UHGV virus genome: UHGV-0180691 | Source: a virus | Direction: 5' to 3' (one strand) | Length of the DNA: 40,865 bases | Shown here: positions 1-40,865 of the stretch, piece by piece | How positions within the stretch are numbered: the stretch's first letter is position 1 | How the letters are laid out: each line of letters begins with the position of its first letter | Program-made: the position numbers and the translations under genes | Notes under the pieces: generated by a model | Told to the model about the DNA's origin: nothing | Databases searched by the model: none | The model's input: the letters and a program-made list of their open reading frames with translations, nothing else

Positions 1-4
1 TTTA

Positions 5-706
5 TTGATATGGCTAGTCCTGAGAAACAATCCTTACAAAGGAGTTGATTTGAGCCTGGTTGAACTTAAGGACACCCTTTCGGGGGTGTCTACTTTTGCA
101 TGGATGTTCAGTGTTGTAAGTATAATTCTTGTCTTTATAGGTTGGTTCGTTACTTACAATAACTCGTTAAAAATTGCTACTCGTTCCGAGTCAAAGTCAA
201 TAATAGATGCTATTGCTAAAATTTTAAATGAAGTTTCAGATTTATCCCTCGAATATTGGGTTAATAAATCTGTTTCTCCAAGTGCGAACCCTTTTAAAAG
301 AGCAGCGAATTCTAATCCTTTTAAAAAGAAAAGGTTAGAGTCTCCCACGGGGTTATCCACACCCAGCGCAAAATTATTCATGACTGCTATTCATGGGAAG
401 TCGATACAAATAAATAAGTACATTGACTTTTTGCGTAGCAGGGGATTTGTAATATCTGACTCATTTTTCACTCAAGTTCTCATTAAAGCCACTATGGAAT
501 ATGAGAAATCATTTGTATACAGTAAAACTTACAGGGTGACACGTGCTCAAGAGGTTGCAAGTGCTTGCACTGATTTTATGATGCACTTGTACGATGAATT
601 TCAAAGAAATTATCCTCCTCGAATGCCATTTTCAATATGCGATAAAATAAGAAAATTAGATGATGATATTGACAAATGGTATCAAGGGCTTTATGAGCGG
701 CAATAA
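5..706 (+). CDS. hypothetical membrane protein; AT-rich accessory gene beside integrase (5' end may lie beyond the window)
   Basis: Reading frame is open to the window start (track begins with TTG at 5; first in-frame ATG at 104). Hydrophobic N-terminal segment FAWMFSVVSIILVFIGWFV. Visibly AT-rich compared with neighbouring phage genes (by eye, not computed). Convergent with int. No motif recognised. Confidence 0.4.
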   Translation: MIWLVLRNNPYKGVDLSLVELKDTLSGVSTFAWMFSVVSIILVFIGWFVTYNNSLKIATRSESKSIIDAIAKILNEVSDLSLEYWVNKSVSPSANPFKRAANSNPFKKKRLESPTGLSTPSAKLFMTAIHGKSIQINKYIDFLRSRGFVISDSFFTQVLIKATMEYEKSFVYSKTYRVTRAQEVASACTDFMMHLYDEFQRNYPPRMPFSICDKIRKLDDDIDKWYQGLYERQ

Positions 707-713
707 TTGCCGC
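697..713. terminator. 17-bp perfect palindrome GCGGCAAT-A-ATTGCCGC between convergent genes, followed by T-rich sequence; possible terminator hairpin
   Basis: Palindrome read directly from sequence; centred on the TAA stop of the 5-706 ORF; T-run at 722-729 is not immediately adjacent, so terminator function is uncertain. Confidence 0.3.
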
Positions 714-719
714 TTGTGT

Positions 720-1883
720 TTAAGATTTTTTTTCTATCGATGTCCTTCCATCATACTCAGTCAGGTATTTTCCGTAATGGCGGAACAGCATTTCCGGTCC
801 CTTATGCCCCATTTGTCCCGCAAGCCAAAACAGGTTAGCTCCTTGACTGATATGTCTGGTGGCGAACGTATGCCTAGTCTGATATGGGTTTCTATAACGA
901 ATACCAGCCTTACGTAATGTTGGAACCCATGCTTTTTTTCTAATTGCATCAGCACTGGCCCAAGGTTTGTTCCTTTTTGGGTCTTCGAATATCATTTCAC
1001 CTTTCATAAAAGTGAACAGTTTCTGGCTGTCGAGAGCCGCCAATGCTTCTTCAGTCAGTTCTACTTTCCTTGTGCCTGCTTTTGTTTTTGTTGCTTTAAT
1101 GACACCAACTACACTGGCATTTTGAACGTGTGCTGTCCTGCCTACAAAGTCGATATCACGCCAACGAAGAGCACACAACTCAGAACTACGCAGCCCGGTT
1201 TGTATAGCGAACCGAAAAAGGTTCTCACACTGCTTATTGCCAGTTGCTGAGAGCAATGCGTCAACTTCTGTTGGCGTCAAAGGATCTACCACATAACTAC
1301 TTTCTGCCTCTGATTTATCACTTTGGTAACGTGAGGCTGTCACTAGTGATACAGGGTTAATCTGAAGAATACCATCCGTCACCGCCTCATCCAAAGCAGA
1401 ACGCAGGAATGACAGCTGGTTTCGAATAGTCTTTAATGTGGTTTTCTGGCTCTGGATCCATGTCTTCAATGCAGCTGGCGTCAACTCACTTGCAGGAAAA
1501 ATATGAAGTGCTGACAGCGCGCTTCGGCATTTCTTATATCCGCCAATTGTTGAAGGGGACAGTTTCCTCGTTTCGCATATCACCAAATATTCGTCCAAGT
1601 ACATCTTCACAGTTTTACCGGCGGCAGCGTTGCCAAAAATTCTTAACCGGTTAGAACGAGGAAAGTATTCCGCATAAACGAAAGTCCCCCTCTCGATCTT
1701 GTTATATATTTCTCCGAGTGTGCGCTCGGCGTACTTAATGTTTTTTGGAGTTACGTCCAGATTAGAAAGGGGCTCACGGCATTTTACCCCTTTATAAGTG
1801 AAGGTAATATTTATGGTTTCACCGTTGCGATGTTTCCTGATGGTTACGCCGCGTGGGAGTTTAGGCGATTCTGTCGTGCCCAT
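720..1883 (-). CDS. int: phage tyrosine integrase
   Basis: 387 aa; C-terminal catalytic region with conserved R...HxxR...Y context (RHTFATRHISQGANLFWLAGQMGHKGPEMLFRHYGKY); located at prophage end with overlapping excisionase-like gene upstream. Confidence 0.9.
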   Translation of the reverse strand: MGTTESPKLPRGVTIRKHRNGETINITFTYKGVKCREPLSNLDVTPKNIKYAERTLGEIYNKIERGTFVYAEYFPRSNRLRIFGNAAAGKTVKMYLDEYLVICETRKLSPSTIGGYKKCRSALSALHIFPASELTPAALKTWIQSQKTTLKTIRNQLSFLRSALDEAVTDGILQINPVSLVTASRYQSDKSEAESSYVVDPLTPTEVDALLSATGNKQCENLFRFAIQTGLRSSELCALRWRDIDFVGRTAHVQNASVVGVIKATKTKAGTRKVELTEEALAALDSQKLFTFMKGEMIFEDPKRNKPWASADAIRKKAWVPTLRKAGIRYRNPYQTRHTFATRHISQGANLFWLAGQMGHKGPEMLFRHYGKYLTEYDGRTSIEKKS

Positions 1884-2062
1884 TTTGCAACCTCACTAAG
1901 ATCAATCCATCTTTCCTTAACGCCTTCGACCTTTAGCACCTGAACCCCTTCACGCCACACTCCGCGCTGTATGCGCTTATTAATAGCATCAGGGGTTTCG
2001 CCAGTCTCTTTGCAATAAGTTGAGATGGGAACACAATCGAGGCTCAGCATATACTTCTCCAT
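1844..2062 (-). CDS. xis: excisionase-like small DNA-binding protein
   Basis: 72 aa basic protein immediately upstream of and overlapping int start; position typical of xis. Confidence 0.55.
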   Translation of the reverse strand: MEKYMLSLDCVPISTYCKETGETPDAINKRIQRGVWREGVQVLKVEGVKERWIDLSEVAKWARQNRLNSHAA

Positions 2063-2084
2063 TAACCCGGCTGCACCCGAGTAA

Positions 2085-2657
2085 TTAATATTTGTCGCTG
2101 GTGGTAGGGATCAGTTTCTGCCAAATTGCTGACACGTATTTTGCCTGATGGCGCGCATCAGCCAGGGCATTGTGCACATCGCCAATAAAAGGCATGTCAC
2201 GCTTCGGATCGAAACCGACACTGCGACCGAGCGTAACAATAGTGCGCACATCGTGATCGTTCCAAAAGGCCCAAGGGCAAATGCGGCCGGCGCGTTCGTA
2301 AGCTCCACGCAGAATCACATTGTCAAAGGTGGCACCGTTACCCCAGACCTTCATGTATTTGGGATTATCTGCGTGCCGGTGAATGAAATGGCTCAGTTCC
2401 GACAGTGCATCAGTGATAGGCATCGCATCATCAACGCAAATAGCTGAGCGCGCTTCTGAGCTTTGTTTGAGCCACCAAAGAATAGTATCTCCGTCCGGTA
2501 CCGCACCCTGATCCATTGCGCTTTCAAGCGAGACGGCCGTATAGAATTCTTGGCCAAGTTCACATGTATGAGGGTTAAAAAAGACGGCACCAATTGACAC
2601 GATCGGCGCGTTTGGCTTTTTTCCCATTGATTCGAGGTCAATCATTAAGTCGTTCAA
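2085..2657 (-). CDS. putative 3'-5' exonuclease (DnaQ-like fold, phage early-left region)
   Basis: 190 aa; acidic N-terminal motif MIDLESMG resembling exonuclease motif I; 4-bp ATGA overlap with upstream ORF suggests translational coupling. Family assignment from memory, not searched. Confidence 0.5.
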   Translation of the reverse strand: MNDLMIDLESMGKKPNAPIVSIGAVFFNPHTCELGQEFYTAVSLESAMDQGAVPDGDTILWWLKQSSEARSAICVDDAMPITDALSELSHFIHRHADNPKYMKVWGNGATFDNVILRGAYERAGRICPWAFWNDHDVRTIVTLGRSVGFDPKRDMPFIGDVHNALADARHQAKYVSAIWQKLIPTTSDKY

Positions 2658-2947
2658 TTGCTTTCTCCATTGTTAATTCTTGGCTTTTGATTCACTGGGG
2701 GGGGGGGGTAGCGCGAGTCGGCGTTGTCGCTAACGTGGCAATAATGAGCCCCGTCAGGACGAGTACAAATTGTCCCGCACCTATCACATGCCAATATTGC
2801 TTCCAGCTCCGCAATCCGCTCCTCTGCTTTTGACAACTGCTCGAGAAGTTCTTCTGCTAACGTCACACGCATCACGACTTTCTGACAGTCGTGGCGTTTG
2901 GCTCTGGCGATTGTGCCGCGCAGAGTCGCATATTTGTTTGTGGTCAT
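2654..2947 (-). CDS. hypothetical small protein containing a poly-proline stretch encoded by a G12/C12 homopolymer
   Basis: 97 aa ORF; coiled-coil-like segment (EELLEQLSKAEERIAELEAIL) and CxxC; in operon context with overlapping neighbours. Confidence 0.4.
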   Translation of the reverse strand: MTTNKYATLRGTIARAKRHDCQKVVMRVTLAEELLEQLSKAEERIAELEAILACDRCGTICTRPDGAHYCHVSDNADSRYPPPPVNQKPRINNGESN

Positions 2948-3141
2948 TGGACGGACTCCTGACGAAGATGGTTAATTTCGGCGTCAAGGCTCATTCGCTG
3001 GTCCATCGATTCCGTCAAGGCGGCAAATGTAACGTCCAAGCGAGTGGCTACCTCACGCATCAGAGAGGCTTCTGCTGGTGGCAGTTTCCCCGCCGCAGCA
3101 TGGGCTGCGGCTACCAGTTCTTTTATCTTCATGCGTGGCAT
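2944..3141 (-). CDS. hypothetical small early protein
   Basis: 65 aa ORF with overlapping start/stop to neighbours on the same strand. Confidence 0.35.
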   Translation of the reverse strand: MPRMKIKELVAAAHAAAGKLPPAEASLMREVATRLDVTFAALTESMDQRMSLDAEINHLRQESVQ

Positions 3142-3668
3142 GCGCGTGATTCCATAAGCTCATTGAAACGGTTAATGAACAAGCCATATGCCTGGCCTGG
3201 GCGAAGTGGAACGATCTGGATAATGTCGCTGGCCGGAATACCTTCGAGGCAAGGCCAGAGTGAACCGTCGTCGATATCCAGATCGCGGCGTTCAGTGGCA
3301 AGCATCACCAGATCGGCATATTTCACTACCGCTGACATATCAGAGGTTATGCTGAATTTGGTGCGGATCAGGTCATCAACCATCGTTTCGATGCGTTGAT
3401 AATCCGGCAGAAGTGCTTTGAGAGGAGCAGGGATGTCCTGGCAATACGCTTCGGCCGCGTCATGCATCAGGGCTTCAAAGGCAAACTCTGGCGGCACAAT
3501 TTGGCTGCACAGCACCGAGTGCTGGGCCACGCTGTAAAATTCCGGCAGATGACCAGTGAAGCGGCAGATGTGTGAAAGTGCGGTCGCAATATCCTCGATC
3601 TCCACATCGTCAGCGGTTGAATTGAGGTAATCGAATTTCTTTCCTGAAAGTGTCTGGATATAACTCAT
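3129..3668 (-). CDS. yfdR: HD-domain phosphohydrolase (YfdR-like 5'-deoxynucleotidase family)
   Basis: 179 aa; HD motif context (ALMHDAAEAY) and upstream His (ALSHICRF); size and neighbourhood match the CPS-53-type early-left block. Confidence 0.65.
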   Translation of the reverse strand: MSYIQTLSGKKFDYLNSTADDVEIEDIATALSHICRFTGHLPEFYSVAQHSVLCSQIVPPEFAFEALMHDAAEAYCQDIPAPLKALLPDYQRIETMVDDLIRTKFSITSDMSAVVKYADLVMLATERRDLDIDDGSLWPCLEGIPASDIIQIVPLRPGQAYGLFINRFNELMESRACHA

Positions 3669-3803
3669 CGTCTTTTCTTCTCCATATTTGGCAGCTGCAC
3701 CTGCGCCAGTTTTTGGTTGTACGAATCCCTCGCCATTGGCGATTAATAAAGGGAATTACGCTTCAATAAATCCCCGCGGCGCCGGGGATTTAATGCAGAG
3801 AAA

Positions 3804-4634
3804 TTACGCTTTAAAGTTACCGATAAAGGTTTCAACCGGCTTGTCGGTGAACTTCTCTATCAGCAGGTCACGGAACTCGTTGGCGATAGCTTCTTCCTGG
3901 GCTTCCAGTTGAACGATGCGGAGTACAAACACCGGTTCCCCGCTTTTAAGCAGGCTGTTACGCAGGCTAAAGCGGCGTTCGCCTAGGCCTTCATATGGCA
4001 CGCATTTGAACTCGAAGGCGACAGGCATCACGTCTTTACTGCTGGCTTCAACGCTCTGCATCAGGGACTTTCTGCCGCCAAAATCTTCGTCTTCATGAGC
4101 TGCTTCCGAGACTTGTTTGATATTGACGCGACGAACGGCACCAGCTGCCTGCGCGATGGACAACACATTCCCGTCGGCATCAAATGCGCTCAGGAAGTCG
4201 GCCCAGTCCTCCAGCCATTCAGCAATTTCCTTCTGGCCCAGTCGATCGCCATTTACCTGAAGTAGGGCTCGGAATGGCGCTGTCTTTTTGAGGGTGATAG
4301 ATGCGACGTTATCAGCATGGCCAGGGTTAGCCAGAGTACCGATATTGAACACGGAGCGTGCGGTCATGTTGTCAGCATCGATAAAGCATCGCGCTGGTTC
4401 AGCTTCGTTGGCATAGCCAGCTGCATAACGCACAAAGTCAGGAATGCTGGTTGTGGTCATGGCACCGCGAAAACGAAAACGCTCCAGATCGAAACGCTCA
4501 AGGCTTTCTACGTTTACGCCATCAGGGAGCAGGGCAGTAGGGCATGCTGTTTCTTTAACTGCAGTAAGGTGATAACCGGAAAGAACAAGGTCTTTCACCT
4601 GCTGCAGGGCATTGCCGTCTAAAATCTGGGACAT
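3804..4634 (-). CDS. conserved phage early protein, YfdQ-like (DUF2303-type), function unknown
   Basis: 276 aa; size and position between YfdR-like and YfdP-like ORFs; assignment from memory of prophage CPS-53 gene order, not searched. Confidence 0.5.
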   Translation of the reverse strand: MSQILDGNALQQVKDLVLSGYHLTAVKETACPTALLPDGVNVESLERFDLERFRFRGAMTTTSIPDFVRYAAGYANEAEPARCFIDADNMTARSVFNIGTLANPGHADNVASITLKKTAPFRALLQVNGDRLGQKEIAEWLEDWADFLSAFDADGNVLSIAQAAGAVRRVNIKQVSEAAHEDEDFGGRKSLMQSVEASSKDVMPVAFEFKCVPYEGLGERRFSLRNSLLKSGEPVFVLRIVQLEAQEEAIANEFRDLLIEKFTDKPVETFIGNFKA

Positions 4635-4687
4635 AAAATTTCCTTAATATGTTGTCAAAGGGATGTCAGTGATTTGTCTGCTGCGGA

Positions 4688-5059
4688 TCACTGTGCCGCT
4701 TTAAGCTTTCCGTCAACGCCGCCGTTGATCCCGAACAGCTGCCCCTGATCTTCCTGCAGGATGGTCAGCTTGCCGCCTTTGTTAACCCACATTGGTGTTT
4801 CGGTGGTGTCTTCTTCGGAGGCTTTACCGCGCGGGGTTGGGGTGACGTAGTTCAGCTTGTGCTTGATCTTGACGCGCTTCTCTTCGACGGAGTTACCCAT
4901 ACGCTCAATATCAAAGGTGAGGACTACTTTGCCTTTGGTACCGTTGTTCAGAACGCCAAGCGCGGTAGTGTTTAAAGCTGCCGCGATCTTGTTCATGAAC
5001 ACGCCGGCATCCAGTTCGCCCAGGAAATCGGGCACTACGGTCATGCGGTCATTACTCAT
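4688..5059 (-). CDS. conserved phage early protein, YfdP-like, function unknown
   Basis: 123 aa; position and size consistent with yfdP of CPS-53-like early regions. Confidence 0.45.
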   Translation of the reverse strand: MSNDRMTVVPDFLGELDAGVFMNKIAAALNTTALGVLNNGTKGKVVLTFDIERMGNSVEEKRVKIKHKLNYVTPTPRGKASEEDTTETPMWVNKGGKLTILQEDQGQLFGINGGVDGKLKAAQ

Positions 5060-5268
5060 GGTTTAACCCTCTGTGAGGCGGCTGCCACCGCCAGTGGAAC
5101 TTCTCCATACACAACAGAAAAGGGCACCTGCGCTTCGGCTATGGGTAGGAGGTCCATTTCCATAGCGCCCGGGTGGATTGGGGAATGAGCCCGTCGCCCG
5201 GTGATGCCCTTGTCTCTTGTGTAAAAAAGGTGCCCACCGATGTGATGGGCAAAGACTACACACAGCAA
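5056..5268 (-). CDS. hypothetical small ORF upstream of YfdP-like gene (doubtful)
   Basis: 70 aa; ATGA overlap with downstream gene start but TTG start and overlaps another ORF in a different frame. Confidence 0.2.
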   Translation of the reverse strand: MLCVVFAHHIGGHLFYTRDKGITGRRAHSPIHPGAMEMDLLPIAEAQVPFSVVYGEVPLAVAAASQRVKP

Positions 5269-5684
5269 TGATTTTGTTGTGGCGGTGGTGCCTCCACCTG
5301 CCGGACCGGCCAGAACCGGCGACGCTACACCTCAAGAAACGTATTCATTTCAAAAGTTGAAATAAAAACTTGTTGGCCTCGTCACGTGCGCAGAGCCGCA
5401 TTACCACAACTGGAAGCGCACTCTTTCGGTAACAAACCTGCCCCCGCAGTGAAAGAGAGAAGGAGTGCGCTTTCACGTTGTGCCCTTAAAAAGCTGGCTG
5501 TCACCCTCAAGGGGAAAGTGAGCAGCCAGAACAGGGATCACTTCTTATTGCTTTGGCCTGCTTTTAACCACATCAGGCGCGGTGGTAAGTCATTTGCGAA
5601 TCATCCGGTCATTCATACGCCACCGGCGGCTACTTCGTGGGCTTCCTGCCTGTTCGCTGTTGATGAAAATGAAGATAAAAGATA

Positions 5685-5725
5685 TTTGCGAAATGCGCAA
5701 GAAATAAAATGCGTAAAACGCAATT
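5685..5725. promoter_or_regulatory. putative left operator/promoter (OL/PL) region
   Basis: Motifs TTTGCGAAATGCGCAAG (5685-5701) and ATGCGTAAAACGCAATT (5709-5725) closely match motifs in the cI-cro intergenic region (15 of 17 identical to 6542-6558). Confidence 0.45.
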
Positions 5726-5733
5726 GAAAGGGC

Positions 5734-5766
5734 GTAAAAAAACCGCCGTGTAGGCGGTTATTTGTT
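5734..5766 (-). terminator. rho-independent terminator downstream of repressor gene (possibly bidirectional)
   Basis: Stem AACCGCC / GGCGGTT with 6-nt loop (5741-5760); 7 A on plus strand upstream gives a U-run on the minus-strand transcript. Confidence 0.7.
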
Positions 5767-5777
5767 CTTAGGGGATG

Positions 5778-6473
5778 TTATCCGTGCCGTTTAACTGACT
5801 GCGACTGGCTGATCATTACCTTGCCGAAAACGTAAAATCTGTCTTCATTGGACTTATCCACTGACCACTCCCGATATTTAGGGTTATCGGAAATGACAAG
5901 AATTTTATCTGGGATCATCTGTAATCTTTTGACGTAAATTTTATCATCAAAACCAAAGACATAAATCCCATCACCATCAAACTCATTAATCGAAATATCA
6001 ACGAATATCAAATCACCTGGTTCAATGGTATCAGCCATGCTGTCACCACGAACGTTAATCACTTTGACCGTATCTGGTGTTCTCCCACCAAATAATGCGG
6101 CGGCTCTTTCGTTGTTGTACTCAATGGACCTGATGACATCGACGACATCACTACCTTGTATATGGCCCATGCCAGCACTGGCGCTGACATCGAGCAACTC
6201 GACTCTAAACACAGGGTCACCCTCTCCATAAGCTGGATTTTTACCACTGGATTTACATACAGTATTTTCATTTGGAGATGGTGTAAAGAGTTCTGCCACG
6301 CTGACACCAAGTGCCGTAGCATATTTGCTAAGCGATTGTTCAGTAAATGACTTTTGTTTTCCAGTCTCAACCCGTGAGACGTTCGCACCGTCAATACCTA
6401 CAGCTTCAGCAAGATCTGAAATTTTCATGCCCTTTTCGAGGCGTAATTCTCTAATGCGGTTTCCTATGTTCAT
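5778..6473 (-). CDS. cI: CI-like prophage repressor (N-terminal HTH, C-terminal LexA/S24-like autopeptidase domain)
   Basis: 231 aa; N-terminal HTH (IRELRLEKGMKISDLAEAVGIDGANVSRVETG); C-terminal domain with GDSM and VKRL context typical of S24 Ser/Lys dyad; divergent from cro-like gene. Confidence 0.9.
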   Translation of the reverse strand: MNIGNRIRELRLEKGMKISDLAEAVGIDGANVSRVETGKQKSFTEQSLSKYATALGVSVAELFTPSPNENTVCKSSGKNPAYGEGDPVFRVELLDVSASAGMGHIQGSDVVDVIRSIEYNNERAAALFGGRTPDTVKVINVRGDSMADTIEPGDLIFVDISINEFDGDGIYVFGFDDKIYVKRLQMIPDKILVISDNPKYREWSVDKSNEDRFYVFGKVMISQSQSVKRHG

Positions 6474-6484
6474 GCGTCCATTAC

Positions 6485-6566
6485 AGGTTGTTTTTGCGTG
6501 ATATGCAAAGCAACTTGCGCAAGTCGTAACTACACATTAATATGCGTAATGCGCAATTACAGGGGG
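6485..6566. promoter_or_regulatory. putative right operator region (OR) with divergent PRM/PR promoters
   Basis: Repeated operator-like motifs TTTGCGTGATATGCAAAG (6493-6510), CTTGCGCAAG (6514-6523) and ATGCGTAATGCGCAATT (6542-6558) between divergent cI and cro. Confidence 0.55.
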
Positions 6567-6570
6567 TATT

Positions 6571-6834
6571 ATGCAATCACCGTTAAGAAATTTGCGAAAA
6601 TCGCAAGGTTTGACTCTCTCTCATGTGGCAAACGTGGTGGACATTGATCCAGCCAACCTAAGCCGAATTGAAAGGGGTCAACAAATCGCATCACTCGATG
6701 TAGCTGAAAGGCTTGTGAAGTTTTATTCGGGCCAAATTGATGAGCTCCAAATCTTGTACCCGCACCGTTATACGCAGGCTACAGAAACTGGGGAAGCAAC
6801 GGTACCACAGGAAAAAGGGGAAAGCCGTGGGTAA
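6571..6834 (+). CDS. cro: Cro-like HTH transcriptional regulator
   Basis: 87 aa; HTH (LRKSQGLTLSHVANVVDIDPANLSRIERG); divergent from cI; RBS AGGGGG upstream. Confidence 0.8.
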   Translation: MQSPLRNLRKSQGLTLSHVANVVDIDPANLSRIERGQQIASLDVAERLVKFYSGQIDELQILYPHRYTQATETGEATVPQEKGESRG

Positions 6835-7375
6835 CGAACCGGAATGGAAAGTTGATAAGCAGCCAGCCTGGCTGGTGGCCGCAATCAAAAAAACAATCAC
6901 CGAACTGCCGGGCGGATATTCAGAAGCTGCTGAGTGGTTGGGTGTGACCGAGAACGCGCTGTTTAACCGGCTGCGTACCGATGGTGATCAGATCTTCCCG
7001 CTCGGTTGGGCGATGGTGCTTCAGCGTGCTGGTGGTTCAAACCACATCGCGAACGCTATTGCACGTCACTCGAACGGTGTTTTTGTGCCATTGGCTGATG
7101 TTGAAGAGATTGAGAACGGCGATATCAACCAGCGTCTCATGGAGTCAGTTGAGTGGATCGGCAGGCATTCGCAATACGTTCGTAAAGCTACCGCTGACGG
7201 CGTTATTGATGCTCAGGAACGCGCCCAGATCGAAGAGAACAGCTATCAGGTGATGGCTAAGTGGCAGGAACATTTGACGCTGCTTTTCCGTGTGTTTTGC
7301 GCGCCGGAAAAGAGTGACGCCCGCGAGTGTGCAGCTCCGGGCGTCGTGGCAGACAAATCTTGTATGGAGAAGTAA
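6827..7375 (+). CDS. putative CII-like/YdaT-like early regulatory protein
   Basis: Start moved to GTG at 6827 (RBS GGGGAAAG upstream; overlaps cro stop); position immediately after cro; family assignment tentative. Confidence 0.4.
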   Translation: MGNEPEWKVDKQPAWLVAAIKKTITELPGGYSEAAEWLGVTENALFNRLRTDGDQIFPLGWAMVLQRAGGSNHIANAIARHSNGVFVPLADVEEIENGDINQRLMESVEWIGRHSQYVRKATADGVIDAQERAQIEENSYQVMAKWQEHLTLLFRVFCAPEKSDARECAAPGVVADKSCMEK

Positions 7376-7380
7376 TCCGC

Positions 7381-7707
7381 ATGACCAGTTTAACGGCTTT
7401 TAACCGTTTACCGCAACTGAGGATGATCCCGGTACCGGGCGCTCCGTTGTTTCGGTATGAACGCAGAATAGCAAACCGCTGGGTGCCATGTAACCACAGT
7501 CGGGCGGTCGCAATTGTGGGGGTTTACTACAGGAAGGCGAAACGCTTATGCGCGAAGTTAACCGAAGGTTCAAAGACCACAGAGGGATCCCCGTTCGGGT
7601 TATCCGGTGGGAGCCAGAGACTCAACGAGTTATCTACCTGCGGGATGGTTATAACCACGAATGTTTCAGCCCGCTCGAACAATTCAAGCGCAAGTTTACA
7701 GAGTTAA
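7381..7707 (+). CDS. hypothetical early protein
   Basis: ATG at 7381 with GGAG 10 nt upstream; 109 aa; between cII-like and replication genes. Confidence 0.35.
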   Translation: MTSLTAFNRLPQLRMIPVPGAPLFRYERRIANRWVPCNHSRAVAIVGVYYRKAKRLCAKLTEGSKTTEGSPFGLSGGSQRLNELSTCGMVITTNVSARSNNSSASLQS

Positions 7708-7716
7708 AGGACGACC

Positions 7717-8571
7717 ATGAGCACTAAATTAACGGGTTACGTTTGGGACGCTTGTGCCGCTTCTGGCATGAAGCTGTCCAGCGTTGCCATCATGGCGCGT
7801 CTGGCAGACTTCAGCAGTGATGAAGGGGTTAGCTGGCCTTCCATCGCTACCATCGCGCGCCAGATTGGTGCCGGTGAGAGCACGGTTCGCACAGCCATAT
7901 CTCAACTGGAAAAAGACGGGTGGTTAACCCGCCAGCAGCGCCGTAAAGGCAACCGCAATGCATCGAACGTTTACCAGCTCAATGTTGCGAAATTACAGGC
8001 TGCTGCTTTTTCTCACCTGTCAGATTCTGACGCATCAAATTCTGATGCCTCAAAAACCGACGCGTCAAAATCTGAGGCATCAAAAAACGATGAAAAAGGC
8101 GGTTTTCACCCGTCAGAATCTGGGGGGGATCCGTCAGTAAATACAACTACTGATCCATCAGTTAAAAAACCTTTTTGTCCGGTTGCGCCGCAACCAGACC
8201 CTGAAGTGATGATTACCGATAACGCCATCCTGGTTCTGAATCATCTGAACCTGGTTAGCGGCTCACGATACCAAAAATCAAAAACTTCTCTGGAAAACAT
8301 CCGTGCTCGCTTGCGCGAAGGTTACACCGTTGGTGACTTACAACTGGTGATTGACCTTAAGCATGAGCACTGGAACGGCAATGACGTGCAGTACCAGTAC
8401 ATGCGCCCTGAAACGCTATTTGGCCCGAAAAAGTTCGAGGGTTATCTGCAAAGCGGGATCCGTTGGGACAAGAAGGGGCGTCCACCACGTGAAAGCTGGG
8501 GTGAAAAGAAACACGATCCGATGAAGTTCGGTCCGGTTGATACCAAGATTCCAGAGGGGTTCAGAGGATGA
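7717..8571 (+). CDS. replication initiation protein (O-like, N-terminal winged-HTH; conserved phage C-terminal domain)
   Basis: 284 aa; position after cro/cII; internal low-complexity linker encoded by direct repeats (iteron-like) as in lambda O; RBS AAAGGA upstream. Confidence 0.65.
   Translation: MSTKLTGYVWDACAASGMKLSSVAIMARLADFSSDEGVSWPSIATIARQIGAGESTVRTAISQLEKDGWLTRQQRRKGNRNASNVYQLNVAKLQAAAFSHLSDSDASNSDASKTDASKSEASKNDEKGGFHPSESGGDPSVNTTTDPSVKKPFCPVAPQPDPEVMITDNAILVLNHLNLVSGSRYQKSKTSLENIRARLREGYTVGDLQLVIDLKHEHWNGNDVQYQYMRPETLFGPKKFEGYLQSGIRWDKKGRPPRESWGEKKHDPMKFGPVDTKIPEGFRG
8026..8088. repeat. four direct repeats with 15-bp periodicity (core GAYGCNTCAAAA), iteron-like, inside the replication gene
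   Basis: Cores start at 8029, 8044, 8059, 8074; followed by an A-rich stretch; encode the SDASNSDASKTDASKSEASKND linker. Confidence 0.5.
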
Positions 8572-9455
8572 CGGAAAATAAATACTGCCGCGCACTGGCT
8601 GAACTCCGTTCAAAACCAGCGCATGAATTGAAAGAAGTTGGCGATCAGTGGCGAACTCCAGATCTACTTTTTTGGGGCATCAATTCGATATTTGGCCCGA
8701 TGGCTCTGGATCTGTTTGCAGATGATAGCAATGCAAAATGCCCTGCATGGTATACCGCCGAAGATAACGCGTTGACGCAGGACTGGTCAGAACGTCTGGC
8801 AGAACTCGGTGGCGCCGCGTTTGCTAACCCGCCATACAGCCGTTCTCAGTACCATGAAAAGCAGGCCATCACTGGCATGACTCACATCATGAATCACACA
8901 ATGGCTATGCGTGATAAAGGTGGTCGTTACATATACCTCGTGAAGTCAGCCACAAGTGAAACATGGTGGCCGGAGGATGCCGATCACATCATGTTTATTC
9001 GTGGTCGTATTGGGTTTGATCTTCCTGTTTGGTTTGTTCCCGCTGACGAGAGGCAGCAACCCACCAGCGCATTTTTTGCCGGGGCAATAGCTGTTTTCGA
9101 CAAAACCTGGCGTGGTGAAAGCTTCAGCTATATCAATCGCACCGAACTGGAAGAAAAAGGGCGTGCAGCATTGTCATTGGCTCAATTCGCCGCGGCAAAA
9201 ATGGCCCTTCCTTCGGTGCCGGAAAAAGCAATGCCTACTCCAATTGCAACACCTGATGCAGAGTCGCGCATCTGGCCTCTTGAGGTTGGACTGGTGTTTA
9301 ACCAAATTGAAGGGGCTGACGCTCTACCTGTTTCACAGCAGAACAAGCTGAAAGCCAATATCAACCAGCTGTGGCTCGAACGTATGCCTACGAGTGAAAT
9401 TATCACGACCGCTGGTGGTCTCTTCAACAGCATGCAGGGGGCCGTCAATGCGTGA
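8568..9455 (+). CDS. DNA N6-adenine methyltransferase (phage Dam-like)
   Basis: 295 aa; motifs DLFADDSN and FANPPYS (NPPY catalytic motif); stop overlaps start of the next methyltransferase gene. Confidence 0.7.
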   Translation: MTENKYCRALAELRSKPAHELKEVGDQWRTPDLLFWGINSIFGPMALDLFADDSNAKCPAWYTAEDNALTQDWSERLAELGGAAFANPPYSRSQYHEKQAITGMTHIMNHTMAMRDKGGRYIYLVKSATSETWWPEDADHIMFIRGRIGFDLPVWFVPADERQQPTSAFFAGAIAVFDKTWRGESFSYINRTELEEKGRAALSLAQFAAAKMALPSVPEKAMPTPIATPDAESRIWPLEVGLVFNQIEGADALPVSQQNKLKANINQLWLERMPTSEIITTAGGLFNSMQGAVNA

Positions 9456-11385
9456 AATCATCGTTGATAACTTTGCCGGTGGTGGCGGCGCGAGTACCGG
9501 CATTGAACTGGCCATCGGGCGTAGCGTGGATATCGCTATCAACCACGACGAAAACGCTATTGCGATGCATAAGACGAATCACCCAGACACGCTGCATTAT
9601 TGCGAGTCGGTGTTTGACGTTGACCCAAGCGCAGCCACCAGCGGTAAACCTGTCGGCCTGGCCTGGTTTAGCCCTGACTGCCGCCACTTTTCCAAAGCGA
9701 AGGGCGCTAAGCCAGTTAAGAAAGAGATTCGCGGGCTGGCGTGGATTGTTCTGCGCTGGGCGCTGGCAGTACGTCCCCGAGTCATGATGCTGGAGAACGT
9801 CGAAGAATTTAAGACATGGGGCCCGCTGCTGGATGAAGAATTACGCCCGGATCCTGAGCGTGCTGGTGAAACATTCGAGGCATTTGTCGGCATGCTGTCG
9901 ACTGGTATCGCTGCGAATCACCCAGCACTGGCTGAGGTTTGCGAATTTCTTGCCATTGAGCCGCACGGCAAGCAGGCGCAACAGCTGATCGCCGGGCTTG
10001 GCTATGAGGTCGATTATCGTGAACTGCGCGCTTGTGACTATGGCGCGCCGACGATCAGAAAGCGTTTCTTCATGGTCATGCGTTGTGACGGCCGCAAGAT
10101 TCATTGGCCTGAAGCGACTCATGGGGATCCAAAATCACTGGAAGTACAAAGCGGCAAGCTGGCGCCATGGCGTACCGCGGCGGAGTGCATTGACTGGAAT
10201 ATCCCGGCCCGGTCCATCTTCGACCGCAAAAAGCCGCTGGCGGAAAATACGCTCAAACGTATCGCGCGCGGCATCCAGCGTTTCGTTATCGAGAGTGCTT
10301 CGCCGTTTATCGTTAAGTGCAACCACACCACGTCACACGGCAAATATGATTGTTTCCGTGGGCAGGAGCTCGAGGCTCCATTACAAACCATCACGAAAAC
10401 CCACGGCTATGCGCTGGCGGTACCGCATCTTACTAAATTCCGCACCGGGGCCACCGGGCAGCCAGTGACCGAGCCGGTTCCAACTGTCACCGCTGGTACG
10501 TCGGCGCGCCCGGGCGGGAATGGACATGCGCTTGGCGTAGTTGAGGCCGCCCTGACACCGTTCCTGGCTGGCAATGGCGGCAGTGAGTACCAGGCAAAGC
10601 CGCGCCCGCTGGATAAACCCGCTCATACAATCCTCAAGCAGTCCCACGCGTGCGTGGTTGCGCCGGTCATCGCCCGCCAGTTTGGCGCCAGTGTTGGGCA
10701 CAGGGCTGACGAACCGAGCGCGACGATTACTGCAGGTGGTGGCGGTAAGTCGCAGCTGGTAACTCCAACATTGATCCAGATGGGGTACGGCGAACGCCCA
10801 GGACAAGAACCGCGTGTTCTTCAACTGAATAACCCGCTCGGCACGGTCACTGCTGGTGGTAATAAGTTTGCAACGGTGAGCGCGTTCCTGGCGAAGCACT
10901 ATGGTGGGAATTACACGGGGCCGGGTGTTGGTATGGATGAGCCTGCCCATTCAGTCACTACTGTTGATCATCACGCGGTAGTTGCGTCGCACCTGGTGAA
11001 GCTGCGCGGAACCTGCCGCGACGGTCAGACCATGGATACACCTATGCCGACGATTACCGCTGGTGGCCAGCATGTTGGCGAGGTCCGGACATTCCTCGAA
11101 ACATACTGCGGTGATAGCGAGGATGAATGGCTGGTGACGATCGAGGGGGTTAAGTACCAGATCGTCGATATCGGAATGCGCATGCTGCAACCGCATGAGC
11201 TTTATAAGGCGCAGGGCTTCCCTGACGGCTACGTTATCGATCAGGACTATCGCGGCAATCGTTACGCCAAAGACAAGCAGGTAGCGCGCTGCGGTAACGC
11301 AGTACCGCCGCCGTTCGCTCGTGCTCTGGTAGAAGCAAATCTTCCTGAATTATGTGCAAATCAAAAGGCGGGTGCAGCCGCCTGA
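9448..11385 (+). CDS. DNA cytosine-5 methyltransferase with extended repeat-containing variable region
   Basis: Start at ATG 9448 (MREIIVDNFAGGGGASTG = motif I); SPDCRHFS (catalytic Cys motif IV), MLENVEEF (ENV motif VI), C-terminal LQGFP and GNAVPPPFARAL (motifs IX/X); about 360-aa region between motifs VIII and IX with repeated T(V/I)TAGG modules. Confidence 0.85.
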   Translation: MREIIVDNFAGGGGASTGIELAIGRSVDIAINHDENAIAMHKTNHPDTLHYCESVFDVDPSAATSGKPVGLAWFSPDCRHFSKAKGAKPVKKEIRGLAWIVLRWALAVRPRVMMLENVEEFKTWGPLLDEELRPDPERAGETFEAFVGMLSTGIAANHPALAEVCEFLAIEPHGKQAQQLIAGLGYEVDYRELRACDYGAPTIRKRFFMVMRCDGRKIHWPEATHGDPKSLEVQSGKLAPWRTAAECIDWNIPARSIFDRKKPLAENTLKRIARGIQRFVIESASPFIVKCNHTTSHGKYDCFRGQELEAPLQTITKTHGYALAVPHLTKFRTGATGQPVTEPVPTVTAGTSARPGGNGHALGVVEAALTPFLAGNGGSEYQAKPRPLDKPAHTILKQSHACVVAPVIARQFGASVGHRADEPSATITAGGGGKSQLVTPTLIQMGYGERPGQEPRVLQLNNPLGTVTAGGNKFATVSAFLAKHYGGNYTGPGVGMDEPAHSVTTVDHHAVVASHLVKLRGTCRDGQTMDTPMPTITAGGQHVGEVRTFLETYCGDSEDEWLVTIEGVKYQIVDIGMRMLQPHELYKAQGFPDGYVIDQDYRGNRYAKDKQVARCGNAVPPPFARALVEANLPELCANQKAGAAA

Positions 11386-11399
11386 TATGGAGAAATAGC

Positions 11400-12092
11400 A
11401 TGAATCAGTTAACCGCAAAGGGTGTTGTGACAATGTCCAGCCGTGAAATTGCCAGGCTGGTGCAGAGCAAACATGGTGATGTGAAGCGCTCAGCTGAGCG
11501 CCTTGCATCTGCTGGTATTTTAACCGCGCCGTTGGCGCACACCCCCTACACACACCCGCAAAACGGGCAAACCTACGAGGAGTATTGGTTCAACAAACGT
11601 GATTCTCTGGTGATCGTCGCCAGGCTGTCGCCAGAATTTACCGCCGCTGTTGTCGATCGCTGGCAAGAGCTGGAGAACAGCCAGGCCGTAAGTGTCCCGC
11701 AAACATTGCCGGAGGCATTACGTCTCGCCGCGGATCTGGCCGAGCAGAAAGAACAACTCAGCCAGCAGTTAGCCGCTGCCGCGCCGAAAATTGAGTTTGT
11801 CGATCGGTATTGTACTGCCAAAGGCTCAATGTCTTTCCGCCAGGTGGCAAAGCTGTTGCAGGCCAAAGAGACCGATTTCCGCTTGTTCCTCATTGAGAGC
11901 GACATTATGTACCGGCTCGGCGGAGTGCTGACACCGCGGCACCAGCACATTGCTGCCGGGCGGTTTGAAGTGAAAACTGGCACCACGAGCGAAACAAACT
12001 ACGCCTTTAGCCAGGCACGTTTTACACCCAAAGGCATCGAGTGGATCGGCGGCCTGTGGACGGCACACATCGCTAAGGGGCATGCCGCGTGA
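11400..12092 (+). CDS. Rha/antirepressor family protein (N-terminal Rha-like, C-terminal Ant-like domain)
   Basis: ATG at 11400 with GGAG upstream; N-terminal MSSREIARLVQSKHGDVKR pattern typical of Rha family; assignment from memory. Confidence 0.6.
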   Translation: MNQLTAKGVVTMSSREIARLVQSKHGDVKRSAERLASAGILTAPLAHTPYTHPQNGQTYEEYWFNKRDSLVIVARLSPEFTAAVVDRWQELENSQAVSVPQTLPEALRLAADLAEQKEQLSQQLAAAAPKIEFVDRYCTAKGSMSFRQVAKLLQAKETDFRLFLIESDIMYRLGGVLTPRHQHIAAGRFEVKTGTTSETNYAFSQARFTPKGIEWIGGLWTAHIAKGHAA

Positions 12093-13150
12093 GAGGACTG
12101 TTTACAGCCGAGACTGTTCCTCGCCTTGGCCTAGTGGTGTTAAAGCCGGGCAGCGAACTGATGTCTCTGTTTCAACAGGGGCGTGTGCTGGTGGAGCCTC
12201 AGCCAAAAAGCATGGCTGGGCTTCCGTCGGGCCTCGTCCCTGATGCCAGGCAGCCGCTGGCAGAAGATAAGTCCCTCGAGGAATTCTTCACCGACGAGAG
12301 AGTAATCCGTGCAGCTGGCGGTTTGACCGCGTTGGAATCCTGGTTAGAACGTAACGTGAAGGAATGCCAGTACCCGCACACTGATTATCACCATCATGAG
12401 CTGGTAACGATGCGACACCCCCCTGGATCAATGTTGCTCTGTTGGCATTGCGATAACCAGCTGCGCGATCAAACCACCGCGGCGCTGGCAGAACTGGCCC
12501 GGCGTAATCTCATTAACTGGCTGATCAGTTCCATCCTGTCATCGCTTGGCTATAACAACGAGCGTGAATTATCCCTCGGTGAATTGTGCTGGTGGGCCGT
12601 CTATTCAGGCATTGCTGTTGCAATCACGGAAAGGATGGCCCAGCGTGCGCTTCGATTACCGGACGAGTCGTTTTTATCCGTATATCGAGAAAGTGACATT
12701 GTGCCGATGCCCCCCGCTAAAAGCATTTTGCAGAAGAAGGTCACCCCTGCGGTCACGGCTGCGAAATTAAAGCATGGAGCAAATCAGGAAGTGGCCTATG
12801 ACCAGCCAAAGGTTCTGGCTCTGCATGCGGATCCTGAATCCCCTGAATCATTCATGTTGCGCCCAAAACACCGCAGGTGGATGAATGAGGACTATACCCG
12901 GTGGGTTAAAACCCAGCCCTGTGAAGGTTGCCGGCGGCCAGCGGATGATCCACACCATGTCATTGGTCACGGCATGGGCGGTACCGCCACTAAAGCCCAC
13001 GATTTGTTCGTGATCCCTCTGTGCAGAGAGTGTCACGACAAATTACATGCTGATGTTGCAGCGTTCGAGAAAAAACACGGTACCCAGCTGGAGCTGCTAT
13101 TCCGGTTTATGAATCGAGCGCTGGCGATCGGCGTAATAACAAAAGCGTAA
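12089..13150 (+). CDS. DUF968-type phage protein (YdfU-like) with C-terminal Cys/His HNH-like motif
   Basis: 353 aa; GTG start with AAGGGG RBS; C-terminal CEGCRRPADDPHHVIGHG...CRECHDKLH. Confidence 0.55.
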   Translation: MRGLFTAETVPRLGLVVLKPGSELMSLFQQGRVLVEPQPKSMAGLPSGLVPDARQPLAEDKSLEEFFTDERVIRAAGGLTALESWLERNVKECQYPHTDYHHHELVTMRHPPGSMLLCWHCDNQLRDQTTAALAELARRNLINWLISSILSSLGYNNERELSLGELCWWAVYSGIAVAITERMAQRALRLPDESFLSVYRESDIVPMPPAKSILQKKVTPAVTAAKLKHGANQEVAYDQPKVLALHADPESPESFMLRPKHRRWMNEDYTRWVKTQPCEGCRRPADDPHHVIGHGMGGTATKAHDLFVIPLCRECHDKLHADVAAFEKKHGTQLELLFRFMNRALAIGVITKA

Positions 13151-13171
13151 TTGTATGGAGCGCTGAGCATA

Positions 13172-13864
13172 ATGAATTTACAAGAACTGGAATATACGCG
13201 GATTGAACTGCGCCGCGCGCTGGCGGATTTATCAGGATCGACAAAAGGACAGCTGCAGGCGTTCAGTGAGCATCCACCAGCAGATAAGAATAAATACCCT
13301 CGGCACCATCCTGAAATCGTCATGGAGGGTGGGGAAGGTTGTGGATCGAAGGTTGTAAAAACTCTGGCCACTCCGCTTTATGTTCTTGAGACAAGGAGCC
13401 GTCGCCGACCTTTACCGCCTATTAAGGATACGGAGTTCGCTTGTTCAGCATGGCGTCGATCGGTCAATGGTCTGGGGGCGCATTTGCAGGCATGGGTGCG
13501 GTACTGCTATGGGCATGACCTTGCTTTCCGGTACCAGAGGTTAATGTGCCAGCACGTATGGGAAGAGTTTCAGCGTCAGCATAGCGGCAAAAAAATCCAA
13601 GACCGTGTCACTAAAAAACTGGTAGGGCTTGTCTGGCTGGCGGCGCAAGAAGTTGCTGCCTCGCGTAATAACGATACCTATCAGGAGTATGCTGGAGCAG
13701 CTCTGGCGCGCATGGTCAGCGTTGAGCGTTCCACCTGGCTCAGAGTGTATTCAGGCCACTGGGCAGCTTTCAAAGCGTCGTTTTCGGAGATGGACAGCCA
13801 GGCACTAAGCGAAATTTTGACACGGTACGAAGAGTACCAAGAACTGAAAGTGGCGGAAATGTGA
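13172..13864 (+). CDS. putative late-gene antiterminator (Q-like)
   Basis: ATG at 13172 with GGAG upstream; immediately upstream of a strong intrinsic terminator and the lysis cassette, the canonical Q position; sequence family not verified. Confidence 0.5.
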   Translation: MNLQELEYTRIELRRALADLSGSTKGQLQAFSEHPPADKNKYPRHHPEIVMEGGEGCGSKVVKTLATPLYVLETRSRRRPLPPIKDTEFACSAWRRSVNGLGAHLQAWVRYCYGHDLAFRYQRLMCQHVWEEFQRQHSGKKIQDRVTKKLVGLVWLAAQEVAASRNNDTYQEYAGAALARMVSVERSTWLRVYSGHWAAFKASFSEMDSQALSEILTRYEEYQELKVAEM

Positions 13865-13957
13865 GGTAACTTTCACTAACTCCCTCAATTAGGCTTGCAA
13901 AATGCAACAAAATAAGCGATATTTGAAGCTAATTTGATATATTGCCAAAAGTTTATA

Positions 13958-13982
13958 AACCCGCCAGCGAGCGGGTTTTTTA
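13958..13982 (+). terminator. rho-independent terminator (tR'-like) downstream of Q-like gene
   Basis: Stem CCCGC / GCGGG with loop CAGCGA followed by T6. Confidence 0.7.
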
Positions 13983-14003
13983 TTAGATGTTTTTTAAGGA
14001 ATC

Positions 14004-14291
14004 TTAAGGGAAAACACTACTCCATTGGAATTGAGCTCCTGCATCGAAGATTGTTAGCTCTGCGACATCTCTTGGTGTTCTCTTAGCTTTAAATGCTGGG
14101 CTATTTTCGTAAAAGCACTTCATGTTTTTCATATAGCGGTATAACACATCGCCAGAAGCATCATAAATAATAAATGAATCAATATTATGTGTATTAGTCT
14201 TTGATTCATTCGGGTCGATGTAACAAACAATGTTTCTTATAGCTTGGCGCACTTGCGCGATACTCTGAAATGACACAACTAGTACCTCCAA
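14004..14291 (-). CDS. doubtful hypothetical ORF in AT-rich spacer
   Basis: 95 aa but TTG start and weak RBS; internal ATG lacks an RBS; listed only because it is the sole ORF in a roughly 690-bp AT-rich interval. Confidence 0.15.
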   Translation of the reverse strand: MEVLVVSFQSIAQVRQAIRNIVCYIDPNESKTNTHNIDSFIIYDASGDVLYRYMKNMKCFYENSPAFKAKRTPRDVAELTIFDAGAQFQWSSVFP

Positions 14292-14550
14292 TTTCTTATG
14301 AATACTCTTTATATATCGTCTAGATGCATGTTTTCTTTATGCCAGGTCTTTATTTTTATAAATACGGCAAGTTCTAATTAGAAATTGAGCGCTTCCAGAT
14401 AGGGAGCATTTATTTGTGGAAATGGGCGGCTGGTGGGTGTTGTAGCACCCAACCAGCCATTAGCTCATGCTTTCAGGTCACAAGCTAACCAAGGCCCATT
14501 GCTTTAGCGCAAAAGCATAGTGAGCCTATCAGAGTTACGCTTACGGATCT

Positions 14551-15603
14551 ATGAAAAATACTGTAAATATAAACAGTGTTGAGCTTATCAACGCTGACTG
14601 CCTGCAATACCTAGCAACCCTCCCAGATAACACCATCGACCTTATTGTTACGGATCCGCCTTATTTTAAGGTGAAGCCGAACGGCTGGGATAATCAGTGG
14701 AACGGTGACGCCGACTATCTTCGCTGGCTTGATATGTGTCTTGCCCAGTTCTGGCGAGTGCTTAAGCCTGCCGGCAGCCTGTATTTGTTTTCAGGTCACC
14801 GACTTGCATCCGATATTGAGATCATGATGCGTGAACGCTTCAACGTCATGAACCACATTATCTGGGCGAAGCCATCAGGGCGCTGGAACGGGTGTAATAA
14901 AGAAAGCCTGCGCTCTTACTTTCCCGCGACGGAACGCATCCTTTTCGCTGAGCATTATCAGGGGCCATATAAGCCGAAAAGCGACGGGTTTGCTGAGAAA
15001 AGCAACGAGGTCAAACAGCACGTCATGGCTCCGTTAATCACCTACTTTCGGGATGCACGAGCCGAACTGGGGGTCACGTCCAGGCAAATAGCTGACGCCA
15101 CCGGAAAGAAAAATATGGTGTCTCACTGGTTCGGTGCCAGTCAGTGGCAACTACCGAACGAGCAGGATTACGAAAAGCTGCAGGAATTGTTCACTCAGAT
15201 CGCCATTGAGAAGCACCGCGCCTCAGAACTCAAAGCACCGCATCACCAGCTGGTGGCCACATGGCATTCGTTGAACCGGAAATACCTTGATCTGCTGGAA
15301 GAGTACAAATCTCTTCGGCGGCATTTCTCTGTGACAGTAGCCGTGCCCTATACAGACGTCTGGACACATAAACCCGTCCAGTTCTATCCAGGCAAACACC
15401 CGTGCGAAAAGCCCGCTGATATGTTGCGGCAAATCATCAACGCCAGCAGCAGGCCCGGCGATGTGGTAGCTGATTTCTTTATGGGCTCGGGATCAACTGT
15501 TAAAGCAGCCATTGAACTGGGCCGCCAGGCTATCGGCGTAGAACTGGAAGAGGAACGTTTCAACCAGACGGTAAGTGAGGTGAGGCAGCTGGCAGGGGAA
15601 TAA
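14551..15603 (+). CDS. DNA methyltransferase, N6-adenine/N4-cytosine class (beta-type, DPPY motif)
   Basis: 350 aa; VTDPPYF (motif IV) near N-terminus and FFMGSGST (motif I, AdoMet binding) near C-terminus, the order typical of beta-class amino-methyltransferases. Confidence 0.8.
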   Translation: MKNTVNINSVELINADCLQYLATLPDNTIDLIVTDPPYFKVKPNGWDNQWNGDADYLRWLDMCLAQFWRVLKPAGSLYLFSGHRLASDIEIMMRERFNVMNHIIWAKPSGRWNGCNKESLRSYFPATERILFAEHYQGPYKPKSDGFAEKSNEVKQHVMAPLITYFRDARAELGVTSRQIADATGKKNMVSHWFGASQWQLPNEQDYEKLQELFTQIAIEKHRASELKAPHHQLVATWHSLNRKYLDLLEEYKSLRRHFSVTVAVPYTDVWTHKPVQFYPGKHPCEKPADMLRQIINASSRPGDVVADFFMGSGSTVKAAIELGRQAIGVELEEERFNQTVSEVRQLAGE

Positions 15604-15673
15604 AAGCTTGGGTCGCTATCGCGGCCCTTTTTATTACCTCAACTGGACACCCGCAACGTAGCGAGGTGAGAGC

Positions 15674-15889
15674 ATGTATCGAATGGAAAAAATCACGACG
15701 GGTATTGCATACGGCGCATCGGGAGGGGGGACCGGATACTGGTTGCTTCAGCTCCTCGATAAAGTCTCCCCATCTCAATGGGCGGCCATTGGTGTGCTCG
15801 GTAGCCTCATGTTTGGTTTGCTGACGTGGTTAACGAGTCTGTACTTCCAAATTAAAGCGGATCGCCGCAAAGCTGCGCGGGGTGAATGA
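15674..15889 (+). CDS. S: class II holin / pinholin (phage 21 S-like), dual-start motif
   Basis: 71 aa, two predicted TM helices, C-terminal RRKAARGE; Met1-x-Arg-Met4 dual start; strong resemblance to phage 21 S pinholin as I recall it. Confidence 0.85.
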
Positions 15890-16425
15890 TGTCGAACAAA
15901 GCAAAGCTCAGCGCAGCAGTGCTGGCGCTAATCGCGTCAGGGGCATCTGCTCCACTCATTTTCGACCAATTCATCAGCGAGAAAGAAGGCAATGCGCTGG
16001 TGGCCGTTGTTGATCCGGGTGGGGTCTGGTCTTTATGTCACGGCGTGACCGTTATCGATGGCAGGCGTGTTGTTAAGGGCATGACAGCCACAGAGGAACA
16101 ATGCCGCAAGGTTAACGCTATTGAACGTGATAAGGCATTAGCCTGGGTGGATCGCAATATCAAAGTGCCTCTGACAGAGCCGCAGAAGGTAGGCATCGCA
16201 TCTTTTTGCCCGTACAACATCGGGCCGGGTAAATGCTTCCCGTCCACGTTCTATAAGCGCATCAATGCTGGTGACCGGAAAGGGGCATGTGAAGCTATTC
16301 GCTGGTGGATTAAAGATGGCGGCCGTGATTGCCGACTAACCAAAGGCCAAAAGAATGGCTGCTATGGGCAGGTCGAGCGGCGCGATCAAGAAAGTGCGCT
16401 GGCGTGCTGGGGGCTGGACCAATGA
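15886..16425 (+). CDS. R: SAR endolysin (T4-lysozyme-like muramidase with N-terminal signal-anchor-release domain)
   Basis: 179 aa; Gly/Ala-rich weakly hydrophobic N-terminus ([19 protein letters not shown]); E...D...T catalytic spacing ([22 protein letters not shown]); overlaps holin stop. Confidence 0.85.
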
Positions 16426-16940
16426 AAATTAATGCAGGTCTTATCGGCGTTATCGTTATTGCTGGCCTTTCGGTCGCTCTCGTTAAGAGTTGCTCAAACG
16501 CCAGTAGCCTGCAGAGCGATAACGACGTTCTGCGAAGTGACAACTCTTTGCAGGGGCAGGTGATCGCTACCCAGGCATTCAACTTTAATCGGTTCTATCA
16601 GGTAGCCGAACATGCCAACAGGCTTAACGCCCTGATAGACACCAGCACCGAAGAAACCGTAATCGAATACCGGGAGATTCTCCGCCGTGAAAAAACCTGT
16701 GATCTGCCTGTTCCTGCTGACATTGCTGGTGGGCTGCTCGAATACGCGTACCGTTTACGTGCCAGCGCCATGCACACCGATACCAACAGACCTGACGCAG
16801 CCGATGATCGTGCCGCTGCCGCCAGCTCAATGACGTACTGCCAGGCTGTTTTGTGGATAAAGCCTCTACTGGCCGTGATTGAGAAGGGCAACAATAATTT
16901 CGCTGGCATAAGGCAGATCGAGCAGGAAAGAAAGAACTAG
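16422..16940 (+). CDS. Rz: i-spanin (Rz-like)
   Basis: ATG at 16422 overlapping endolysin stop; N-terminal TM segment; coiled-coil-rich periplasmic region; contains an embedded lipoprotein ORF in another frame. Confidence 0.7.
   Translation: MKINAGLIGVIVIAGLSVALVKSCSNASSLQSDNDVLRSDNSLQGQVIATQAFNFNRFYQVAEHANRLNALIDTSTEETVIEYREILRREKTCDLPVPADIAGGLLEYAYRLRASAMHTDTNRPDAADDRAAAASSMTYCQAVLWIKPLLAVIEKGNNNFAGIRQIEQERKN
16688..16834 (+). CDS. Rz1: o-spanin (Rz1-like outer-membrane lipoprotein) embedded within Rz in an alternative frame
   Basis: Hand translation from GTG 16688: MKKPVICLFLLTLLVGCSNTRTVYVPAPCTPIPTDLTQPMIVPLPPAQ; lipobox LVGC; proline-rich mature region; GGGAGA about 10 nt upstream; below the 60-aa cutoff of the ORF track. 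Confidence 0.6.
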
Positions 16941-17063
16941 GAATAGCTCGTCCTTGAGCACACGGGTATTTCTGAACGACGGCTTTACCTGACATAGCAA
17001 AGCACCGTTAAATTGTAGAAAAGACTCGATATTTAACAAGCGAAGCGCAGCAATGTAAAAAAA

Positions 17064-17092
17064 AATGCCCTCACATGGAGGGCTACCAGAGT
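17064..17092 (-). terminator. rho-independent terminator on minus strand
   Basis: Plus strand shows A9 then GCCCTC-ACATG-GAGGGC; on the minus strand this is a GC stem followed by U9; lies downstream of the minus-strand gene 17355-17852. Confidence 0.6.
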
Positions 17093-17354
17093 CTCAGTTT
17101 CACTTGCTCTTTTTATGGATGTTTCCCAGGAGTTGGCAAACTACTCATCAGAGTCATAAACAGCCTGGCATCCGGCATGAGATTAACAAGCGTAAGCGGA
17201 AAAAATTAAGATTTTACGTATGCAGAAAGATGGAGGTTAGTTGACAAATTATCTATCGTTACACGACACCGACATTCGAGACCACCAGATGCGGAAAGAC
17301 ATCCTCTCTAAGTCAATTGCTGCCTGAACAAAGTTAAAAGCCAAAGCGCATAAT

Positions 17355-17852
17355 TTAATCACACTCTTGCCGTTGCCGATCTAGAGTGTTAAGTGCCTTC
17401 ATGTAAGCGCTATACGCTCCCTTAAATGTTTGTCCAGCCTGCTCAATTGCCGACTCTTGTAATTCTTGATTATTACCAGCGCTGTCTGCGAGATAAAAGG
17501 CCTTAAGAACGTTCGCCGCAACTAAACCCAGCTCAGGAGGGGCGTAGGTCATTACTTCTGTAGCGCTTTGAACTACGGGTAACATATCTTTTCTCAGGTC
17601 GCCTCTGGTCATTGGGTTGGTCAATGCAGGAGAAAAGCCAAACGAAGTAACTGAAACCATAAATTGATTATATTTTTCTCTCAATAGTGACTCCTGCTTA
17701 TCTAAACGAATAATGCAGGCTGTTTTGGAGGCATTGTGAGTTTGTAAATAGTTTCCATACAATCCCAAAAGCGCAGTAATGCTTACACCAAGTAAGGTAC
17801 AGATTACGGGAAAAATGACATTAAACTGGTTTATCCGTGGGCGACTGCTCAT
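17355..17852 (-). CDS. hypothetical single-pass membrane protein; AT-rich insert between lysis and packaging modules
   Basis: ATG at 17852 preceded by AAGGAG with 8-nt spacer; N-terminal hydrophobic helix (FNVIFPVICTLLGVSITALLGLYG); antisense to the late operon; own downstream terminator; AT-rich by eye. Confidence 0.55.
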   Translation of the reverse strand: MSSRPRINQFNVIFPVICTLLGVSITALLGLYGNYLQTHNASKTACIIRLDKQESLLREKYNQFMVSVTSFGFSPALTNPMTRGDLRKDMLPVVQSATEVMTYAPPELGLVAANVLKAFYLADSAGNNQELQESAIEQAGQTFKGAYSAYMKALNTLDRQRQECD

Positions 17853-18263
17853 GACCAAAGCTCCTTAGTTAACAACTTAATTTTCACTAATTAGTAAGTC
17901 CATATTTGCTTGCCATGATTTTAACATCAAGCTCCAGAACGTGGTTGGTAATCATTTTTAGAGTCTCTTTACTTCCAGATTTGACCGTTTTTGTTAATTA
18001 ATTTCCAGCTGGAGAAATGAGGCTAACCGCCTCGATCAGCAAGGGACCGGCAATACTGGTGTCAAAGCATACACGAGAATGAATCTCATAAGTAAAAGGT
18101 ACTCCTGGCGATTATAAACACCGAGGGGGCGAGGACACGCGGAAAAAGCCAAATTTTTGCATTTTTATCGGCCATCACCACCACTTCAATTCATTGAAAC
18201 ATCGGGATAAAAATTTTTCCGGTGTCGATTCTGTTTGTTTTTTGTTCATCACTGGAGCCATTC

Positions 18264-18758
18264 ATGGATCATGAATTAAAGCGACTGCAGCTTAACGTCA
18301 GCCAGCTGGCGGCCTTGTCCGGTGTGCATCGCCAGACTGTGTCAGCCAGGCTGAAAAATGTCCGTCCGGCAGGTGGCAACGACAGCAACCTGAAACTGTA
18401 TGGCCTGACAGATGTCCTTGCTGAGCTGATGAAAATGCCTGCCCCGGTAGCTGAAGGAGAAATGGAGCCTCAGGACCGTAAAGCCTGGTATCAGTCAGAG
18501 CGTGAAAGGCTGAAGTTTGAACAGGAAGTAGGAGAGCTTATTCCCGCTTCAGATGTTGCACGCGAGTTTGCCGAAATGGCGAAGGCCATGATTCAGGTTC
18601 TTGAGACGTTGCCGGATATTCTTGAGCGCGATTGTGCGCTTAATCCTGCAACGGTTTCCCGCGTCCAGTCGATTATTGACGATCTCCGTGATGAAATTGC
18701 CCGGCGGGTCATGAGTGACGAAGAAAAAGCAGAGGAGGACATCCTGGAGGAGGAATAA
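18264..18758 (+). CDS. terminase small subunit (putative, HTH-containing)
   Basis: ATG 18264 with GGAG upstream; N-terminal HTH-like (LNVSQLAALSGVHRQTVSARL); acidic C-terminus; immediately upstream of and abutting the large terminase gene. Confidence 0.6.
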   Translation: MDHELKRLQLNVSQLAALSGVHRQTVSARLKNVRPAGGNDSNLKLYGLTDVLAELMKMPAPVAEGEMEPQDRKAWYQSERERLKFEQEVGELIPASDVAREFAEMAKAMIQVLETLPDILERDCALNPATVSRVQSIIDDLRDEIARRVMSDEEKAEEDILEEE

Positions 18759-20881
18759 TGTTGGCACTGGCGACCGCCCTCACATTGAAACGTGACACCG
18801 GACACCTGATTAAAGCGCCACGCAGAATGCCTGTATCAGTGGCGGTAGCAAAATATATGCGTGTCCCCACCTCCGGAGGTAATTCCGTCCCCTGGGATCC
18901 GATGGTGGCGCCTTATGTTCTGGAGCCTATGGACTGCCTGGCATCCCGTGAATACGACGCCGTGATATTCGTCGGACCTGCCCGAACGGGTAAAACAAAT
19001 GGTCTGATTGACGGATGGGTGGTTTACAACATCGTCTGTGATCCGTCCGATATGCTGCTGGTGCAAATGACACAGGATAAGGCACAGGAGCACTCAAAAA
19101 AGCGTCTTGCCCGAACATTTCGCTGCAGTCCGGAAGTCAGAAAAAACCTGAGCCCCCGGCATAATGACAACAACGTTCACGATAAGTATTTCCTTTCAGG
19201 TAGCTTCCTGAAAATTGGCTGGCCATCCATCAATGTCATGTCGTCATCAGATTTTAAGTGTGTGGCGCTGACGGATTATGACCGATTCCCTGAGGATATT
19301 GATGGCGAGGGCGACGGCTTCTCACTGGCCTCCAAACGTACAACCACCTTCATGTCCGCCGGGATGACGCTTGTAGAGAGTTCTCCGGGGCGTGATATTC
19401 GTGACAGCAAATGGCGCCGCAAGTCTCCTCATGAAGCTCCACCGACGACCGGTATTCTTTCCCTGTACAACCGTGGCGATCGCCGCCGCTGGTACTGGCC
19501 GTGTCCGCACTGCGGTGAATATTTTCAGCCTGCTATGGAGTCCATGACCGGCTACCGTGATGAACCGGATCCGGTTAAAGCCAGTGAGGCGGCACACCTG
19601 CTTTGTCCGCACTGCAGCGGCATTATCACTGCGGATAAAAAGCGCGAGCTTAACGGCGCAGGAGTCTGGTTGCGGGAAGGGCAGAGTATTGACCGTGACG
19701 GCAATGTATCCGGCGAACCGCGGCGATCGCGCATAGCCAGTTTCTGGATGGAAGGACCCGCAGCCGCTTATCAGACCTGGGCGCAGCTGGTGTACAAGCT
19801 GCTGACAGCTGAGCAGGAGTATGAGGCCACTGGCAGCGAAGAAACCCTCAAGGCGGTAATCAATACCGACTGGGGGCTACCATACCTGCCGCGCGCAGCC
19901 AGCGAACAGAGGCGCGCCGATGTGCTGATGCAGCGGGCGGAGGATTACGGTAAGCGCCTGGTCCCGCCTAAGGTGCGTTTCCTGCTGGCGGCCGTTGACG
20001 TCCAGGGCGGCAAAAAGCGCCGTTTCGTCGTGCAGATTATCGGTTATGGCGAAAACGGTGAACGCTGGCTGGTGGATCGCTACAACATCCGCCAGTCGCT
20101 GCGCTGCAATGAGCATGGCGAGGCGGAGCCGATCCACCCGGGCGCGTATCCGGAGGACTGGCAACTGCTGGTCTCCGATGTGCTGGAAAAAACGTATGCG
20201 CTGCAGTCTGACCCGGCGCGGCGTATGCCGGTGCTGGCGATGGCCGTCGACAGCGGCGGTGAAGAAGGCGTGACGGACAACGCGTATAAATTCTGGCGAC
20301 AGTGTCGGCGTGACGGCCTGGGTAAACGTGTTTACCTGGTTAAGGGCGACAGCACAAAGCGTCAGAAAATCATTACCAAAACCCACCCGAATAATACCGA
20401 ACGCAGCGACCGTCGCGCCGACGCGCGCGGCGAGGTGCCGGTGTATCTGCTTCAGACCGACCTGCTTAAGGACCAGCTCAGCAACAACCTGGACCGCGAA
20501 ACCCCCGGTGGCGGATACATCCATTTTCCTGACTGGCTGGGGGAGTGGTTCTACGAGGAACTGACCTATGAAGAACGCGGTGTTGATGGCAAATGGCGAA
20601 AACCCGGCAAGGGCGCCAACGAAGCCTTTGACCTGTTCTGCTATGCGCACGCCGTGGCGGTTCTGCGCGGGTACGAAAAAATTCGCGACTGGGAAAAACC
20701 TCCTGCATGGGCTGAGCCGCAGGATCTCAATCCAAATATTCATGAAGGGACCCCCCCCCGGGAGATAACCGTGAAAAAAACAAAACCCGTTCAGTCGCCT
20801 GTGCAGGCTGAACCTGAAAAGGACACAGCCCTCTCCGGCAGCTGGCTCGGGTCTTCCGTTAAGGGAGGCTGGTTGCTGTGA
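18758..20881 (+). CDS. terminase large subunit (lambda GpA-like)
   Basis: 707 aa; Walker A-like VGPARTGKT; CxxC...CxxC zinc-like motif (CPHCGEYF...CPHCSG); size and context of GpA-family terminases. Confidence 0.9.
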   Translation: MLALATALTLKRDTGHLIKAPRRMPVSVAVAKYMRVPTSGGNSVPWDPMVAPYVLEPMDCLASREYDAVIFVGPARTGKTNGLIDGWVVYNIVCDPSDMLLVQMTQDKAQEHSKKRLARTFRCSPEVRKNLSPRHNDNNVHDKYFLSGSFLKIGWPSINVMSSSDFKCVALTDYDRFPEDIDGEGDGFSLASKRTTTFMSAGMTLVESSPGRDIRDSKWRRKSPHEAPPTTGILSLYNRGDRRRWYWPCPHCGEYFQPAMESMTGYRDEPDPVKASEAAHLLCPHCSGIITADKKRELNGAGVWLREGQSIDRDGNVSGEPRRSRIASFWMEGPAAAYQTWAQLVYKLLTAEQEYEATGSEETLKAVINTDWGLPYLPRAASEQRRADVLMQRAEDYGKRLVPPKVRFLLAAVDVQGGKKRRFVVQIIGYGENGERWLVDRYNIRQSLRCNEHGEAEPIHPGAYPEDWQLLVSDVLEKTYALQSDPARRMPVLAMAVDSGGEEGVTDNAYKFWRQCRRDGLGKRVYLVKGDSTKRQKIITKTHPNNTERSDRRADARGEVPVYLLQTDLLKDQLSNNLDRETPGGGYIHFPDWLGEWFYEELTYEERGVDGKWRKPGKGANEAFDLFCYAHAVAVLRGYEKIRDWEKPPAWAEPQDLNPNIHEGTPPREITVKKTKPVQSPVQAEPEKDTALSGSWLGSSVKGGWLL

Positions 20882-21093
20882 CGAAAGATGATATCTGGAA
20901 AACGCTGCTGATGGTGCGTCAGGCCTACCAGGACTCGCTGGACGGCAAGAGCATTTCTTTCACAGGCGTGAATGGTCGCGCCATTACCAACCACGATCCG
21001 AAAGCGTTGCGCGACGAGCTTGATTACTGGGAGCGGCGCTGGCGGGCGGTCAACCGCCGCGGCGGTTCGTACAAACTCGCTAACTTTCTGTAA
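20878..21093 (+). CDS. head-tail joining protein (gpW-like)
   Basis: 71 aa; GTG start overlapping terminase stop; position between terminase and portal as lambda W. Confidence 0.55.
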   Translation: MTKDDIWKTLLMVRQAYQDSLDGKSISFTGVNGRAITNHDPKALRDELDYWERRWRAVNRRGGSYKLANFL

Positions 21094-21101
21094 GGCGTTC
21101 T

Positions 21102-22622
21102 ATGGGCATTCTTGAAAGAACACTGGGGGCTATTTCCCCCGGGTGGGCAGCGGCACGCGCGCGGGACCGTCTCCGGCTTAATGCTTATGAAGCGGCAAAC
21201 CCGTCACGGCTGCACAAGGCTAAAAAGCAAAGTCAGTCCGCGGACACCTCGGTATTTGCAGCAGGTCAGTCCCTGCGGGAACAGGCCCGGTGGCTCGATG
21301 AAAATCACGATCTGGTGATCGGCCTGTTCGACAAAATGGAAGACAGGGTAATCGGTGCCCACGGTATCCATGTTGAGCCCCAGCCTCTCGATCTGGAGGG
21401 AAACCTCCATTCCGAGTTCGCGGGGCAGCTTTCGGCGCTCTGGGCGGAGTGGTCCGTGCGTCCTGAAGTGACTGGCATGTTTACCCGTCCGGAAGCCGAG
21501 CGCCTGCTGTTGCGTTCTGCGCTGCGTGACGGGGAAGTGTTCACGCAACTGGTCAGGGGAAACGTACCCGGCCTGCAGCATGCCACGTCAGTACCGTTTT
21601 CTCTGGAAATGCTGGAGGCGGATTTTGTGCCGTTCAATCTTAACAGCACCGCCGGCCAGCAGGTTCGCCAGGGCATCATCGTGAACGACTGGGGGCGTCC
21701 CGTCGGCTACCGCGTTTACAAATATCATCCGGCGAACATGATGCGGTTCAGCGCGGAACTTAAAACCGTCTCTGCTGACAACATGCTTCACCTGGCGCAG
21801 CGCAAGCGGCTGCACCAGCTGCGGGGTATCAGCCTGATCCACGGAGTCATTACCCGTCTTTCGGACATCAAGGATTATGAAGAGAGCGAGCGCGTGGCCG
21901 CCCGTATTGCCGCTGCACTGGGCTTTTACATCAAGCGCGGCGATGCACAGTCACTTGGTGATGACGGTGAGTTTTCAACCCCCGGCGGGCAGCGTCACTA
22001 CGATATCGCGCCGGGCATGATTTATGACGAACTCCGCCCCGGCGAAGACCTTGGCATGGTGGAGTCAAACCGCCCGAACGTTCATCTCTACGAGTTCCGA
22101 AACGGGCAGATGCGGGCCGTGGCCGCCGGTACGCGCGGCAGTTATTCCAGCATTGCCCGGGACTATAACGGCACCTACAGCTCCCAGCGTCAGGAACTGG
22201 TGGAGAGCTTTGAAGGTTACAACGTCCTCCAGCAGTGGTTTGTCGGCCAGCACAGCCGGCCCGTTTACCGCGCATGGCTGGCGATGGCGTTGCTGAGCGG
22301 CGTTGAAGTCCCGCCGGATGTGGATCCGAATTCTCTCTATAACGCACTTTATCTCGGGCCGGTGATGCCGTGGATTGATCCGGGCAAAGAGGCGAACGCC
22401 TGGAAAGCCATTGTGCGTGGCGGCGCGGGCACCGAAGCGGAATGGGCGCGGGCCAGGGGGAAAAATCCTCAGGAGGTTAAGCGCCAGCGACTGCGTGAAA
22501 CTGAATTTAACCGTAAACACGGGCTGGTGTTTGATTCCGACGCCGCCAATGACAAAGGAGCGATGCCAGATGCAACGGCAAAACCAGACGATAAACGGCG
22601 TGAGCCGGACGATGATGATTAA
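21102..22622 (+). CDS. portal protein (lambda gpB-like)
   Basis: 506 aa; position after terminase/W; acidic C-terminus; size typical of lambda-family portal. Confidence 0.85.
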   Translation: MGILERTLGAISPGWAAARARDRLRLNAYEAANPSRLHKAKKQSQSADTSVFAAGQSLREQARWLDENHDLVIGLFDKMEDRVIGAHGIHVEPQPLDLEGNLHSEFAGQLSALWAEWSVRPEVTGMFTRPEAERLLLRSALRDGEVFTQLVRGNVPGLQHATSVPFSLEMLEADFVPFNLNSTAGQQVRQGIIVNDWGRPVGYRVYKYHPANMMRFSAELKTVSADNMLHLAQRKRLHQLRGISLIHGVITRLSDIKDYEESERVAARIAAALGFYIKRGDAQSLGDDGEFSTPGGQRHYDIAPGMIYDELRPGEDLGMVESNRPNVHLYEFRNGQMRAVAAGTRGSYSSIARDYNGTYSSQRQELVESFEGYNVLQQWFVGQHSRPVYRAWLAMALLSGVEVPPDVDPNSLYNALYLGPVMPWIDPGKEANAWKAIVRGGAGTEAEWARARGKNPQEVKRQRLRETEFNRKHGLVFDSDAANDKGAMPDATAKPDDKRREPDDDD

Positions 22623-24672
22623 CCCCCGCGCCAGCCTGGCGGGTGTCGATGCGGCGAACGGTCAGTGCTGGTACGAAATCCGCGCGCTGGCTGCCGGACG
22701 GGTCGAAATCTTCCTTTATGACGTGATCGGCGGCTGGGGCATTACTGCCCAGCAGTTCGTCACTGACTGTAAAGAGGCGGGGGTGTTTGAGGCCAGCGCG
22801 GTGGATCTGCATATCCACAGTCCCGGCGGCGATGTCATGCAGGGCTTTGCCATCTTCAACACCCTGTCTCGGCTGAAAGCGAAGATCGATATCTGGGTGG
22901 ACGGCGTGGCGGCCAGCATGGCCTCAATGATTGTCTGCCTGCCGGGCGCCACGGTGCACATGCCGGAAAACGCCTGGATTATGGTGCACAAACCATGGGG
23001 CGGTATAGCCGGGGATTCTGACGACATGCGCGATTACGCCGCATGGCTTGATCGTAACGAAGCCCTGATGCTCAGCGCCTATATGAACAAAACAGGACTG
23101 GGGCAGGAAGAGCTGGAAGCGATGCTGAAAGCGGAGACCTGGCTTAACGGTGCCGAGGCGGTGGAAAAAGGCTTCGCCGACACGCTTGAACCTGAACTGC
23201 AGGCCGCGGCCTGTGTGAATGAAAATAAACTGAAGGATTACCAGAATATGCCAGAACAGATTAAATCTCTTTTCACGCCGCGCGCCGAAGCTCCGGTGAA
23301 TCAGCCACCGCAACCTGCTCCGGTACAGGCAAACCTTAACACGCCAGCGCCACAACAGCCTGCACCGCAGATGACAAATATCGATATCACCGCGCTGGCC
23401 CAGCAGCTGCAGCAGCAGATGCAGACGGCGAACGCAGAGCGTGTGAATTCCGTCTCAGCCGTATTTGAGGCGTTCCCGGCCTTCGCGACGCTGAAGGCTG
23501 AATGTCTGGCCGACTTCACCTGCAACGCTGAAAAAGCCCGCGATAAACTGCTGCAGGCGCTGGCGGCGGGCACCACTCCGAGCGCTGGTCCGGGCGCGAT
23601 TCATCTTTATGCCGGTAACGGCAATCTGGTCGGTGATTCCATTCGCGCTGCAGTAATGACCCGAGCGGGCTATGCGCAAGCCGAAAATGATAATGCTTAC
23701 AACGGTTACACCCTGCGCGAACTGGCACGCGCCTCCCTTGTTGATCGCGGTATCGGTATCTCCGGCGCTGGCACGGCACAGGCGATGGTCGGGCTGGCGT
23801 TCACCCACAGCAGCAGCGATTTCGGCAATATCCTGATGGATGTGGCACACAAAGCGGCTCTGATGGGCTGGGAGGAAGCCACCGAAACCTTTGAACAGTG
23901 GACCCGTAAGGGCACGCTGACCGATTTCAAAACCGCGCACCGCGTAGGTCTGGAATCACTGGCATCGCTTCGCAAGGTCCGAGCCGGGGCAGAATATAAA
24001 TATGTCACCATCAAGGATCGCGGCGAGCCAATTGCCCTGGCGACCTACGGAGAACTTTTCAGCATTGACCGGCAGACCATCATCAACGATGACCTGGACA
24101 TGCTGACCCGTATCCCACAGGCAATGGGGCTTGCTGCGCGTGCCACCGTGGGCGATCTCGTTTGGGCGGTGCTGACTAGCAACCCGAAAATGTCCGATGG
24201 TAAGCCGTTATTCCACGCCGATCACGGCAACCTTGTATCCGCCGATCTGAGTATCGAAGGCCTGGATACGGCGCGTAAGGCGATGCTGCTGCAAAAATCG
24301 GGCGATCGCCGTCTGAATATTCGCCCGGCCTTTATGCTCACGCCAGTGGCAATTGAGTCACGGGCAAACCAGTTGATCAAATCAGCAAGCGTGCCGGGCG
24401 CGGATGCCAACAGCGGTATCGTGAACCCGATCCAGAACTTTGTGACGGTGGCCTCTGAGGCTCGCCTGGATGACAGCAGCCCGACGGATTACTACCTGAC
24501 CGCTGCACAGGGACGCGACACCATTGAGGTGGCATATCTCGACGGCATCGACACCCCGTATCTGGAGCAGCAGCAGGGCTTCACCGTTGACGGCGCTGCG
24601 TTTAAGGTGCGTATCGATGCCGGGGTTGCACCGCTTGACTGGCGCGGCATGGTTAAAGTCACCAAAAAATAA
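22570..24672 (+). CDS. fused prohead protease (ClpP/S49-like) - scaffold - major capsid protein (tripartite capsid gene)
   Basis: Start set at ATG 22570 (AAAGGAG 9 nt upstream; alternative ATG 22612/22615); N-terminal HIHSPGGDVMQGFAIFNTL...MVHKPWGG protease region; central Q/A/P-rich low-complexity scaffold-like region; C-terminal MCP-sized domain; strong terminator follows. Confidence 0.8.
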   Translation: MQRQNQTINGVSRTMMINPRASLAGVDAANGQCWYEIRALAAGRVEIFLYDVIGGWGITAQQFVTDCKEAGVFEASAVDLHIHSPGGDVMQGFAIFNTLSRLKAKIDIWVDGVAASMASMIVCLPGATVHMPENAWIMVHKPWGGIAGDSDDMRDYAAWLDRNEALMLSAYMNKTGLGQEELEAMLKAETWLNGAEAVEKGFADTLEPELQAAACVNENKLKDYQNMPEQIKSLFTPRAEAPVNQPPQPAPVQANLNTPAPQQPAPQMTNIDITALAQQLQQQMQTANAERVNSVSAVFEAFPAFATLKAECLADFTCNAEKARDKLLQALAAGTTPSAGPGAIHLYAGNGNLVGDSIRAAVMTRAGYAQAENDNAYNGYTLRELARASLVDRGIGISGAGTAQAMVGLAFTHSSSDFGNILMDVAHKAALMGWEEATETFEQWTRKGTLTDFKTAHRVGLESLASLRKVRAGAEYKYVTIKDRGEPIALATYGELFSIDRQTIINDDLDMLTRIPQAMGLAARATVGDLVWAVLTSNPKMSDGKPLFHADHGNLVSADLSIEGLDTARKAMLLQKSGDRRLNIRPAFMLTPVAIESRANQLIKSASVPGADANSGIVNPIQNFVTVASEARLDDSSPTDYYLTAAQGRDTIEVAYLDGIDTPYLEQQQGFTVDGAAFKVRIDAGVAPLDWRGMVKVTKK

Positions 24673-24697
24673 CGACCGTCTTCTGACGGTTTTTTTA
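24671..24697 (+). terminator. rho-independent terminator after capsid gene
   Basis: Stem ACCGTC / GACGGT with loop TTCT followed by T7. Confidence 0.65.
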
Positions 24698-24742
24698 TAT
24701 CCGGGGCGGCACGTGCTGCTCCTTTTTTGTCTGGAGAGAAAA

Positions 24743-25078
24743 ATGGCGAGAAATTATCAGCAGGACGGTAACACCCTTGATTTTCAGAATACCGGTGTGA
24801 CCGATATTCATTCGGGGGACGCTGTGCTTTCGGGGGCGCTGGTGGGCGTCGCTCATGATGACATTCCGGCAGGGCTGTGGGGCGTGCTGCACACTACCGG
24901 CGTGTTCACTCTGCCAAAGGCTGCGGAAGCGGTCACTGTTGGTCAGAAGCTTTATCTGGCAGACGGTAAACTGACGGTGGAAGCGGGTGAGGCGGCTGCA
25001 CCGAATCCCCTGGCAGGTACGGCATGGGCAGCCGCCGCGGCCGATGTCGATGCCGTTCCGGTACGGCTGGGTTATTGA
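24743..25078 (+). CDS. small head-associated protein (DUF2190-like; possible decoration/cement protein)
   Basis: ATG 24743 with GGAGAG RBS; 111 aa, Ala/Gly-rich; directly after the capsid gene. Confidence 0.45.
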   Translation: MARNYQQDGNTLDFQNTGVTDIHSGDAVLSGALVGVAHDDIPAGLWGVLHTTGVFTLPKAAEAVTVGQKLYLADGKLTVEAGEAAAPNPLAGTAWAAAAADVDAVPVRLGY

Positions 25079-25434
25079 TGAACCGCTTTCGCCAGCGCCT
25101 GTTAAACGCGGATGCCCGGATCTCCCGGGCATTTGCCGAAGAGGTTCCGGCAGTCCTCTCCATCGGCAGTGAGTTGCGTCCTGTCACCGTGATTTTTGAG
25201 ACGCCAGACGCACCCGTGGACGTACCGGGCGGAGGTCAGATTCAGGATCGGGCCCCGGCGTTCAGCGCGATGACTGCCGATATCGCGGGGCTTGAGAAGC
25301 ACCACGAGGTGGAAATTAACGGTACCACTTACCGCGTAACGCATGTTGGTGCAGATGAAGAAGGCCGCACCCGCGTCACCCTGGCTTATGGTGCCCCGGG
25401 CAAACCGCAGCCGGAAATCAACAAGTGGAGCTGA
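25078..25434 (+). CDS. putative head-tail connector/adaptor protein
   Basis: ATG 25078 overlapping upstream stop; 118 aa; position in head-completion block. Confidence 0.4.
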   Translation: MNRFRQRLLNADARISRAFAEEVPAVLSIGSELRPVTVIFETPDAPVDVPGGGQIQDRAPAFSAMTADIAGLEKHHEVEINGTTYRVTHVGADEEGRTRVTLAYGAPGKPQPEINKWS

Positions 25435-25435
25435 T

Positions 25436-26098
25436 ATGGCACGTGAGTCCAGACTGCGACGGGACCTGCCCGTCGATATCGATGTGGATGCCATCTGGCG
25501 GATAGCGGAACAGATCGGAGCCACCCAGAAACAGTTTCGGGCAGCATACTCCCGCGCGCTGAGGCGTACGGCGACCACCCTGCGCAAGAAAGCCGTTGCT
25601 GACATGAAGGACGGCCTGGCGCCGCGCAGTCTGGACCTGGTGCGCCGGCGCCTGCTTTCCTTTCGTCTTGATCGTGCTTCACAGTCAAAACTGGATAACT
25701 TTCGTCTCTGGTTCGGCCTGAATGCCATCAAGGTGAAAGACCTTAAAGGCCGGATAAACGGCCGCGTGAGGCCTCACCATACCCGGCGGGATAAATCCAC
25801 AGGGCGGTTTATGAAAGCGCGACGCCAGGCGGAAAACGCCGGATTTACGCCTAAGGGCAGTCTGCTTTCTGCACGCACGTTTGAAAACGGTGAGGTGACT
25901 CGCTCCCGCAGGGAGAACAGGCGGACGGTGGTTATTCGCGATCCGGATACCCGGCGGACCCGCGAAGCGGAAGTCGATATTTATGAGCCGATGCTGAACT
26001 ACATCGAAGATAACGCCTTTGCCGAGGCGATGGAGATTTTTATGCATCATTTTGAAACCGATCTGCGCGGGCGCGTGAAAGCCCGAATATCTGTCTGA
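25436..26098 (+). CDS. phage structural protein (head completion / neck, putative)
   Basis: ATG 25436 with GTGGAG RBS; 220 aa, basic; position between head and tail modules. Confidence 0.4.
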   Translation: MARESRLRRDLPVDIDVDAIWRIAEQIGATQKQFRAAYSRALRRTATTLRKKAVADMKDGLAPRSLDLVRRRLLSFRLDRASQSKLDNFRLWFGLNAIKVKDLKGRINGRVRPHHTRRDKSTGRFMKARRQAENAGFTPKGSLLSARTFENGEVTRSRRENRRTVVIRDPDTRRTREAEVDIYEPMLNYIEDNAFAEAMEIFMHHFETDLRGRVKARISV

Positions 26099-26106
26099 GG
26101 TGGACC

Positions 26107-26661
26107 ATGGCTGAGCCATTACTGCTGGGGCAGTATCACGATGCGGTCACCGGCGCGCTGAAAAACATTGCGTGGGTACGCGACGCCGATGCCTACCCGG
26201 AAAAAAACGTGCCCCGCTTTACCGGGCTGACCACTCCGGCGGTGTATTTCTCCATTAATGGCTGGGAGCAGGACGGAGGTAACGAAGGGCAGCTCAACGT
26301 CACCCTGTCCTGCGATTTGTATGTGGTGGTGGATGCGGCTGGCGCGGGCGTCAGCAGGCCGGAAATTTTCCTGCGTACGGCGGCCGCCGATATCACCCAG
26401 TGGATTGACGGCCAGTTGTTCGGCCTGACCAGTCTGGCGCCCGCCGTGTTTATCGATGCATCACGTGATGAGTTTGATCCGCGCATGGACGATTACCTGG
26501 TGTGGCGCATTTCCTTCACACAGTCAGCGGCATTTGGTGCGGATCCGTTTGCGCAGATCAATGCCCCGCTGAATGCCGTCTGGCTCGGTAAGGCACCAGA
26601 TATCGGCCGGGCACATGTGGACGATTATCAGCTGATTTACGAGGCGAAACCCGATGAGTGA
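26107..26661 (+). CDS. putative tail completion / sheath terminator protein
   Basis: 184 aa; position immediately upstream of baseplate/sheath genes; no motif verified. Confidence 0.4.
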   Translation: MAEPLLLGQYHDAVTGALKNIAWVRDADAYPEKNVPRFTGLTTPAVYFSINGWEQDGGNEGQLNVTLSCDLYVVVDAAGAGVSRPEIFLRTAAADITQWIDGQLFGLTSLAPAVFIDASRDEFDPRMDDYLVWRISFTQSAAFGADPFAQINAPLNAVWLGKAPDIGRAHVDDYQLIYEAKPDE

Positions 26662-27271
26662 TATCGAGGGCGATTTACAGCGCCGCCTGGCAAACATTGT
26701 CCGGCGCGGGGTTATTCATTCCGTTAAGCATGACGGTATACCGAAATGCCGGGTGGACCTGGGCGACATCACCACCACCTGGCTGCCGCTCTGCCAGGGC
26801 TTTTCGGGGACTAACCGGGCTGACTCCAATCCGTATGCGGTCGGGGATGCGGTCACGGTACTGTCGGAGGCGGGCGAGCTCAATAATGGCCGGGTGTTTC
26901 CCGGCTGGAATACCGGCGGTCTGCCGGTACCGGAAGGCAGCGGCAGCGAGCATATCACCCGCTACGGAGACGGTACCGAGATCCGCTATGACCGTGCCGC
27001 GCATGCCCTGACCATCACCCTGGCGGAAGGCGGTACCTACAAAATTATCGGGAAAGGCACGCTCGACGGTCCGGTGGAAATCACCGATACCCTGACTGTA
27101 CAGGGGAAAACGCAGATAAACGCCGACACGAACGTGGCCGGAAATATCGGTGCGACCCAGGAGATTTCGGACGGTACCGGGAAAATGAGCGGGATCCGTC
27201 AGACGTTCAATAACCATGATCACCGGGGAGACAGTGGTGGCATGACCGGGAAACCTAATCAGAAAATGTGA
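26654..27271 (+). CDS. baseplate spike/assembly protein V-like (gpV family)
   Basis: 205 aa; N-terminal LANIVRRGVIHSV...CRVDLGDITTTWLP and C-terminal HRGDSGGMTG resemble P2 gpV as I recall it. Confidence 0.6.
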   Translation: MSDIEGDLQRRLANIVRRGVIHSVKHDGIPKCRVDLGDITTTWLPLCQGFSGTNRADSNPYAVGDAVTVLSEAGELNNGRVFPGWNTGGLPVPEGSGSEHITRYGDGTEIRYDRAAHALTITLAEGGTYKIIGKGTLDGPVEITDTLTVQGKTQINADTNVAGNIGATQEISDGTGKMSGIRQTFNNHDHRGDSGGMTGKPNQKM

Positions 27272-27292
27272 CCTGCATCAGCAGGTTTTTTT
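27271..27292 (+). terminator. intrinsic terminator-like hairpin plus T7 between gpV-like and sheath genes
   Basis: ACCTGC-ATCA-GCAGGT followed by TTTTTTT directly upstream of sheath RBS. Confidence 0.5.
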
Positions 27293-27309
27293 ATGCCTGG
27301 AGAAAATTA

Positions 27310-28779
27310 ATGTCGAATTTACATGGTGTGGAAACGATCGAACTGACATCCGGCACGGTCGCGGTCATGACGATCCAGACGGCCATTATCGGCCTGGTGG
27401 GCACTGCGCCTGATGCCTCTGCCGGTACGCCAGCCAGTGCCAGCACGGGGACGCCAATCCTGGATAACGTTGTGGATTTTGCCGCGAAAATTGCCGGCAG
27501 GGCAGGAAACGTGGTGGTGGTTGAAGCTGTAGCCGGTATTCCCGATGCGGGGGATCCAGCGGAGGTGGGAACTTCCGCCATCTGGGATGCTACGGGGCTT
27601 AAGCTGACCATCACGCTTGGCTGTGATGAAGCTGGCAAGCTGACGGCTACTCCCGCAACTGTTGCTGCTGCCGTGAGGGCAGTCGCAGACGTGAAAGTAA
27701 ACGCAACGGGGGACGGTAGCGGTATTGTCTTACCGTTCAGTCTGCAGCTCGCTGGTGGCGAGGATGAGCCATTCCCCCTGAATACCCCGGTTGCAATTGT
27801 CGGTACCTCGATGCTCTCGCGTCTTGGGGACAAAGGCACGCTTAAGCAGGCGTTGACGGAAATCAACGACCAGCGAAATGCCCTGACCGTGGTAGTGCGT
27901 GTGGCGGAGGGGGCAGATGAAGCTGAGAAACGTGCAGCGGTGCTGGCCGGGATTGGCGCGCTGTCGTCGGCAAAATCCGTGACAACGTACCAGCCACGTA
28001 TCGTCATCGCACCGGGATTCAGTGAGGATGATGCGGTAGGCAAGGCACTGGAAACCGTTGCCGGCAAGCTGCGGGCTGTGGCGTATGTTGACTGTGAGTC
28101 CGGTGCCACGCTGCAGGAGGTTGTGCAGCGTCGCCAGTCTTATGGTACCCGCACCGAGCTGCTGCGTCCGCGTGTGCAGGTCAGCAACGCTGACGGTCAA
28201 CTTGTCTATCGTCCGTATTCTGCGTTTGCGGCGGGGCTGCGTGCCCGTATCGACTTTGAGAAGGGCTGGTGGTGGAGTAAATCCAACCAGGACATTAACA
28301 ACATCCTCGGCGTGGAGCAGATTGACGAGTTCATTCTGGGCGATGAAAACTGTGATGCGAATCTGCTCAACATGCAGAACGTGTCCACCATTATTCGCCG
28401 TGCAGGGTTTAAGCACTGGGGGAACCGCCTGTGCGGTACCAACCCGCAGTGGCGCTTTGAATCTGTTCGCCGTACCGCCGACGTCATCGAGGACAGTATC
28501 CAGGAAACGATGCTGGAGTACGTTGACCGCCCGCTGGACCGGGAAAACGCCGATGACATTATCGGCACCATCAATGCCTATATGCGCCAGCTGGTCGGGC
28601 TCGGTGCCATCTTCGGCGGACGTGCCTGGCTGGATGAGGAGCTTAACACCGCTGAGAGCATGGCGGCGGGCGTGCTGTACATCAACTATGACTTTGGTCC
28701 GAAATCGCCGACTGAGCTTATCAGCCTGCGCGTCCGGGTGAATAACAACTATGCGCTTGAGGAGATGCTGGCAGCATGA
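27310..28779 (+). CDS. contractile tail sheath protein
   Basis: ATG 27310 with GGAGAAAA RBS; about 490 aa; followed by tube, chaperone and tape-measure genes in canonical order. Confidence 0.8.
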   Translation: MSNLHGVETIELTSGTVAVMTIQTAIIGLVGTAPDASAGTPASASTGTPILDNVVDFAAKIAGRAGNVVVVEAVAGIPDAGDPAEVGTSAIWDATGLKLTITLGCDEAGKLTATPATVAAAVRAVADVKVNATGDGSGIVLPFSLQLAGGEDEPFPLNTPVAIVGTSMLSRLGDKGTLKQALTEINDQRNALTVVVRVAEGADEAEKRAAVLAGIGALSSAKSVTTYQPRIVIAPGFSEDDAVGKALETVAGKLRAVAYVDCESGATLQEVVQRRQSYGTRTELLRPRVQVSNADGQLVYRPYSAFAAGLRARIDFEKGWWWSKSNQDINNILGVEQIDEFILGDENCDANLLNMQNVSTIIRRAGFKHWGNRLCGTNPQWRFESVRRTADVIEDSIQETMLEYVDRPLDRENADDIIGTINAYMRQLVGLGAIFGGRAWLDEELNTAESMAAGVLYINYDFGPKSPTELISLRVRVNNNYALEEMLAA

Positions 28780-29282
28780 GCGAAAAAAACACACTACGCG
28801 TCTGGACCTTCTTCCGGCAGGGGGTCCGCATACAGGGGGCGCATGAATTCACCCCACCGACACTGTCCATTGTCAAAACTGATTTGCGTACCGGCGCGCA
28901 GGATGCGCCGTCCCCCGTGGATGACGGCATGGAGGCCCTGACCTGTCAGCTGAAATTCTACGGTATGGATACGGACATGCTGACCGCCTTCGGTTTTGTA
29001 AGCGGCAGCCGCCCGCGCTTTACGGCCTATCAGGGCTATCTGGCGAACGGTACCGCGCTTGGCACCGTCGAGGAGATCGAAGGCTTTGTGCAGACCGTTA
29101 CGCCGGATGCGCGGGGCAAGGACAATCTGTCCGAGAACGCCATCACGGTGGAAATCGCGGTGAGCTATTACCGCCAGACCAAAGACGGCAGGGAGCTTTT
29201 TGCTATTGATACCGAGCGCTTCGCGCGCCGGGTGAATGGTGTTGATGTACTGTCTGGACTGGCGGCGAAGGTCCGCCTCTGA
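28776..29282 (+). CDS. tail tube protein
   Basis: 168 aa directly after sheath, GAGGAG RBS; followed by terminator. Confidence 0.7.
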   Translation: MSEKNTLRVWTFFRQGVRIQGAHEFTPPTLSIVKTDLRTGAQDAPSPVDDGMEALTCQLKFYGMDTDMLTAFGFVSGSRPRFTAYQGYLANGTALGTVEEIEGFVQTVTPDARGKDNLSENAITVEIAVSYYRQTKDGRELFAIDTERFARRVNGVDVLSGLAAKVRL

Positions 29283-29301
29283 TTTTTCAACTGAACATAC
29301 C

Positions 29302-29324
29302 AACGGCCTGCGGGCCGTTTTTAC
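29302..29324 (+). terminator. rho-independent terminator after tail tube gene
   Basis: Stem CGGCC / GGCCG with short loop followed by T5. Confidence 0.55.
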
Positions 29325-29340
29325 TTTTTAAGGATTATTT

Positions 29341-29628
29341 ATGAGTTTTCCCGGTGAAACCCGCGTGATCAAACTGTATTCCCCTGTTTCGATTGAGAAC
29401 GGTGGCTTACTCGAACAGGTGACGATACGCGAACCGCTGGTGCGTGACCGCATCGCTTTTTCCAAAGACCACGGCAGTGAAGAAGAAAAAGAAGCGCGCA
29501 TGATTGCGTTATTGTGCAACCTCAGCGAGCAGGATATCTGGCAGCTCACAGCGGCGGATTATGCGCAGCTGCTGGACGCATTTAATGTTTTTATGCTCCC
29601 GCCCGCGGATCGACCGAAAGAGGTCTGA
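29341..29628 (+). CDS. tail assembly chaperone (P2 gpE-like)
   Basis: 95 aa acidic protein between tube and tape-measure genes; a 46-codon ORF in the -1 frame overlaps its 3' end. Confidence 0.6.
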   Translation: MSFPGETRVIKLYSPVSIENGGLLEQVTIREPLVRDRIAFSKDHGSEEEKEARMIALLCNLSEQDIWQLTAADYAQLLDAFNVFMLPPADRPKEV

Positions 29629-29768
29629 TGCGGGCGATACGCTTTCTCGGGCGGCGCCTGCATTTTCCCATGGCGGAATACCTGGACATGCCATTCAGTG
29701 TGTTTTCTGATTTTCTCACCGACGAAGTGGAGGCGGTAAATCGTGGCCGGATTAAGCCAGAACCTTAA
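29628..29768 (+). CDS. -1 frame extension ORF downstream of tail chaperone (E'-like; candidate programmed frameshift product)
   Basis: Hand translation MRAIRFLGRRLHFPMAEYLDMPFSVFSDFLTDEVEAVNRGRIKPEP; frame open from 29586; overlaps chaperone 3' end and tape-measure 5' end. Confidence 0.35.
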   Translation: MRAIRFLGRRLHFPMAEYLDMPFSVFSDFLTDEVEAVNRGRIKPEP

Positions 29769-31416
29769 GGCCGTCATTACCTTTGGCGGCAATATCGACA
29801 GCTCCTGGAGCCGTTCAGCGAACGGTTTGCAAAAGAGCCTGAAGGATGTCGGAAAGCAGTCAGAAAAACTGAGCAAAGACCAGGCTAAGCTGGCGGCGGA
29901 GATTAAGAAAGCAAAGCTTGCCGGGCAGAGCCTGGGCGATCTGAAACGCCGTTACAGCGATGTGTCCCGTGAAATCCGTAAAACGGAGTCCGAACAGCAG
30001 AAGCTGAACCAGCAGATGCAGAAGGCGCAGCGGCTGGCGTCATTTAAGGGGGCAGGTAAAGGATTGTTTCGCCGCGGTCTGGGTATCGCCGGACAGCTGG
30101 GCGGCATGGTGGCACCGGGGCTGGCGATCGGCGGCGGCGGGGTTGTGGCCTCCGCACTGGGCACTCTGATTGCCCCGGCGGCCACCAACGCGGAAACGGC
30201 CAGACGCGCCGGCGTGGCGAAAAGCTATGGCGTCGATATCCCGACGTTTGATGCATGGGACACCCTCGCAAAACAGTACGACATGAACGGAGAGAATATC
30301 GGCGATCTGTTTGAGGAGTATCTGCACAAGGCGGGGGAGTACAAGCAGAACGGCAAACAGGGCTCACTGCAGGATGCGTTTGAAACGCTGGGCTTCAAAG
30401 CCGGCGACTTTGCCGGCCTGAGCGATATGGCGCAGTTTGAAAGAATCGTCGAGCGTGCGCTCAGTCTGCAGGATGAGTCAAAAGCTTCGTTTGCTCTTGA
30501 TTCGCTGTTTGGCGGCGAGGCCAGCAAGCTGCTGATGCTACTGAAGCAGTCCGGGAAAAGTTACCGCGACCTGATGGACGAGCAGCGTCGGTATAACCTC
30601 GTCACGAAAGAGGGGGCTGAAGGCGCGATGGCGGGCAATCGTGCCATTACTAATCTGCAGACCGTTTTCTCTTCTGCACTGGCGGAAATCTCCGGCCAGC
30701 TCGGTAACGAACTGGCGCCGGATATCCGACGCCTGACTGACGATATGGCGGAGTGGTTTAAAGGCGGGGGGATCAAACGCATCGTCAGTTTTCTACGCAA
30801 TGATCTCTACCCAGGCGTGCTGACGTTCGGGCAGGGGATCGTTTTCGTCGGGAAAGTGGCGTATGCGCTGGCGAAAAAACTGTCCTGGTTGTTGCCGGAT
30901 GAGCGAAGCGATCAGCGTGATGTGCTCAAATCGCTGGCCATGACCGGCTCGGTCGATATCGCCCGCATGACGGCGCAGCGTAACGGCCAGGGAGAGTGGT
31001 TCGAACAGCAGCTCAAAGAAAAACCGGGTCTGCCGGACGATGTGAAAAAATCGTACCGGGATACGCGAGGTATCTTCAGTGATGACAATGAAGGCTTTGA
31101 TAAATCACTGGATAAATATCTGACACCGGAAAACAGCGGACCGCTGTTTGGCCTGGATAGGGCTCAGAGCAATAGCGCGTCGGCTTCAGGCGACGGAGGT
31201 TACTGGGATGCACTTCTCCAGCGCCTTGATACAGCCGACCAGCAGCCACAGGCAAGGCAGCTTACTGACAACCGGAAATTCGAATACCGTTTCGAAATTA
31301 ACGGAGCACCCGGACAAAGCGAGCAAGGTATAGCTGATGCGGTCGAGGGGGTGACGAAAACCAGCCCGGCGTTTACGGGTAACAGCAGCATGATGGACGG
31401 AGGACAAATCTGGTGA
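29743..31416 (+). CDS. tail tape measure protein
   Basis: GTG 29743 with GGAGG RBS; 557 aa; coiled-coil-rich N-terminus, Gly-rich hydrophobic segment (GIAGQLGGMVAPGLAIGGGGVVASALG); position after chaperone. Confidence 0.75.
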   Translation: MAGLSQNLKAVITFGGNIDSSWSRSANGLQKSLKDVGKQSEKLSKDQAKLAAEIKKAKLAGQSLGDLKRRYSDVSREIRKTESEQQKLNQQMQKAQRLASFKGAGKGLFRRGLGIAGQLGGMVAPGLAIGGGGVVASALGTLIAPAATNAETARRAGVAKSYGVDIPTFDAWDTLAKQYDMNGENIGDLFEEYLHKAGEYKQNGKQGSLQDAFETLGFKAGDFAGLSDMAQFERIVERALSLQDESKASFALDSLFGGEASKLLMLLKQSGKSYRDLMDEQRRYNLVTKEGAEGAMAGNRAITNLQTVFSSALAEISGQLGNELAPDIRRLTDDMAEWFKGGGIKRIVSFLRNDLYPGVLTFGQGIVFVGKVAYALAKKLSWLLPDERSDQRDVLKSLAMTGSVDIARMTAQRNGQGEWFEQQLKEKPGLPDDVKKSYRDTRGIFSDDNEGFDKSLDKYLTPENSGPLFGLDRAQSNSASASGDGGYWDALLQRLDTADQQPQARQLTDNRKFEYRFEINGAPGQSEQGIADAVEGVTKTSPAFTGNSSMMDGGQIW

Positions 31417-31883
31417 GTGAAATCGTTCCGGTCTATGAAGACTTCGGACAGTCGTGGTCCGGCGCTGTCCGTGGCGCACAGGCCGCCCGAGTGATGATGA
31501 TGCTGGGCGACTTTGCCTTTTCGATTGATACCACCGCGTACAGCCAACTGACCCGTGAGGCCAGCTGGCGCTGGAGTGAGCAGGAGCGGATCGGTAAACA
31601 GGATTTACTGCAGTATACCGGCAAGCCCGGGCGAACGGTTCGGCTTGAAGGGGAGTCGCATGCTTTCTTCCGCAAGGGGGTGGATGCCGTCAACGATCTC
31701 TTCGACCTCGCAGATCAGAATAAGCCACAACAACTGGTCAGCGGCGAAGGGGATGTGCTTGGCTGGTGGGTGGTTATCGACTTCTCCGACACAACCAGCC
31801 GTTTCCTGCCAGGCGGTGGCCACCGAAATAAAAACTGGACGATGACGCTGAAACATTATGCCGACGACATATCAAACCCGTGA
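31413..31883 (+). CDS. tail protein U-like (gpU family)
   Basis: 156 aa; GTG start overlapping tape-measure stop; position and size as P2 U / R-pyocin U-like. Confidence 0.55.
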   Translation: MSEIVPVYEDFGQSWSGAVRGAQAARVMMMLGDFAFSIDTTAYSQLTREASWRWSEQERIGKQDLLQYTGKPGRTVRLEGESHAFFRKGVDAVNDLFDLADQNKPQQLVSGEGDVLGWWVVIDFSDTTSRFLPGGGHRNKNWTMTLKHYADDISNP

Positions 31884-32073
31884 CGGTGATGTGCTTGATG
31901 CAGTCTGTGCGACACATTACGGCACGGAAAACCTTTCTTATATTGTGACTCAGGTGCTTGAAGCGAATCCGGGACTGGCTGACATCGGTGCCGTTTACCC
32001 GTCTGACCTCTATATCATCCTGCCTGATCTGGCGCCGCCGGTTCAGGATTCTGCATTTAGTCTGTGGGATTAA
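31858..32073 (+). CDS. tail protein X-like (LysM-like domain)
   Basis: 71 aa; GDVLDAVC...YG...VLEANPGLADIGAV resembles P2 gpX/LysM as I recall it; positioned between U-like and D-like genes as in R-type pyocin clusters. Confidence 0.6.
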   Translation: MPTTYQTRDGDVLDAVCATHYGTENLSYIVTQVLEANPGLADIGAVYPSDLYIILPDLAPPVQDSAFSLWD

Positions 32074-32074
32074 T

Positions 32075-33193
32075 ATGACTGAACAGATTGTTAAACCGGA
32101 ATATGCACCTGCTTTCAGCATCAACGCGGAGGGAAAAGATATTACCCGCGCGCTGCAGCAAAGCCTGTCGGAGCTGACGCTGACGGATTATGGCGGCGCT
32201 ACGGCAAAGGCGGATGAACTGAAAATCACGCTGCTGTCCGAAACGTTGCCTCTGCCGGTGAAAGGGGCACGGTTACGCGTGGCGCTGGGTTTTAACGACC
32301 AACTGGTGGATAAGGGCTGGTTTGTGGTGTCCGGCGTGGGCAGCAGTGGCCCGCCACGTCGTATAGAGATTTATGCCACTGCCGCGCCCATGAATGCACA
32401 GAAACAGCCTGGCGATGTGCTCAGCCAGAAAACGCGCAGCTGGGATAACCTGCGACTTGCGGATCTGGTTAAAACCGTGGCCACCGAAAACGGTCTGGTG
32501 CCGAAAGTGGCCACAGAGCTTGCAGACATCCACATTGACCATGTTGATCAGGTTGCAGAATCCGACGCGAACCTGCTGACCCGCCTTGCCCGAACGTGGA
32601 ACGCTGTCAGCAAACCCTCAGGCGGTTACTGGCTTTTTTTGCGCCAGGGTGCAACCGCGAAAGCCTCCGGAGAGCAGACCGGCGCTCTGGTTATCACACC
32701 AGAACAGGTATCAAACTGGTCGTACAACGAAGGTGAACGGGGGAGTTCGACAGGAAAGGCCACCGGCAGTGGCGGTAAGTCCTCGGGTAAAATTGGCGTT
32801 CGGTATTACGATGAGGCTGACGGAAAGACCAAAACCACCACGGTCGATCATGACGGTCCCTCAATGGCGAACCCGTATACCCAGCCGGTGAAGGACACCG
32901 CTGACCAGCAGGCAAAGTCAAAAAAAACGCAGGCACAGCGCAATGAGCAAAAAATGACGGTTACTGGTCCTTGCCGCCCTGAACATGTCCCTCTCACCGC
33001 AGAATCCGGCGTATCCACGTCCGGCTTTGGTGAGCGGGAAGATCGTGCCTGGGTGGTGGAGTCGCTGGTTTACTCCCTGACACCCGGCGGCTTCAGCTAC
33101 ACGTACAACCTGGTGGTTGATATTCGCAAGCCTGCGAAATCCTCTAAAAAATCCGGCAGCAAGGATAAAACTGGACCGGATTACTTCGGCTAA
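32075..33193 (+). CDS. baseplate hub protein (P2 gpD-like / late control D family)
   Basis: ATG 32075; 372 aa; position after U/X; Gly/Ser/Lys-rich internal linker. Confidence 0.7.
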   Translation: MTEQIVKPEYAPAFSINAEGKDITRALQQSLSELTLTDYGGATAKADELKITLLSETLPLPVKGARLRVALGFNDQLVDKGWFVVSGVGSSGPPRRIEIYATAAPMNAQKQPGDVLSQKTRSWDNLRLADLVKTVATENGLVPKVATELADIHIDHVDQVAESDANLLTRLARTWNAVSKPSGGYWLFLRQGATAKASGEQTGALVITPEQVSNWSYNEGERGSSTGKATGSGGKSSGKIGVRYYDEADGKTKTTTVDHDGPSMANPYTQPVKDTADQQAKSKKTQAQRNEQKMTVTGPCRPEHVPLTAESGVSTSGFGEREDRAWVVESLVYSLTPGGFSYTYNLVVDIRKPAKSSKKSGSKDKTGPDYFG

Positions 33194-33232
33194 CTTACCG
33201 CCACCCGGCGGACCTGATACGGAAAAAATACT

Positions 33233-33580
33233 ATGAACGGCGTAAACAGCTGGACGGGTAAACGCCTGTCCGGTACCGACCATTTGCGTCAGTCGGTCAG
33301 CGACATCCTCTCAACCCCGGTAGGTAGCCGGGTGCTTGTCCGTGATTATGGCAGCAACCTGTTTTCGCTGGTGGACAACCCCCGAGATGACCTTACGCGG
33401 CTACGTATTATCGCAGCGACCGCCTCGGCGCTGGCGAGATGGGAGCCGCGGCTGAAGGTCACGCGCGTGGTCGTCTCTTTCCCGGCAACTGAAACGGGGT
33501 GTGTGGTGGATATTGAAGGGATCAACAAAGAGAACAATCTTCCTATCAGCACCGGAGGCATACCGATATATGGCAAGTAG
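33233..33580 (+). CDS. baseplate assembly protein W (gpW/gp25-like)
   Basis: 115 aa, the typical gpW size; followed by J- and I-like genes. Confidence 0.75.
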   Translation: MNGVNSWTGKRLSGTDHLRQSVSDILSTPVGSRVLVRDYGSNLFSLVDNPRDDLTRLRIIAATASALARWEPRLKVTRVVVSFPATETGCVVDIEGINKENNLPISTGGIPIYGK

Positions 33581-34484
33581 TTATGACGTAATTAACCTGT
33601 CCGCCCTGGCGGTACCGGATGCCATCGTGGTTCCGGATGCTGCAGATATTTTTACCCGCTGGCTGGCACGCCTGCGCGAACTGGATCCGGTATTTGATGC
33701 GCTGGTGGAATCTGATCCGGCGTTTAAACAGGGTGAAATCAATGCCTACCAGCTCGCCCTGGCGTTTCAGCGAGTCAATGACGCGGTACGCGCAGTTTTC
33801 CTTGCCAGCGCAAGAGGGGCCGATCTCGACCAGATTGGCGCGGGCTTTAACGTTTCCCGTCTGGTGATAAATCCCGGAGATCCGGATGCTGTGCCACCTG
33901 TCGATCCTGTTTATGAAGATGATGACGCTTTTCGTGAGCGTATACAGCTTTCATGGGCACAACTGAATACGGCAGGCGCGCGCAATGCATACCGCTTCCA
34001 TGCCAAATCAGCAGATAACGATGTGCTGGATGCGGATGCTTACGGACCGGAGACGCATAACCGACCGGGGGAAGTAGACGTCTACGTCCTGTCGCGAACC
34101 GGGAATGGTGAGGCCAGCCCCAGCCTGACAGAAAAAGTGATGAGCGAACTGAGCGCCGATGAGGTCAGGCCTCTGACTGATTATGTAAGCGTAAAAAGCG
34201 CCACCATTGTCAACTATGCGGTAACGGCTGAACTGGATATACCTGACGGACCGGATGCACAGACGGTGCTGGAACATGCCATCAGCACGCTGACAAGCTA
34301 CACCCGGCTTGCGCATCGCATAAACGGCCTCGTACCGCTTTCCGCGATTTACGCAGCACTCCAGCAGCCCGGCGTCACAAGAGTCAGGCTGATAAGTCCG
34401 GTCGCAGATCTGGAAGCAGCCGCGGGGCAGGCTCCCTGGTGCAGTGCGATAAACGTCACCCGCAAAGGAGGGTCCGGTGGATAA
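33570..34484 (+). CDS. baseplate assembly protein J-like
   Basis: ATG 33570 with GGAGG RBS overlapping W; about 305 aa; followed by I-like gene with overlapping start. Confidence 0.75.
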   Translation: MASSYDVINLSALAVPDAIVVPDAADIFTRWLARLRELDPVFDALVESDPAFKQGEINAYQLALAFQRVNDAVRAVFLASARGADLDQIGAGFNVSRLVINPGDPDAVPPVDPVYEDDDAFRERIQLSWAQLNTAGARNAYRFHAKSADNDVLDADAYGPETHNRPGEVDVYVLSRTGNGEASPSLTEKVMSELSADEVRPLTDYVSVKSATIVNYAVTAELDIPDGPDAQTVLEHAISTLTSYTRLAHRINGLVPLSAIYAALQQPGVTRVRLISPVADLEAAAGQAPWCSAINVTRKGGSGG

Positions 34485-35028
34485 ATTTCGCTCCCTGCTA
34501 CCGCCCTCCGCCATCCAGCCAGAGCGGGCACTGGAGCAGGCCAGTTCGGAGCAGATCACAGCGCTGGATACGGGCATGGTGCGTAAGGTGAAAGACCCCG
34601 ATACCTGTCCGGCGCATTTGTTGCCCTGGCTTGCCTGGGAATTTTCGGTTGATTCCTGGGAAGACGCCTGGACTGAGGCTGAAAAGCGGCAGGTGATTAA
34701 GGATGCCGCATATGTTCATCAGCATCGCGGTACTGCCGGCGCTGTCAGGCGGTCACTGAGCGCTGTCAGTCTCCCAACTACCGTGGTGGAGTGGTGGGAG
34801 GATCTGCCGCGTAAGGCTCCCTACACCTTCCGCATTGAGGTTTACAGCCTTCAGGAAGTTGATGACGCGCTGTATCAGCGTATCCGGCGGCAGGTCGATA
34901 AAGCGAAGAACCTGAGGAGTCTGTTGACCTCTATTGACGTGATTGCGGATCTGGGCGCCATGGGAACTTATTACACCGGCGGTGCTGTCACCGCCTGGAT
35001 TGATATTGATATTGAGGCAGGAGTTTAG
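34477..35028 (+). CDS. tail protein I-like (baseplate wedge)
   Basis: 183 aa; GTG start with AAGGAGGG RBS; immediately upstream of tail fiber gene. Confidence 0.7.
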   Translation: MDKFRSLLPPSAIQPERALEQASSEQITALDTGMVRKVKDPDTCPAHLLPWLAWEFSVDSWEDAWTEAEKRQVIKDAAYVHQHRGTAGAVRRSLSAVSLPTTVVEWWEDLPRKAPYTFRIEVYSLQEVDDALYQRIRRQVDKAKNLRSLLTSIDVIADLGAMGTYYTGGAVTAWIDIDIEAGV

Positions 35029-35030
35029 CC

Positions 35031-36356
35031 ATGGCTGAGAAGTATTACAGTATTCTGACCAACAGAGGCAAAGAGCTGGAGGCGCAGTCTTCTGCGACCG
35101 GGAAGCCCGTCATAATTAAAGATTTTGTAGTAGGTGATGGTAACGGCCAGCCGGTTAAGCCTGACCCGGCATTAACAGCCCTTGTTCGCGAAGTTTATCG
35201 TGCGGCGGTTTCATCATTGCAGGTCTCACCGGAACAGGCTAATCAGTTTATTGCGCAGCTTGTACTGCCTGCCGATGTGGGCGGCTTTGTAGTCAGGGAG
35301 GTCGGACTTTTGACCGATGCAGGCGAGCTTTATGCTGTAGCGAACTGTGCCGCGATCGAGAAGCCAGTAAGTGGTATCAGCGTTAAACTCCAGTTTAGAC
35401 TCGCTGTGTCTGAAACGGCTGATATCGAGCTGAAGGTTTCAACGGGCGATGGGTTGTTTCTGCGACAGGATGCAAACCTGAGTGATGTGATGGATATAGT
35501 CAGGGCACGGAAAAACCTTGGGCTGAAAGAGGCAGCAGTTCTGGATGTTGGGACAAAAGCTGGCACTGTGGCGGCAGGGGATGACGAACGCATTACCGGC
35601 GCTGTGCAGCGCGCTGGTGACGAAATGGCGGGATCTCTTTCTATCACTGACTCAACCGCACTCCGCTTAAAGCAGAAAGATGTGAGTACCCTTTTCCGCT
35701 TTGACGGTACAACGTTTTACCTGATGTTTACAAAAAAAGGTGATCCGAATGGCGGGTATAACAATTTACGTCCTTTTTATGTTGATGCAAATACCGGGGC
35801 TGTAACCCTAGGTAATGTAGTTAAGGCCCCTGCGGGAATTACTGCAAATTCAATTACGTCGAATACAAGTGTTTTCATCGAGAGTGACGACCGTCAGCAT
35901 ATTATTTTTCAAAATAAAGATGGCACCCCGAGAGCATATATTTATAAAGACCGTAATTCCGATCTTCGTCTGAATAACGGTAATGAGGGGGGCGGAGATT
36001 TTGTTATCTCACGTACCGGTGACCTCTTGTGGGGCCCGAATGGAGCGAGACTGAGCTATGACGGGAATCTCTACGGCTCTGTATGGGGCGGTTGGCTGTC
36101 AAACTGGCTAACTGGGCGGCTTGGGGCGAAGGCGGAAATTAACTGGGTGCAGTCAAATTTCATCACTGATGTCGCGCTCGGTGCCGAGGGGTCATTCATC
36201 ATTGCTAAAAATGCATGGCAGCGCGCGCCTGCTGGATGTGTCCTTACTGGTTACAACGCCGAAGGTAACGAACCTGTAAACGATACATTATTTTACCGCC
36301 CCATTCAGAAATATGTTCCGACTGTCGGCTGGATGGTCATTGGTCACACTGCATAG
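35031..36356 (+). CDS. tail fiber protein (conserved N-terminus, variable C-terminal receptor-binding region)
   Basis: 441 aa; N-terminal MAEKYYSILTNRGKELEAQ...VVGDGNGQPV typical of P2 H / Mu S-type fibers; C-terminal part visibly lower GC. Confidence 0.8.
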   Translation: MAEKYYSILTNRGKELEAQSSATGKPVIIKDFVVGDGNGQPVKPDPALTALVREVYRAAVSSLQVSPEQANQFIAQLVLPADVGGFVVREVGLLTDAGELYAVANCAAIEKPVSGISVKLQFRLAVSETADIELKVSTGDGLFLRQDANLSDVMDIVRARKNLGLKEAAVLDVGTKAGTVAAGDDERITGAVQRAGDEMAGSLSITDSTALRLKQKDVSTLFRFDGTTFYLMFTKKGDPNGGYNNLRPFYVDANTGAVTLGNVVKAPAGITANSITSNTSVFIESDDRQHIIFQNKDGTPRAYIYKDRNSDLRLNNGNEGGGDFVISRTGDLLWGPNGARLSYDGNLYGSVWGGWLSNWLTGRLGAKAEINWVQSNFITDVALGAEGSFIIAKNAWQRAPAGCVLTGYNAEGNEPVNDTLFYRPIQKYVPTVGWMVIGHTA

Positions 36357-36366
36357 GACACATGGT

Positions 36367-36894
36367 ATGGCATTAACACTTAAAAATTTAACGATTTACA
36401 CACCTGAATATTACGACCTGATGATTCAGGCGATTTATCTTCAAACAGAAGATGGTCTGGACTGGTATCTACATTTGACCCGCTTCCAGCCTGATACGCT
36501 GAAAATTTGTTTTGATGATAAAGGGGTAATCCGATCATACCATGCTGACGCGTCACGCCTTTATCCGTTGAATCTTTCGGTAACTGAGGTCAATACCGCC
36601 GATGTGCCGGATGGCCTGAATATTTACGGTGAATGGATGTGGAACGGCGAAAAAATAATTCCACGTGAGTTTACCCGGCAGGAAAAAATCGACCAGGCAG
36701 AAGCCCATCGTTCAGAATTGATCGCCGCTGCAGGGGAAAAAATTGCACCACTCCAGGATGCCAGCGATTTGGGTATTGCCACAAAAATGGAGGCGGATCA
36801 ACTGATGGCGTGGAAGTCCTACCGGGTGAAACTAAACCGCCTGGTGTTCACAAATGATCAGGAGATCAGCTGGCCGTCACCACCAGAAACATAA
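36367..36894 (+). CDS. tail fiber assembly protein (Tfa/gpG-like chaperone)
   Basis: ATG 36367; 175 aa; follows the tail fiber gene. Confidence 0.7.
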   Translation: MALTLKNLTIYTPEYYDLMIQAIYLQTEDGLDWYLHLTRFQPDTLKICFDDKGVIRSYHADASRLYPLNLSVTEVNTADVPDGLNIYGEWMWNGEKIIPREFTRQEKIDQAEAHRSELIAAAGEKIAPLQDASDLGIATKMEADQLMAWKSYRVKLNRLVFTNDQEISWPSPPET

Positions 36895-37074
36895 ATAGTT
36901 AGCCTCAAGCCTTTACCAGGCGGGCTTTATGTTGCTGCTGGCTCCTGTTATTGCACTCTTTTTAAAATTTACAAACGCAATAATTCTAAAGCCAAGAGAA
37001 ACTTAGAAACGAAACGGTGAAGCTTTGAACAGTCACGATAGGGCCTGTATCTTGCGGACAATTACAAATAAAAC

Positions 37075-37094
37075 TACTGTATATAAAAACAGTG
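37075..37094. promoter_or_regulatory. LexA binding site (SOS box) in umuDC promoter
   Basis: TACTGTATATAAAAACAGTG = CTGT-N8-ACAG consensus, 16 nt upstream of umuD start codon. Confidence 0.85.
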
Positions 37095-37109
37095 TTTGAG
37101 GTGTGTGCA

Positions 37110-37529
37110 ATGGAATTCATCAGGCCAACAGAACTGCGAGAAATTATCGCTCTCCCGCTTTTCAGTGACTTAGTTCAGTGTGGTTTCCCAAGTCCTGCAG
37201 CTGATTACGTTGAACAGCGTATCGATCTCAATGAGTTACTTGTCGCTCACCCGAGTTCAACGTATTTCGTCAAAGCCGCGGGTGATTCTATGATCGAAGC
37301 CGGGATCAGCGACGGTGATCTTCTGGTGGTGGACAGCTCCAGGACTGCTGAGCATGGTGATATTGTCATCGCTGCGGTGGAAGGGGAGTTCACTGTTAAA
37401 CGCCTTCAGCTGCGCCCGACCGTGCAACTCAATCCTATGAACAGCGCCTATAGTCCGATTGTTGTGGGCAGCGAAGACACGCTGGACGTTTTCGGCGTCG
37501 TGACTTTCATCGTTAAATCTGCGAGCTGA
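37110..37529 (+). CDS. umuD: UmuD, error-prone polymerase V accessory subunit (S24 autopeptidase)
   Basis: 139 aa; near-identical stretches to E. coli UmuD as I recall it ([44 protein letters not shown]); LexA box upstream. Confidence 0.85.
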
Positions 37530-37531
37530 AT

Positions 37532-38800
37532 ATGTTTGCGCTCTGTGATGTGAATTCGTTCTACGCATCATGCGAGACGGTGTTTCGGCCAGATTTGAAA
37601 GGGCGGCCAGTGGTTGTTCTTTCGAATAATGATGGCTGTGTAATAGCACGAAGCGCCGAGGCCAAAGCCGCTGGAATTACTATGGGAGAGCCGTTCTTTA
37701 AGCAAAAGGAGCTTTTCCGGCGCGCTGGCGTTGTCTGCTTCAGCAGCAACTATGAGCTGTATGCTGATATGTCGAACCGGGTAATGACGACGCTTGAGGA
37801 AATGAGCCCCCGCGTTGAAATTTACAGTATCGATGAAGCTTTTTGTGACCTGACGGGCGTTAGGAACTGCCGGGACCTGACTGACTTTGGCAAAGAGATC
37901 CGCGCTACAGTTCTGAAGCGAACGCACTTGACTGTCGGGGTTGGCATTGCCCAGACAAAGACATTGGCGAAGCTTGCCAATCACGCAGCGAAGAAATGGC
38001 AGCGCCAGACCGGCGGGGTAGTGGACCTGTCGAACATTGACCGTCAGCGGCGGTTACTGGCTATTGTACCTGTGGAGGATGTATGGGGTGTCGGCAGACG
38101 CATTAGCAAAAAGCTGAACGCCATGGGCATCAAAACAGCTCTGGACCTCTCAGAACAAAGCACCTGGATTATCCGTAAACACTTTAACGTTGTACTCGAG
38201 CGAACTGTCCGGGAACTGCGCGGTGAACCATGTCTGGAGCTTGAAGAGTTTGCGCCGGCAAAGCAGGAAATCGTGTGCAGCAGGTCTTTTGGTGAACGCG
38301 TCACCGAATACGAACAGATGCGGCAAGCTATTTGCAGCTATGCGGCGCGTGGTGCCGAAAAGCTTCGGGGCGAGCATCAGTATTGCCGCTTTATCTCTGC
38401 CTTCGTGAAAACCTCTCCATTCGCGCTTAATGAGCCGTATTACGGTAATAGCGCTTCAATGAAGCTTCTCATACCTACACAGGATTCCCGCGACATTATC
38501 AACGCCGCAGTAAAGTGCCTGGACAAAATCTGGAAGGATGGTCACCGGTACCAGAAGGCAGGAATCATGCTTGGGGATTTTTTCAGCCAGGGTGTGGCCC
38601 AACTTAACTTGTTCGACGATAACGCCCCGCGGGCCGGCAGCGAAAGGTTGATGGAGGTGCTTGATCACTTGAACGACAAAGATGGAAAAGGCACCCTGTA
38701 CTTCGCGGGGCAGGGCATTCAGCAGCAGTGGCAGATGAAACGAGAAATGTTGTCGCCGCGATATACGACGAGATATTCAGATCTGCTAAGAGTCCGATAA
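37532..38800 (+). CDS. umuC: UmuC, Y-family DNA polymerase V catalytic subunit
   Basis: 422 aa; N-terminal [15 protein letters not shown] and SIDEAF motifs of Y-family polymerases; immediately downstream of umuD. Confidence 0.9.
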
Positions 38801-38932
38801 GTATTCCTGATGTCTTGGTCCGCTTTGTGTCATTCGCAGACATTGGCGGAATAGAAAGCAGCCGTGATGTGTTTTCATTAACTATGGTTACGTTAGAATA
38901 GGCTCGTTGAAAACGAGATAACTGGAGTATAA

Positions 38933-39577
38933 ATGTTTGCTGATTTTGGTATCGTGAATTTCTGGACGTACCTGCTTGGTGCGACGCTGATCGTCCTTGC
39001 GCCTGGCCCTGAAACCATGTTCGTGATTAAAACGAGCATCACCAGCGGCATCAAGCGGGGCTTTGCTGCCATATTTTCCATTCTACTGAGCGACGTTATT
39101 CTGGTTCTGCTGGCATGGTGTGGGCTGGCCGCGGTCATAAGCTCAACCCCTGCCTTGTTTAACGCCATCAAATACGCAGGCGCTGTTTATCTTTTCTATC
39201 TCGGTGTCCAGACGATACGCGCTATCTTTAAGCAAACTGTCGAAACAAGTGAGGAAAAGAACTCTTCAGCTGATACCGGGGGGATCATCGGACGCGGAAT
39301 GCTGGTTACTCTTCTGAATCCAAAAACACTGCTGTTCTATATCTCTTTCTTCGCCCAGTTTATCAATGTTCAGGCTGAACACTCCTGGATGGCGTTCATC
39401 ATTCTGGCAGCAGTGATGTTCGCAATTACTCTCGTTTATTTCGGCTTTCTCGTTTTCTGCGGCTCTTATCTGCTCAGTCGTCTGAAAGGTAATCGTAGAT
39501 TATCGGCGATTGGAAACGCGTTGGTAGGGATGTTCTTCATTGGATTTGCAGCACGGCTCGCAAGCGCAACTTCTTAA
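38933..39577 (+). CDS. leuE: LysE/RhtB-family amino-acid exporter (LeuE/YeaS-like)
   Basis: 214 aa, about six predicted TM helices; strong similarity to E. coli LeuE as recalled (MFAEYGVLNYWTYLVGA...); GGAG RBS. Confidence 0.75.
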   Translation: MFADFGIVNFWTYLLGATLIVLAPGPETMFVIKTSITSGIKRGFAAIFSILLSDVILVLLAWCGLAAVISSTPALFNAIKYAGAVYLFYLGVQTIRAIFKQTVETSEEKNSSADTGGIIGRGMLVTLLNPKTLLFYISFFAQFINVQAEHSWMAFIILAAVMFAITLVYFGFLVFCGSYLLSRLKGNRRLSAIGNALVGMFFIGFAARLASATS

Positions 39578-39588
39578 CTGGACAGCTA

Positions 39589-39611
39589 AACCGCCGTGAG
39601 GCGGTTTTTTT
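39589..39611 (+). terminator. rho-independent terminator after leuE-like gene
   Basis: Stem AACCGCC / GGCGGTT with loop GTGA followed by T7. Confidence 0.7.
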
Positions 39612-39678
39612 CGTAATTTTGCTGGATGGTACGTCCGCTTATCGCTTATTTCGAGCGTGCAACGTCTGCTTTGTCCTT

Positions 39679-40350
39679 TCATCCTGTAGCCTCTATAAGC
39701 TCCGGCCCTTGATTCTTCACGTTCCCCACGGCGTGCGTCACGGCGTGCCATATAAACTTGTCTGCTGGAACAGCACCGTCAGCTGCTATCTCTTCAGCTT
39801 CTTTCCCTCCTATATCTTGACGCATCCACTCCCGGGCGGCTGCTGGCGACAAAACAAGTGGTCGACGGTCGTGAATATCTACCAGACCTTTATCCGCTGC
39901 CGATGTCACAATGAGAAAACCTTCCGCATCATCGCCGCGCTCAAACGGTGTGCTGCCGATCGCCGCCATAAAAATCGGCTGGCCGTCTGCCCGGTGAATG
40001 AAATATGGCTGCTTTCTGTCGCCTTCCTTCTTCCACTCGAACCATCCATCAGCAAAGCAGATTGCCCGGCCATGCTGCCAGAGAGGCTTGAACATCCTGC
40101 TGGTGGCCGCTGTCTCGACACGCGCGTTTATCAATGGTGCTTTATCCCACCATCCTGGCGCGTAAGACCACAGGACCGGATCAAGATGCAGCTGCTCGTC
40201 GCGTTCGCTCAGCAGCAGAACTTTGGTACCAGGCGCCACGTTGTACCGGCCAATAGGTTCCGGATCATACGCAATGTCACGGTCGGCTTCATCGGCCAGG
40301 TATGACAGATATTCTTCACGGGTCTGGGCTTGTGCAAAACGTCCACACAT
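39679..40350 (-). CDS. yedK: SOS-response-associated peptidase (SRAP, abasic-site processing protein YedK)
   Basis: 223 aa starting MCGRFAQ (catalytic Cys2); high similarity to E. coli YedK as recalled. Confidence 0.85.
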   Translation of the reverse strand: MCGRFAQAQTREEYLSYLADEADRDIAYDPEPIGRYNVAPGTKVLLLSERDEQLHLDPVLWSYAPGWWDKAPLINARVETAATSRMFKPLWQHGRAICFADGWFEWKKEGDRKQPYFIHRADGQPIFMAAIGSTPFERGDDAEGFLIVTSAADKGLVDIHDRRPLVLSPAAAREWMRQDIGGKEAEEIAADGAVPADKFIWHAVTHAVGNVKNQGPELIEATG

Positions 40351-40575
40351 AGAAACCTCCAGTCAGTCAGACTGAAAGTATAGGGCAGGGAGAAAAAGTA
40401 GCGCGCGCTGGTTAAGTCTTACAAACGGATTCGCGGTGAATATGCTGATGAGGATGAAATGCGTAAAGCGATACGTTGTGAAACTGGAAGGAGTTACGCA
40501 AAGTTGCGACAAAGCCAAAAGAGAACGCTAAATCCGGTAGGGGATCCGGGTTCGCTGTGATGACAATATGGAAAT

Positions 40576-40815
40576 TCATTCATTAGTAAGCCACATATCA
40601 GACTCTTCAAACATATCCTCCAGCATACGGTTCAACTTTTCACGGTCACTTTTGCTGGCATCACTATTCAATCCGTTAGCCTGCATAGGCTTAACCTTCA
40701 CTTCAGCATCAGGGAATATGCTATGAACTCGCCTCGTCAGCTCAGCCAAAATAATTTCTCTTGCGCCATCCAAGCCCTGAACATTTCGCTTATCGTAAAC
40801 CAACTCAACAAACAT
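40576..40815 (-). CDS. dinI: DinI-family DNA-damage-inducible protein
   Basis: 79 aa acidic protein with DinI-like C-terminus (EESDMWLTNE); AGGAGA RBS; possible LexA box truncated by the window end. Confidence 0.7.
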   Translation of the reverse strand: MFVELVYDKRNVQGLDGAREIILAELTRRVHSIFPDAEVKVKPMQANGLNSDASKSDREKLNRMLEDMFEESDMWLTNE

Positions 40816-40865
40816 AACAGTCTCCTTAATCTCTGTGAGGGGAGGTTATATTTTTACTGTAAATA

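Follow-up and report, generated by a model that had tools for sequence, protein, structure and literature searches.

At the left edge of UHGV virus genome UHGV-0180691, analysed here as one stretch of 40,865 nucleotides (the window), an AT-rich reading frame runs towards the phage integrase gene. The frame raises three linked questions: whether it is a whole gene, whether it belongs to the phage or to its host, and what its product does. A sequence-only reading had taken it to encode a 233-aa membrane protein, possibly truncated by the window, and had left undecided whether it lies in the prophage or in the flanking chromosome.

The frame is open from TTG 5 to a TAA at 704–706 and meets no stop back to the window edge. 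The first bases of this stretch belong to another gene. On contig L003, whose position 9952 corresponds to window position 1, the frame-1 translation of 1–48, FIDMASPEKQSLQRS*, is the C terminus of a 113-aa protein encoded at L003:9658–9996 and assigned to PF14213 (E 9.3e-14). Because bases 1–48 belong to this separate upstream gene (hereafter gene 2), which ends at TGA 46–48, the frame of interest (gene 3) is complete and is not the 3′ part of something larger; what the window truncates is the operon. Translation starts at TTG 50 instead of TTG 5, giving a product of 218 aa, the length in NCBI records, rather than 233 aa. This is also the start chosen by gene callers on the 24 contigs read (eight places listed). 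An AAGGAG motif ends 5 nt before the TTG, and a single nucleotide separates the gene 2 stop from the gene 3 start. The position of this Shine–Dalgarno sequence within the end of gene 2, together with the stop–start spacing, suggests that gene 3 is translationally coupled to gene 2. The AT-richness that first drew attention to the frame was confirmed, with a GC fraction of 0.359 in gene 3 compared with 0.529 across the window and 0.43–0.44 in genes 1 and 2. The 5′ part of the coding sequence contains a stem-loop that is preserved in Escherichia coli homologues, and the same bases encode the conserved peptide KDTLSGVS. The coordinates of all features are collected in Table 1.

Table 1. Features at the left end of the window, in window coordinates.
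Feature	Position	Strand	Evidence or remark
3′ end of the upstream 113-aa STAS-like gene (DUF4325, VapS-like)	1–48	+	Last 15 codons and TGA; cut by the window start
Shine–Dalgarno AAGGAG of gene 3	39–44	+	Read from the sequence; invariant in E. coli homologues
Gene 3 (third of the trio)	50–706	+	Exact-protein contigs, phrog_30059, 108-representative family, AF2 model, conserved trio
9-bp stem-loop, GGACACCC-TTTC-GGGGGTGTCT	70–91	+	Terminator-like scan; within the 5′ part of the gene 3 coding sequence
Transmembrane helix codons (residues 17–36, AWMFSVVSIILVFIGWFVTY)	98–157	+	Hydropathy and positive-inside count; includes the GW motif
Hairpin/palindrome over the gene 3 stop, between convergent genes	696–714	.	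RNA folds; conserved in E. coli
Tyrosine integrase, 387 aa, Arm-DNA-bind_2 + Phage_integrase	720–1883	-	79–85% nucleotide matches to annotated integrases
Excisionase-like small ORF upstream of int	1844–2062	-	Homologous region annotated 'xis: excisionase' in Citrobacter phage phiNP

Extending the sequence upstream also located the left attachment junction. A 29-nt copy of the 3′ end of ssrA, followed by the native ssrA terminator, lies at L003 8550–8578, some 1.4 kb before the window begins. The core is separated from gene 1, the first gene of the operon, by 164 nt, a stretch in which no sigma-70-type promoter emerged from a consensus scan. The layout is shared by E. coli relatives, in which an exact 30-nt core is repeated at the far prophage end inside an intact ssrA (ssrA–smpB). 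The host flank varies, with Ada/PEP-mutase genes present in L003 and absent from L005 and L009, while the trio and int are constant. Neither a tRNA or tmRNA gene nor a copy of the ssrA core occurs in the window itself, which therefore holds neither prophage end. These observations settle the question of ownership: gene 3 belongs to the prophage, a lambdoid element of Enterobacter that integrates at ssrA. The ORF had been placed where integrase-proximal cargo or defence genes usually lie, and it does sit, with its two companions, between the ssrA att junction and the convergent integrase. The three genes are inside the att-bounded element, travel with the phage and have a GC fraction of 0.36–0.44 compared with 0.53 for the window, as expected of prophage cargo. 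An attachment site within or beside a palindrome at 697–713 was considered and ruled out, the ssrA core being elsewhere.

Gene 3, convergent with the integrase, is the last of three genes encoding, in order, a 307-aa STAS+GHKL protein (gene 1), a 113-aa DUF4325 STAS protein (gene 2) and the 218-aa membrane protein. The idea of a stand-alone cargo or defence gene beside the integrase was thus right about the position and wrong about the isolation; the trio could not be seen earlier because the window cuts the module off. The exact 218-aa protein occurs on 24 contigs that were read, and all eight places listed show the 307-aa gene, the 113-aa PF14213 gene, gene 3 and the convergent integrase. 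The order was also preserved in all 39 IMG/VR loci found with gene 1 (23–98% identity), with a homologous integrase after the trio in 21 of the 39, and the same two upstream genes accompany all five distant metagenomic relatives of gene 3 (18–37% identity). The trio is therefore intact in 44 of 44 relatives examined, across differing prophage types and integration contexts.

The trio occurs on temperate phages of Enterobacter, E. coli, Klebsiella and Cronobacter, and for Rouxiella the record is of a gene 3 homologue. A similar set lies near int in a Francisella temperate phage, where a 293-aa protein, a 112-aa DUF4325 protein and a 125-aa TM protein have been described (PMC7924643). Gene 3 is rare in E. 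coli, being present in 10 of 5,426 complete genomes. A tblastn search with gene 1 found no match among phages, one with gene 3 found none among INPHARED phages or PLSDB plasmids, and megablast of window positions 1–2000 against phages and E. coli genomes matched the integrase part and nothing else. None of the three proteins matches PADLOC-DB 2.0. All three match PHROGs, and have thus already been clustered as phage proteins: gene 1 falls in phrog_3364 (E 4e-42) and gene 2 in phrog_5816 (E 4.7e-15), both functionally unannotated, and gene 3 matches phrog_30059, of unknown function, over its full length (E 1.4e-41). The phrog_5816 profile has 441 positions with the DUF4325 part at its C terminus (340–439), which suggests that fused kinase–STAS proteins may exist elsewhere.

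The expectation of a membrane protein with one N-terminal hydrophobic helix was borne out for gene 3 by hydropathy and by an AF2 model. The helix carries a family-wide GW motif (G31–W32). Among 64 family members, the 15 residues before the helix contain 29 lysines and arginines in total, compared with 238 after it, which predicts a single-pass inner-membrane protein with the N terminus out and the C terminus in. The AF2 model, built from a 64-sequence alignment (pLDDT 90.9, pTM 0.77), has a continuous helix from residue 17 to 73 and predicts a C-terminal four-helix bundle; a model from a shallow alignment of 12 sequences had given a pLDDT of 56 and was discarded. The positive-inside bias would place this bundle in the cytoplasm, the compartment in which the products of genes 1 and 2 are predicted to act, and on reading the sequences of those two proteins we noticed no TM segment. 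Residues conserved in the gene 3 family include the polar N38, E47 and E152, as well as W32, W70, T148 and P190, a pattern that points to a specific interface or active site. The family was found as 108 representatives and amounts to about 100 clusters at 50% identity.

The protein had been said to lack any recognisable motif. This holds for curated libraries, in which gene 3 has no significant Pfam, NCBIfam or PADLOC match, and fails for PHROGs, given its full-length match there. We set aside a PADLOC '2TM effector' match (E 0.008) and matches to Pfam DUF2621 and WH_Rok as hydrophobic-segment or chance matches. No PIN domain was found in the Pfam search; the model consists of helices throughout, one of them transmembrane, and the folds that it matches are four-helix bundles. 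These fold matches are generic, and Foldseek searches of the PDB and BFVD with the model returned nothing below E 0.001. When species-representative genomes were scanned with the gene 3 alignment, pattern matches came up and no relative was confirmed.

We next consider the two upstream proteins. In gene 1, a STAS-like domain at the N terminus is joined to a kinase domain of the GHKL (Bergerat-fold) type. Aligned by hhalign with the VapK family profile, the gene 1 family matches at 96.9% probability (E 2e-10), with 237 columns that take in the STAS as well as the GHKL half; with the single VapK sequence the probability is 94.9% (E 4.7e-8). Identity to VapK is about 16%, so gene 1 belongs to a distant clade. 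By sequence, gene 1 is a distant VapK homologue and a putative serine kinase. Its GHKL motifs are at least 95% conserved: an N-box (E155/N159/H163-A-Y), a G1 box (D201-x-G-x-G205), a G2 box (R242-G-x-G245) and G292-T293. HATPase_c_2 matches fall at the same place in gene 1 and five homologues, at 14.8–20 bits and so below the cutoff of 27.4. Gene 1 Y48 aligns with VapK F54, a putative ssDNA contact, and 24 of 31 distinct sequences have Y or F at this position; because this aromatic is only partly conserved, the activating signal may differ from that of VapK.

Gene 2 and VapS share the PF14213 domain (E 2.7e-17 for VapS). Residues S58, S59 and F60 of gene 2 are invariant in 29 of 29 distinct sequences, and S58 aligns with S48, the VapS phospho-site, which places the Ser58–Ser59 pair, judged from the alignment, at the canonical STAS phosphorylation position. 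After the invariant A103 the gene 2 tail is variable and 0–15 residues long, whereas VapS has an inhibitory helix at residues 94–116. Neither gene 1 nor gene 2 matches an HTH or wHTH domain, gene 2 being a STAS domain with a short tail throughout. No significant match came from PDB sequence searches with gene 1, gene 2 or the three family profiles, and the VapS–VapC entry 9Z7O did not come up.

The closest known system is VapKSC, a kinase-regulated anti-phage toxin–antitoxin system that protects against phage Bas42, in which the STAS protein is a phospho-regulated antitoxin and VapK, like CapK, is activated by ssDNA (Chambers et al., EMBO J 2026, PMC13373217). VapKSC and the trio share gene order and sizes (a STAS+GHKL protein of about 300 aa, a STAS protein of about 115 aa and a third gene), homology of VapK to gene 1 across both domains, a DUF4325 substrate with an invariant serine at the aligned phospho-site, and residence on mobile elements or near defence genes. 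They differ most sharply in the third gene, which in VapKSC encodes VapC, a PIN nuclease, and here an unrelated single-pass membrane protein. The identity of the kinases is also low. The C-terminal inhibitory helix of VapS, for which gene 2 shows no conserved counterpart, and the partly conserved aromatic at the putative ssDNA contact may be further differences. The operons in the VapKSC paper and its Dataset EV3 all contain VapC, and a membrane variant is unmentioned there (PMC13373217).

Two other systems share part of this architecture. CapK and CapS likewise pair a STAS-bearing GHKL kinase with a substrate whose STAS domain has a conserved serine, but CapK has an additional N-terminal HTH where gene 1 opens directly with STAS, and CapS has a C-terminal wHTH where gene 2 lacks a DNA-binding domain. 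CapS represses a downstream multi-gene immune operon, whereas here a single membrane-protein gene is followed by the convergent integrase; the locus holds no known immune operon (CBASS, Bub, Thoeris or others) downstream of the gene 1–gene 2 pair. SpoIIAB/SpoIIAA and RsbW/RsbV also join a GHKL serine kinase to a STAS substrate whose phosphorylatable serine starts helix 2, and the gene 1 family resembles SpoIIAB and RsbW in its HATPase_c_2 matches and in an N-box that matches RsbW. It departs from them in carrying its own N-terminal STAS-like domain and in Pfam scores below the curated thresholds, and the trio operon contains neither a sigma factor gene nor a PP2C phosphatase gene. Literature on DUF4325, PF14213, the protein accessions and the combination of STAS, GHKL and phage yielded the CapK and VapKSC work, incidental mentions and nothing else.

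Collectively, we consider the odds slightly better than even that gene 3 is the kinase-gated membrane effector of a VapKSC variant. By analogy, its toxicity, its binding by the STAS protein, the triggering of the kinase and the protection against phage are inferred. In an uninfected lysogen, the gene 2 STAS protein would bind the cytoplasmic bundle of gene 3 and hold it inactive. Infection or a DNA-damage signal, which for VapK and CapK is ssDNA, would activate the gene 1 kinase, which would phosphorylate Ser58 of gene 2 and cause the STAS protein to release gene 3. Freed gene 3 could then act on the inner membrane by oligomerisation, depolarisation or permeabilisation, and this action would arrest or kill the cell before the incoming phage finishes its cycle. 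A bolder form of this proposal, for which the odds seem to us just short of even, is that the VapK/VapS pair is a portable phospho-switch antitoxin gating unrelated toxins, and that the gene 3 bundle represents a new effector family (marked by N38, E47 and E152) that infection would free and that would then collapse the inner membrane.

The strongest competing account, which we think unlikely, is that gene 3 is no toxin and would instead be a membrane-anchored sensor or scaffold. At the inner membrane its bundle would recruit the kinase/STAS pair or regulate it, for instance by signalling that phage DNA has entered or that the envelope is disturbed, and the output would come from the GHKL kinase phosphorylating other targets.

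Distinctly less probable is a classical partner switch, in which the GHKL protein of gene 1 would itself sequester gene 3 until displaced by unphosphorylated STAS protein, so that the membrane protein would still be released, by a logic opposite to that of VapKSC. The SpoIIAB/RsbW-type HATPase_c_2 is the best Pfam match in six of six gene 1 family members, the gene 1 N-box aligns with RsbW and gene 2 seems to lack the VapS-type C-terminal plug helix, all of which would suit such a switch. Yet gene 1 is nearer to VapK (hhalign E 2e-10, 237 columns) than to RsbW (E 0.18, 30 residues), although the methods behind the two values differed; the stop–start junction of genes 2 and 3 is the usual antitoxin–toxin layout, and the operon has no phosphatase gene for resetting the switch.

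It is more doubtful still that gene 3 is a prophage moron in its own right, for example a membrane protein for superinfection exclusion or lysis modulation, and happens to lie beside a kinase/STAS regulator pair. Small membrane proteins encoded close to int or att often act in exclusion, and gene 3, at a GC fraction of 0.36, lies below its two neighbours. Against independence stand the retention of the trio in order in 44 of 44 relatives spanning 18–98% identity and varied prophage types, the tight apposition of the three coding regions, and the absence from gene 2 of the wHTH DNA-binding domain that CapS-type regulators need. Finally, the notion of a host core gene, or a fragment of a larger gene, with an att site at 706–720 has a negligible chance, since only the open frame reaching the window edge favours it, whereas the frame upstream belongs to another gene, the att core is a further 1.4 kb to the left, gene 3 travels with the integrase while the Ada/PEP-mutase flank varies between L003 and L005 or L009, and few complete E. 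coli genomes carry the gene.

Viewed as a kinase-gated effector, gene 3 would extend a system known since 2026, whose output has so far been a PIN nuclease alone, by a related kinase–STAS pair strictly coupled to a membrane protein. If the proposal is true, STAS antitoxins under phosphorylation control would form a regulatory module whose effectors can be exchanged, as those of CBASS or Thoeris can, and gene 3 would found a new family of membrane effectors that has a confident structural model and offers clear targets for mutagenesis. The trio is a tractable system of three small genes, with S58 of gene 2, N159 of gene 1, and E47 and E152 of gene 3 as candidate residues.

A further puzzle posed by the proposal is how a toxin module that senses DNA damage would coexist with a prophage inducible by the SOS response. 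The repressor of this prophage, at window positions 5778–6473, is an S24-peptidase, and the prophage is SOS-inducible; a toxin triggered by DNA damage would risk aborting the prophage's own induction, which argues for a different trigger or a non-lethal output. The prophage also carries umuDC, SRAP and DinI, and because of these genes the cassette may link the sensing of DNA damage either to abortive infection or to regulating the induction of the prophage itself.

The 3′ end of gene 3 has a feature of its own. As described from the sequence alone, a perfect 17-bp palindrome, GCGGCAATAATTGCCGC, spans 697–713 over the end of the ORF and close to the integrase stop, and the gene 3 stop codon is at its centre. 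The integrase stop codon (the complement of 720–722) lies 13 nt beyond that of gene 3. The window holds four palindromes of this class where mononucleotide shuffles predict 1.4, so the palindrome by itself is mildly unusual. No canonical U-tract abuts the slightly longer stem listed in Table 1, and the terminator scan made no call there. The stem folds as RNA at −15.8 kcal/mol on the plus strand (z −2.2) and −11.9 kcal/mol on the minus strand (z −2.6). Probably one or both of the convergent transcripts have their 3′ end at this hairpin, which would serve as a weak terminator or a stabiliser. E. coli relatives keep the palindrome with a compensating A–T to G–C change in its outer pair.

The AT-rich open reading frame at the left edge of the window, gene 3 of a three-gene cassette, is complete. 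The sequence-only reading had followed it from position 5 and suspected truncation. The open plus-strand frame is real (TTG at 5 to TAA at 704–706), as is its AT-richness (GC 0.359 over 50–706; the window as a whole has 0.529 and the integrase 0.449), but the gene starts at TTG 50 and encodes 218 aa, and it is the upstream gene, the DUF4325 gene (gene 2), that the window edge cuts. Frame 1 of positions 1–48 is a separate frame reading FIDMASPEKQSLQRS and closing with TGA at 46–48, and AAGGAG at 39–44 precedes TTG 50. The same start, giving 218 aa, appears in gene calls on 24 contigs carrying the exact gene 3 protein (8 places shown); NCBI records of the protein also give 218 aa, and the annotated start of the E. 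coli homologue is the equivalent codon. Residues 12–213 match positions 12–203 of the 205-position profile phrog_30059. A stem-loop just inside the coding sequence (table) could modulate effector translation or be a mere by-product of the conserved peptide KDTLSGVS.

Features of the cassette and of other cargo (nucleotide positions are those of the window; residue positions are those of the gene 1 product)
Feature	Position	Strand	Description
gene 1			first of the three genes; 307 aa; no Pfam match above threshold
gene 1 N-box	E155-x3-N159-x3-H163-A-Y
gene 1 G1	D201-x-G-x-G205
gene 1 G2	R242-G-x-G245
gene 1 further conserved motif	G292-T293
gene 2			113 aa; PF14213 (DUF4325, STAS-like); 8-nt overlap with gene 1
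gene 3	50–706	+	218 aa; starts 1 nt past gene 2 stop
stem-loop	70–91		9 bp, GC-rich; 20 nt into gene 3 CDS; retained in E. coli homologues
orphan ORF	14004–14291	−	95 aa, AT-rich; upstream of DNA methyltransferase
N6/N4 DNA methyltransferase	14551–15603		PADLOC type II MTase, E 2e-146
orphan ORF	17355–17858	−	167 aa, AT-rich, N-terminal TM helix; between lysis genes and small terminase, on the opposite strand
umuD	37092–37529
umuC	37532–38800
LysE-type exporter	38933–39577
SRAP/YedK-like protein	39679–40350	−
DinI-like protein	40576–40815	−

Whether the ORF belonged to the prophage or to the flanking chromosome had been left undecided; the att core, flank comparison and E. coli repeats now assign it to the prophage. 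Hosts of the exact protein are Enterobacter (E. ludwigii, E. asburiae, E. hormaechei and E. roggenkampii). Base 1 of the window is position 9952 in one such locus (L003), and the first 2000 bases are identical to another (L006). In all eight places returned, the order is gene 1, gene 2, gene 3, convergent integrase, xis and lambdoid early genes. A 29-nt tmRNA 3′ end on the minus strand (Rfam RF00023, end of the model) lies 164 nt upstream of gene 1, with the native ssrA terminator directly after it. To the left of this ssrA core the host flank is strain-dependent, with Ada, PEP-mutase, SDR and LysR genes in L003 that are absent from two further loci, L005 and L009; to its right the sequence is conserved. 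An approximately 70% identical cassette has the same arrangement in 10 E. coli genomes, in one of which the far end of the prophage, 45 kb on, is at an intact ssrA beside smpB, with a 30-nt exact repeat at both ends. Where a different element occupies ssrA in an Enterobacter locus, the gene is intact and there is a second core copy, after which comes the same terminator as in the L003 left flank. The trio is thus cargo of the prophage, placed between att and int. The left att is some 1.4 kb upstream of position 1; the window (1–40865) includes neither prophage end, and no att copy, ssrA, tRNA or core copy was found in it.

The three genes travel together over a wide range of divergence. Distant gene 3 relatives came from a profile search against 1.84 billion representatives, and in all five inspected (18–37% identity) a 296–382-aa gene (no Pfam match on record) and a 104–116-aa DUF4325 gene lie upstream. 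One such trio (L014 6531–12272; gene 3 23% identical) ends a P2-like prophage after gpD, lysozyme and Dam methylase and adjoins a 637-aa SIR2_2/TPR gene in a defence-island-like neighbourhood. Scanning IMG/VR with the gene 1 alignment, and locating members with three family HMMs, gave 39 loci (23–98% identity), all 39 in the order gene 1, gene 2, gene 3; a homologue of the window's integrase follows convergently in 21. A Francisella temperate phage encodes 293-aa, 112-aa DUF4325 and 125-aa TM proteins near its integrase (PMC7924643). Because gene 2 matches phrog_5816 only at positions 340–439 of 441, the DUF4325 domain of other phages appears to follow a larger stretch of the same protein, which may be the kinase.

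Sub-threshold HATPase_c_2 matches fall at the same position in gene 1 and in 5 of 5 tested homologues (E 7e-4 to 0.03), and two of these six sequences have weak STAS matches in the N-terminal third. The alignment of 31 distinct gene 1 sequences contains the canonical Bergerat fold motifs (table), each at least 95% conserved. In gene 2, the segment G-S58-S59-F-L-E-E is invariant.

This pairing recalls two systems described by Chambers et al. (EMBO J 2026, PMC13373217): the DNA-damage-activated regulators CapK (HTH-STAS-GHKL) and CapS (STAS-wHTH), and VapKSC, a three-gene toxin–antitoxin of VapK (STAS-GHKL, 302 aa), VapS (116-aa STAS antitoxin) and the PIN toxin VapC, in which VapK phosphorylates VapS Ser48 to release VapC and which protects approximately 100-fold against phage Bas42. 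We took VapK and VapS sequences from that paper's supplementary model file. VapS, like gene 2, belongs to PF14213 (VapS E 2.7e-17), and its S48 aligns with gene 2 S58; a VapK-family profile (24 sequences) matches the gene 1 family over 237 columns spanning the STAS and GHKL halves (probability 96.9%, E 2e-10). VapK F54, a putative ssDNA contact, aligns with gene 1 Y48 in a column that is only partly conserved (24 of 31 sequences have Y or F), and the tail of gene 2 shows no conserved counterpart of the VapS C-terminal plug helix. Gene 3 stands where the toxin gene would be in a VapKS-type module; whereas the third gene of VapKSC encodes a PIN toxin, a Pfam search of gene 3 found no PIN domain or other catalytic signature, and the trio should therefore not be filed as VapKSC itself. 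The VapKSC paper and its Dataset EV3 contain VapC operons only and mention no membrane variant, PADLOC-DB 2.0 has no match for any of the three genes, database names are all 'hypothetical' or 'STAS-like domain-containing', and our literature search found no further paper covering the trio, which is a variant undescribed in the literature searched.

An AlphaFold2 model of gene 3 from a 64-sequence alignment (pLDDT 90.9, pTM 0.77) has a continuous helix (17–73) whose first 20 residues form the TM segment, a disordered linker (74–104) and a bundle of helices (105–130, 137–148, 159–187 and 196–217). Across the 64 family members, Lys and Arg total 29 over the 15 residues preceding the TM helix and 238 over the 15 that follow it, so the bundle is predicted by the positive-inside rule to be cytoplasmic; N-terminal extensions, where they occur, are acidic. 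W32, N38, E47, W70, T148, E152 and P190 are conserved family-wide, E47 within an ATRSE[ST]K motif immediately past the membrane.

Gene limits, context and homology are computed; by analogy with VapKSC, the most economical reading is that gene 3 encodes a kinase-gated membrane effector. The STAS protein would bind and restrain the cytoplasmic bundle, the gene 3 product would be freed once the GHKL kinase phosphorylates Ser58, and the freed protein would damage or depolarise the inner membrane. The partly conserved VapK F54 column and the unconserved gene 2 tail may weigh against this mechanism. So may the prophage itself, which is SOS-responsive (repressor with an S24 peptidase domain, 5778–6473): a killer triggered by DNA damage would be at odds with the prophage's induction. 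We consider it improbable that gene 3 acts as a sensor or scaffold in the membrane instead of an effector, and assign a still lower probability to a classical partner switch, with the kinase and not the STAS protein sequestering gene 3. An independent exclusion gene is unlikely, because the trio co-occurs in 44 of 44 relatives examined.

The perfect 17-bp palindrome reported at the end of the ORF is present (GCGGCAATAATTGCCGC, 697–713), with the gene 3 stop codon at its centre; the integrase (720–1883, minus strand) ends 13 nt beyond that stop. Palindromes of this class number 4 in the window against 1.4 expected from shuffles, so by itself it is only mildly unusual. E. coli homologues retain the hairpin with a compensating change of the outer pair from A-T to G-C, and on either strand it folds more stably than shuffled sequence (z −2.2 and −2.6). 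The stem has no adjoining U-tract, and a terminator scan made no call there. We propose, with modest confidence, a transcript-end hairpin between convergent gene 3 and integrase.

Elsewhere in the window, no restriction enzyme was found near the DNA methyltransferase, and the 167-aa orphan ORF, without a PHROGs or PADLOC match, may be a second membrane-protein moron. The right-hand cargo (37092–40815) is a cluster of DNA-damage-related genes, notable beside a trio whose module relatives sense ssDNA; other prophages, at different sites, also carry the DinI–SRAP pair at their ends. The ssrA site itself carries further elements. E. coli CFSAN064035 has tandem elements there (L001 1–6452; L011 32546–36402), with a second integrase and an 'ATP-binding protein'/'response regulator receiver domain' gene pair left of the trio, and a GIY-YIG gene, a Dcm-type methyltransferase and a type II restriction endonuclease at the other prophage end, at intact ssrA. 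In an Enterobacter locus (L058 4622–10650), a degraded element with a truncated integrase lies between two core copies and contains an AbiTii-domain gene, DinI, SRAP, DUF6530 and a umuC-like gene.

Follow-up and report, generated by a model that had tools for sequence, protein, structure and literature searches.

The analysed window, a stretch of 40,865 nucleotides (UHGV-0180691), is, with a probability of roughly 85%, part of the interior of a 43.6-kb temperate phage that is integrated at ssrA and built as a three-way mosaic. The sequence beyond both window edges was read on the metagenome-assembly contig ERZ1035001 NODE_122 (ENA), which is 100% identical to the window. It carries a 30-bp direct repeat (TTGGTGGAGCTGGCGGGAGTTGAACCCGCG) at window coordinates -1402..-1373 and 42166..42195, i.e., 1.4 kb before the first and 1.3 kb past the last base of the window, and no copy of this att core occurs within the 40,865 nt. 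The repeat is the 3′ end of ssrA; its right copy forms the 3′ end of a tmRNA gene (ARAGORN, tag ANDENYALAA) followed by smpB, and the phage-side 80 bp at attR are near-identical to the attP left arm annotated in phage LLS. Like other prophages integrated in ssrA, the element is thus bounded by directly repeated tmRNA 3′ ends and has an intact ssrA at one of its bounds. Host DNA starts only outside the repeats, with smpB–ssrA on one side and ada on the other; this flank is 80% identical to E. coli, and the host is an enterobacterium other than E. coli. The same locus in another genome holds a 6-kb remnant bounded by the same repeats, in which umuC′ is joined directly to int′. Since the att repeats lie beyond both window edges, the whole window is inside the 43.6-kb prophage, which was inserted by a tyrosine integrase in the 3′ end of ssrA (tmRNA), adjoining smpB. 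A preliminary description had placed the right end at 36895-37070 and, by implication, the left end at 720; neither was borne out, the repeats being found at 42166..42195 and -1402..-1373 instead. At 37.1-40.8 kb, umuDC, LysE, SRAP and DinI are therefore phage cargo rather than host genes, and so is the gene at 50-706. The two ends of the window contain the following features:

1-48, + strand: 3′ end of a DUF4325 (STAS-like) gene (Pfam, E=9e-14)
50-706, + strand: gene for a 218-aa membrane protein, orf218 (match to phrog_30059)
720-1883, - strand: tyrosine integrase (Pfam Arm-DNA-bind_2 and Phage_integrase)
1844-2062, - strand: excisionase, xis
37077-37092: LexA box
37110-37529, + strand: umuD (Pfam)
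37532-38800, + strand: umuC (Pfam)
38933-39577, + strand: LysE exporter (Pfam)
39679-40350, - strand: SRAP (Pfam)
40412-40579, - strand: 55-aa ORF
40576-40815, - strand: DinI (Pfam)
at 40865: truncated second LexA box, of which the window includes the first half

The DUF4325 gene and orf218 close a low-GC cassette (GC 38%) of three genes that begins left of the window, between attL and int; PADLOC returned no convincing match in it, the sole hit being orf218 to a 2TM effector model (E=0.008). The integrase and excisionase are 84% and 96% identical (amino acids) to their counterparts in LLS, whose attP lies in ssrA. At the right end, UmuD contains the catalytic residues Cys24-Gly25, Ser60 and Lys97, DinI is 90% identical to LLS gp25, and an AbiTii gene lies just beyond the window edge, inside the element. 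Unrelated prophages at three sites in the chromosome were also found to have this DinI-SRAP-variable-UmuCD module at their tail-fibre end; the sites are ssrA, a locus adjoining DUF1304/DUF2543 genes (in one case with an Iso_dh-like fragment) and a locus adjoining a DUF3413/sulfatase gene. The module occurs in phage records as well, e.g., Salmonella phage Oslo. Between dinI and abiTii, outside the window, there is a fragment resembling a tRNA 3′ end, possibly a relic of another att site, so that the far right end may be of composite origin.

The left half of the element, from the early-left genes to the lysis genes, was annotated as follows:

2085-5059, - strand: early-left genes for an Rv2179c-like 3′-5′ exonuclease, two small ORFs, a YfbR-like dNMP phosphatase, DUF2303/YfdQ and YfdP (Pfam)
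5778-6473, - strand: CI-type repressor, HTH and S24 peptidase (Pfam)
first part of 6474-7707, + strand: oR/pRM/pR intergenic region with three TTGCG-type operators (sequence)
6571-6834, + strand: cro (Pfam HTH_3)
6827-7375, + strand: CII-like gene (Pfam Phage_CP76)
7327-7707, + strand: small ORF
7717-8571, + strand: O-like initiator, HTH_36 and Phg_2220_C (Pfam)
8568-9455, + strand: Dam methylase (Pfam)
9448-11385, + strand: C5 cytosine methylase, 645 aa (Pfam)
11400-12092, + strand: Rha/KilAC antirepressor (Pfam)
12212-13150, + strand: DUF968/HNH protein (Pfam)
13172-13864, + strand: Q antiterminator (Phage_antiter_Q, PF06323, E=4e-39)
13957-13978, + strand: strong intrinsic terminator, 93 nt past the Q stop codon
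14004-14291, - strand: 95-aa low-GC ORF (ORF list)
14551-15603, + strand: N6/N4 DNA methylase, the third methylase, between Q and the lysis genes (Pfam)
15674-15889, + strand: P21-type dual-start pinholin (Pfam, PHROGs, N-terminal sequence)
15886-16425, + strand: SAR endolysin, a lysozyme (Pfam, PHROGs, N-terminal sequence)
16422-16940, + strand: Rz-like spanin (Pfam, PHROGs)
17355-17858, - strand: 167-aa low-GC (41%) membrane-protein moron at the LLS-like/Chris1-like junction (ORF list)

The regulatory layout is lambdoid: cI lies between oL and oR operator sets of the TTGCG-N5-CGCAA type with a divergent HTH cro gene, and Q, behind which lie a presumed late promoter (pR′) region and the terminator, stands upstream of the lysis and virion genes. 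CI is 70% identical to Sb38 of ST64B and has no match to the LLS repressor. It keeps the self-cleavage residues of the LexA/CI kind (Ala100-Gly101, Ser145, Lys182), so that SOS induction, which had been proposed from its S24 domain, is plausible. Most of the remaining proteins are close to those of LLS, with amino acid identities of 92-100% for the early-left proteins (55-90% to SfV/ST64B), 95-99% for those of replication and modification, except the C5 methylase, which is absent from LLS, and 88-99% from the third methylase to the spanin. The 95-aa ORF, without a hit in Pfam or PADLOC, is possibly a moron, and the 167-aa protein had no hit in Pfam, PHROGs or PADLOC.

Likeness to prophages of the type of phage Chris1 starts at 18094 and covers the packaging, head and tail genes:

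18126-18137, + strand: candidate cosN, GGGGCGAGGACA (aligned to the annotated 12-nt LLS cohesive end)
18264-26661, + strand: lambda-type packaging, head and neck module (Pfam, PHROGs)
within 18264-26661, + strand: small terminase terS, DUF1441
18758-20881, + strand: large terminase terL, GpA
within 18264-26661, + strand: W-like adaptor, then lambda-family portal
~22600-24672, + strand: ClpP protease-major capsid fusion
within 18264-26661, + strand: decoration, head closure (FII-like), neck/tail completion and phrog_1072 proteins
26654-36894, + strand: P2-type contractile tail module (Pfam)
26654-27271, + strand: gpV spike, upstream of the sheath
27310-28779, + strand: sheath
28776-29282, + strand: tube
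29341-29628, + strand: E, with a -1 frame E′ extension to 29768
downstream of E/E′ and before Tfa, + strand: tape measure, U, X, D, W, J, I and fibre
36367-36894, + strand: Tfa

The cosN is a candidate by homology, from alignment to one annotated phage, and about 50 bp around it are near-identical in Chris1. Head-module proteins are 59-87% identical to those of Chris1 and 36-71% to LLS head proteins, and tail proteins are 72-89% identical to those of Chris1, the fibre match being confined to its N-terminal third. Pfam hits in the tail were PF04984, PF17482, PF04985, PF10109, PF06995, PF05489, PF05954, PF04965, PF04865 and PF09684, and the families include GpU, Tail_X, GPD, GPW_gp25, Baseplate_J, Tail_P2_I and tube FII. 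Sheath and tube families stand where lambdoid phages have a lambda-type non-contractile tail. The tail had been called P2/Mu-like; the P2 part holds, with P2 families and a sheath 36% identical to P2 FI, but the Mu part does not, as no Mu gp45/46/48 families were detected by Pfam. E and E′ are probably linked by a -1 frameshift in the window 29583-29628, where a T5 run at 29588 differs from the canonical XXXYYYZ slippery heptamer.

The proposed gene order and every function named in it were confirmed by Pfam and PHROGs, which also agree with the mosaic of a contractile tail with lambdoid-style immunity, Q-dependent late control, lysis and cos packaging; gpV before the sheath, the ClpP-capsid fusion, the third methylase and the antirepressor are additions to that gene list. 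Chris1 (ON041214) shares the collinear order from cos/terS to gpI, gpV before the sheath and the ClpP-capsid fusion (78% nt, 59-89% aa), but its early, immunity, lysis and integration modules are unrelated; it encodes a DNA invertase together with an invertible segment of the fibre, its cargo is different and includes an arsenical resistance repressor, it has a tape measure longer by 50 aa, and its fibre C-terminus and Tfa differ. Closer relatives of the virion module (87-88% nt) are prophages in Scandinavium lactucae and Enterobacter genomosp. O. LLS (PQ299149), in turn, is alike from int to the spanin (93.5% nt; 84-100% aa for most proteins), in its ssrA attachment with a near-identical attP arm, in DinI (90%) and in a lambda-like cos head module (36-71% aa), whereas it is a siphovirus with a lambda-type tail, central fibre and other repressor and cro, and lacks umuDC-LysE-SRAP, the C5 methylase and the leader RNA described below.

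The assignment to the SfV/ST64B type was right for the early and immunity genes and wrong for the virion. These phages share the overall plan of a lambdoid early region with a contractile tail, and the early-left and immunity regions are homologous over at least six genes (cI 70% to ST64B), with the dNMP phosphatase, YfdQ, YfdP, CII-like protein, Dam, DUF968 protein and pre-lysis methylase at 55-90% aa. Their HK97-type heads and Mu-type tails (gpL, N, P, gp45-48; SfV orf1-22, ST64B sb1-25), however, have no equivalent here: tblastn of the terS-to-gpI proteins against SfV and ST64B gave no match save a weak 28% gpV hit. Their integrases, attachment sites and cargo (gtr genes, sseK3) also differ. 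P2 and the Peduoviridae share the tail families FI, FII, E/E′, T, U, X, D, V, W, J and I, with H-like and G-like proteins, and the sheath matches P2 FI over its C-terminal 70%, behind an extra ~140-aa N-terminal domain. Unlike in P2, the tail genes form one block with V first; P2 Q, P, O, N, M and L and the C, Cox and Ogr regulation are replaced by a GpA-type terminase, a lambda-family portal, a ClpP-fused capsid and cI/cro/Q.

Two other layouts of the locus were considered. A prophage reaching from int (720) to just past Tfa (36.9-37.07 kb), with umuDC, LysE, SRAP and DinI as host chromosome, would fit the 200-bp AT-rich gap past Tfa and the chromosomal umuDC operon of E. coli K-12, but is extremely improbable: the att repeat is absent at both 720 and ~37 kb and maps outside the window, which refutes this layout, smpB–ssrA and ada appear only past the outer repeats, and other loci harbour unrelated prophages with the same SOS module behind their tail fibres. 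It is also improbable, though less so, that the prophage sits in tandem at ssrA with an older SOS/defence islet, from umuDC to AbiTii, that would be left out when the phage is packaged. The tRNA-like fragment, the swapping of the module as a unit among prophages and its GC below that of the tail genes could be read this way; nevertheless, no internal ssrA core separates the two parts, the DNA next to attR corresponds to the LLS attP arm on the phage side, DinI lies within the LLS record and umuDC within several phage records, and 43.6 kb fits relatives with the same head (LLS 42.9 kb, Chris1 45.4 kb).

Within the single 43.6-kb phage thus preferred, completeness had been proposed and was upheld in that no gene looks broken, but not in its bounds, since the element runs past both 720 and 36.9-37.07 kb. 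The ORFs cover 97-109% of Chris1 structural proteins and 98-100% of early proteins of the plaque-forming LLS. An intact-looking yet cryptic prophage, non-inducible or without infectious particles, is unlikely, albeit less so than either alternative layout. Its early-region relative ST64B is tail-defective despite an intact look, the tape measure falls ~50 aa short of the Chris1 one, and no N-like function was found. Against this, each gene is full-length, in one ORF, and has homologues of full length, identity of the early half to LLS is 93.5%, the repressor cleavage residues are kept, and near-identical copies occur in several independent metagenome assemblies. In the preferred reading the phage would be inducible and would produce virions.

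The region between cI and the early-left genes is a non-coding leader with the following elements:

5060-5778, - strand: non-coding early-left leader (four-phage alignment, terminator scan, covariation)
5759-5741, - strand: cI terminator, first in leader transcription order
5722-5686, leader, after the cI terminator: oL operators, TTGCG-N5-CGCAA
5660-5593, - strand: 68-nt structured RNA motif (strong covariation; covariance-model hit of 92 bits)
5358-5222, - strand: module like the 3′ half of RprA (sub-threshold RprA hit)
5251-5231, - strand: intrinsic terminator inside the RprA-like module, with the yfdP start downstream (terminator scan)

The 68-nt RNA structure is real and conserved, adjoins the repressor gene and has no match in Rfam; covariance-model searches found it in SfV and ST64B and not in LLS. 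It would be the earliest structured element on the early-left (pL) transcript and may travel with the SfV/ST64B-type immunity module. That it is an undescribed cis-acting regulatory RNA is a tentative suggestion, and its function a guess; one conceivable role in these phages, which lack N, is to let RNA polymerase resist the leader terminator; this would be alike in function to the HK022 put RNA, which differs in sequence. The downstream module resembles RprA but falls outside that family (RF00034), scoring 42.3 bits against a gathering threshold of 70 and matching the 3′ half only; as the same leader ends in this copy, the terminated transcript might also serve as a phage-made RprA mimic. No N-like ORF was found between pL and the early-left genes and no boxA in the leader, and the sole arginine-rich leader ORF was rejected as N because a 14-nt indel disrupts it in relatives. 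With a terminator between pL and the early-left genes and no N-like antiterminator, early-left control is only partly explained.

Taken together, a near-LLS left half from int to the spanin, with ST64B-kind immunity (cI, cro, oL/oR operators), is combined with a Chris1-type virion half from cos to gpI. CI would repress pL and pR and would probably be cleaved with the aid of RecA in the SOS response, the antirepressor offering a second induction route. Q would allow RNA polymerase to pass the terminator after its gene into the methylase, lysis and virion genes, and a lambda-like terminase would cut at cos. The head combines a lambda-family portal with a ClpP-capsid fusion, and the contractile tail is P2-like, its chaperone pair E/E′ presumably made by -1 frameshifting. 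Cargo lies at both ends beside the att sites, with LexA-controlled umuDC, LysE, SRAP, DinI and AbiTii on the right and the three-gene cassette on the left. The phage is hence a new combination of known modules.

Open reading frames were called across the window and about 55 candidate proteins were scanned against Pfam and PHROGs, and every function named in the preliminary description was recovered with the order and strand proposed there:

720-1883, minus strand: integrase (Pfam/PHROGs)
1844-2062, minus strand: excisionase (Pfam/PHROGs)
Early-left genes, minus strand: Rv2179c-like exonuclease, YfbR-like phosphatase, DUF2303/YfdQ and YfdP (Pfam/PHROGs)
5778-6473, minus strand: repressor with HTH and S24 domains
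Plus strand: cro and a CII-like protein
Replication and modification: O-like initiator (HTH_36 and Phg_2220_C), Dam, 645-aa C5 methylase, Rha/KilAC antirepressor, DUF968/HNH protein
Late control and lysis: Q, N6/N4 methylase, dual-start P21-type pinholin, SAR lysozyme, spanin
Packaging: DUF1441 small terminase, GpA-type large terminase
Head: W-like adaptor, lambda-family portal, ClpP-protease/major-capsid fusion, decoration protein, FII-like head closure protein, neck protein
Tail: gpV, sheath (PF04984/PF17482), tube (PF04985), gpE chaperone, tape measure, U, X, D, W, J and I
Tail fibre: tail-collar fibre protein, Tfa

The tail genes, whose similarity to myovirus sheath and tube families had been named beforehand as a point on which the interpretation could fail, matched PF04984/PF17482 and PF04985, respectively. 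None of the genes looks pseudogenised, each being a single ORF with a near full-length homologue; structural proteins align over 97-109% of length to their homologues in Citrobacter phage Chris1 (ON041214), and early proteins over 98-100% of length to those in coliphage LLS (PQ299149). After E, the -1 frame stays open over 29583-29768, running into the start of the tape-measure gene, and a T5 run at 29588 lies in the sole interval where a shift could connect the two frames. This frame layout is consistent with an E/E' frameshift, though the T5 run is not a canonical slippery heptamer, and the predicted product would join E residues to ...YAPARGSTERGLMRAIRF... Two low-GC ORFs on the minus strand occupy classical moron positions, one (14004-14291, 95 aa) after the terminator following Q and the other (17355-17858, 167 aa with an N-terminal membrane segment) after the lysis genes; neither had a family match.

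The early half is closest to LLS, with 93.5% identity over window positions 770-16894 and most proteins 84-100% identical, but the repressor and cro are not LLS-like, resembling instead those of Salmonella phage ST64B (70% and 64% amino acid identity, respectively), and the C5 methylase is missing in LLS. The head is of the lambda/cos type, as its proteins have homologues in LLS (terL 71%, portal 56%, capsid fusion 51% identity). Similarity to Chris1 extends over 18094-34799 at 78% nucleotide identity, with proteins from terS to gpI 59-89% identical in amino acids; closer relatives of this virion half, at 87-88% nucleotide identity, are prophages of Scandinavium lactucae and Enterobacter genomosp. 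O, and more are present in Citrobacter, Pantoea and other genera. At the junction of the two halves (16.9-18.1 kb) lie the gene for the 167-aa opposite-strand membrane protein and a probable cos site, where GGGGCGAGGACA at 18126-18137 aligns with the annotated cohesive end of LLS in surroundings near-identical in Chris1.

The proposed affiliation with the Shigella phage SfV/ST64B type holds for the early region, in which six or more genes are common, and for the general design, but fails for the virion lineage. The fibre and Tfa ends also match SfV and ST64B, whereas the heads of those phages are HK97-type and their tails Mu-type, and tblastn of the proteins from terS to gpI against both gave no match except gpV at 28%. 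The C-terminal 70% of the sheath shares 36% identity with P2 FI and is preceded by an added N-terminal domain; these approximately 140 residues (27310-27720) are without counterpart in P2-type FI, and P2 alignments begin at residues 135-155. The prophage is a new combination of modules already known from LLS, ST64B/SfV and Chris1, and as such, being one further recombinant, it is of little importance.

Right in outline, the preliminary interpretation also needed revision on the ends of the element. The preliminary description had placed them at int (720) and just after Tfa, but the true att repeats lie outside the window and their core is absent inside it. A scan of the window found no tRNA or tmRNA, and its direct repeats were only chance-level pairs, with no convincing long ones. 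In the record of LLS, attP is annotated within a tmRNA (ssrA) fragment; neither the LLS attP core nor the ssrA core could be found in the window even with up to three mismatches, so that no internal att site exists. The flanks were recovered by exact-protein look-up of public contigs that are identical to the window but longer, the window itself being 100% identical to ENA ERZ1035001 NODE_122. A 30-bp repeat, TTGGTGGAGCTGGCGGGAGTTGAACCCGCG, occurs 1,402 bp to the left of window base 1 and 1,301 bp to the right of base 40865. The right copy forms the 3' end of the tmRNA gene (tag ANDENYALAA) and is followed by smpB, ratA, bamE and recN, while beyond the left copy, on its left, come host genes, among them one for an Ada-family methyltransferase. 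On its phage side, the right copy is flanked by 80 bp almost identical to the left arm of LLS attP. These positions and flanks define a prophage of about 43.6 kb, from -1402 to 42195 in window coordinates, and place the entire window inside it. This size fits the relatives with homologous heads, LLS (42.9 kb) and Chris1 (45.4 kb). At the ssrA locus of another genome, a 6-kb remnant lies between the same repeats, with a truncated umuC abutting an integrase fragment, as expected from internal deletion in one element. Between dinI and abiTii, a fragment of about 49 bp resembling a tRNA 3' end (positions 12095-12143 of L016, the contig extending the window rightward; about 41027-41075 in window coordinates, outside the window) was not called by ARAGORN and may have been left over from a different attachment site.

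With only 80% identity between the host flank and E. coli, the host is another member of the Enterobacteriaceae. E. coli itself was rejected, since, in addition to this divergence, the best genome coverage of either window half was at most 68%.

The region to the right of Tfa is not host DNA, and carries the following:

umuD, preceded by a canonical LexA box at 37077-37092; UmuD has Cys24-Gly25, Ser60 and Lys97
umuC, a LysE-family exporter gene, an SRAP/YedK-type peptidase gene and a 55-aa ORF, all right of Tfa
dinI, preceded by a second LexA box that is divided by the window end
abiTii, just beyond the right end of the window (PADLOC, 1.7e-33)

Prophages of very different types, namely lambda-like siphoviruses with a gpJ tip and one Mu-type myovirus, carry an identical DinI beside SRAP and umuDC at their tail-fibre end. 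Prophages with this DinI-SRAP-umuDC arrangement occupy three chromosomal contexts: ssrA, a site with DUF1304/DUF2543 neighbours (with an Iso_dh-like fragment in locus L011), and a site with a DUF3413/sulfatase neighbour. An E. coli lambdoid prophage is arranged in the same way, umuDC and SRAP are present in the phage records of Salmonella phage Oslo, PHB10, CobraSix and ENT39118, and DinI is located inside the LLS record. SRAP and umuC are conserved, but the interval between them (window 38801-39678) varies among the prophages compared (public loci L003, L007, L009-L014 and L017); it is occupied by LysE in this phage, by Septu PtuAB in L014, by a PDC-M66 candidate pair in L017, and elsewhere by an XRE/M78 pair, acetyltransferases or unknown genes. 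It behaves like a cargo hotspot, and given Septu and the other defence candidates in relatives, this slot may be worth mining.

At the opposite end, a low-GC cassette of three genes lies between attL and int, encoding a 307-aa protein without family, a DUF4325 STAS-like protein and a 218-aa membrane protein (phrog_30059). It spans positions 11836-13093 of L004, the contig extending the window leftward, together with window 1-706, so that only its final 706 bp fall inside the window. Clear PADLOC matches were limited to AbiTii and the methylase, with no convincing match for the left cassette, both morons, LysE, SRAP or DUF968; orf218 of the cassette had a marginal match to a 2TM effector model (E=0.008). 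The cassette may represent an undescribed exclusion or defence system. Boundaries drawn by the rule of int on the left and Tfa on the right would here lose about 7 kb of cargo, including a LexA-controlled error-prone polymerase operon, an abortive-infection gene and this three-gene cassette.

TTGCG-N5-CGCAA palindromes lie on both sides of cI, and family knowledge suggests that immunity would follow the lambda plan, with CI-type control through operators flanking the gene. CI retains Ala100-Gly101, Ser145 and Lys182, making RecA-stimulated self-cleavage plausible, and by analogy with its family the antirepressor may offer a second induction route. A strong terminator follows Q after 93 nt, a layout classically associated with Q-dependent late transcription, which family knowledge makes probable here. 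Codons 3-9 of the N6/N4 methylase gene overlap a near-consensus LexA box (TACTGTAAATATAAACAGTG) at 14559-14578, with the LexA-box-like site itself at 14561-14576, and its CTGT-N8-ACAG is conserved in LLS and SfV; given its position within coding sequence, it could be due to constraint on the codons, or it could place the first late gene under SOS control.

No N-like gene was found, though an intrinsic terminator (5251-5231, minus strand) separates the early-left promoter pL from the early-left genes. An arginine-rich 90-aa ORF (5063-5335) was considered as an N-like protein and rejected, because relatives have a 14-nt indel in it. The leader itself, 720 bp of non-coding DNA between cI and yfdP, contains blocks conserved in ST64B, SfV and LLS. 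One of these gave a sub-threshold Rfam match to RprA (5222-5358, minus strand; 42 bits against a threshold of 70, E=4e-4), which stems wholly from the 3' half of RprA, with 23 consecutive identical bases (AUUGCUGUGUGUAGUCUUUGCCC) followed by a terminator hairpin and a U-run. Across all four phages this core is unchanged, but the hairpin differs in sequence. Nothing on phage RprA-like sRNAs was found in the literature, and the module may be a phage-made mimic of the host sRNA.

A 68-nt structured RNA motif (5593-5660, minus strand) opens the early-left transcript and directly follows the oL operators. Scanning IMG/VR with its 17-nt core yielded at least 120 contigs, and among 34 distinct variants compensatory changes were found at eight of the ten pairs, which form a 5-bp closing helix and a 5-bp hairpin. 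Across these variants 96.4% of cells were paired, compared with 74% in shuffles and 20-48% with slid partners, and RNAalifold recovered both helices; the variants had been selected by the unpaired 17-mer, a selection without bias on the base-pairing test. Among the matches listed, a same-strand ORF ends within 500 nt upstream of the motif in 107 of 117 contigs, 67 of these 107 ORFs being recognisably CI-type repressors, and an rrn-type boxA (GCTCTTTAACAA) lies just downstream in 28 contigs but is absent in the window. Downstream contexts were heterogeneous among the IMG/VR loci in the matches listed, in a terminator census with over-strict criteria.

A covariance model of the motif found exactly one copy in each of three sequences, the window, ST64B and SfV, and gave no hit in LLS or HK022, indicating that it travels with the immunity module; no second copy occurs near pR. 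The HK022 put was rejected as the identity of the leader RNA, since neither sequence nor covariance model matched in HK022; a functional analogy to put is possible. Rfam at gathering threshold gave no match in the whole window, and no Rfam 15 family matched the motif even at E<=1. Of 5426 complete E. coli genomes, 247 contain the motif, in no case with an annotation (RefSeq), and its sequence was not found in the searchable literature. This uncatalogued leader RNA is the sole item that might reward more work. One hypothesis is that it acts in antitermination, and the 68-nt RNA could account for early-left control without an N protein in these phages.

Follow-up and report, generated by a model that had tools for sequence, protein, structure and literature searches.

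The 40,865-nt stretch of viral DNA analysed here (the window) carries on its minus strand, in this order, yfdP-, yfdQ-, and yfdR-like genes, a 65-aa ORF, a 97-aa ORF, and the genes for an exonuclease, an excisionase, and an integrase (Table 1). This gene string represents the early-left (pL-type) operon of a temperate, LLS-type lambdoid phage from Enterobacter/E. coli. Exactly this operon, without a Rec module and related to ST64B and phiNP, has been described for the cultured Escherichia phage LLS (PMC12315714), with which the window shares 95.7% identity across 1.7 kb. Both phages possess the yfdP-yfdQ-yfdR-like genes, the two small ORFs, the DnaQ-like exonuclease, xis, and int in the same order. 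They differ in that LLS gp35 contains the interrupted form CAGCCCCCC and an early TAA, resulting in a protein of 85 aa (YSPPVN-stop), and in that the structural genes of the window are unrelated to those of LLS, the best match of the terminase region being one of 76% identity to the Citrobacter phage Chris1. The 65-aa ORF shares its first 13 nt with the 3' end of the yfdR-like gene, and its stop codon overlaps the start codon of the 97-aa ORF as ATGA (2947-2944). The original prediction had placed an ATGA at the opposite end of the 97-aa ORF, where its stop codon meets the exonuclease start; an overlap of 4 nt is indeed present at that junction, but its sequence is TTGA.

Table 1. Features of the operon and of the homopolymer region in the window
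Feature	Positions	Strand	Remarks
Integrase gene	720-1883	-	
Excisionase gene	1844-2062	-	
Rv2179c/DnaQ-like 3'-5' exonuclease gene	2085-2657	-	190 aa from TTG; 186 aa from ATG at 2645
TTGA stop/start overlap	2654-2657	-	4 nt; TGA of 97-aa ORF (2656-2654) and TTG of exonuclease gene (2657-2655)
97-aa ORF	2654-2947	-	Conserved N-terminal module, predicted to be helical (residues 1-52), Cys/His knuckle (~54-71), and disordered tail (from ~76)
GGAG Shine-Dalgarno-like element	2665-2668	-	7 nt upstream of exonuclease TTG
TAA stop for C10/C13	2673-2675	-	Tail ending in SESKAKN-stop; 15 nt upstream of TTG
TGA stop for C11/C14	2692-2694	-	Tail ending in Q-stop; 34 nt upstream of TTG
C12 homopolymer (G12 on + strand)	2697-2708	- (coding)	Codons 81-84 (PPPP) of 97-aa ORF; apparent slippage hotspot
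65-aa ORF	2944-3141	-	PHROG 12248 (function unknown); stop overlaps ATG of 97-aa ORF as ATGA
YfdR-like HD-domain dNMP phosphatase gene	3129-3668	-	PHROG 318 (E=4e-95); LLS gp37 (PMC12315714); overlap with 65-aa ORF at 3129-3141
DUF2303/yfdQ-like gene	3804-4634	-	
yfdP-like gene	4688-5059	-	
cI-like repressor gene	5778-6473		

The product of the 97-aa ORF has an exact match in GenBank (DAG32305.1), which bears the name 'MAG TPA: shock protein B [Caudoviricetes sp.]'. This name is unsupported, as no significant match was found in any of the profile collections searched: PHROGs, NCBIfam, and PADLOC returned no matches and Pfam returned only a sub-threshold coiled-coil match (TMCCDC2, E=0.004). 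The 100 homologs of the protein stem mostly from prophages of the Enterobacter cloacae complex and of E. coli/Shigella. The module formed by residues 1-50 also occurs in fusions with many different, unrelated C-terminal halves. The C-terminal half of the 97-aa ORF was found in none of 5,426 complete E. coli genomes, in which only the exonuclease or the yfdR-like flank was retrieved. An AlphaFold2 model, built on an alignment of 27 sequences (mean pLDDT of 75), displays confident helices at residues 7-17 and 22-52, followed by a small Cys/His knuckle (CxxC...CH); it had no match with E<1 in a Foldseek search of the PDB and BFVD. From approximately residue 76 onwards, the confidence of the model is low, with pLDDT values below 50 at residues 76-78 and 86-97. 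Because of this drop in confidence, the PPPP run encoded by the homopolymer, as well as all residues that follow it, are predicted to lie in an unstructured tail.

The homopolymer itself is the longest in the window and the sole run exceeding 9 nt, the runners-up being A9 (17057-17065) and C9 (20751-20759). The chance occurrence of such a run has a mean of 0.01 per window, with one being present in one out of 100 dinucleotide-preserving shuffles, and the iid expectation amounts to approximately 0.006. The tract is real, and in statistical terms it stands out in this genome. Both the 12 consecutive G residues on the + strand and their reading as four prolines near the 3' end of the 97-aa ORF, as put forward in the original prediction, were confirmed: on the coding strand, TAC CCC CCC CCC CCA GTG specifies Y-P-P-P-P-V (codons 80-85). 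From the tract, the stop codon of the 97-aa ORF is 13 codons away, and the exonuclease TTG follows at a distance of 40-51 nt. That the G12 run belongs to a gene of the + strand was considered and rejected, this strand containing mechanical antisense ORFs only. No promoter-like site was found near the tract, no terminator or meaningful repeat involves it, and Rfam yielded no match at the tract at E<=1.

The DNA of 40 homologous loci was fetched from IMG/VR and JGI metagenomes by looking up exact protein matches and by scanning for patterns anchored in the flanks. Bordered by invariant sequences (CTCGCGCTA and AGTGAATCAAAAGCC), a segment of 7-13 nt occurs in these loci as 13 alleles that represent all three frames. 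The alleles comprise CAG followed by C4, C5 (the commonest allele), or C6; AAG followed by C6; CAA followed by C6, C7, C9, or C10; CA followed by C9; pure C12; and the interrupted forms CAGCCACC, CAGCAGCCC, and CAGTAACCTCCC. C runs of 2, 3, 4, 5, 6, 7, 9, 10, and 12 nt were encountered between identical flanks. This comparison of tract length among relatives bears out the earlier suspicion of slippage, since the length is far from uniform. In an alignment of 1.59 kb comprising 23 distinct sequences and covering approximately 1.45 kb of coding DNA, indels in coding DNA were restricted to the tract, which occurred in seven length states; all remaining indels lay past the exonuclease stop. Similarly, G/C runs of at least 9 nt in 43 fetched loci were found at the tract site only. 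Length differences also separate closely related sequences. The C9 allele of locus L009 and the C10 allele of locus L018 show no differences at all over approximately 1.5 kb of flanking DNA, and the C7 alleles (L022 and L023) are 4-5 SNPs away from these two. Between C4 and C5 alleles, the smallest distance is 13 SNPs, and the window is separated from its nearest relatives by at least 65 SNPs over 1.5 kb. Judged from these sequence comparisons, the site is a hotspot at which slippage has recurred throughout the family, the more so with a longer run, and its length changes are recent as well as recurrent. The C12 allele itself is expected to be hypermutable, by extension from its relatives and from the literature. 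In Enterobacteriaceae, phase variation of G/C runs of at least 9 nt has been demonstrated experimentally, namely for tracts of G9-G11 in Klebsiella (G10 in the case of rmpA; 10.1101/2025.09.12.675794), and in coliphages runs of at least 6 nt slip measurably (10.1101/2025.10.21.683753).

A pure run of 12 nt could also have arisen during sequencing or assembly, the true sequence being shorter or interrupted (e.g., CAACCCCCCCCC) or its length having been miscalled at low coverage. The coverage of the source contigs is compatible with such an error, as it amounts to approximately 6x (6.05 for ERZ1035001 NODE_122, a contig of 51.9 kb from a human metagenome, and multi=6 for the MEGAHIT contig). In addition, pure C12 has no record besides the window haplotype, and no sibling proteins of this haplotype (C7-C11 and C13-C16 predicted) occur in a collection of 15 billion proteins, although the latter look-up has little power because the haplotype is present on three contigs only. 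As an internal control for length variability, the C9 run in the terminase gene of the window was looked up, for which IMG/VR contained no exact-flank match, the nearest phage being 76% identical. Over 3,860 nt, locus L008 does not differ from the window at all (100% identity) and, for that reason, does not count as an independent lineage; the two assemblies may share the same or related reads. Nevertheless, the identical C12 was obtained with two assemblers, namely SPAdes (the source of the window) and MEGAHIT (another ENA analysis, ERZ19661456), and the 12-nt segment is exactly in register with CAAC9 and CAGTAACCTCCC, two alleles of 12 nt that occur naturally. Poly-G artefacts of two-colour chemistry fall at read ends and not between correct flanks, which argues against an artefact as well. 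Moreover, the relatives reach C9 and C10 independently at the same site in many samples, making a long run plausible; C9 was recovered from 16 contigs and C10 from four independent samples, one of which is an NCBI MAG, so that these two alleles are not one-off assembly errors. An artefactual origin is consequently considered quite unlikely. The original prediction had rated it an equal possibility; given the agreement between two assemblies and the register of the flanks with the 12-nt alleles of relatives, a wholly artefactual tract is unlikely, whereas a length error of one nucleotide in either direction is possible at approximately 6x coverage.

The consequences of length changes were simulated in the window sequence for tracts of 8-16 nt. 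With C9, C12, or C15, the full tail VNQKPRINNGESN is read up to the TGA at 2654, which overlaps the exonuclease TTG. With C11 or C14, translation would end at the TGA 34 nt upstream of the TTG, the stop codon that is also used by natural CAG+C5 alleles encoding 83 aa (proteins P0102 and P0023; loci L016 and L027-30). With C10 or C13, it would end at the TAA 15 nt upstream of the TTG, which is also used by natural C4, C7, and C10 alleles encoding 89-91 aa (proteins P0017, P0116, and P0117; loci L013-15 and L018-25). Every frame thus stops within 1-13 codons, the alternative frames doing so after one or seven, and none of them loses the folded part of the protein. That a length change alters both the C-terminus and the stop position, as had been foreseen, is borne out by this simulation, and all three outcomes exist as natural alleles. 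This C-terminal domain was present in 57 distinct homologous proteins, of which 29 possess the frame-0 tail and 28 end otherwise; the latter group consists of 10 proteins ending in Q-stop, eight ending in SESKAKN-stop, three with an early TAA after VN, three with a slip in the A run that follows, and four others. Truncation characterises the most widely sampled alleles, namely P0102 (83 aa, 117 index blocks), P0016 (90 aa, 74 contigs), and P0017 (89 aa, 41 index blocks). Because all frames stop soon (at 2692, 2673, and 2654) and the folded part ends before the tract, variation in length is likely to be tolerated and may be near-neutral. Some weak selection on the frame-0 tail or on the overlapping Shine-Dalgarno (SD) region is possible, as the frame-0 class is the most diverse one (29 of 57) and VNQKPRINNGESN is fairly well kept.

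As had been proposed, the gene downstream of the 97-aa ORF codes for an exonuclease, which is shown by its matches with Pfam PF16473 (Rv2179c-like, E=1.3e-71) and PHROG 255 (exonuclease, E=1e-87). Its counterpart in LLS, gp34, is annotated as a 'DnaQ-like exonuclease'. The 190-aa form starting at TTG was chosen by the LLS authors and by PGAP, and the Pfam match begins at residue 2 of this form. The first in-frame ATG (2645-2643) is located 12 nt downstream of the TTG; the corresponding 186-aa form is picked by some gene callers in the lineage in which GGAG has changed into GGAA. All homologous loci possess the TTG, and the SD element is kept as GGAG or, in the E. coli lineage, as GGAA. The position of the upstream stop codon relative to the TTG varies across the natural alleles, being either overlapping or 15, 30, or 34 nt upstream; in approximately half of the alleles it lies 15-34 nt upstream. 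Because this geometry varies while the TTG and GGAG/GGAA are kept, initiation at the exonuclease gene would not rely on the overlap. Furthermore, mRNA folding with tracts of C5-C15 predicted an SD element that is unpaired with a probability of 0.70-0.74 and a start codon that is unpaired with a probability of 0.20-0.21, the minimum free energy (-42.7 kcal/mol) being identical throughout.

Compared with translationally coupled gene pairs, i.e., phage junctions of the ATGA/TTGA type, the locus displays a TTGA at the exonuclease start and an ATGA at the 5' end of the 97-aa ORF. Stop and start codons overlap in the window allele (TTGA at 2654-2657), as in such pairs, whereas the overlap and the junction geometry are not conserved among the homologs and the downstream gene possesses its own GGAG at optimal spacing, a putative independent ribosome-binding site with a predicted unpaired probability of approximately 0.73. 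As a coupled pair, the locus therefore qualifies by its overlap only, and solely in the window allele. Since its start has its own GGAG, the exonuclease is probably translated independently of the upstream stop position, judging from the sequences compared. The further proposal that the tract modulates coupled translation of the exonuclease found no support, given the unconserved geometry, the separate GGAG, and the unchanged accessibility from C5 to C15.

A related possibility is that of a functional phage contingency locus, in which selected stochastic switching between C11, C12, and C13 toggles the tail, which might serve, for instance, as a partner-binding or degradation signal, or tunes termination-reinitiation coupling into exonuclease, xis, and int, as a form of bet-hedging. 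Several observations are in line with this possibility. The C12 tract is an uninterrupted G/C repeat that exceeds the accepted phase-variation threshold of approximately 9 nt (10.1101/2025.09.12.675794). Its length is polymorphic inside near-identical lineages, the window's own haplotype being on record as C12 only. The frame-0 stop overlaps the exonuclease start as TTGA. Phage contingency loci have been demonstrated, simple sequence repeats (SSRs) being enriched in regulatory and hypothetical phage genes (10.1101/2025.10.21.683753). Finally, C7, C9, and C10 occur in the E. coli lineage, where coupling would matter more because its SD element is weakened to GGAA. Against these points stands the location of the tract at codons 81-84 out of 97, with every frame ending within 13 codons, which makes an ON/OFF switch impossible; no ON/OFF effect of the length changes was found. 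Functional homopolymer switches are typically situated near the 5' end of a gene (PMC2831843) or, as in rmpA, between domains (10.1101/2025.09.12.675794). Also, the tail concerned is predicted to be disordered and is lacking in the cultured, viable phage LLS as well as in approximately half of the alleles found in nature, the junction geometry is unconserved in the presence of a separate SD element, and tract length has no predicted effect on RNA structure. Such a contingency locus is thus unlikely. In a dosage version of the same idea, the C12 tract would stochastically reset upstream termination to -4, 15, or 34 nt from the TTG, so that the amount of exonuclease, and perhaps also that of Xis and Int, would differ among progeny; this would provide bet-hedging between lytic and lysogenic or recombination behaviours, and the repeated expansion to C7, C9, and C10 in the E. 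coli lineage with its weakened SD element would be adaptive instead of drift. This version is improbable too. A functional switch is not supported by the sequences and the structure model, as the frames stop within 13 codons, approximately half of the alleles are devoid of the frame-0 tail, and this tail is predicted to be disordered; hence, the locus is not to be filed as a phase-variable gene.

The comparison with known repeat loci points in the same direction. With the poly-G/C loci of Neisseria, Haemophilus, and Campylobacter and with rmpA of Klebsiella pneumoniae, the tract has in common an intragenic G/C run of at least 9 nt and length heterogeneity in close lineages, with slipped-strand mispairing as the presumed cause. 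In those bacterial loci, however, a functional domain is lost upon a length change (ON/OFF) and the tract is usually located early in the gene or between domains, whereas there is no OFF state in the present case. The nearest published analogue is rmpA2, in which the poly-G tract varies and the product is truncated at any repeat length (10.1101/2025.09.12.675794). Among phages, contingency loci comprise the A9 tract of T2 agt and the A6 tract of T4 rIIA (preprint by Gomez, Barrick & Waters, 10.1101/2025.10.21.683753), and hypermutable polyG tracts are also reported for Campylobacter phages. The present tract resembles these phage loci in being a homopolymer in a non-structural hypothetical phage ORF, a class enriched in SSRs, for which heterogeneity through slippage is to be expected. 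The T2 and T4 tracts differ from it in that they inactivate and restore a gene, with a demonstrated trade-off (glucosylation/restriction and rII/RexAB, respectively), whereas a frameshift at the tract considered here does not inactivate the gene. Moreover, unlike T2 and T4, the window phage is temperate, so that much of its replication is carried out by the host replisome with mismatch repair.

The tract might, alternatively, act at the level of RNA or protein, either through an EF-P-dependent ribosome pause at PPPP upstream of the exonuclease or through RNA polymerase slippage that mixes the three tails. PPPP is reportedly a canonical EF-P-dependent stall motif (Ude et al. 2013; Doerfel et al. 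2013), and the tract precedes the TTG by 40-51 nt. Transcriptional slippage on long homopolymers is possible in E. coli, as established mainly for A/T runs. However, PPPP occurs in the window allele only, the relatives having SPP, NPP, RPP, SNLP, or frame-shifted ends. Among the homologs, PPP is found in only one other lineage, so a stretch of at least three prolines is not conserved, and the uniqueness of PPPP to the window allele implies that no conserved stall element is present. Besides, a ribosome paused at the tract would probably leave the SD element, approximately 30 nt downstream, uncovered. As for slippage of the RNA polymerase, the alternative frames encode only 1-7 residues, unlike those of genes with programmed frameshifting or transcriptional slippage, in which an extended alternative product is conserved; here, the alternative ends are merely Q-stop or SESKAKN-stop and the run is unconserved. 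The absence of an Rfam match speaks against an RNA-level role too. Altogether, an action of the tract through RNA or protein is highly improbable.

The explanation that is favoured, and that is considered probable, is that the tract represents a mutational hotspot under relaxed selection in the dispensable unstructured tail of a small accessory gene and not a programmed switch. The ancestor may have carried a short C run after CAG or CAA (TAC AGC CCC CCA, i.e., Y-S-P-P). During replication, slipped-strand mispairing, the likely mechanism, would have added and removed C residues repeatedly. In the window lineage, point substitutions (CAA or CAG into CCC) would then have erased the interruptions, giving rise to the pure C12 run. 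Each length change would exchange one short tail for another and place the stop codon at 34, 15, or -4 nt from the TTG, while the gene stays on. As a result, three short tails and three stop positions would coexist in a population, to little effect.

The hotspot is an instance of a well-known phenomenon and most likely has little consequence. If the improbable dosage version were true, with the tract tuning the expression of exonuclease, xis, and int, the recently proposed concept of phage contingency loci would come to include temperate phages as well as a mechanism that sets a dosage instead of an ON/OFF state. Regarding annotation, the apparently different proteins of 83, 85, 89, 90, 91, 96, and 97 aa represent one gene with a variable end, which calls for caution, and the database name 'shock protein B' is hereby corrected. 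If the tract is indeed a hotspot under relaxed selection, a G/C run of 12 nt in the genome of a phage, however striking, is not necessarily a switch. The locus would then offer a natural and seemingly near-neutral means of monitoring how fast homopolymers slip in temperate enterobacterial phages, with runs ranging from C4 to C12 in near-identical DNA.

The 97-aa ORF begins with a 50-residue module common to dozens of proteins (P0029-P0100), the C-terminal halves of which are unrelated and 30-120 residues long. Its gene has a mosaic structure, the recombination joint lying close to codon 50. The public record of this protein (GenBank DAG32305.1; 2654-2947(-)) bears the title 'shock protein B', a name that received no backing from Pfam, PHROG, NCBIfam, PADLOC or a fold search.

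Immediately beyond the C12 tract, an A4 run seems to form a second slip site, weaker than the tract itself. The widely sampled 90-aa alleles P0016, P0137 and P0139 possess the C-terminus VNQKAKN followed by the stop, matching the expectation for one added A, as judged from the proteins. Furthermore, the database proteins P0097, P0026 and P0027 are partly read in the frame of a 40-aa alternative ORF that ends at the tract, indicating that alleles frameshifted upstream of the tract circulate too. This alternative frame probably reflects decay or sequencing error, not an overlapping gene.

The start of the adjacent exonuclease gene is called inconsistently by gene callers (2643-2657(-); homologous loci L009-L012, L019 and L022-L025). 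At loci with GGAG upstream, TTG is taken, yielding an exonuclease of 190 aa; in the E. coli lineage with GGAA, it is mostly the ATG 12 nt downstream, yielding 186 aa. The stretch between both codons carries one synonymous change, GAC to GAT, in locus L036, a single substitution that hints at translation of this stretch.

Features of the window and of homologous loci (L-numbers), with strand where applicable
Feature	Location	Strand	Description
Membrane protein (218-233 aa), DUF4325 protein, 307-aa ORF	window 5-706; L007 5242-6294	+ (window)	source contig past integrase
A4 run	2685-2688	-	context CAAAAGCC; immediately beyond tract in 97-aa ORF
40-aa alternative-frame ORF	2692-2814	-	hydrophobic, transmembrane-like peptide (..VIGAGQFVLVLTGLIIATLATT..); end at tract
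Codons 1-50 of 97-aa ORF	2798-2947	-	MTTNKYATLRGTIARAKRHDCQKVVMRVTLAEELL..AE.RIAEL; module common to many proteins
A9 run and hairpin GCCCTC-ACATG-GAGGGC directly after	17057-17090	+	intergenic
Large terminase gene	18758-20881	+	GpA_ATPase and GpA_nuclease domains (Pfam); nuclease domain ends at residue 642
C9 run	20751-20759	+	second-longest G/C homopolymer of window
Phage Eeyore slot	L002 3124-4600		queuine tRNA-ribosyltransferase, DksA-like zinc-finger protein, hypothetical protein
E. coli CX21 slot	L003 2639-4585		six different hypothetical genes

Elsewhere in the window, the C9 run codes for ..TPPPG.. approximately 40 codons ahead of the large-terminase stop; like the C12 tract, it is a proline-coding C run within a C-terminal tail. 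Together, the A9 run and its hairpin resemble a terminator belonging to the opposite strand.

The gene group past the integrase is cut by the left edge of the window, and its sole PADLOC match was a weak one to the '2TM effector' model (E=0.008). These genes may represent moron or defence-like cargo, or else host DNA. The slot extending from the yfdR-like gene to the exonuclease is an accessory-gene hotspot, occupied by different genes in phage Eeyore and E. coli CX21.

Follow-up and report, generated by a model that had tools for sequence, protein, structure and literature searches.

In the leftward early operon of phage lambda, transcription from pL meets the internal terminators tL1, tL2, and tL3, with tI/sib lying after int, and polymerase gets past these terminators with the help of N at the nut sites. 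Hairpins between cistrons are also known to stabilize RNA, as described for the REP between malE and malF in Escherichia coli and for the hairpins of the puf operon in Rhodobacter. Here we analyzed a GC-rich hairpin, HP1, that follows a yfdQ-like gene in a lambdoid phage genome of 40,865 nucleotides (the whole stretch of DNA analyzed, referred to below as the window), and we found that it shares properties with both kinds of element. Like the lambda pL terminators, HP1 is a sense-strand stem-loop within a leftward early operon, positioned between an early gene and the genes toward xis and int, and polymerase would be expected to read through it in part or in full, setting proximal versus distal expression. 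In contrast to lambda, phage LLS, a relative of the window, is without an N homologue, and the U-tract of HP1 is much weaker than those of typical lambda terminators. HP1 also differs from lambda sib in that its extended RNase III-type stem is only 63% paired in relatives; we rejected an RNase III or sib-type site, which would call for a nearly unbroken duplex of about 20 bp upon read-through, on this ground, as pairing in 55 relatives is only 62.9% for the nine pairs that would lengthen the HP1 stem. Like the malE-malF REP and the puf hairpins, HP1 stands directly after the upstream cistron, and the upstream segment is the more common one (3.5-fold in prophage ST64B); unlike REP, it is not dispersed and does not resemble the REP consensus. 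HP1 is an ordinary kind of element, an intra-operon terminator or stabilizer hairpin.

Over the region around HP1, the window is 94 to 96% identical to Escherichia phages Flotzy, LLS (95%), and Eeyore and 73 to 77% identical to Salmonella ST64B, Citrobacter phiNP, and Klebsiella Kp4866-6. The product of the yfdQ-like gene (Table 1) has homologues in E. coli relatives that are annotated "YfdQ family protein," and it matches PDB entry 9o7m, "YfdQ Protein" (E = 2.5e-40), whose 36 chains of a single sequence suggest that YfdQ is a large homo-oligomer; we did not find a paper describing this structure in the literature. Homologues of the yfdR-like gene in relatives are annotated as HD hydrolase or 5'-deoxynucleotidase YfdR, and its product matches PDB 2gz4 (E = 7e-12) and has no Pfam or NCBIfam match; NCBIfam holds nothing for YfdP, YfdQ, or YfdR. 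Between these two genes lies the largest noncoding gap in an otherwise tightly packed gene run, and the first-pass annotation of the window had correctly given it as 135 bp between co-oriented YfdQ-like and YfdR-like genes, leaving unstated that both are on the minus strand. The same annotation had assigned the gap to an early-left operon, and we agree with this placement. Repeated TTGCG-N5-CGCAA palindromes flank the cI-like gene and are probably the left and right operators; they place a leftward early promoter (putative pL) beside cI, so that "early-left operon" is a fair description, and the same genes make up the early-left operon of LLS, which has been described as lambdoid (Zheng et al., PMC12315714).

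The LLS study reports no N homologue in that phage and proposes put-type RNA antitermination (PMC12315714), and a Q-like antiterminator is the only antiterminator listed in the Flotzy annotation, which together fit an operon carrying internal terminators. On the minus strand between putative pL and yfdP, within a small annotated ORF, UGCCCAUCACAUCGGUGGGCA and the CCUUUUUUAC that comes after it form a hairpin that looks like a canonical terminator, and at the equivalent place ST64B carries a hairpin that is larger and is joined to a T-run. This arrangement implies a need for antitermination in early-left transcription. Another hairpin, with T-runs on both strands, stands directly after cI. The leftward leader also contains an inverted repeat whose 17-nt arms are 88% complementary and separated by 31 nt, and a search by inverted repeats for a put-like partner of this leader in the rightward operon gave nothing convincing. 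In ST64B, the leftward leader (about 5215 to 5288, minus strand) is the source of the noncoding RNA STnc1310, for which published Salmonella RNA-seq shows high expression; its end is CUGGCGG...CCGCCAGCUUUUU, so it is a terminated leader transcript. The leader of the window shows only patchy similarity. On the other side of cI, a cluster of overlapping palindromic iteron-like repeats of the CAGATTCTGA/TCAGAATCTG family lies inside a gene annotated in relatives as encoding a primosomal or O-like protein, and this cluster is probably the replication origin. A scan for tRNA and tmRNA genes found none.

Table 1. Positions in the window of HP1, its neighbors in the spacer, and other features of the operon and its surroundings
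Feature	Position	Strand	Description
Integrase gene	720-1883	minus	after excisionase
Excisionase gene	1844-2062	minus	end of overlapping or abutting run
3'-5' exonuclease gene	2085-2657	minus	in overlapping or abutting run after yfdR
yfdR-like gene	3129-3668	minus	179 aa; first of overlapping run toward exonuclease and excisionase
Gap yfdQ-yfdR	3669-3803		non-coding; minus-strand genes on either side
yfdR Shine-Dalgarno	3683-3680	minus	GGAG
HP3	3690-3706	minus	5-bp stem with one bulge; loop GUGCAG (3700-3695)
Conserved stretch after HP2	3722-3729	minus	GGGAUUCG
HP2	3730-3742	minus	UCGCC-AAU-GGCGA
30-aa ORF	3744-3836	minus	over the hairpin; annotated in Flotzy and Eeyore
Conserved single-stranded block	3751-3766	minus	UUGAAGCGUAAUUCCC; after HP1
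Direct repeat, 10 nt, exact	3754-3763 and 3802-3811		AATTACGCTT; flanks HP1; one copy is the yfdQ end including the stop codon
U-rich stretch	3764-3771	minus	AUUUAUUG; overlaps base of HP1 3' arm; candidate U-tract
HP1	3767-3792	minus	5' arm 3792-3783, loop 3782-3777, 3' arm 3776-3767 (RNA)
yfdQ-like gene	3804-4634	minus	276 aa; DUF2303; Pfam PF10065 (E = 4e-63); HP1 is part of its 3' end
yfdP-like gene	4688-5059	minus	
Terminator-like hairpin	5231-5251	minus	between putative pL and yfdP
Inverted repeat	5411-5475		in leftward leader
Putative pL	near 5670-5700		leftward
Operator-like palindromes	5683-5732 and 6514-6607		TTGCG-N5-CGCAA, repeated; flank cI-like gene
Hairpin after cI	5741-5759		T-runs on both strands
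cI-like repressor gene	5778-6473	minus	
Gene for primosomal or O-like protein	7717-8571		annotation from relatives
Iteron-like cluster	8020-8122		overlapping palindromic repeats

The RNA of HP1 reads UAAAUCCCCG-GCGCCG-CGGGGAUUUA, with 10 perfect pairs, 5 of them G-C, around a 6-nt loop, and it starts 11 nt past the stop codon of the yfdQ-like gene (TAA, 3806 to 3804). On the plus strand this corresponds to AATCCCCG at 3769 to 3776, cggcgc at 3777 to 3782, and CGGGGATT at 3783 to 3790, which is the hairpin quoted, at the same place, in the first-pass annotation; the stem is even longer than was described there, with positions 3767 to 3776 pairing with 3783 to 3792. The minus (transcribed) strand folds at -14.1 kcal/mol (z = -2.24; 7 of 200 shuffles were equally good), and the plus strand folds at -13.1 kcal/mol (z = -1.61). 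HP1 is the sole perfect inverted repeat of at least 9 bp with a loop of 3 to 8 nt in the 40.9-kb window, and dinucleotide shuffles contain a mean of 1.04 such repeats per window, with at least one 10-bp hairpin in 22% of the shuffled windows. HP1 alone is therefore statistically unexceptional, and its reality rests on position and conservation. It has the form of a terminator-type stem-loop, which we took as about 5 to 14 bp with a loop of 3 to 8 nt, on the transcribed strand and after a gene. Rfam 15 gave no matches at the gathering score across the whole window, and matches between 3600 and 3900 at E values up to 10 were at chance level (E of at least 1.7).

For conservation, we sampled 80 IMG/VR and 80 GTDB genome loci that encode yfdQ/DUF2303 homologues, down to 38% protein identity, a set that spans Enterobacterales to Pseudomonas and Marinobacter. 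Each of the 107 distinct 70-nt stretches that follow the yfdQ/DUF2303 stop codon holds a single hairpin at or below -10.8 kcal/mol (median, -16.7 kcal/mol), compared with 21% of the shuffled sequences and 22% of the coding controls at this threshold. These downstream stretches contain 83 different hairpin sequences, with arms such as AAAUCCCCG/CGGGGAUUU, AAUUGCCC/GGGCAAUU, and AAUAACCCCG/CGGGGUUAUU, as well as AAAUGCCCC/GGGGCAUUU in E. coli K-12 CPS-53, AAAUGCCAC/GUGGCAUUU in Proteus, and GCGCCCC/GGGGCGC in Marinobacter. A covariance model was then built from 28 representatives; 56 spacers were aligned with it (alignment A4), and 55 distinct sequences were scored. Across these 55 relatives, 100% of the HP1 cells are paired, and double-sided (compensatory) changes are seen in 5 of the 9 aligned pairs (AU to UA in 20, GC to CG or AU in 14, and CG to GC in 10), with the caveats that a fitted alignment is biased toward the structure and that the sequences share ancestry. 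The three-helix structure of the spacer (HP1 to HP3) exceeded all of 500 shuffles by each of five measures, and its pairing fell from 98% to 42 to 51% when the partner was slid by 1 to 3 columns. RNAalifold recovered HP1 on a plain MAFFT alignment as well as on the model-fitted one.

The pattern of substitutions also distinguishes between strands. Across the alignment, 28 cells of the HP1 stem are G·U and none is A·C, so the selected fold is that of the sense RNA and neither duplex DNA nor antisense RNA. The loops of relatives are 3 to 8 nt long and differ in sequence as well as length, with the stems intact; even near-identical relatives have the loops GCGCCG, GCGCCA, GCGCUG, GCUCCG, GGCCG, and GUGCCG, along with others, and among them the stem is altered once, to a wobble. 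The HP1 loop behaves neutrally, and HP1 itself is real, with none of the relatives that we examined lacking it.

In IMG/VR, at least 120 contigs carry the exact stem pattern, and the listed matches all stand immediately downstream of yfdQ or of what is left of its 3' end; with a single copy in the window, this led us to reject a dispersed REP or BIME palindrome. The hairpin follows yfdQ whether the next gene is yfdR, ssb, or an unrelated gene, the loci in which ssb comes after yfdQ and the hairpin (L146 and L160) being from Proteus and Kistimonas. In contrast, where yfdR stands behind a gene other than yfdQ, there is no HP1 (L329 and L351) or a different hairpin (L009 and L355). Some prophages (L009, 3032 to 3121) carry rdgC in place of yfdQ before yfdR, with its own different hairpin. 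Since the hairpin travels with yfdQ and is missing before yfdR where yfdQ is absent, we regard HP1 as a 3' appendage of the yfdQ cistron.

As a terminator, HP1 is borderline. Intrinsic terminators typically have an unbroken tract of at least 5 to 6 U's in 8 nt directly 3' of the stem. The U-tract of HP1 has 5 U's in 8 nt, is interrupted by A, and is partly paired; the tail is the U-rich stretch of Table 1 if the stem opens at its A-U base and UUGAAGCG after the full stem. The two U's at the 3' base of the stem (alignment columns 43 and 44) are nearly invariant (55 of 55 and 53 of 55) and almost never swap to the 5' side, while the inner pairs flip freely. A consensus terminator scan did not call HP1. 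A d'Aubenton-Carafa-type score was +0.3 on the sense strand and -17 on the antisense strand, with +21 for the terminator after cI; the formula was run with modern ViennaRNA energies, so the zero point of these scores is approximate, and the visually canonical hairpin at 5251 to 5231 scored -32. The sense score was higher than the antisense score in 88% of homologues, and scores above 0 were found for 36% of homologues on sense versus 6% on antisense, with 64% below 0 on sense. Tails of the form AAUUAGUG occur in about 20 of 55 homologues and in about a third of enterobacterial relatives, and Morganella homologues have a canonical terminator at the HP1 place (GGCGGCAUUUUUAUAUU), whereas the U-tract is wholly absent from the Pseudomonas and Marinobacter hairpins. 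Given that most homologues score below 0 and that the U-tract is absent in some lineages, termination is not obviously the conserved property, and HP1 is at best a weak, leaky terminator. A consensus promoter scan of the gap gave no minus-strand sigma-70-like site, and inspection of the conserved spacer by eye gave no acceptable -35/-10 pair.

The hairpin and U-tract of ST64B are identical to those of the window, and TPM values for this prophage in S. Typhimurium D23580 have been published for 17 conditions (Owen et al. 2020, PMC7067206, Table S5). By matching lengths and gap, we identified STMMW_20261 (828 bp) and STMMW_20271 ("yfdR," 540 bp), which are 136 bp apart, as yfdQ and yfdR, corresponding to sb36, sb35, and the spacer of the ST64B reference. 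At the level of whole genes, the yfdQ/yfdR TPM ratio had a median of 3.5 and ranged from 2.4 to 7.0, with yfdQ the higher in each of the 17 conditions. The first-pass annotation had named equal coverage of the two genes as the outcome that would count against its proposal, and this was not seen. The next six gene-to-gene ratios, down to int, had medians close to 1, at 0.75 to 1.24 over the 17 conditions and of 0.76 to 1.53 in the higher-expression conditions. We also found a yfdP/yfdQ ratio of about 5 across an unstructured gap (-1.9 to -3.1 kcal/mol), so gene-level TPM cannot pin the yfdQ/yfdR step on the hairpin. In the four clearly expressing conditions, successive steps were about 5-, 3-, 2-, and then 1-fold, induced conditions showed a 1.6- to 2.3-fold drop after yfdR, and distal genes were near background in uninduced conditions; the steps in ST64B could also be a proximal gradient. 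The hairpin sits at the 3' end of the more abundant segment (~3.5-fold), as a stabilizer would, but a similar drop occurs at a hairpin-free gap. The earlier proposal of an attenuator or RNA stability element is partly borne out: a conserved sense-RNA structure and unequal RNA in ST64B favor it, while the U-tract is weak and the drop is seen at an unstructured gap as well.

On balance, and with moderate confidence, we favor the reading that HP1 works as a leaky intrinsic terminator and, in addition, shields the 3' end of the released yfdP-yfdQ RNA. RNA polymerase would transcribe leftward from the promoter beside cI and past the yfdQ stop codon, and 11 nt beyond it the GC-rich stem would form, followed by the interrupted U-tract AUUUAUUG, where a fraction of the polymerases would release, making HP1 an attenuator. 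The released RNA would end in a stable hairpin that could resist 3'-to-5' exonucleases, and the other polymerases would continue into the yfdR leader with HP2 and HP3 and on through the overlapping genes to xis and int. The net result would be more yfdP-yfdQ message than downstream message, with HP1 as one of several internal signals in the operon. The structure of HP1, its strand, its conservation, its linkage to yfdQ, and the difference in RNA on its two sides in a relative were observed directly, and we infer termination at HP1, its efficiency, and the protection from decay. The conservation of the block after HP1 (GAAGCGUAAUU; columns 48 to 56 of alignment A4 are 90 to 100% conserved) counts against the leaky-terminator model, which does not explain it.

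The main rival to this model is that HP1 acts as an exonuclease barrier only, a reading that we consider possible but doubt. Polymerase would not stop at the hairpin; instead, the operon RNA would be cut or would decay from downstream, HP1 would block PNPase and RNase II, and the yfdP-yfdQ segment would outlive the rest. A barrier is consistent with a hairpin that is kept in all lineages when the U-tract is not (64% of homologues below 0, and none in Pseudomonas and Marinobacter), with the tie of the hairpin to yfdQ and not to the following gene, and with an RNA step in ST64B that is partial, at about 3.5-fold; the 36 YfdQ chains in PDB 9o7m also hint at a large assembly, maybe one needing many copies. 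However, a pure barrier would need neither the sense-over-antisense asymmetry of the terminator scores nor the near-invariant U's on the 3' side, and a canonical terminator occupies the HP1 position in Morganella.

Where the first-pass annotation had described a single hairpin in the gap, we found HP1 as described and, downstream of it, two more conserved, covarying hairpins that had been missed. HP2 is 99.6% paired, with double changes in 2 of 5 pairs (CG to UA in 8 sequences, giving UUGCC/GGCAA, and GC to AU in E. coli K-12, giving UCACC/GGUGA), and it was recovered by RNAalifold on alignment A4. It follows HP1 also at loci where the next gene is not yfdR (L124, L129, L136, and L139 to L141). 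HP3, which lies 6 nt upstream of the yfdR Shine-Dalgarno sequence, is 92.7% paired, covaries in 5 of 5 pairs, and has stem variants that include GCGCG/CGCGC, CGCAG/CUGCG, and GCGCU/AGCGC around a nearly invariant loop; HP3 stays with yfdR even where a gene other than yfdQ comes before it, at loci that lack HP1 and HP2. Two further candidates were rejected: pairing of the HP3 loop GUGCAG with CUGCAU upstream of HP1, which is possible in the window but not conserved in other lineages, and a 23-codon ORF starting from an AUG in the HP2 loop, an AUG that is missing from relatives.

The same element, with equal order and spacing, is found in the yfdQ-yfdR spacer of E. coli K-12 CPS-53 (KplE1), where HP1 is AAAUGCCCC-UGC-GGGGGCAUUU, HP2 is UCACC-GGAU-GGUGA, and the HP3 loop is again GUGCAG. 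Its stems differ from those of the window by compensatory changes, and the direct repeat that flanks HP1 in the window is absent. From E. coli K-12 CPS-53 to prophages of Kosakonia, Rahnella, and Sodalis, the spacer has three covarying hairpins, the conserved single-stranded blocks GAAGCGUAAUU, GGGAUUCG, and CAACCAAAA, and the GUGCAG loop, and we found no published description of it in the literature on yfdQ, yfdR, DUF2303, and ST64B sRNAs. The HP2/HP3 leader of yfdR, which has no match in Rfam and a single copy in the window, is a good candidate for an undescribed cis-regulatory motif. More tentatively, the 127-nt spacer as a whole (3680 to 3806, minus strand) might be an undescribed structured RNA motif, a cis-regulatory switch that gates YfdR expression by protein binding, processing, or translational control, with HP1 as its transcriptional gate; we regard this as conceivable and hold it with limited confidence. 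YfdR has been described as a DnaA-binding protein, and the overexpressed gene cluster blocks replication initiation (PMC4776307).

We consider it unlikely that HP1 is itself one domain of a larger cis-regulatory RNA (HP1-HP2-HP3, 3680 to 3806) that would act on the translation of yfdR, on RNA processing, or on how far polymerase travels, perhaps in the manner of a nut or put site or by binding a phage protein. In its favor, the three helices covary, GGGAUUCG, CAACCAAAA, and the GUGCAG loop are kept across proteins only 55% identical (K-12 CPS-53), an Rfam match is absent, and put-type antitermination is suspected in this phage group (PMC12315714). Like lambda nut and HK022 put, HP1 is a GC-rich hairpin of an early operon and is preceded by a stretch that includes GCUCU (UUUCUCUGCAU, or UGCUCUGCAU in relatives). 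Unlike nut, in which boxB has a fixed pentaloop, HP1 has a loop that is free in sequence and length, and neutral in both, and the upstream stretch does not match boxA (CGCUCUUA). We therefore rejected a lambda-type nut site (boxA-boxB), both on these freely varying loops of 3 to 8 nt and on the N homologue not being reported for the 95%-identical phage LLS. Unlike put, a two-stem RNA located near pL and pR in both early operons, the HP1 site is about 1.9 kb from putative pL and has no second copy, and the covariance model of the spacer found one site only in the window, with no partner in the rightward operon. In addition, HP1 is found alone after yfdQ, HP1 and HP2 are found without HP3, and HP3 is found alone before yfdR, and this separability of the three hairpins in nature argues against one obligatory RNA machine.

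A feature acting at the level of DNA, whether a palindromic protein site, a junction for recombination between modules, or the scar of a hairpin-cassette insertion, is very improbable. The exact 10-nt direct repeat that flanks HP1 is expected only 0.08 times per window, the core of the conserved block after HP1 repeating the last 10 nt of the yfdQ end, and it may be an insertion or duplication scar; mosaic boundaries are also seen between HP1, HP2, and HP3. However, the 28 G·U and 0 A·C cells show selection on the sense RNA fold and not on DNA symmetry, the K-12 lineage has the hairpin without the direct repeat, and the stem pattern is not dispersed, its listed IMG/VR matches (at least 120) all following yfdQ.

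The 30-aa ORF annotated over the hairpin in Flotzy and Eeyore is unannotated in LLS, ST64B, and RefSeq E. coli and is almost certainly spurious, because loop lengths of 3 to 8 nt would shift any frame. That HP1 has no function, being either a chance inverted repeat of the kind present in 22% of shuffled windows or a piece of this small ORF, is scarcely credible and is already contradicted by the compensatory changes and by a structure kept in every relative.

None of these results would be surprising to phage or RNA specialists. For annotation, they mean that HP1 would mark a real transcript boundary or attenuation point in the early-left operon of a widespread lambdoid group that includes ST64B, phiNP, LLS, and E. 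coli K-12 CPS-53. In the HP2/HP3 leader, they also provide a covariation-supported candidate cis-regulatory motif that is present in E. coli K-12 and easily testable. For the biology of these phages and prophages, the results suggest that more YfdP and YfdQ is produced than YfdR and products of the excision genes, which fits both the deposition of YfdQ as a 36-chain assembly and the harm caused by overexpressing the YfdR cluster.

Follow-up and report, generated by a model that had tools for sequence, protein, structure and literature searches.

Our analyses suggest, with a probability of roughly 0.55 for the reading as a whole, that the early-left (PL) leader of the virus genome UHGV-0180691 acts like the dicBF leader of Qin: transcripts stopping at the intrinsic terminator T2 would yield a small RNA (sRNA), and read-through followed by processing would yield the early-left mRNA. 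The host element would be an N-less, Q-containing lambdoid prophage, with positions 5336-5684 of the window (the whole 40,865-nucleotide stretch of DNA that we analyzed) forming the first half of the leader. Lambdoid phages usually carry N downstream of PL, and HK022 uses structured put RNAs instead; the original prediction took 5336-5684 for an ORF-poor leader that might hold a small ORF or an RNA antitermination element. What it overlooked is that most of the leader resembles an sRNA-and-processing region of the DicF/STnc100 type whose seed is RprA-like. From sequence comparisons, the leader appears to be a mosaic of RNA modules common to the N-less lambdoid phages SfV, ST64B, mEp460, e14, LLS, and Flotzy, and DicF-type prophage sRNA modules appear to carry exchangeable seeds, one of which copies processed RprA.

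The minus strand of the window encodes, in this order, int (720-1883), xis, an exonuclease, an HD hydrolase (yfdR-like), yfdQ (3804-4634), and a yfdP-like gene (4688-5059), the last of which matched phrog_204 at 1e-41. Between the yfdP-like start (5059) and the stop of the CI-type repressor gene (5778-6473; HTH and S24 peptidase domains) lies a complete intergenic gap of 5060-5777, which is exceptional, because neighboring left-operon genes otherwise lie -4 to +135 nt apart. A bidirectional intrinsic terminator (5741-5759), detected on both strands by the terminator scan, closely follows the cI stop codon (5780-5778). The cro gene (6571-6834) and a CII-like gene (6830-7375) are oriented opposite to the early-left genes, and the sole antiterminator gene found in the window is Q-like (13151-13864). 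It is followed by a strong intrinsic terminator (13957-13978), to which nothing comparable was detected by the terminator scan on the plus strand from cro to Q. The window also encodes an Ant-like anti-repressor (11352-12092).

As predicted, 5336-5684 contains no minus-strand ORF of at least 60 aa; the ORF list holds only four overlapping minus-strand ORFs of 36-43 aa (5345-5476, 5382-5510, 5590-5700, and 5613-5723). The leader length of ~350 nt, in contrast, was an underestimate, and ORF 5063-5335 (TTG start, 90 aa) was mistaken for the first early-left gene. This ORF has no family hit, spans the intrinsic terminator at 5251-5231, and crosses RNA helices whose length varies among relatives by non-multiples of three; we therefore place the untranslated leader at ~605 nt (~5664 to 5060). 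A Pfam and PHROGs scan of all ORFs in 5060-5777 returned zero family matches, and neither the gap ORFs nor the tested small ORFs of the left and right operons gave N-type hits, so the predicted lack of an N-like gene held. An Rfam scan of the window yielded nothing at or above a gathering score, the sole meaningful sub-threshold match being RprA.

Upstream of the leader, a pattern search run with 0 and with 1 mismatch identified two TTGCG-N5-CGCAA operators (OL; 5686-5700 and 5709-5723). Of the seven window matches to this motif with at most one mismatch, six lie on either side of cI: a pair at 5686-5723 and another four at OR (6494-6606). The putative PL (5672-5700, minus strand), read from the sequence, comprises a -35 hexamer TTGCGC (5700-5695), a 17-nt spacer, and a -10 hexamer TATCTT (5677-5672); the -35 hexamer is identical to that of PR (TTGCGC-N17-TAATAT). 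In relatives with other immunity regions, the homology begins a few bases past a -10 hexamer, which ends 13-14 nt ahead of a conserved GCGAAC. The operator pairs, the PR-like -35, and this homology start support the original placement of OL and PL, and we infer a PL transcript start at ~5664.

The leader was compared across two samples of relatives, namely 120 viral contigs in which a block-B pattern occurs and an independent set of 65 genomic loci picked by YfdP homology only, ranging from Enterobacter to Proteus and Yersinia. Escherichia phage Flotzy matches the leader at 97% identity and phage LLS at 96% over 5060-5586, and parts of the leader recur in SfV, SfII, ST64B, and mEp460. Among 5426 complete E. 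coli genomes, 2804 have matches to two leader segments of ~65 nt, the E. coli K-12 prophage e14 being one such case, and blocks A and B together match in about half of the complete E. coli genomes. Module order and strand are constant across ~190 loci. The structure prediction and covariance check proposed for this region turned out positive, in that the predicted fold of the leader is better than that of shuffles (5665-5222, z = -2.2; 5230-5060, z = -4.6) and its modules covary across relatives. In e14 (minus strand 2567-1480 of the K-12-derived genome), block A, block F, and the STnc100-like domain are present, together with an RprA-like seed with a DicF-type terminator and a post-terminator helix. 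The right operon of SfV, ST64B, and a related contig (L002 5407-5595, L003 5185-5373, L088 3501-3689) carries isrK and C4 antisense RNA above the Rfam gathering scores, neither of which had an Rfam match in the window. We also considered svsR, an sRNA of prophage NC-SV, as a counterpart of the leader; it sits inside the cI 3' end and is a different element.

The putative sRNA module is DicF-type (5223-5269, minus strand), identified by Rfam, sequence identity, and the terminator scan; it consists of the seed AUUGCUGUGUGUAGUCUUU, the T2 stem (5251-5231), and, after two intervening bases, a U-tract (5228-5223). Positions 5269-5244 are identical at 26 of 26 nt to nt 60-85 of K-12 RprA, with nt 60 being the start of the processed form. 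The Rfam RprA model scored 42.3 bits (E = 0.0026; gathering score 70) in the window, its alignment being poor upstream of the seed, where there is no similarity. Processed RprA is 47 nt long and active alone (PMC9262595).

Of 192 related loci, 83 contain the seed pattern TGCTGTGTG[TA]AGT[CT], followed by a DicF-type stem in 57, an RprA-type stem in 16, and other stems in the rest. The seed is thus conserved independently of the terminator, because it precedes three or more different terminator stems. In the 57 DicF-type loci (SfV type), the 5' half of the stem, UGGCGGUAYCAGUUU, is nearly that of DicF, and the Rfam DicF model scored 15.7-28.5 bits (gathering score 48) at homologous positions in relatives; it had no match in the window, whose homology to both DicF and STnc100 is a transitive alignment through SfV-type relatives. 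Many DicF-type terminator loops from Citrobacter to Proteus (L135, L164, L182, and others) contain a conserved insert, CUUCAACC..ACACCAGGAGG.GCGAAGAUAAUGUUCU, with a Shine-Dalgarno-like AGGAGG and then AUG UUC and a stop; the window does not have it. Four related loci (L139, L140, L142, L145) are missing exactly the seed, the terminator, and the P1-P2-P3 structure described below, with ..CCACAAC.. joined directly to ..GUGUAUGGAGA. The similarity in sequence between the seed and the P1 3' strand suggests that this segment is a cassette gained or lost by recombination.

An RNAduplex scan for seed targets inside the phage found the trivial antisense site only. PasA to PasD have no sequence in common with the RprA-like seed, and a prophage origin of the rprA locus was set aside, YdiL having no PHROG match. 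The literature that we searched contained nothing on an RprA-like prophage sRNA, nor on sRNAs near ymfH/ymfJ.

Directly behind the U-tract of T2, comparative folds predicted a three-way structure (5109-5222, minus strand; z = -4.6, as above). Its P1 helix of ~20 bp, which covaries among relatives, pairs 5222-5200 with 5128-5109 and encloses P2 (5201-5168) and the variable hairpin P3 (5168-5130). Single-sequence folding predicted the P1-P3 fold for ~40 divergent sequences from Enterobacter to Proteus with unrelated P1 sequences. The P2 hairpin loop, GGG-CUCAUUC-CCC (5192-5180), resembles an initiator tRNA anticodon. In most relatives, the P2 hairpin is CGGGCUCAUAACCC, which is identical at 14 of 14 positions to the anticodon arm of the initiator tRNA metZ, with three G:C pairs and a CAU anticodon; this metZ-like arm was found in 28 of the 65 YfdP-chosen loci. 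The hairpin could serve as a decoy for VapC-type nucleases or as an operator recognized by MetRS or by the 30S subunit, or it could simply be a relic. Between P1 and the yfdP-like gene, alignments showed GGAGAA, a covarying hairpin (5092-5077), a Shine-Dalgarno sequence GAGGG (5071-5067), and the yfdP-like ATG (5059-5057), together spanning 5057-5106 on the minus strand.

Upstream of the seed, conserved blocks in the alignment delimit an STnc100/PasD-like domain (5276-5410, minus strand), closed by GUUGUGG (5410-5404) with CCACAAC (5282-5276) and holding the hairpin GGUGG-AGGCA-CCACC (5298-5284). The stem of the AGGCA hairpin covaries (CCGGG/CCCGG and CCUGG/CCAGG), including in SfV and Qin. 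At the homologous position, the Rfam STnc100 model scored 39.5 bits in SfV, 35.1 in ST64B, and 29.2 in e14 (gathering score 47), and in the window it fell below the reporting threshold and gave no match. Both STnc100 and PasD are prophage sRNAs, and PasD was recovered in an Hfq RIL-seq study. In two Phytobacter prophages (L179 1186-1264, L181 2222-2300), a tRNA-Ile(aat) gene replaces the domain ~20 nt before the seed; the domain of the window is tRNA-like in position only, with ARAGORN finding no tRNA in the window.

The strand GUUGUGG (5410-5404) has an alternative partner in an upstream CACAAC, with which RNAfold formed a long hairpin, H2 (5404-5482, minus strand; CACAAC..AAGCGCACUC / GAGUGCGCUU..GUUGUGG), whose 3' arm overlaps block C. 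Leaders of the SfV type have a counterpart of H2 with another pairing sequence, AAGGAU/AUCCUU. Preceding H2 is T1 (5488-5529, minus strand), a terminator-like element in which CUUUUU comes after an 11-bp hairpin containing a single bulge (RNAfold, -21.5 kcal/mol), which is kept in Flotzy, LR881940, and ST64B; our consensus terminator scan missed it, because its loop is longer than 8 nt. Further upstream, block F (5556-5586, minus strand), ACCAC-cgc-GCCUG-au-GUGGU-uaaaag-CAGGC, occurs in 49 sequence variants across genera. A comparison of these variants revealed some compensatory changes (GCCUG/CAGGC to GCCGG/CCGGC, and ACCAC/GUGGU to UCCAC/GUGGA), from which we infer a putative H-type pseudoknot.

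In the dicBF-like reading, loss of the CI-type repressor would allow RNA polymerase to start at ~5664 and to transcribe, in order, block A, block F, T1, the STnc100/PasD-like domain, the single-stranded seed, and T2. Transcripts stopping at T2 would be non-coding RNA. Trimming of their 5' end, which RNase E performs in DicF, would leave an sRNA of ~47 nt fit for Hfq binding, with the processed-RprA seed and its stem; the expected processed species of ~47-60 nt would carry AUUGCUGUGUGUAGUC. Upon read-through of T2, the long P1 helix would fold just behind the U-tract and would probably be cut by RNase III, as behind DicF, freeing the yfdP-yfdQ-...-xis-int mRNA. The 5' end of DicF is made by RNase E, and its 3' end arises by intrinsic termination (53 nt) or by RNase III acting on the read-through mRNA (72 nt) (PMC5069750). 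An Hfq-dependent sRNA from an early-left operon has a precedent in PreS of lambda. What we observed directly comprises the gap, the operators, the terminators, the identity with RprA, modules that are conserved and covary, and an arrangement of structures that parallels Qin; the start of transcription, the efficiency of termination, processing by RNases E and III, Hfq binding, and the targets are deduced from them. Several points count against the dicBF-like reading: the window stays under the RprA gathering score and has no DicF or STnc100 match, the two bases separating the T2 stem from its U-tract put the strength of T2 in doubt, P2 and P3 inside P1 are unlike Qin's domain at that place, and blocks A and F, although the best conserved of the 5' modules, play no part in the model.

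Block A (5593-5662, minus strand), an RNA element of 70 nt located 5'-terminally in the predicted PL transcript, was defined with a covariance model and by covariation. It folds into three helices, namely (i) a closing helix GCGAA/UUCGC, (ii) a hairpin GGC-AGGAC-GCC, and (iii) a hairpin CCGGU-12 nt-ACCGG, with invariant joining strands and with single-stranded segments of 13 nt and 12 nt that are near-invariant across genera. In our first alignment, the closing helix and hairpin covary, with 92.6% of cells paired and a covariation score of 0.240, whereas shuffles gave 0.084 and sliding the partners gave no more than 0.075; the covariation of the hairpin recurs in the independent sample. The covariance model matched the window once (93 bits), the next best match (11.7 bits, E = 0.49) yielding no second, putR-like copy in the window, and it found one copy in e14 (77 bits). 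Block A has no Rfam match, and we found no description of it in the literature searched. BLAST matches to block A also include the Providencia phages PR1 and PSTCR5 (H128-H130; 86-88% identity over 73% of its length), and in PR1 the match lies inside an annotated repeat_region at two places in the record. These genomes (110-118 kb) appear T5-like by size, with block A apparently located in their terminal repeats.

The strongest rival reading concerns this element, and we regard it as a real possibility, albeit one short of even odds: block A may be a cis-acting RNA that modifies polymerase, in the manner of HK022 put or of an rrn-type Nus complex, and that replaces N-nutL in carrying transcription past T1, T2, and Rho. 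Several observations argue for it. Across 85 leaders, block A stands behind ~33 unrelated types of promoter and operator, within a few nt of the deduced transcript start; in most of them, GCGAAC lies 13-14 nt past the end of a good sigma-70 promoter, and in the window the -10 ends at 5672 and block A begins at 5662. In the independent sample, 33 of the 65 loci contain block A, each as a single copy oriented like PL, and BLAST found it in 54 phage records. Its structure covaries around invariant joining strands, and both the early terminators and block A are confined to the left operon. In phages with a HK022-type PL, either putL or block A is found at the same junction. Moreover, the annotated carriers SfV, mEp237, and SPN3UB have no gene labelled N after PL; in the latter two, block A lies ahead of kil and recE modules, again with no gene annotated N. 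Finally, in 20 of 75 leaders with block A, a hairpin at +79 is followed by a near-perfect rrn-type boxA, GCUCUUUAACAA, and the authors of the LLS study also guessed at a put-like mechanism (PMC12315714).

In L023, L028, L043, L057, L075, and other leaders, the hairpin and then GCUCUUUAACAAUCUGG follow 79 nt past the block A motif; this sequence is close to the rrn boxA, UGCUCUUUAACAA.

Against this reading, the window itself contains no boxA (neither GCTCTT[TA]A nor CTCTTTAAC occurs anywhere in it). Block A is missing from close relatives that share T1 and T2 with the window, namely the LR881940 prophage and, as far as the matches reach, LLS and L132, and conversely some carriers have no T2 (L139, L140, L145). 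Its predicted fold is unlike the two stem-loops of put, and homology to put was rejected on two grounds: the block A covariance model finds neither putL nor putR of HK022, and the 21 phage records that BLAST matched with putL include no member of the SfV/ST64B group, put-like elements beyond HK022 being judged from the phage annotations in these matches. Moreover, read-through of the dicBF terminator takes place with no antiterminator known to act there (PMC5069750). Of the originally suggested RNA antitermination element, what stands is a structured 70-nt RNA at the putL position, with T1 and T2 ahead to be overcome; its kinship with put and a copy at putR do not. An antiterminating block A is compatible with the dicBF-like reading of the remaining leader, and the element is plausibly the leading candidate for helping polymerase past T1 and T2. 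More tentatively still, block A may represent a new class of promoter-proximal RNA acting on polymerase, unrelated to put, for which cooperation with Nus factors is possible in leaders with boxA.

It is also conceivable, but rather unlikely, that block A is a 5'-terminal stabilizer or folding platform, which protects the transcript from RNase E and RppH or binds a protein and leaves termination unaffected. The closing helix is predicted to sequester the transcript 5' end, and block A also occurs directly ahead of ORFs, such as SfV orf33, and without a downstream T2. However, a simple hairpin would suffice for such a role, whereas the near-invariant 13-nt and 12-nt segments indicate specific recognition.

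We consider it improbable that PL lies elsewhere, or that the modules are separate genes with promoters of their own (for example, an independent RprA-like sRNA) rather than parts of a single leader. The poor match of PL to the sigma-70 consensus (~7 of 12 positions) and two clusters of relatives with no obvious promoter ahead of block A would favor it, but the minus strand has no promoter-like site from 5660 to 5060, and both the poor RprA alignment upstream of the seed and the fixed module order and strand speak against separate genes.

Least probable is a small N-like or other regulatory protein concealed in the leader: although the only candidate from a short-ORF search for an arginine-rich motif, the 36-aa ORF 5590-5700, ends arginine-rich (RSSRRWRMNDRMIRK), and the conserved GGAUGAUUCG contains a micro-ORF AUG-AUU-CGN-stop, the TTG start of the former lies inside the -35/OL1 and upstream of the deduced transcript start, its in-frame ATG is ACG in many relatives, which also show 1-nt and 11-nt indels, the micro-ORFs are likewise not conserved, the substitutions in block A are compensatory for RNA helices, and the leader ORFs have no Pfam or PHROGs family hits, leaving no conserved small ORF of the kind once suggested here.

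These findings provide a precise 70-nt candidate with a testable structure for how N-less phages (SfV, ST64B, e14, LLS, and others) might transcribe the early-left operon past terminators and Rho in a 600-nt leader, and block A is present in E. coli K-12 itself. Should it be an antiterminator, it would be a second solution beside put for N-less lambdoid phages, far commoner than put. The copy of processed RprA suggests that phages interfere with part of the Rcs/RpoS-linked RprA regulon, or that this part arose from them. For annotation, hypothetical proteins called in this gap overlap conserved RNA structure: three in the homologous leader of Flotzy (2515-2709, 2786-2917, and 2986-3141) are probably not genes, and the annotated ymfH CDS of e14 likewise overlaps leader RNA modules.

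Among known systems, lambda N-nutL and rrn boxA are alike in the position of block A directly after PL and in the hairpin and boxA that follow it in a quarter of the related leaders, whereas the window differs from lambda in containing no N gene, boxA, or boxB. The put elements of HK022 share with block A a length of ~70 nt beginning at the PL transcript start, a setting with N absent and terminators downstream, the short strings CGAAC(N)GGC and GGAUGA, and, in phages with a HK022-type PL, their position. The put elements themselves are characterized by terminator read-through that needs no other factor and depends on the beta-prime zinc-binding domain. In contrast to put, block A has a closing helix and two hairpins instead of two stem-loops, has no copy in the right operon, and is commoner (54 phage records compared with 21 for putL), extending to e14 of E. 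coli K-12. The STnc100 (RF02076)/PasD family differs from the window domain, which is internal to the leader, has another seed behind it, and scores below the reporting threshold; the two share the closing helix, UGGUGAAUGCGG, and the hairpin CCNGG-AGGCA-CCNGG. RprA (RF00034) shares 26 identical nt from nt 1 of its processed form, behind which come a GC-rich terminator and then a U-tract. The window copy, however, has no similarity to the RprA 5' half (which contains the known rpoS-pairing region), scores 42 bits compared with a gathering score of 70, lies in a prophage rather than at the ydiK-ydiL locus, and gives no sign of a promoter of its own.

The closest parallel is DicF in the dicBF operon of Qin (RF00039). 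The window departs from it in its seed, which is RprA-like and not complementary to ftsZ, in its RprA-type terminator stem, and in the interior of its helix (P2, P3), and it has no DicF match. Nevertheless, both are repressor-controlled early-left operons of lambdoid prophages, in which a short seed and then an intrinsic terminator sit inside a polycistronic leader; SfV-type relatives have the 5' half of the DicF terminator, and STnc100-like domains occur in Qin as well, on both sides of dicF. Further, Qin has a helix of ~28 bp that runs from the DicF U-tract to just before the dicB Shine-Dalgarno sequence and contains an RNase III site, at the very place where P1 would form behind T2.

Follow-up and report, generated by a model that had tools for sequence, protein, structure and literature searches.

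Genes and putative operator motif of the immunity region

The 40,865-bp window (the whole stretch of DNA that was analysed) contains two divergent regulatory genes, cI and cro, separated by a 97-bp spacer, both of which had been called correctly in an earlier sequence-only reading of this DNA. The cI gene (5778–6473, minus strand) encodes a 231-aa repressor consisting of an HTH_3 domain (Pfam E-value, 5e-11) and a Peptidase_S24 domain (3.5e-21), the latter a LexA-like autocleavage domain, and its product is assigned to PHROG 4 and 6201 ('CI-like repressor'). Ala100–Gly101, Ser145, and Lys182 of CI are invariant among the four homologues compared. The cro gene (6571–6834, plus strand), after which a CII-like gene is located, encodes an 87-aa HTH_3 protein that is Cro-like by Pfam. 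CI and Cro align with each other in BLASTP (E = 1e-8; 47% identity over 34 residues) in the HTH/recognition-helix region, with ID.AN.SR.E.G.Q in common. Among solved structures, the HTH_3 fold gave weak matches to SinR (E = 2e-5), the designed dh434 (5e-5), and the 434 repressor (4e-4), one of the nearest phage repressors whose DNA-binding domain has been solved, the similarity being marginal.

Six 15-mers of the form TTGCG-N5-CGCAA are clustered within 921 bp around these genes, two to the left of cI, three in the cI–cro spacer, and one over codons 8–12 of cro. In the window, TTGCGNNNNNCGCAA is matched exactly at 5686–5700 and 6592–6606, and with one mismatch at 5709–5723, 6494–6508, 6515–6529, and 6542–6556; the sole further match with at most one mismatch is at 10083–10097, the cluster thus comprising six of the seven matches in the window. 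Shuffling gave an expectation of 3.24 such matches per window, or ~0.07 per 921 bp, and the Poisson probability of six matches in 921 bp calculated from this rate is ~2e-10. Two-mismatch matches, at 26 in the whole window against 33 expected, show no window-wide enrichment, and the signal is therefore a local cluster of near-perfect sites. The operator sequences quoted in the sequence-only reading were all found where it had placed them. Of its statements on individual sites, the near-identity of the 17-mers on the two sides of cI holds as a similarity of 15 identical positions out of 17, and the description of TTGCGAAAATCGCAA in cro as a perfect 15-bp palindrome is incorrect, its reverse complement being TTGCGATTTTCGCAA and the dyad consisting of 6-bp arms (TTGCGA/TCGCAA) around a 3-bp AAA centre.

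A position weight matrix (PWM) was trained solely on relatives with CI identity below 95%, excluding the site inside cro. Because the OR1, OR3, and OL sites of relatives served for this training, their scores in relatives are circular in part, unlike those of the cro-internal site and of the window. Scanning the whole window with this matrix placed the six sites as the top six (27.2, 24.7, 23.3, 21.8, 18.4, and 9.5 bits; next, 8.2 bits). When the window was shuffled by mononucleotide 30 times, the top PWM score averaged 9.8 bits, with a single instance of 20.2 bits. The similar frequency of the motif throughout the genome that would have told against an operator family was not seen at the one-mismatch level. 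Neither a third OL site nor an equivalent of the cro-internal site downstream of PL was detected by the PWM in the window, and Rfam models, applied at their gathering thresholds, gave no match anywhere in it.

In its general form, the putative operator is wTGCG-N5-CGCAA (consensus in the family, TTGCGTAWTACGCAA), a 15-bp dyad whose half-sites are one helical turn apart. CI most likely reads the six sites, and Cro, having almost the same recognition helix, most likely reads them as well.

Conservation and inheritance with cI–cro

The sites were compared among 108 loci with 73 distinct cro sequences, in which CI is 54–100% identical. Group members include Flotzy, Eeyore, phiNP, ST64B, and mEp460-like phages, with Salmonella, Citrobacter, Klebsiella, Pantoea, Proteus, and Serratia as hosts. 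The sites are positionally conserved, with an invariant TGC/GCA core and variable centres. In the 71 distinct cI–cro spacers, the invariant blocks are the half-site cores, the 8-bp TTGCGCAA, and the −10-like hexamers at 17-bp spacing, and the operator centres and inter-site DNA have accumulated 3–9 changes per column. The Citrobacter phage phiNP, whose CI is 90% identical, has the same six sites at the same positions, including TTGCGAAAATCGCAA in cro.

Phage LLS is 96–97% identical to the window at 4501–5586 and 6823–8200, and carries between these flanks a different cI–cro with CTAAGT-type repeats, in which no TTGCG-type site was found (best PWM score, −4.5). Near-identical flanks around a different cassette without the motif indicate that the motif travels with the repressor genes. 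The exact immunity cassette (5587–6822) was sought in 5,426 complete E. coli genomes, where no place covered at least 80% of it. The assignment of the sites to OL and OR operators in the sequence-only reading is supported by their overlap with conserved promoter-like hexamers, their retention in 71–73 distinct relatives, and their co-inheritance with cI–cro.

Putative operators and promoters to the right of cI

A consensus promoter scan of 5000–7000 returned no sigma-70 site at threshold, and the three promoters placed here (PR, PRM, and PL) fit 7–8 of 12 consensus positions, below the scan threshold; we therefore infer their positions from conservation and spacing only.

The OR3-like operator (TTGCGTGATATGCAA; 6494–6508; one mismatch; 18.4 bits) retains TTGC and GCAA without change in 71 distinct relatives, with 3–9 changes in the centre. 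It overlaps the putative PRM −35 hexamer (TTGCAT; 6508–6503, minus strand), for which the −10 hexamer would be TGTAAT (6480–6485, minus strand), a sequence with 0–1 changes per position in the same relatives. The ATG of cI starts 7 nt downstream of this −10 hexamer and is not preceded by a Shine–Dalgarno sequence; the cI mRNA from PRM is probably leaderless. At the other end of the spacer, the OR1-like operator (ATGCGTAATGCGCAA; 6542–6556; one mismatch) has the highest PWM score (27.2 bits), keeps ATGC and CGCAA invariant in the 71 spacers, and overlaps the end of the putative PR −10 hexamer (TAATAT; 6538–6543, plus strand) and the expected transcription start. Positions 1, 2, 5, and 6 of the PR −10 hexamer are invariant in 71 relatives, and its predicted −35 partner, TTGCGC (6515–6520, plus strand), lies at a distance of 17 bp inside TTGCGCAA. 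A leftward promoter using the opposite strand of the palindrome as the −35 hexamer was rejected, as its −10 hexamer would read ACGCAA.

The third site of the spacer, an OR2-like weak operator (TTGCGCAAGTCGTAA; 6515–6529; one mismatch) overlapping the PR −35 hexamer, is of a different quality. The site listed in the sequence-only reading at 6514–6523 does contain an 8-bp palindrome, TTGCGCAA (6515–6522), but this is the left half of the one-mismatch 15-mer. Only this left part is invariant in the family, and the right half (6525–6529) shows 7–9 changes per column in the 71 spacers, so that a fully conserved OR2 15-mer was rejected. Such a pattern would also be expected if TTGCGCAA were conserved only as the PR −35 hexamer or as the site of another factor, OR then having two true operators and repression at the PR −35 being indirect. 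The PWM scores are in line with this: 9.5 bits is both the score in the window, a value that chance matches also reach, and the family median, and the scores in ST64B and mEp460 are negative. We nevertheless consider this explanation rather unlikely: at PL, the corresponding position relative to the −35 hexamer is taken by OL-a, which is a complete operator and well conserved; the right halves of the OR2 site, weak as they are, score above 95% of the background in 72% of the 71 relatives; and a −35 hexamer alone cannot account for an invariant 8-bp palindrome together with two flanking bases. OR2 is thus retained here as a weak operator, with the reservation that OR may work with two strong sites and a half-site, TTGCGCAA serving mainly as the −35 hexamer or binding something else.

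Putative operators, promoter, and terminator to the left of cI

The left cluster consists of OL-a (TTGCGAAATGCGCAA; 5686–5700; exact match; 23.3 bits) and OL-b (ATGCGTAAAACGCAA; 5709–5723; one mismatch; 24.7 bits), 23 bp apart from centre to centre. The first six bases of OL-a on the minus strand, TTGCGC (5700–5695), are the putative −35 hexamer of PL, with a −10 hexamer of TATCTT (5672–5677, minus strand) at 17 bp and OL-b upstream of the promoter. A TAnnnT hexamer occurs at the same spacing in the window, in ST64B, and in two further relatives (L039 and L052), and the OL pair beside a −10-like hexamer is kept in most of 89 distinct sequences. The conserved PL leader (5560–5668, minus strand) was also considered as a put-like or nut-like RNA; this candidate was dropped, since its fold is no better than those of shuffled sequences (z = +1.1).

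Between the cI stop codon and OL lies a bidirectional intrinsic terminator (5741–5759) with a 7-bp stem containing five G–C pairs, T-runs on both strands, and an equivalent hairpin in relatives. A terminator scan also picked up 5722–5710 and 5700–5686 (minus strand) as terminator-like, and the palindromes to the left of cI might accordingly be read as transcription-terminating or pausing hairpins rather than as operators. We give this reading hardly any credence, because a strong bidirectional terminator is already present at 5741–5759 and the stems of the OL palindromes are only 5 bp long. Moreover, these palindromes are conserved across relatives as the operator motif with variable centres and not as arbitrary complementary stems, and they are absent together with cI–cro in phage LLS.

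The site inside cro

The sixth site, O-cro (TTGCGAAAATCGCAA; 6592–6606; exact match; 21.8 bits), is a putative intragenic operator spanning cro codons 8–12 (L R K S Q); counted from the putative PR start, it lies at about +43 to +57. Its centre is 50 bp downstream of that of OR1, corresponding to ~4.8 helical turns; as this is non-integral, simple in-phase cooperative binding is not obviously favoured. In the 73 distinct relatives its median score is 18.1 bits, compared with a background best-match median of −1.2 bits. It scores at least 12 bits in 64 of the 73 and less in the remaining nine (e.g., 8.5 bits in mEp460 and 3.6 bits in L024), which suggests that the site is dispensable in some lineages.

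Codon usage in cro bears directly on the level at which this site is maintained. Leu8 is encoded by TTG in 67 of 67 sequences, whereas Leu5 and Leu16 each use six codons; likewise Ser11 is TCG in 63 of 63, with five codons for Ser17. Arg9 is CGN in 71 of 73, with all four third bases seen, and Arg6 is mostly AGA. By parsimony, third positions have changed zero times at codon 8 and once at codon 11 (gene mean, 11.8), making these the two lowest of the 63 non-start codons, an outcome expected by chance about once in 1953. Codons 9 and 10 at the centre of O-cro have 13 and 14 third-position changes, approximately the average rate. Where residues 8 and 11 are replaced, the DNA core is kept (GTG and ATG at codon 8; GCG and ACG, i.e., NCG, at codon 11), and O-cro is retained even in degenerate cro genes (L008 and L010/L075).

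A match at this position could in principle be a functionless by-product of a conserved L-R-K-S-Q sequence combined with codon preference at the 5′ end of the gene, since N-termini of HTH_3 proteins typically show LRxxxG and codons 2–3 of cro also have low synonymous variation, indicating some 5′-end codon constraint. Such an origin appears very improbable, as Leu8 and Ser11 are each encoded throughout by one codon, which is not a preferred one, while Leu5, Leu16, Ser17, and Arg6 vary freely; as two four-fold-degenerate third positions only 6 nt apart differ 13-fold in their change counts, in the way the operator pattern predicts; and as the core survives both the amino-acid replacements at codons 8 and 11 and the degeneration of cro.

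That the dyad is conserved for the RNA hairpin it would form at the cro mRNA 5′ end, with an effect on translation or stability, is also improbable, if somewhat less so. O-cro folds as a 6–7-bp hairpin of −6.2 kcal/mol in the window (z = −2.4) and −8.2 kcal/mol in mEp460, where the outermost pair is altered on both sides and is still complementary (GTGCG...CGCAC). On the other hand, the fold is not significant in a longer mRNA context (z = −0.46), and in ST64B-type phages the stem is reduced to 4 bp (−4.0 kcal/mol, z = −1.35) with an operator-grade match retained. A hairpin would allow compensatory changes, yet the eight core positions show 0–1 changes and no covariation, and the outermost positions vary without complementarity (T..T, A..A, G..T). 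The conserved bases are those of the operator core TGCG/CGCA of the five other sites, for which transcription in the same sense is not required. Altogether, the codon evidence supports the preservation of O-cro by selection at the DNA level, not as a by-product of protein conservation.

Discussion

We consider it probable, from the comparative evidence, that five of the six sites are operators of lambda type, forming the OL and OR of an uncharacterised immunity group (Flotzy, phiNP, ST64B, and mEp460), and that the sixth is a conserved auxiliary operator within a gene. In such a switch, OR1 (6542–6556) would cover the −10 hexamer and start of PR, the weak OR2-like site (6515–6529) its −35 hexamer, and OR3 (6494–6508) the −35 hexamer of PRM; at the other end, just past the cI terminator, OL-a would cover the −35 hexamer of PL, with OL-b one site upstream. 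O-cro would act as an auxiliary operator; CI bound there may contact OR, as well as OL at ~0.8–0.9 kb, cooperatively or by looping, or may form a roadblock, and in either case PR repression in the lysogen would be tightened. Cro may in turn use O-cro for lowering its own operon late in infection.

It is also possible, though doubtful, that O-cro is an obligatory part of the switch, either by joining OR3, OR1, and the OL pair in one higher-order CI complex wrapping the PR region or as a Cro roadblock on its own gene. The centres of the three strong right-hand sites, OR3, OR1, and O-cro (6501, 6549, and 6599), have near-even gaps of 48 and 50 bp. If O-cro were obligatory, the first cro codons would have a dual use, operator function dictating codon choice and the permitted amino-acid changes, and phage lacking the site would be virulent or hyper-inducible, an outcome that has been reported for HK022 and its distal operator.

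The arrangement with O-cro as an auxiliary operator can be compared with several known switches. Lambda likewise has divergent cI and cro genes, an S24 repressor, a ~100-bp spacer whose dyads overlap PR and PRM, and another cluster at PL beyond cI, and shares the probably leaderless cI transcript from PRM and the probable reading of common sites by CI and Cro. Its operator sites are 17 bp long, three in each of OL and OR, which lie 2.3 kb apart; three operators in each of OR and OL is the lambda/P22/434 pattern. Here, in contrast, the dyad is the 15-bp TTGCG-N5-CGCAA, the OL sites follow directly after the cI terminator at ~0.8 kb from OR, and an extra operator lies inside cro. A pattern of three comparable operators is absent, OL having two sites and OR two strong sites plus the weak OR2 kept on one half. 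The 14-bp operators of 434 (ACAA..TTGT) have conserved outer half-sites and a variable centre, a logic shared by the present sites with a different half-site sequence and length. Auxiliary or distal operators of phage switches include the flanking sites of phage 186 and OD of TP901-1, which is located within or close to mor, downstream of the lytic promoter. As a full motif match that lies beyond the promoter core on the downstream side of the lytic promoter and is under DNA-level selection, O-cro is a candidate member of this class.

A parallel in layout is found in HK022, where the OL–OR distance is ~700 bp, CI loops OL to OR, and immunity depends in part on a CI operator that is located away from the promoter region, ~300 bp downstream of OR (PMC8053113). 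The short OL–OR distance and the presence of a CI operator, here putative, downstream of OR are common to both, whereas O-cro is at +43 to +57 in the first cro codons, and repressor specificity and motif differ. In TP901-1, CI acts on three separated dyad operators (OR, OL, and OD) to shut off the lytic promoter driving the cro-analogue mor (PMC7250872); its repressor is unrelated (a hexamer without S24), and the switch works through a CI:MOR complex in a Gram-positive host. The proposal of an additional operator inside cro in the sequence-only reading is supported as a selected DNA element by the codon-level evidence, while its description as unusual was overstated, in view of the comparable operators in HK022 and TP901-1.

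For phiNP, the homologous 98-bp spacer has been used as a lux reporter of the lytic operon, and a heterologous Stx-phage Cro was modelled with AlphaFold3 on a 20-bp putative operator 12 bp upstream of phiNP cro (bioRxiv 10.1101/2025.01.01.630987). By coordinate mapping in the present analysis, this modelled Cro site corresponds to the homologue of OR1. That study defined neither the OL sites nor the intragenic site, nor the set of operators for the cognate CI and Cro. Literature searches on ST64B, phiNP, and intragenic cro operators returned no experimental definition of operators and no data on binding, footprints, or transcription starts.

These results leave our general view of lambdoid switches as it was. 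They provide, by comparative evidence, an operator code and a site map for an immunity group of enterobacterial temperate phages and prophages for which a published operator set was not found. With this map, homo- and hetero-immunity can be predicted, as can cross-regulation between prophages; an example of the latter is the repression of phiNP that has been reported for an Stx-phage Cro, with the modelled site matching the OR1 homologue. O-cro is also a clean case in which synonymous codon choice within a gene is overridden by a regulatory DNA site.

Candidate operators around the repressor gene

The divergent cI and cro ORFs encode a 231-residue protein (5778–6473, − strand) with an N-terminal HTH_3 and a C-terminal Peptidase_S24 domain, classified in PHROGs as a CI-like repressor, and an 87-residue Cro-like HTH_3 protein (6571–6834, + strand; AGGGGG ahead of the start), respectively, and the next gene (6827–7375, + strand) matches CII (CP76). 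On the strength of these domain and PHROGs assignments, the cI and cro labels of the sequence-only reading are sound. Ala100–Gly101, Ser145, and Lys182 of CI are invariant among four homologues, and LexA-type self-cleavage would therefore fit. Over the HTH, 16 of 34 residues are identical between CI and Cro, the ID.AN.SR.E.G.Q pattern among them, and the same sites are plausibly read by both.

In a search of the 40,865-bp window, TTGCGNNNNNCGCAA matched exactly at 5686–5700 (OL-a, left of cI) and 6592–6606 (O-cro, covering cro codons 8–12), and with one mismatch at 5709–5723 (OL-b) and, in the cI–cro spacer, at 6494–6508 (OR3), 6515–6529 (OR2), and 6542–6556 (OR1). The sole match with at most one mismatch outside this cluster lies at 10083. 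Shuffling gave an expectation of 3.24 such matches per window (~0.07 per 921 bp), from which the probability of six sites in 921 bp is calculated as ~2e-10; two-mismatch matches showed no excess over the whole window. A position weight matrix was derived from relatives with CI identity <95%, using their OR1, OR3, and OL sites (consensus, TTGCGTAWTACGCAA; T2, G3, C13, and A14 invariant; C4 and G12 at 99%). It ranked the six sites on top of the window (27.2, 24.7, 23.3, 21.8, 18.4, and 9.5 bits), followed by a best remaining match of 8.2 bits. Since this ranking shows no recurrence of the motif elsewhere in the genome, the similar genome-wide frequency that the sequence-only reading had named as evidence against operators is not found. 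All strings quoted there are present where it placed them, with two corrections: its "perfect 15-bp palindrome" in cro is not a perfect one but TTGCGA-AAA-TCGCAA with arms of 6 bp, and its element at 6514–6523 is the 8-bp palindrome TTGCGCAA, which also begins a one-mismatch 15-mer. Overall, the observation is real, and the operator interpretation appears essentially right.

Conserved spacer and putative promoters

The survey of relatives covered CI homologues (27–100% identical to that of the window) from 24 genome loci and 80 viral contigs; loci with CI 54–100% identical provided 73 distinct cro sequences, and nearly all of these loci have a spacer of 96–99 bp with the same layout. The cI–cro region is 97–99% identical in Escherichia phages Flotzy and Eeyore, 82% in Citrobacter phage phiNP, and ~70% in Salmonella phage ST64B, with mEp460 more distant; all five have 15-mers of this type in matching positions, one of them 21 nt past the cro ATG.

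Parsimony changes counted per alignment column in 71 distinct spacers revealed invariant blocks at 6480–6485 (ATTACA; TGTAAT on the − strand), within 6494–6508 (TTGC..GCAA), at 6513–6522 (A-C-TTGCGCAA), at 6538–6543 (T-A-x-x-A-T), within 6542–6556 (ATGC..CGCAA), and at the Shine–Dalgarno sequence, with 3–9 changes per column at operator centres and in inter-site DNA. Because invariant blocks stand at 17-bp spacing, we infer three promoters: PR for lytic transcription (−35 TTGCGC, 6515–6520; −10 TAATAT, 6538–6543), PRM for cI (−35 TTGCAT, 6508–6503; −10 TGTAAT, 6485–6480), and PL for leftward transcription (−35 TTGCGC, 5700–5695; −10 TATCTT, 5677–5672). All three fall below the threshold of a consensus promoter scan. 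A TAnnnT hexamer at the PL spacing was found in relatives inspected by eye. The cI ATG lies only 7 nt beyond the putative PRM −10, so that the cI mRNA is probably leaderless; lambda cI mRNA is leaderless. PR gains independent support from phiNP: its 98-bp homologous spacer served as a lytic-operon lux reporter, and in AlphaFold3 modelling a heterologous HTH Cro was placed on a 20-bp site located 12 bp upstream of cro (bioRxiv 10.1101/2025.01.01.630987), which by coordinate mapping is the OR1 homologue.

In the 71 spacers, TTGCGCAA is invariant and the right half of the 15-mer at 6515–6529 (6525–6529) varies; the whole site scores 9.5 bits in the window and negative values in ST64B and mEp460, as would be expected if it were only a −35 or other element. 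That reading is nevertheless unlikely, given that in 72% of relatives the right half outscores 95% of background, and that 6515–6529 is placed relative to the PR −35 as the full operator OL-a is relative to the PL −35. For these two reasons, 6515–6529 is probably a weak OR2 needing cooperative filling.

The intragenic site in cro

Whether protein conservation alone explains O-cro was examined by codon usage in the 73 cro sequences. Leu8 is encoded by TTG in 67 of 67 cases (GTG or ATG in the remaining sequences) and Ser11 by TCG in 63 of 63 (replacements, GCG, ACG, AAG, and GAA); Leu5 and Leu16 use six codons each, and Ser17 five. Arg9 is CGN in 71 of 73 with all four third bases, and Arg6 is mostly AGA. 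On a tree built without O-cro, third positions changed 0 and 1 times at half-site codons 8 and 11, the lowest two among 63 non-start codons, and 13 and 14 times at the central codons 9 and 10 (mean over all third positions of cro, 11.8). This is the pattern of an operator, with the TGCG/CGCA core fixed and the centre free. With a matrix trained without O-cro, the site scored a median of 18.1 bits in the family (at least 12 bits in 64 of 73), against a median background best match per locus of −1.2. The dyad also persists within degenerate cro: the CI homologue adjoins a truncated/start-less cro remnant carrying TTGCGCAAATCGCAT in Klebsiella spallanzanii (L008) and one carrying TTGCGCGTTGCGCAT in Pseudescherichia and a viral contig (L010/L075). 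Conservation of the dyad as an RNA hairpin is possible but less economical than an operator, because covariation is absent, conservation coincides with the operator core, and ST64B-type phages have a stem of only 4 bp yet retain the operator match.

An exchangeable immunity cassette

Phage LLS is 96–97% identical to the window at 4501–5586 and 6823–8200; the cassette between these flanks has a different repressor and cro and contains repeats of CTAAGT type; TTGCG-type sites are absent from it (best matrix score, −4.5). LLS is in this respect a natural swap experiment, indicating that the motif belongs to an immunity cassette bounded by 5587 and 6822 (PL leader, OL, cI, OR, and cro). Although E. 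coli was the isolation host of Flotzy and Eeyore, no locus in 5,426 complete E. coli genomes covers at least 80% of this cassette. A Buttiauxella MAG (L005) encodes a CI with 99% identity. A 1,407-bp contig labelled Actinomadura rugatobispora (L026, NZ_JBHSON010000232.1) carries an enterobacterial-type cI–OR–cro (CI, 61% identical) with the full operator layout; this tiny contig of an actinomycete assembly is probably contamination. In Dryocola clanedunensis (L020 and L022), a CI homologue (60% identical) with TTGCG-type sites and without cro lies beside a gene for a secreted-looking protein, and could be a repressor that has been orphaned or domesticated.

Leftward of OL, 5063–5685 (~620 bp) lacks both a convincing ORF and an N-like gene up to the first clear leftward gene, yfdP-like (4688–5059; PHROG 204). 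Just downstream of the putative PL start, a non-coding block at 5612–5660 (ccggcggctacttcgtgggcKtcctgcctgttcgctg) shows strong conservation in phiNP, ST64B, and numerous viral contigs, while its flanks diverge; its − strand RNA does not fold significantly (z = +1.1). The stretch 5222–5358 (− strand), which lies between PL and the first leftward gene and is oriented like PL transcription, matches the Rfam model of the sRNA RprA below threshold (42.3 bits; gathering cutoff, 70; E = 4e-4 for a search of 301 bp). Its 3′ 45 nt (AUUGCUGUGUGUAGUCUUUGCCC, a terminator-like hairpin at 5251–5231 (− strand) ahead of the early-left genes, and a U-run) are near-identical to the RprA consensus. The element, unannotated, is complete in phages LLS, Flotzy, and Eeyore alone and partial in Klebsiella phages; it may represent a phage-encoded sRNA of the RprA type, or a mimic. 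On the other side, downstream of the replication gene, two long ORFs (8568–9455 and 9394–11385, + strand) overlap by ~60 nt, the second of which looks, from its motifs, like a large C5-cytosine DNA methyltransferase.

Model of the switch

The evidence best supports a lambda-type switch, in which CI on OR1 and OR2 would block PR, CI on OL-a and OL-b would block PL, and OR3 would limit PRM, with Cro probably using the same sites. O-cro, at ~+43 to +57 relative to the putative PR start, would most likely bind a further dimer of CI (or Cro), thereby stabilising the repression complex or obstructing elongation. Precedents for such an additional operator are HK022, in which a CI operator ~300 bp downstream of OR contributes to immunity and CI loops OL to OR (PMC8053113), and TP901-1, whose CI has operators OR, OL, and OD (PMC7250872). 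In comparison with lambda, the operator here is a 15-bp dyad, OL has two sites instead of three and stands directly behind the cI terminator ~0.8 kb from OR, OR2 is weak, and a further site lies within cro. Three operators on each side, the strict lambdoid pattern, are not found, but the remaining sequence-testable features of a lambdoid operator system are. The predicted operator set is a comparatively well-supported new case of a known kind of system, to which O-cro, as judged from codon choice in the first cro codons that it appears to constrain, adds a modest twist.

Follow-up and report, generated by a model that had tools for sequence, protein, structure and literature searches.

The evasion of restriction by solitary phage methyltransferases is already recognised, and several of the enzymes involved belong to known families. 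Small N6-adenine enzymes classified under PF05869 or TIGR01712, such as those of phages T1, HP1 and VT2-Sakai and the dam product of SfV, combine an NPPY motif and a small catalytic domain with a place beside replication genes; the characterised members of this family methylate GATC. M.EcoGII, a protein of 349 aa which, like M.EcoGI, was obtained from prophages of E. coli O104:H4, is a non-specific adenine methyltransferase acting in any sequence context; it is unexpressed in its native lysogen and harmful on expression (Murray et al. 2018, PMC5778455). The C5-cytosine enzymes of temperate Bacillus phages, M.SPRI, M.Phi3TI, M.Rho11sI and M.H2I, have in common a single C5 core and, from motif VIII to motif IX, an enlarged stretch in which tandem units of about 30–50 aa each bear a T[ILV][TS] element; they have no restriction partner and vary naturally in their unit content. 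A 2025 review attributes target-recognition domains arrayed in a single polypeptide to temperate Bacillus phages only (PMC12707154), and our literature search for multi-domain C5 enzymes outside these phages found nothing relevant.

The viral genome considered here (UHGV-0180691; the window is the whole stretch of 40,865 nucleotides) is that of a lambda-like prophage with three DNA methyltransferase genes. An earlier note, made from the letters of the DNA, had placed these genes in three different classes. The three ORFs are indeed present where the note had located them, with strong matches to known families (table 1), and their catalytic motifs, as read from the translations, are intact, though motif IV of the C5 enzyme departs from its canonical form. 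The division into three classes stands in structural terms, the genes deriving from three unrelated structural families, and needs to be qualified with respect to chemistry: The trio probably consists of two N6-adenine enzymes and one C5-cytosine enzyme.

Table 1. Positions of genes, motifs and transcription signals around the three methyltransferase genes
Feature	Position (nt)	Strand	Remarks
Replication initiator, O-like	7717–8571	+	HTH_36 + Phg_2220_C
Phage Dam-type N6-adenine methyltransferase	8568–9455	+	295 aa; PF05869, TIGR01712
NPPY of the Dam-type enzyme	8826–8837		aa 87–90
C5-cytosine methyltransferase	9448–11385	+	645 aa from ATG; PF00145, E 1.8e-20; mechanical ORF begins at GTG 9394
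Motif IV (SPDCRHFS) of the C5 enzyme	9670–9693
Seven tandem target-recognition-like modules	10372–11118	+	aa 309–557, between motif VIII (aa 202) and motif IX (aa 578)
Limits of the successive modules	10372–10467, 10468–10611, 10612–10707, 10708–10827, 10828–10935, 10936–11034, 11035–11118
Rha/KilAC antirepressor	11400–12092	+	PF03374, PF09669; 230-aa gene model in relatives; probable start at second Met, mechanical ORF begins at 11352
DUF968 His-Me-finger (HNH-like) protein	12089–13150	+	PF06147, E 9e-71; ninR position
Antiterminator Q	13151–13864	+	PF06323, E 4e-39; 230-aa model in L011; probable start near 13172
pR'-like late promoter candidate	13895–13923	+	TTGCAA / 17 nt / GATATT; by eye only
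tR'-like intrinsic terminator	13957–13978	+	about 90 nt past Q
90-aa ORFan	14004–14276	-	GGAGG ribosome-binding site; AT-rich insert between terminator and late methyltransferase
Beta-class N6-adenine methyltransferase	14551–15603	+	350 aa; PF01555, E 8.1e-43
DPPY of the beta-class enzyme	14653–14664		aa 35–38
FMGSG of the beta-class enzyme	15478–15492		aa 310–314
Terminator-like hairpin	15610–15627	+	between late methyltransferase and holin gene
Holin gene	15674–15889

The Dam-type and beta-class enzymes

The Dam-type enzyme is an ordinary member of a known family. It matches PF05869 with E 2.3e-44 (151.5 bits, the Pfam cut-off being 28.1) and the NCBIfam equivalog phage_N6A_met, TIGR01712, with 206.5 bits (cut-off 97), and shares 74% amino acid identity with the SfV dam gene product. 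Its catalytic domain (aa 1–219) is followed by a conserved C-terminal tail of 64 aa, which is one difference from other members of the family, and the insert of about 160 aa found in the middle (aa 220–380) of its 444-aa relatives is missing. The 'phosphoadenosine phosphosulfate reductase' that seemingly replaces Dam in phage Eeyore is an artefact of PHROG naming and corresponds to a longer Dam variant. The gene overlaps the stop of the O-like initiator by 4 nt, an arrangement that marks the early-right operon, and its own stop overlaps the ATG of the C5 gene by 8 nt, in ATGCGTGA, so that the overlap previously reported between these two genes can be read directly in the sequence.

The third enzyme shows the beta-class order of motifs, DPPY preceding FMGSG. 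It aligns with the enzyme of phage 1720a-02 over 350 aa at 76% identity and with no gaps, and is 77–81% identical to the enzymes of Stx2 phages, SfV, cdtI, mEp460 and phiP27. The 1720a-02 enzyme is in turn very similar to M.EcoGII (PMC5778455), and through this relative, by sequence, our protein is placed in the M.EcoGI/M.EcoGII family, of which it is an ordinary member: The order DPPY, central region, FxGxG, the length (350 vs. 349 aa) and the location in a prophage are all shared with M.EcoGII. Because about one-quarter of the residues differ from those of the 1720a-02 enzyme, we can only infer that the prophage enzyme is likewise non-specific, as 76% identity to a relative of M.EcoGII falls short of demonstrating that sequence specificity has been lost.

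In phage 1720a-02, Q lies upstream of the beta-class gene and the Shiga-toxin genes downstream, but in several related phage records (mEp460_4F5, vB_EcoM-720R4) the match continues straight into the holin gene; our prophage departs from the M.EcoGII setting in having an ORFan-bearing insert that parts the gene from the tR'-like terminator. The pR'-like candidate upstream of this terminator was absent from the output of a strict promoter scan. The terminator follows Q, and transcription of the genes past it would depend on antitermination by Q; the beta-class gene, being the first on the forward strand behind it, is therefore assigned to the late operon; such a location, deduced from the sequence, would imply late-only expression.

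The C5-cytosine enzyme and its module array

The C5 enzyme carries a motif I, FAGGGG (aa 9–14), that fits the FxGxG AdoMet-binding site and is invariant in 128 homologues, and a motif IV with an invariant Cys78. In the latter, Asp and not Pro precedes the Cys, in contrast with the canonical PC dipeptide; the resulting SPDC is a hallmark of the family, recurring in almost every one of the 270 homologues examined. Further motifs are VI (ENV, aa 116–118), VIII (TIRKR, 202–206), IX (RMLQPHE..GFPD, 578–593) and X (GNAV, 616–619). The predicted catalytic domain, which alone served as Foldseek query, has the C5 methyltransferase fold (3g7u, DNMT1, M.HhaI and M.HaeIII, probability 1.00). The best PDB match by both sequence and structure, 3G7U, is a putative C5 methyltransferase from prophage CP-933R of E. 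coli O157, which shares with our enzyme the APTIR.R version of motif VIII and the prophage location, but is 376 aa long and has the canonical GPPCQ form of motif IV in local alignment. The protein belongs to a 98% identical cluster of 645 aa with 1680 member sequences, within a family of 2582 clusters at 50% identity (E<1e-30). This very large family of phage-borne enzymes, apparently uncharacterised, is confined to phages and prophages, and the distant relatives examined all stand alone, in operons of prophages for early functions, replication or recombination.

Motifs VIII and IX are separated by 376 aa, within which stand seven tandem modules of 28–48 aa, spaced by 32–48 aa and belonging, along the array, to types H G F A B D C. 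In every module the canonical signature for target recognition, D-x-P-x-x-T-[IV]-T, is followed by a variable loop and then by a predicted beta-strand, and each of the seven copies scores 25–48 bits with the module HMM, the maximum for shuffled sequences being 5.7. AlphaFold2 was run on the prophage protein with an alignment of 128 sequences and on a shorter relative of five modules with 82 sequences; pLDDT across the module region lay between 26 and 52 in both runs, with one beta-strand predicted per module, and consequently no structural conclusion is drawn on the array. The module profile found no match among PDB sequences even at E up to 10.

The array evolves in a cassette-like fashion. 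Near-identical homologues of 605–695 aa differ by the exact loss or gain of single modules, and typing of the modules in 388 proteins yielded 212 architectures, built from about 11–14 types, with up to eleven modules per relative. Modules shift position among relatives and head/tail hybrids exist. Orthologous modules are 35–77% identical across Enterobacteriaceae, Burkholderia and Paenibacillus, compared with 17–45% for paralogues within one protein. The modules are old and diverged; a recent DNA duplication was rejected as their origin, for Tandem Repeats Finder gave just a trivial 11-nt repeat.

In functional terms, this architecture raises a question: What do seven such modules provide to a single catalytic domain? 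We consider it most likely that some or all of the modules serve the one C5 catalytic domain as alternative target-recognition domains, which would let a single protein methylate a number of different sequences in the manner of the multispecific enzymes of Bacillus phages. One element of the analogy is the number and pacing of the T[ILV][TS] elements: There are three in the SPR enzyme of triple specificity, two in that of phi3T and seven in ours, with a spacing of 30–48 aa in all. There are also differences. Bacillus-phage enzymes have two to four units in a variable region of 191–284 aa and PC in motif IV, whereas our enzyme, of the SPDC subfamily, has seven units in a region of 376 aa, its relatives have up to eleven, and the hosts are mainly Proteobacteria. 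Moreover, neither a seven-sequence HMM nor an iterated module HMM rose above noise on the SPR, phi3T, rho11s and H2 enzymes, the module HMM giving at most 4.2 bits, within the shuffled range; the resemblance is consequently one of analogy or very distant relatedness, not of membership. The full proposal, of one core with a shuffled array of 1–11 autonomous cassettes, taken from a set of about twelve conserved types, by which the prophage enzyme would methylate up to seven motifs, appears to us nearly as likely to be right as wrong.

One alternative is that the enzyme is monospecific and that its seven modules form a single large structural repeat of variable length, either a stack of beta-hairpins widening the DNA-binding surface or a spacer. 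Module order is mostly collinear across the family (H G F A B I/J D C E), which counts against multispecificity inasmuch as it also fits such a repeat; the single beta-strand predicted per module and the lack of significant match to proven multispecific domains point the same way, and solenoid-type repeats, too, tolerate the loss of units. However, modules of one type resemble each other across phyla much more closely than paralogues do, which argues for type-specific function, and the most variable part of the module immediately follows the T[IV]T element, the position of the recognition loop in the M.HhaI structure. In addition, one such element suffices in canonical enzymes (the module HMM was applied to two C5 enzymes of experimentally validated single specificity and matched only one element in them, DKPSPTITT, some 23 aa ahead of motif IX), and in the SPR enzyme the count of signatures equals that of specificities. 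Overall, a structural repeat seems an unlikely, if reasonable, explanation.

The modules could also bind DNA jointly and independently of sequence, making the protein a cytosine methyltransferase of relaxed or almost no specificity, the equivalent of M.EcoGII for m5C. The co-occurrence of an M.EcoGII-family enzyme in the same phage, the restriction of the family to phages and prophages, and a module region so long and of such low confidence that it may reflect flexibility would all suit this idea. Yet phage ZF40, which carries a homologue with eight modules, is unprotected at CCNGG, being fully restricted by the CCNGG-specific PcaI system when grown on a host without that system (PMC8989522), and the conservation of discrete module types suggests discrete recognition functions; we regard relaxed specificity as quite improbable.

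What is new in this system is the modular architecture of the 645-aa enzyme, in a family separate from that of the Bacillus-phage enzymes. If this enzyme and its thousands of relatives were multispecific, the strategy would extend widely among phages of hosts such as Enterobacteriaceae, Burkholderia, Pseudomonas, Vibrio and Paenibacillus. It would account for some of the m5C methylation of phage DNA, which is poorly mapped, and the natural combinations of cassettes would offer a ready data set for decoding and engineering, cassette by cassette, the specificity of C5 methyltransferases.

Neighbouring genes and the absence of a restriction partner

The earlier note saw no restriction endonuclease next to any of the three genes and advised searching the neighbouring ORFs for cryptic nuclease folds. 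The neighbours are the O-like initiator, the antirepressor, the DUF968 protein, Q, the 90-aa ORFan and the holin; an HNH-like protein is present among them, DUF968, two genes downstream of the C5 gene, which we judge not to be a cognate restriction enzyme, and the ORFan, the only other unassigned neighbour, has no nuclease motif. The note had mentioned neither this HNH-like gene nor the link to M.EcoGII nor the modules of the C5 enzyme. That one or more of the methyltransferases form a complete restriction-modification system with either protein as nuclease has some points in its favour, for DUF968 possesses the His-Me-finger motif and is annotated as 'HNH endonuclease' in phage records, and the ORFan is the immediate upstream neighbour of the beta-class gene, in divergent orientation. 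However, DUF968 belongs to the YdfU/YbcO group of ninR nucleases of lambdoid prophages (PMC5714182, PMC4118853), and DUF968/YbcO genes are standard in the ninR regions of prophages like Qin and DLP12, with RusA and Q as neighbours (PMC5714182); DUF968 also occurs in E. coli prophages whose match lists contain no C5 gene. On the basis of this family context, and of the lack of any match to PADLOC models, DUF968 was dismissed as a restriction enzyme.

The ORFan was dismissed likewise. Among 5.8 billion proteins searched, its homologues form a single cluster of 90 aa from Enterobacter roggenkampii, in the same context; its DNA had no match in 5426 complete E. coli genomes, the protein matched no PADLOC model, and the 95-aa mechanical ORF enclosing it (14004–14291) matched nothing in Pfam, PHROG, NCBIfam or PADLOC. 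It is missing from most relatives, including some that keep the same methyltransferase. Finally, all the genes concerned lie in operons expected to be repressed in a lysogen, and a defensive role in restriction-modification cannot be reconciled with this. The chance that such a system exists here is, in our estimate, close to negligible, and the absence of an apparent partner noted previously is supported.

Probable role and timing of the three enzymes

All three methyltransferase genes are expected to be silent in a lysogen, the Dam-type and C5 genes lying behind the immunity region and the beta-class gene behind Q and a terminator. The earlier note had left the choice between anti-restriction and epigenetic functions for solitary enzymes. 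Their solitary nature is upheld and, of the two functions, anti-restriction is favoured because of the expected silence of the operons and of the reported lack of M.EcoGII expression in its lysogen (PMC5778455); epigenetic control of the lysogen is correspondingly disfavoured. It follows that a methylome comparison of lysogen and cured strain would probably show no difference.

The most likely explanation, which we favour with some reserve, is that the three solitary enzymes, expressed only in lytic growth, pre-methylate progeny DNA to survive restriction in the next host, with the C5 modules acting as alternative target-recognition domains. The sequence itself establishes what the genes are, their motifs and arrangement in operons, and the module array with its cassette-like evolution; when the enzymes are expressed, which targets they recognise and that they protect the phage are inferences. 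The Dam-type and C5 genes would be translationally coupled to the replication initiator, in which case their products would act on replicating DNA; the beta-class gene would be transcribed only after Q antitermination, its product probably giving broad m6A coverage shortly before packaging. A mainly epigenetic role, directed at host genes in the lysogen or at phage replication, packaging or the lysis-lysogeny decision, finds a precedent in phage P1, whose packaging needs Dam methylation of pac sites (PMC12707154), and would agree with the coupling of the Dam-type gene to the initiator. It is nonetheless very improbable, considering that the immunity region, or else Q and a terminator, precedes the genes, the silence of M.EcoGII in its lysogen and its harm if expressed (PMC5778455), and the fact that an enzyme of broad specificity is ill-suited to site-specific regulation.

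Protection of progeny would combine broad m6A and multi-site m5C coverage in one phage, with a bearing on host range, phage therapy and the passage of DNA through restriction barriers. It would also carry a cost that counts against a protective role, since heavy m5C or m6A exposes a phage to methylation-dependent (type IV) restriction. Nor is protection universal, given that ZF40 is restricted by PcaI despite its eight-module homologue. ZF40 was considered as a carrier of the same trio and rejected: Its gp20 has a weak generic methyltransferase domain, and its gp27, encoded after Q, is a second C5 enzyme.

Three methyltransferase families in a lambda-like prophage

The window holds a lambda-like prophage. 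Its nearest relatives are carried as prophages by Enterobacter roggenkampii and by a few strains of E. coli; phages Phi06_2987 S, LLS, Eeyore and Citrobacter phiNP also belong among them. All three methyltransferase ORFs that the earlier note had placed in the prophage are present (see the table of features), and they belong to the three classes named there. The Dam-type enzyme (PF05869, E 2.3e-44; NPPY at aa 87-90) falls in the NCBIfam equivalog TIGR01712, phage_N6A_met, with 206 bits against a cut-off of 97; the second enzyme matches the C5 DNA_methylase family (PF00145, E 1.8e-20) and the third N6_N4_Mtase (PF01555, E 8.1e-43), with DPPY (aa 35-38) preceding FMGSG (aa 310-314), as expected for the beta class. 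The C5 start overlaps the Dam stop as the note had described, the shared stretch being 8 nt (ATGCGTGA), and the Dam start is in turn overlapped for 4 nt by the stop of the O-like gene.

Features of the window, and of comparable loci where a locus is named
Feature	Position	Strand
Integrase	720-1883	-
Rv2179c-like 3'-5' exoribonuclease domain protein	2085-2657	-
CI-like repressor	5778-6473	-
cro/cII-like region	between CI-like repressor and O-like gene	
O-like replication initiator	7717-8571	
Dam-type methyltransferase	8568-9455	
C5-cytosine methyltransferase	9448-11385	
Motif IV of the C5 enzyme	9670-9693	
DUF968 protein	12089-13150	
Q antiterminator	13151-13864	
Strong hairpin and T-run	13957-13978	
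ORFan, 90 aa	14004-14276	-
Beta-class methyltransferase	14551-15603	+
GC-rich hairpin and T-run	15610-15627	+
Holin, lysozyme, Rz	15674-16940	
ORF, 167 aa	17355-17858	-
Terminase, then head and tail genes	from 18222	
ORF, 145 aa	37092-37529	+
UmuC-like translesion polymerase (IMS domains)	37532-38800	+
LysE and SRAP host-type genes	beyond ~38.9 kb	
444-aa Dam-type form, locus L006	9001-10332	
444-aa Dam-type form, locus L001	2861-4195	
344-aa C5 enzyme, phage ZF40 (L007)	7829-8863	
Beta-class enzyme, Janthinobacterium prophage (L016)	10205-12259	

The trio is not new, since deposited sequences of phages and prophages already contain it; most of the region is found in about 8-12 of the 5426 complete E. 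coli genomes. Its Dam-type and beta-class members belong to characterised families. The Dam-type enzyme shares 74% identity with the product of SfV dam and with enzymes of Stx2c phages, and SfV and the Stx2c phages also have an M.EcoGII-type gene, so that the pairing of the two types is common. Characterised members of the phage Dam-type family, those of phages T1, HP1 and VT2-Sakai, methylate GATC. The Dam-type protein occurs in two lengths, 295 aa in the window and 444 aa in E. coli MEI4O1-23, E. roggenkampii and phage Eeyore, the longer one having ~160 additional residues (220-380). Both end in a tail of 64 aa with 98% conservation. The name 'phosphoadenosine phosphosulfate reductase', given to the long form in several phage records, is apparently a naming artefact of PHROG 33262.

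The beta-class enzyme is 77-81% identical (tblastn) to methyltransferases of Stx2 phages, SfV (orf48), cdtI, mEp460 and phiP27, and in several of these records the match continues directly into the holin gene. With the enzyme of phage 1720a-02, the gene of which lies after Q, it shares 76% identity over 350 aa without gaps. The paper on M.EcoGII (PMC5778455) counts the 1720a-02 enzyme as very similar, and describes M.EcoGII itself as a beta-class protein of 349 aa, one of a large family in prophages, that acts on adenine whatever the surrounding sequence. That the window's enzyme is a member of the M.EcoGII family is well supported, and it would presumably share this lack of sequence specificity.

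The modular C5 enzyme

The main interest of the locus is the C5 enzyme. It has motifs I, IV, VI, VIII, IX and X, and in the predicted structure its catalytic domain superposes on 3g7u, DNMT1, M.HhaI and M.HaeIII. Motif IV (aa 75-82) reads SPDCRHFS, an Asp separating the catalytic Cys from the conserved Pro; this variant, SPDC[RKT]H[FW]S instead of the usual PC, is conserved across the whole family to which this enzyme belongs. Motif VIII (aa 202) is separated from motif IX (aa 578) by 376 aa, as compared with 191-284 aa in the multispecific enzymes of Bacillus phages, and residues 309-557 form seven tandem modules of 28-48 aa each, starting in order with EAPLQTITKTHGYALAV.., TEPVPTVTAGTSARPGGNGHALGV.., DKPAHTILKQSHACVVA.., DEPSATITAGGGGKSQLV.., NNPLGTVTAGGNKFATV.., DEPAHSVTTVDHHAVVA.. 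and DTPMPTITAGGQHVGEV.. The natural module boundaries lie at aa 309, 341, 389, 421, 461, 497 and 530. A module HMM iterated over homologues (consensus DEPLPTVTAGGNHHALVAAFLVKYYGGSVGGQA) gives 25-48 bits per copy against a shuffled-sequence maximum of 5.7 bits. No tandem repeat is found in the array at the DNA level, and the copies are therefore old. The sole NCBIfam match of the enzyme, a dcm superfamily model, covers aa 5-121 only and scores below its cut-off, which leaves the module region unmodelled in NCBIfam.

Close homologues, 85-98% identical and 605-695 aa long, occur in Enterobacter, Klebsiella, Citrobacter, Salmonella, Kluyvera and E. coli; some have cleanly lost module 3, 4 or 5 with the reading frame kept, and others have gained an eighth module. 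Homologues of 610, 605 and 680 aa are examples of natural variants with a difference of one module. The wider family counts 2582 clusters (50% identity, E<1e-30), and 150 representatives carry between 0 and 11 modules per protein among the matches listed. Clustering of 2789 modules yields about 11-14 types, which in the window enzyme are ordered H-G-F-A-B-D-C, and 212 architectures are present in 388 proteins. Orthologous modules of the window protein and of Burkholderia, Pectobacterium, Paenibacillus or Brevibacillus are 35-77% identical; paralogous modules inside the window protein are 17-45% identical. The type G module, second in the window enzyme, follows B in Brevibacillus, Cohnella and Janthinobacterium, and both ZF40 gp21 and the 605-aa variants contain hybrid modules that join one head to another tail.

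Each module may recognise a target of its own, or the whole may be a variable-length structural repeat, with which the mostly collinear order of the modules also agrees. The best-supported reading is that of alternative target-recognition domains, which would make the enzyme multispecific, on account of the shared head element, the HMM hits and the signature counts. The module head, D-x-P-x-P-T-[IV]-T, is a conserved target-recognition-domain element of ordinary C5 enzymes; on two monospecific C5 enzymes that have been experimentally validated (PMC11954522), the module HMM finds only the DKPSPTITT element, ~23 aa before motif IX, with 7.5-9.7 bits. A simple count of the signature, using Bacillus-phage sequences from the original GenBank records, gives 3 for SPR, 2 for phi3T, 3-4 for rho11s and H2, and 7 for the window enzyme, with a spacing of 30-48 aa throughout. 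A paper listed among the references of PMC8936443 ascribes 'triple sequence specificity' to the SPR enzyme in its title.

This evidence needs to be weighed against the module HMM having no significant match to the domains of SPR, phi3T, rho11s and H2, or to PDB chains, and two AlphaFold2 attempts in which the array was not modelled. The modular enzyme would work like the Bacillus-phage multispecific enzymes, a likeness of analogy or very distant relatedness, but lies outside their family. No methylation data were found for any member of the modular C5 family. Phage ZF40, the C5 homologue of which has 8 modules, suffers full restriction by PcaI, a CCNGG-specific system, after propagation on a host without PcaI (PMC8989522), so its enzyme either misses that site or is insufficiently active. 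Judged from its sequence, multispecificity of the seven-module enzyme is plausible and somewhat favoured. A 2025 review credits target-recognition arrays only to Bacillus temperate phages (PMC12707154), and the literature that we searched yielded no published description of the modular C5 family.

Neighbouring genes and restriction partners

The earlier note had seen no endonuclease partner, and this holds: no restriction partner was found among the genes between and around the three methyltransferases, which encode a Rha/KilAC antirepressor, the DUF968 protein, Q and a small reverse-strand ORF. DUF968 contains a His-Me-finger motif and is entered as 'HNH endonuclease' in part of the phage records. 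It is classed with YdfU of the Qin prophage and YbcO of DLP12, typical ninR-region genes adjoining RusA and Q (PMC5714182), and genes of this type are tied to Orf-type recombination functions (PMC4118853). It has no match among PADLOC models, and E. coli prophages exist with DUF968 where the match lists no C5 gene.

The small ORF has a GGAGG ribosome-binding site and lies, in opposite orientation, on an AT-rich insert that follows the tR'-like terminator and precedes the late methyltransferase, an arrangement like that of a moron unit. Domain searches with it gave no matches, and among 5.8 billion proteins its homologues form one cluster only, from an E. roggenkampii prophage (94% identical, same context). 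None of the 5426 complete E. coli genomes contains its DNA, although the same methyltransferase is present in some of them. Distant C5 relatives are solitary among early, replication or recombination genes in phages of Pectobacterium, Burkholderia and Pseudomonas, and likewise in prophages of Burkholderia, Brevibacillus, Terrimicrobium and Janthinobacterium.

An ordinary C5 enzyme, not a beta-class one, occupies the slot immediately 3' of Q in ZF40, and next to the YbcO nuclease gene of the Janthinobacterium prophage, on its 3' side, comes a beta-class enzyme at least 876 aa long. In other phages, the post-Q and post-YbcO positions look like hot-spots where methyltransferases of different kinds are placed.

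Probable expression timing and a possible cargo position

The Dam and C5 genes are coupled to the replication initiator gene in the early-right operon. About 30 nt past Q, a promoter-like TTGCAA, 17 nt, GATATT can be discerned by eye, and the strong hairpin with its T-run is arranged as in lambda pR'/tR'; the first forward-strand gene past this terminator is the beta-class methyltransferase. Given this operon coupling and the position behind a terminator, none of the three genes should be expressed in the lysogen; this speaks for a function during lytic growth and would probably render a methylome comparison of lysogen and cured strain negative. M.EcoGII is reported to be unexpressed in its native lysogen and to slow growth when over-expressed (PMC5778455). 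The orphan anti-restriction role proposed in the earlier note is supported, in the sharper form of probable lytic-phase expression of an early pair and a late enzyme, the latter of the M.EcoGII family.

A second terminator-like element comes after the late methyltransferase stop, ahead of the holin gene. Its readthrough would need Q-modified polymerase, and it may mark off the methyltransferase as a cassette inserted at this place.

The 167-aa ORF, flanked by the lysis cassette and the terminase, has neither a Pfam nor a PADLOC match; the same slot in an E. roggenkampii prophage (L011) holds a Ser/Thr protein kinase and PP2C phosphatase pair, and it looks like a variable cargo position. The exoribonuclease domain protein of the early-left region is labelled '3'-5' exonuclease' in an E. 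coli relative. At the right prophage end, the 145-aa ORF precedes the UmuC-like gene, after which come the host-type genes.
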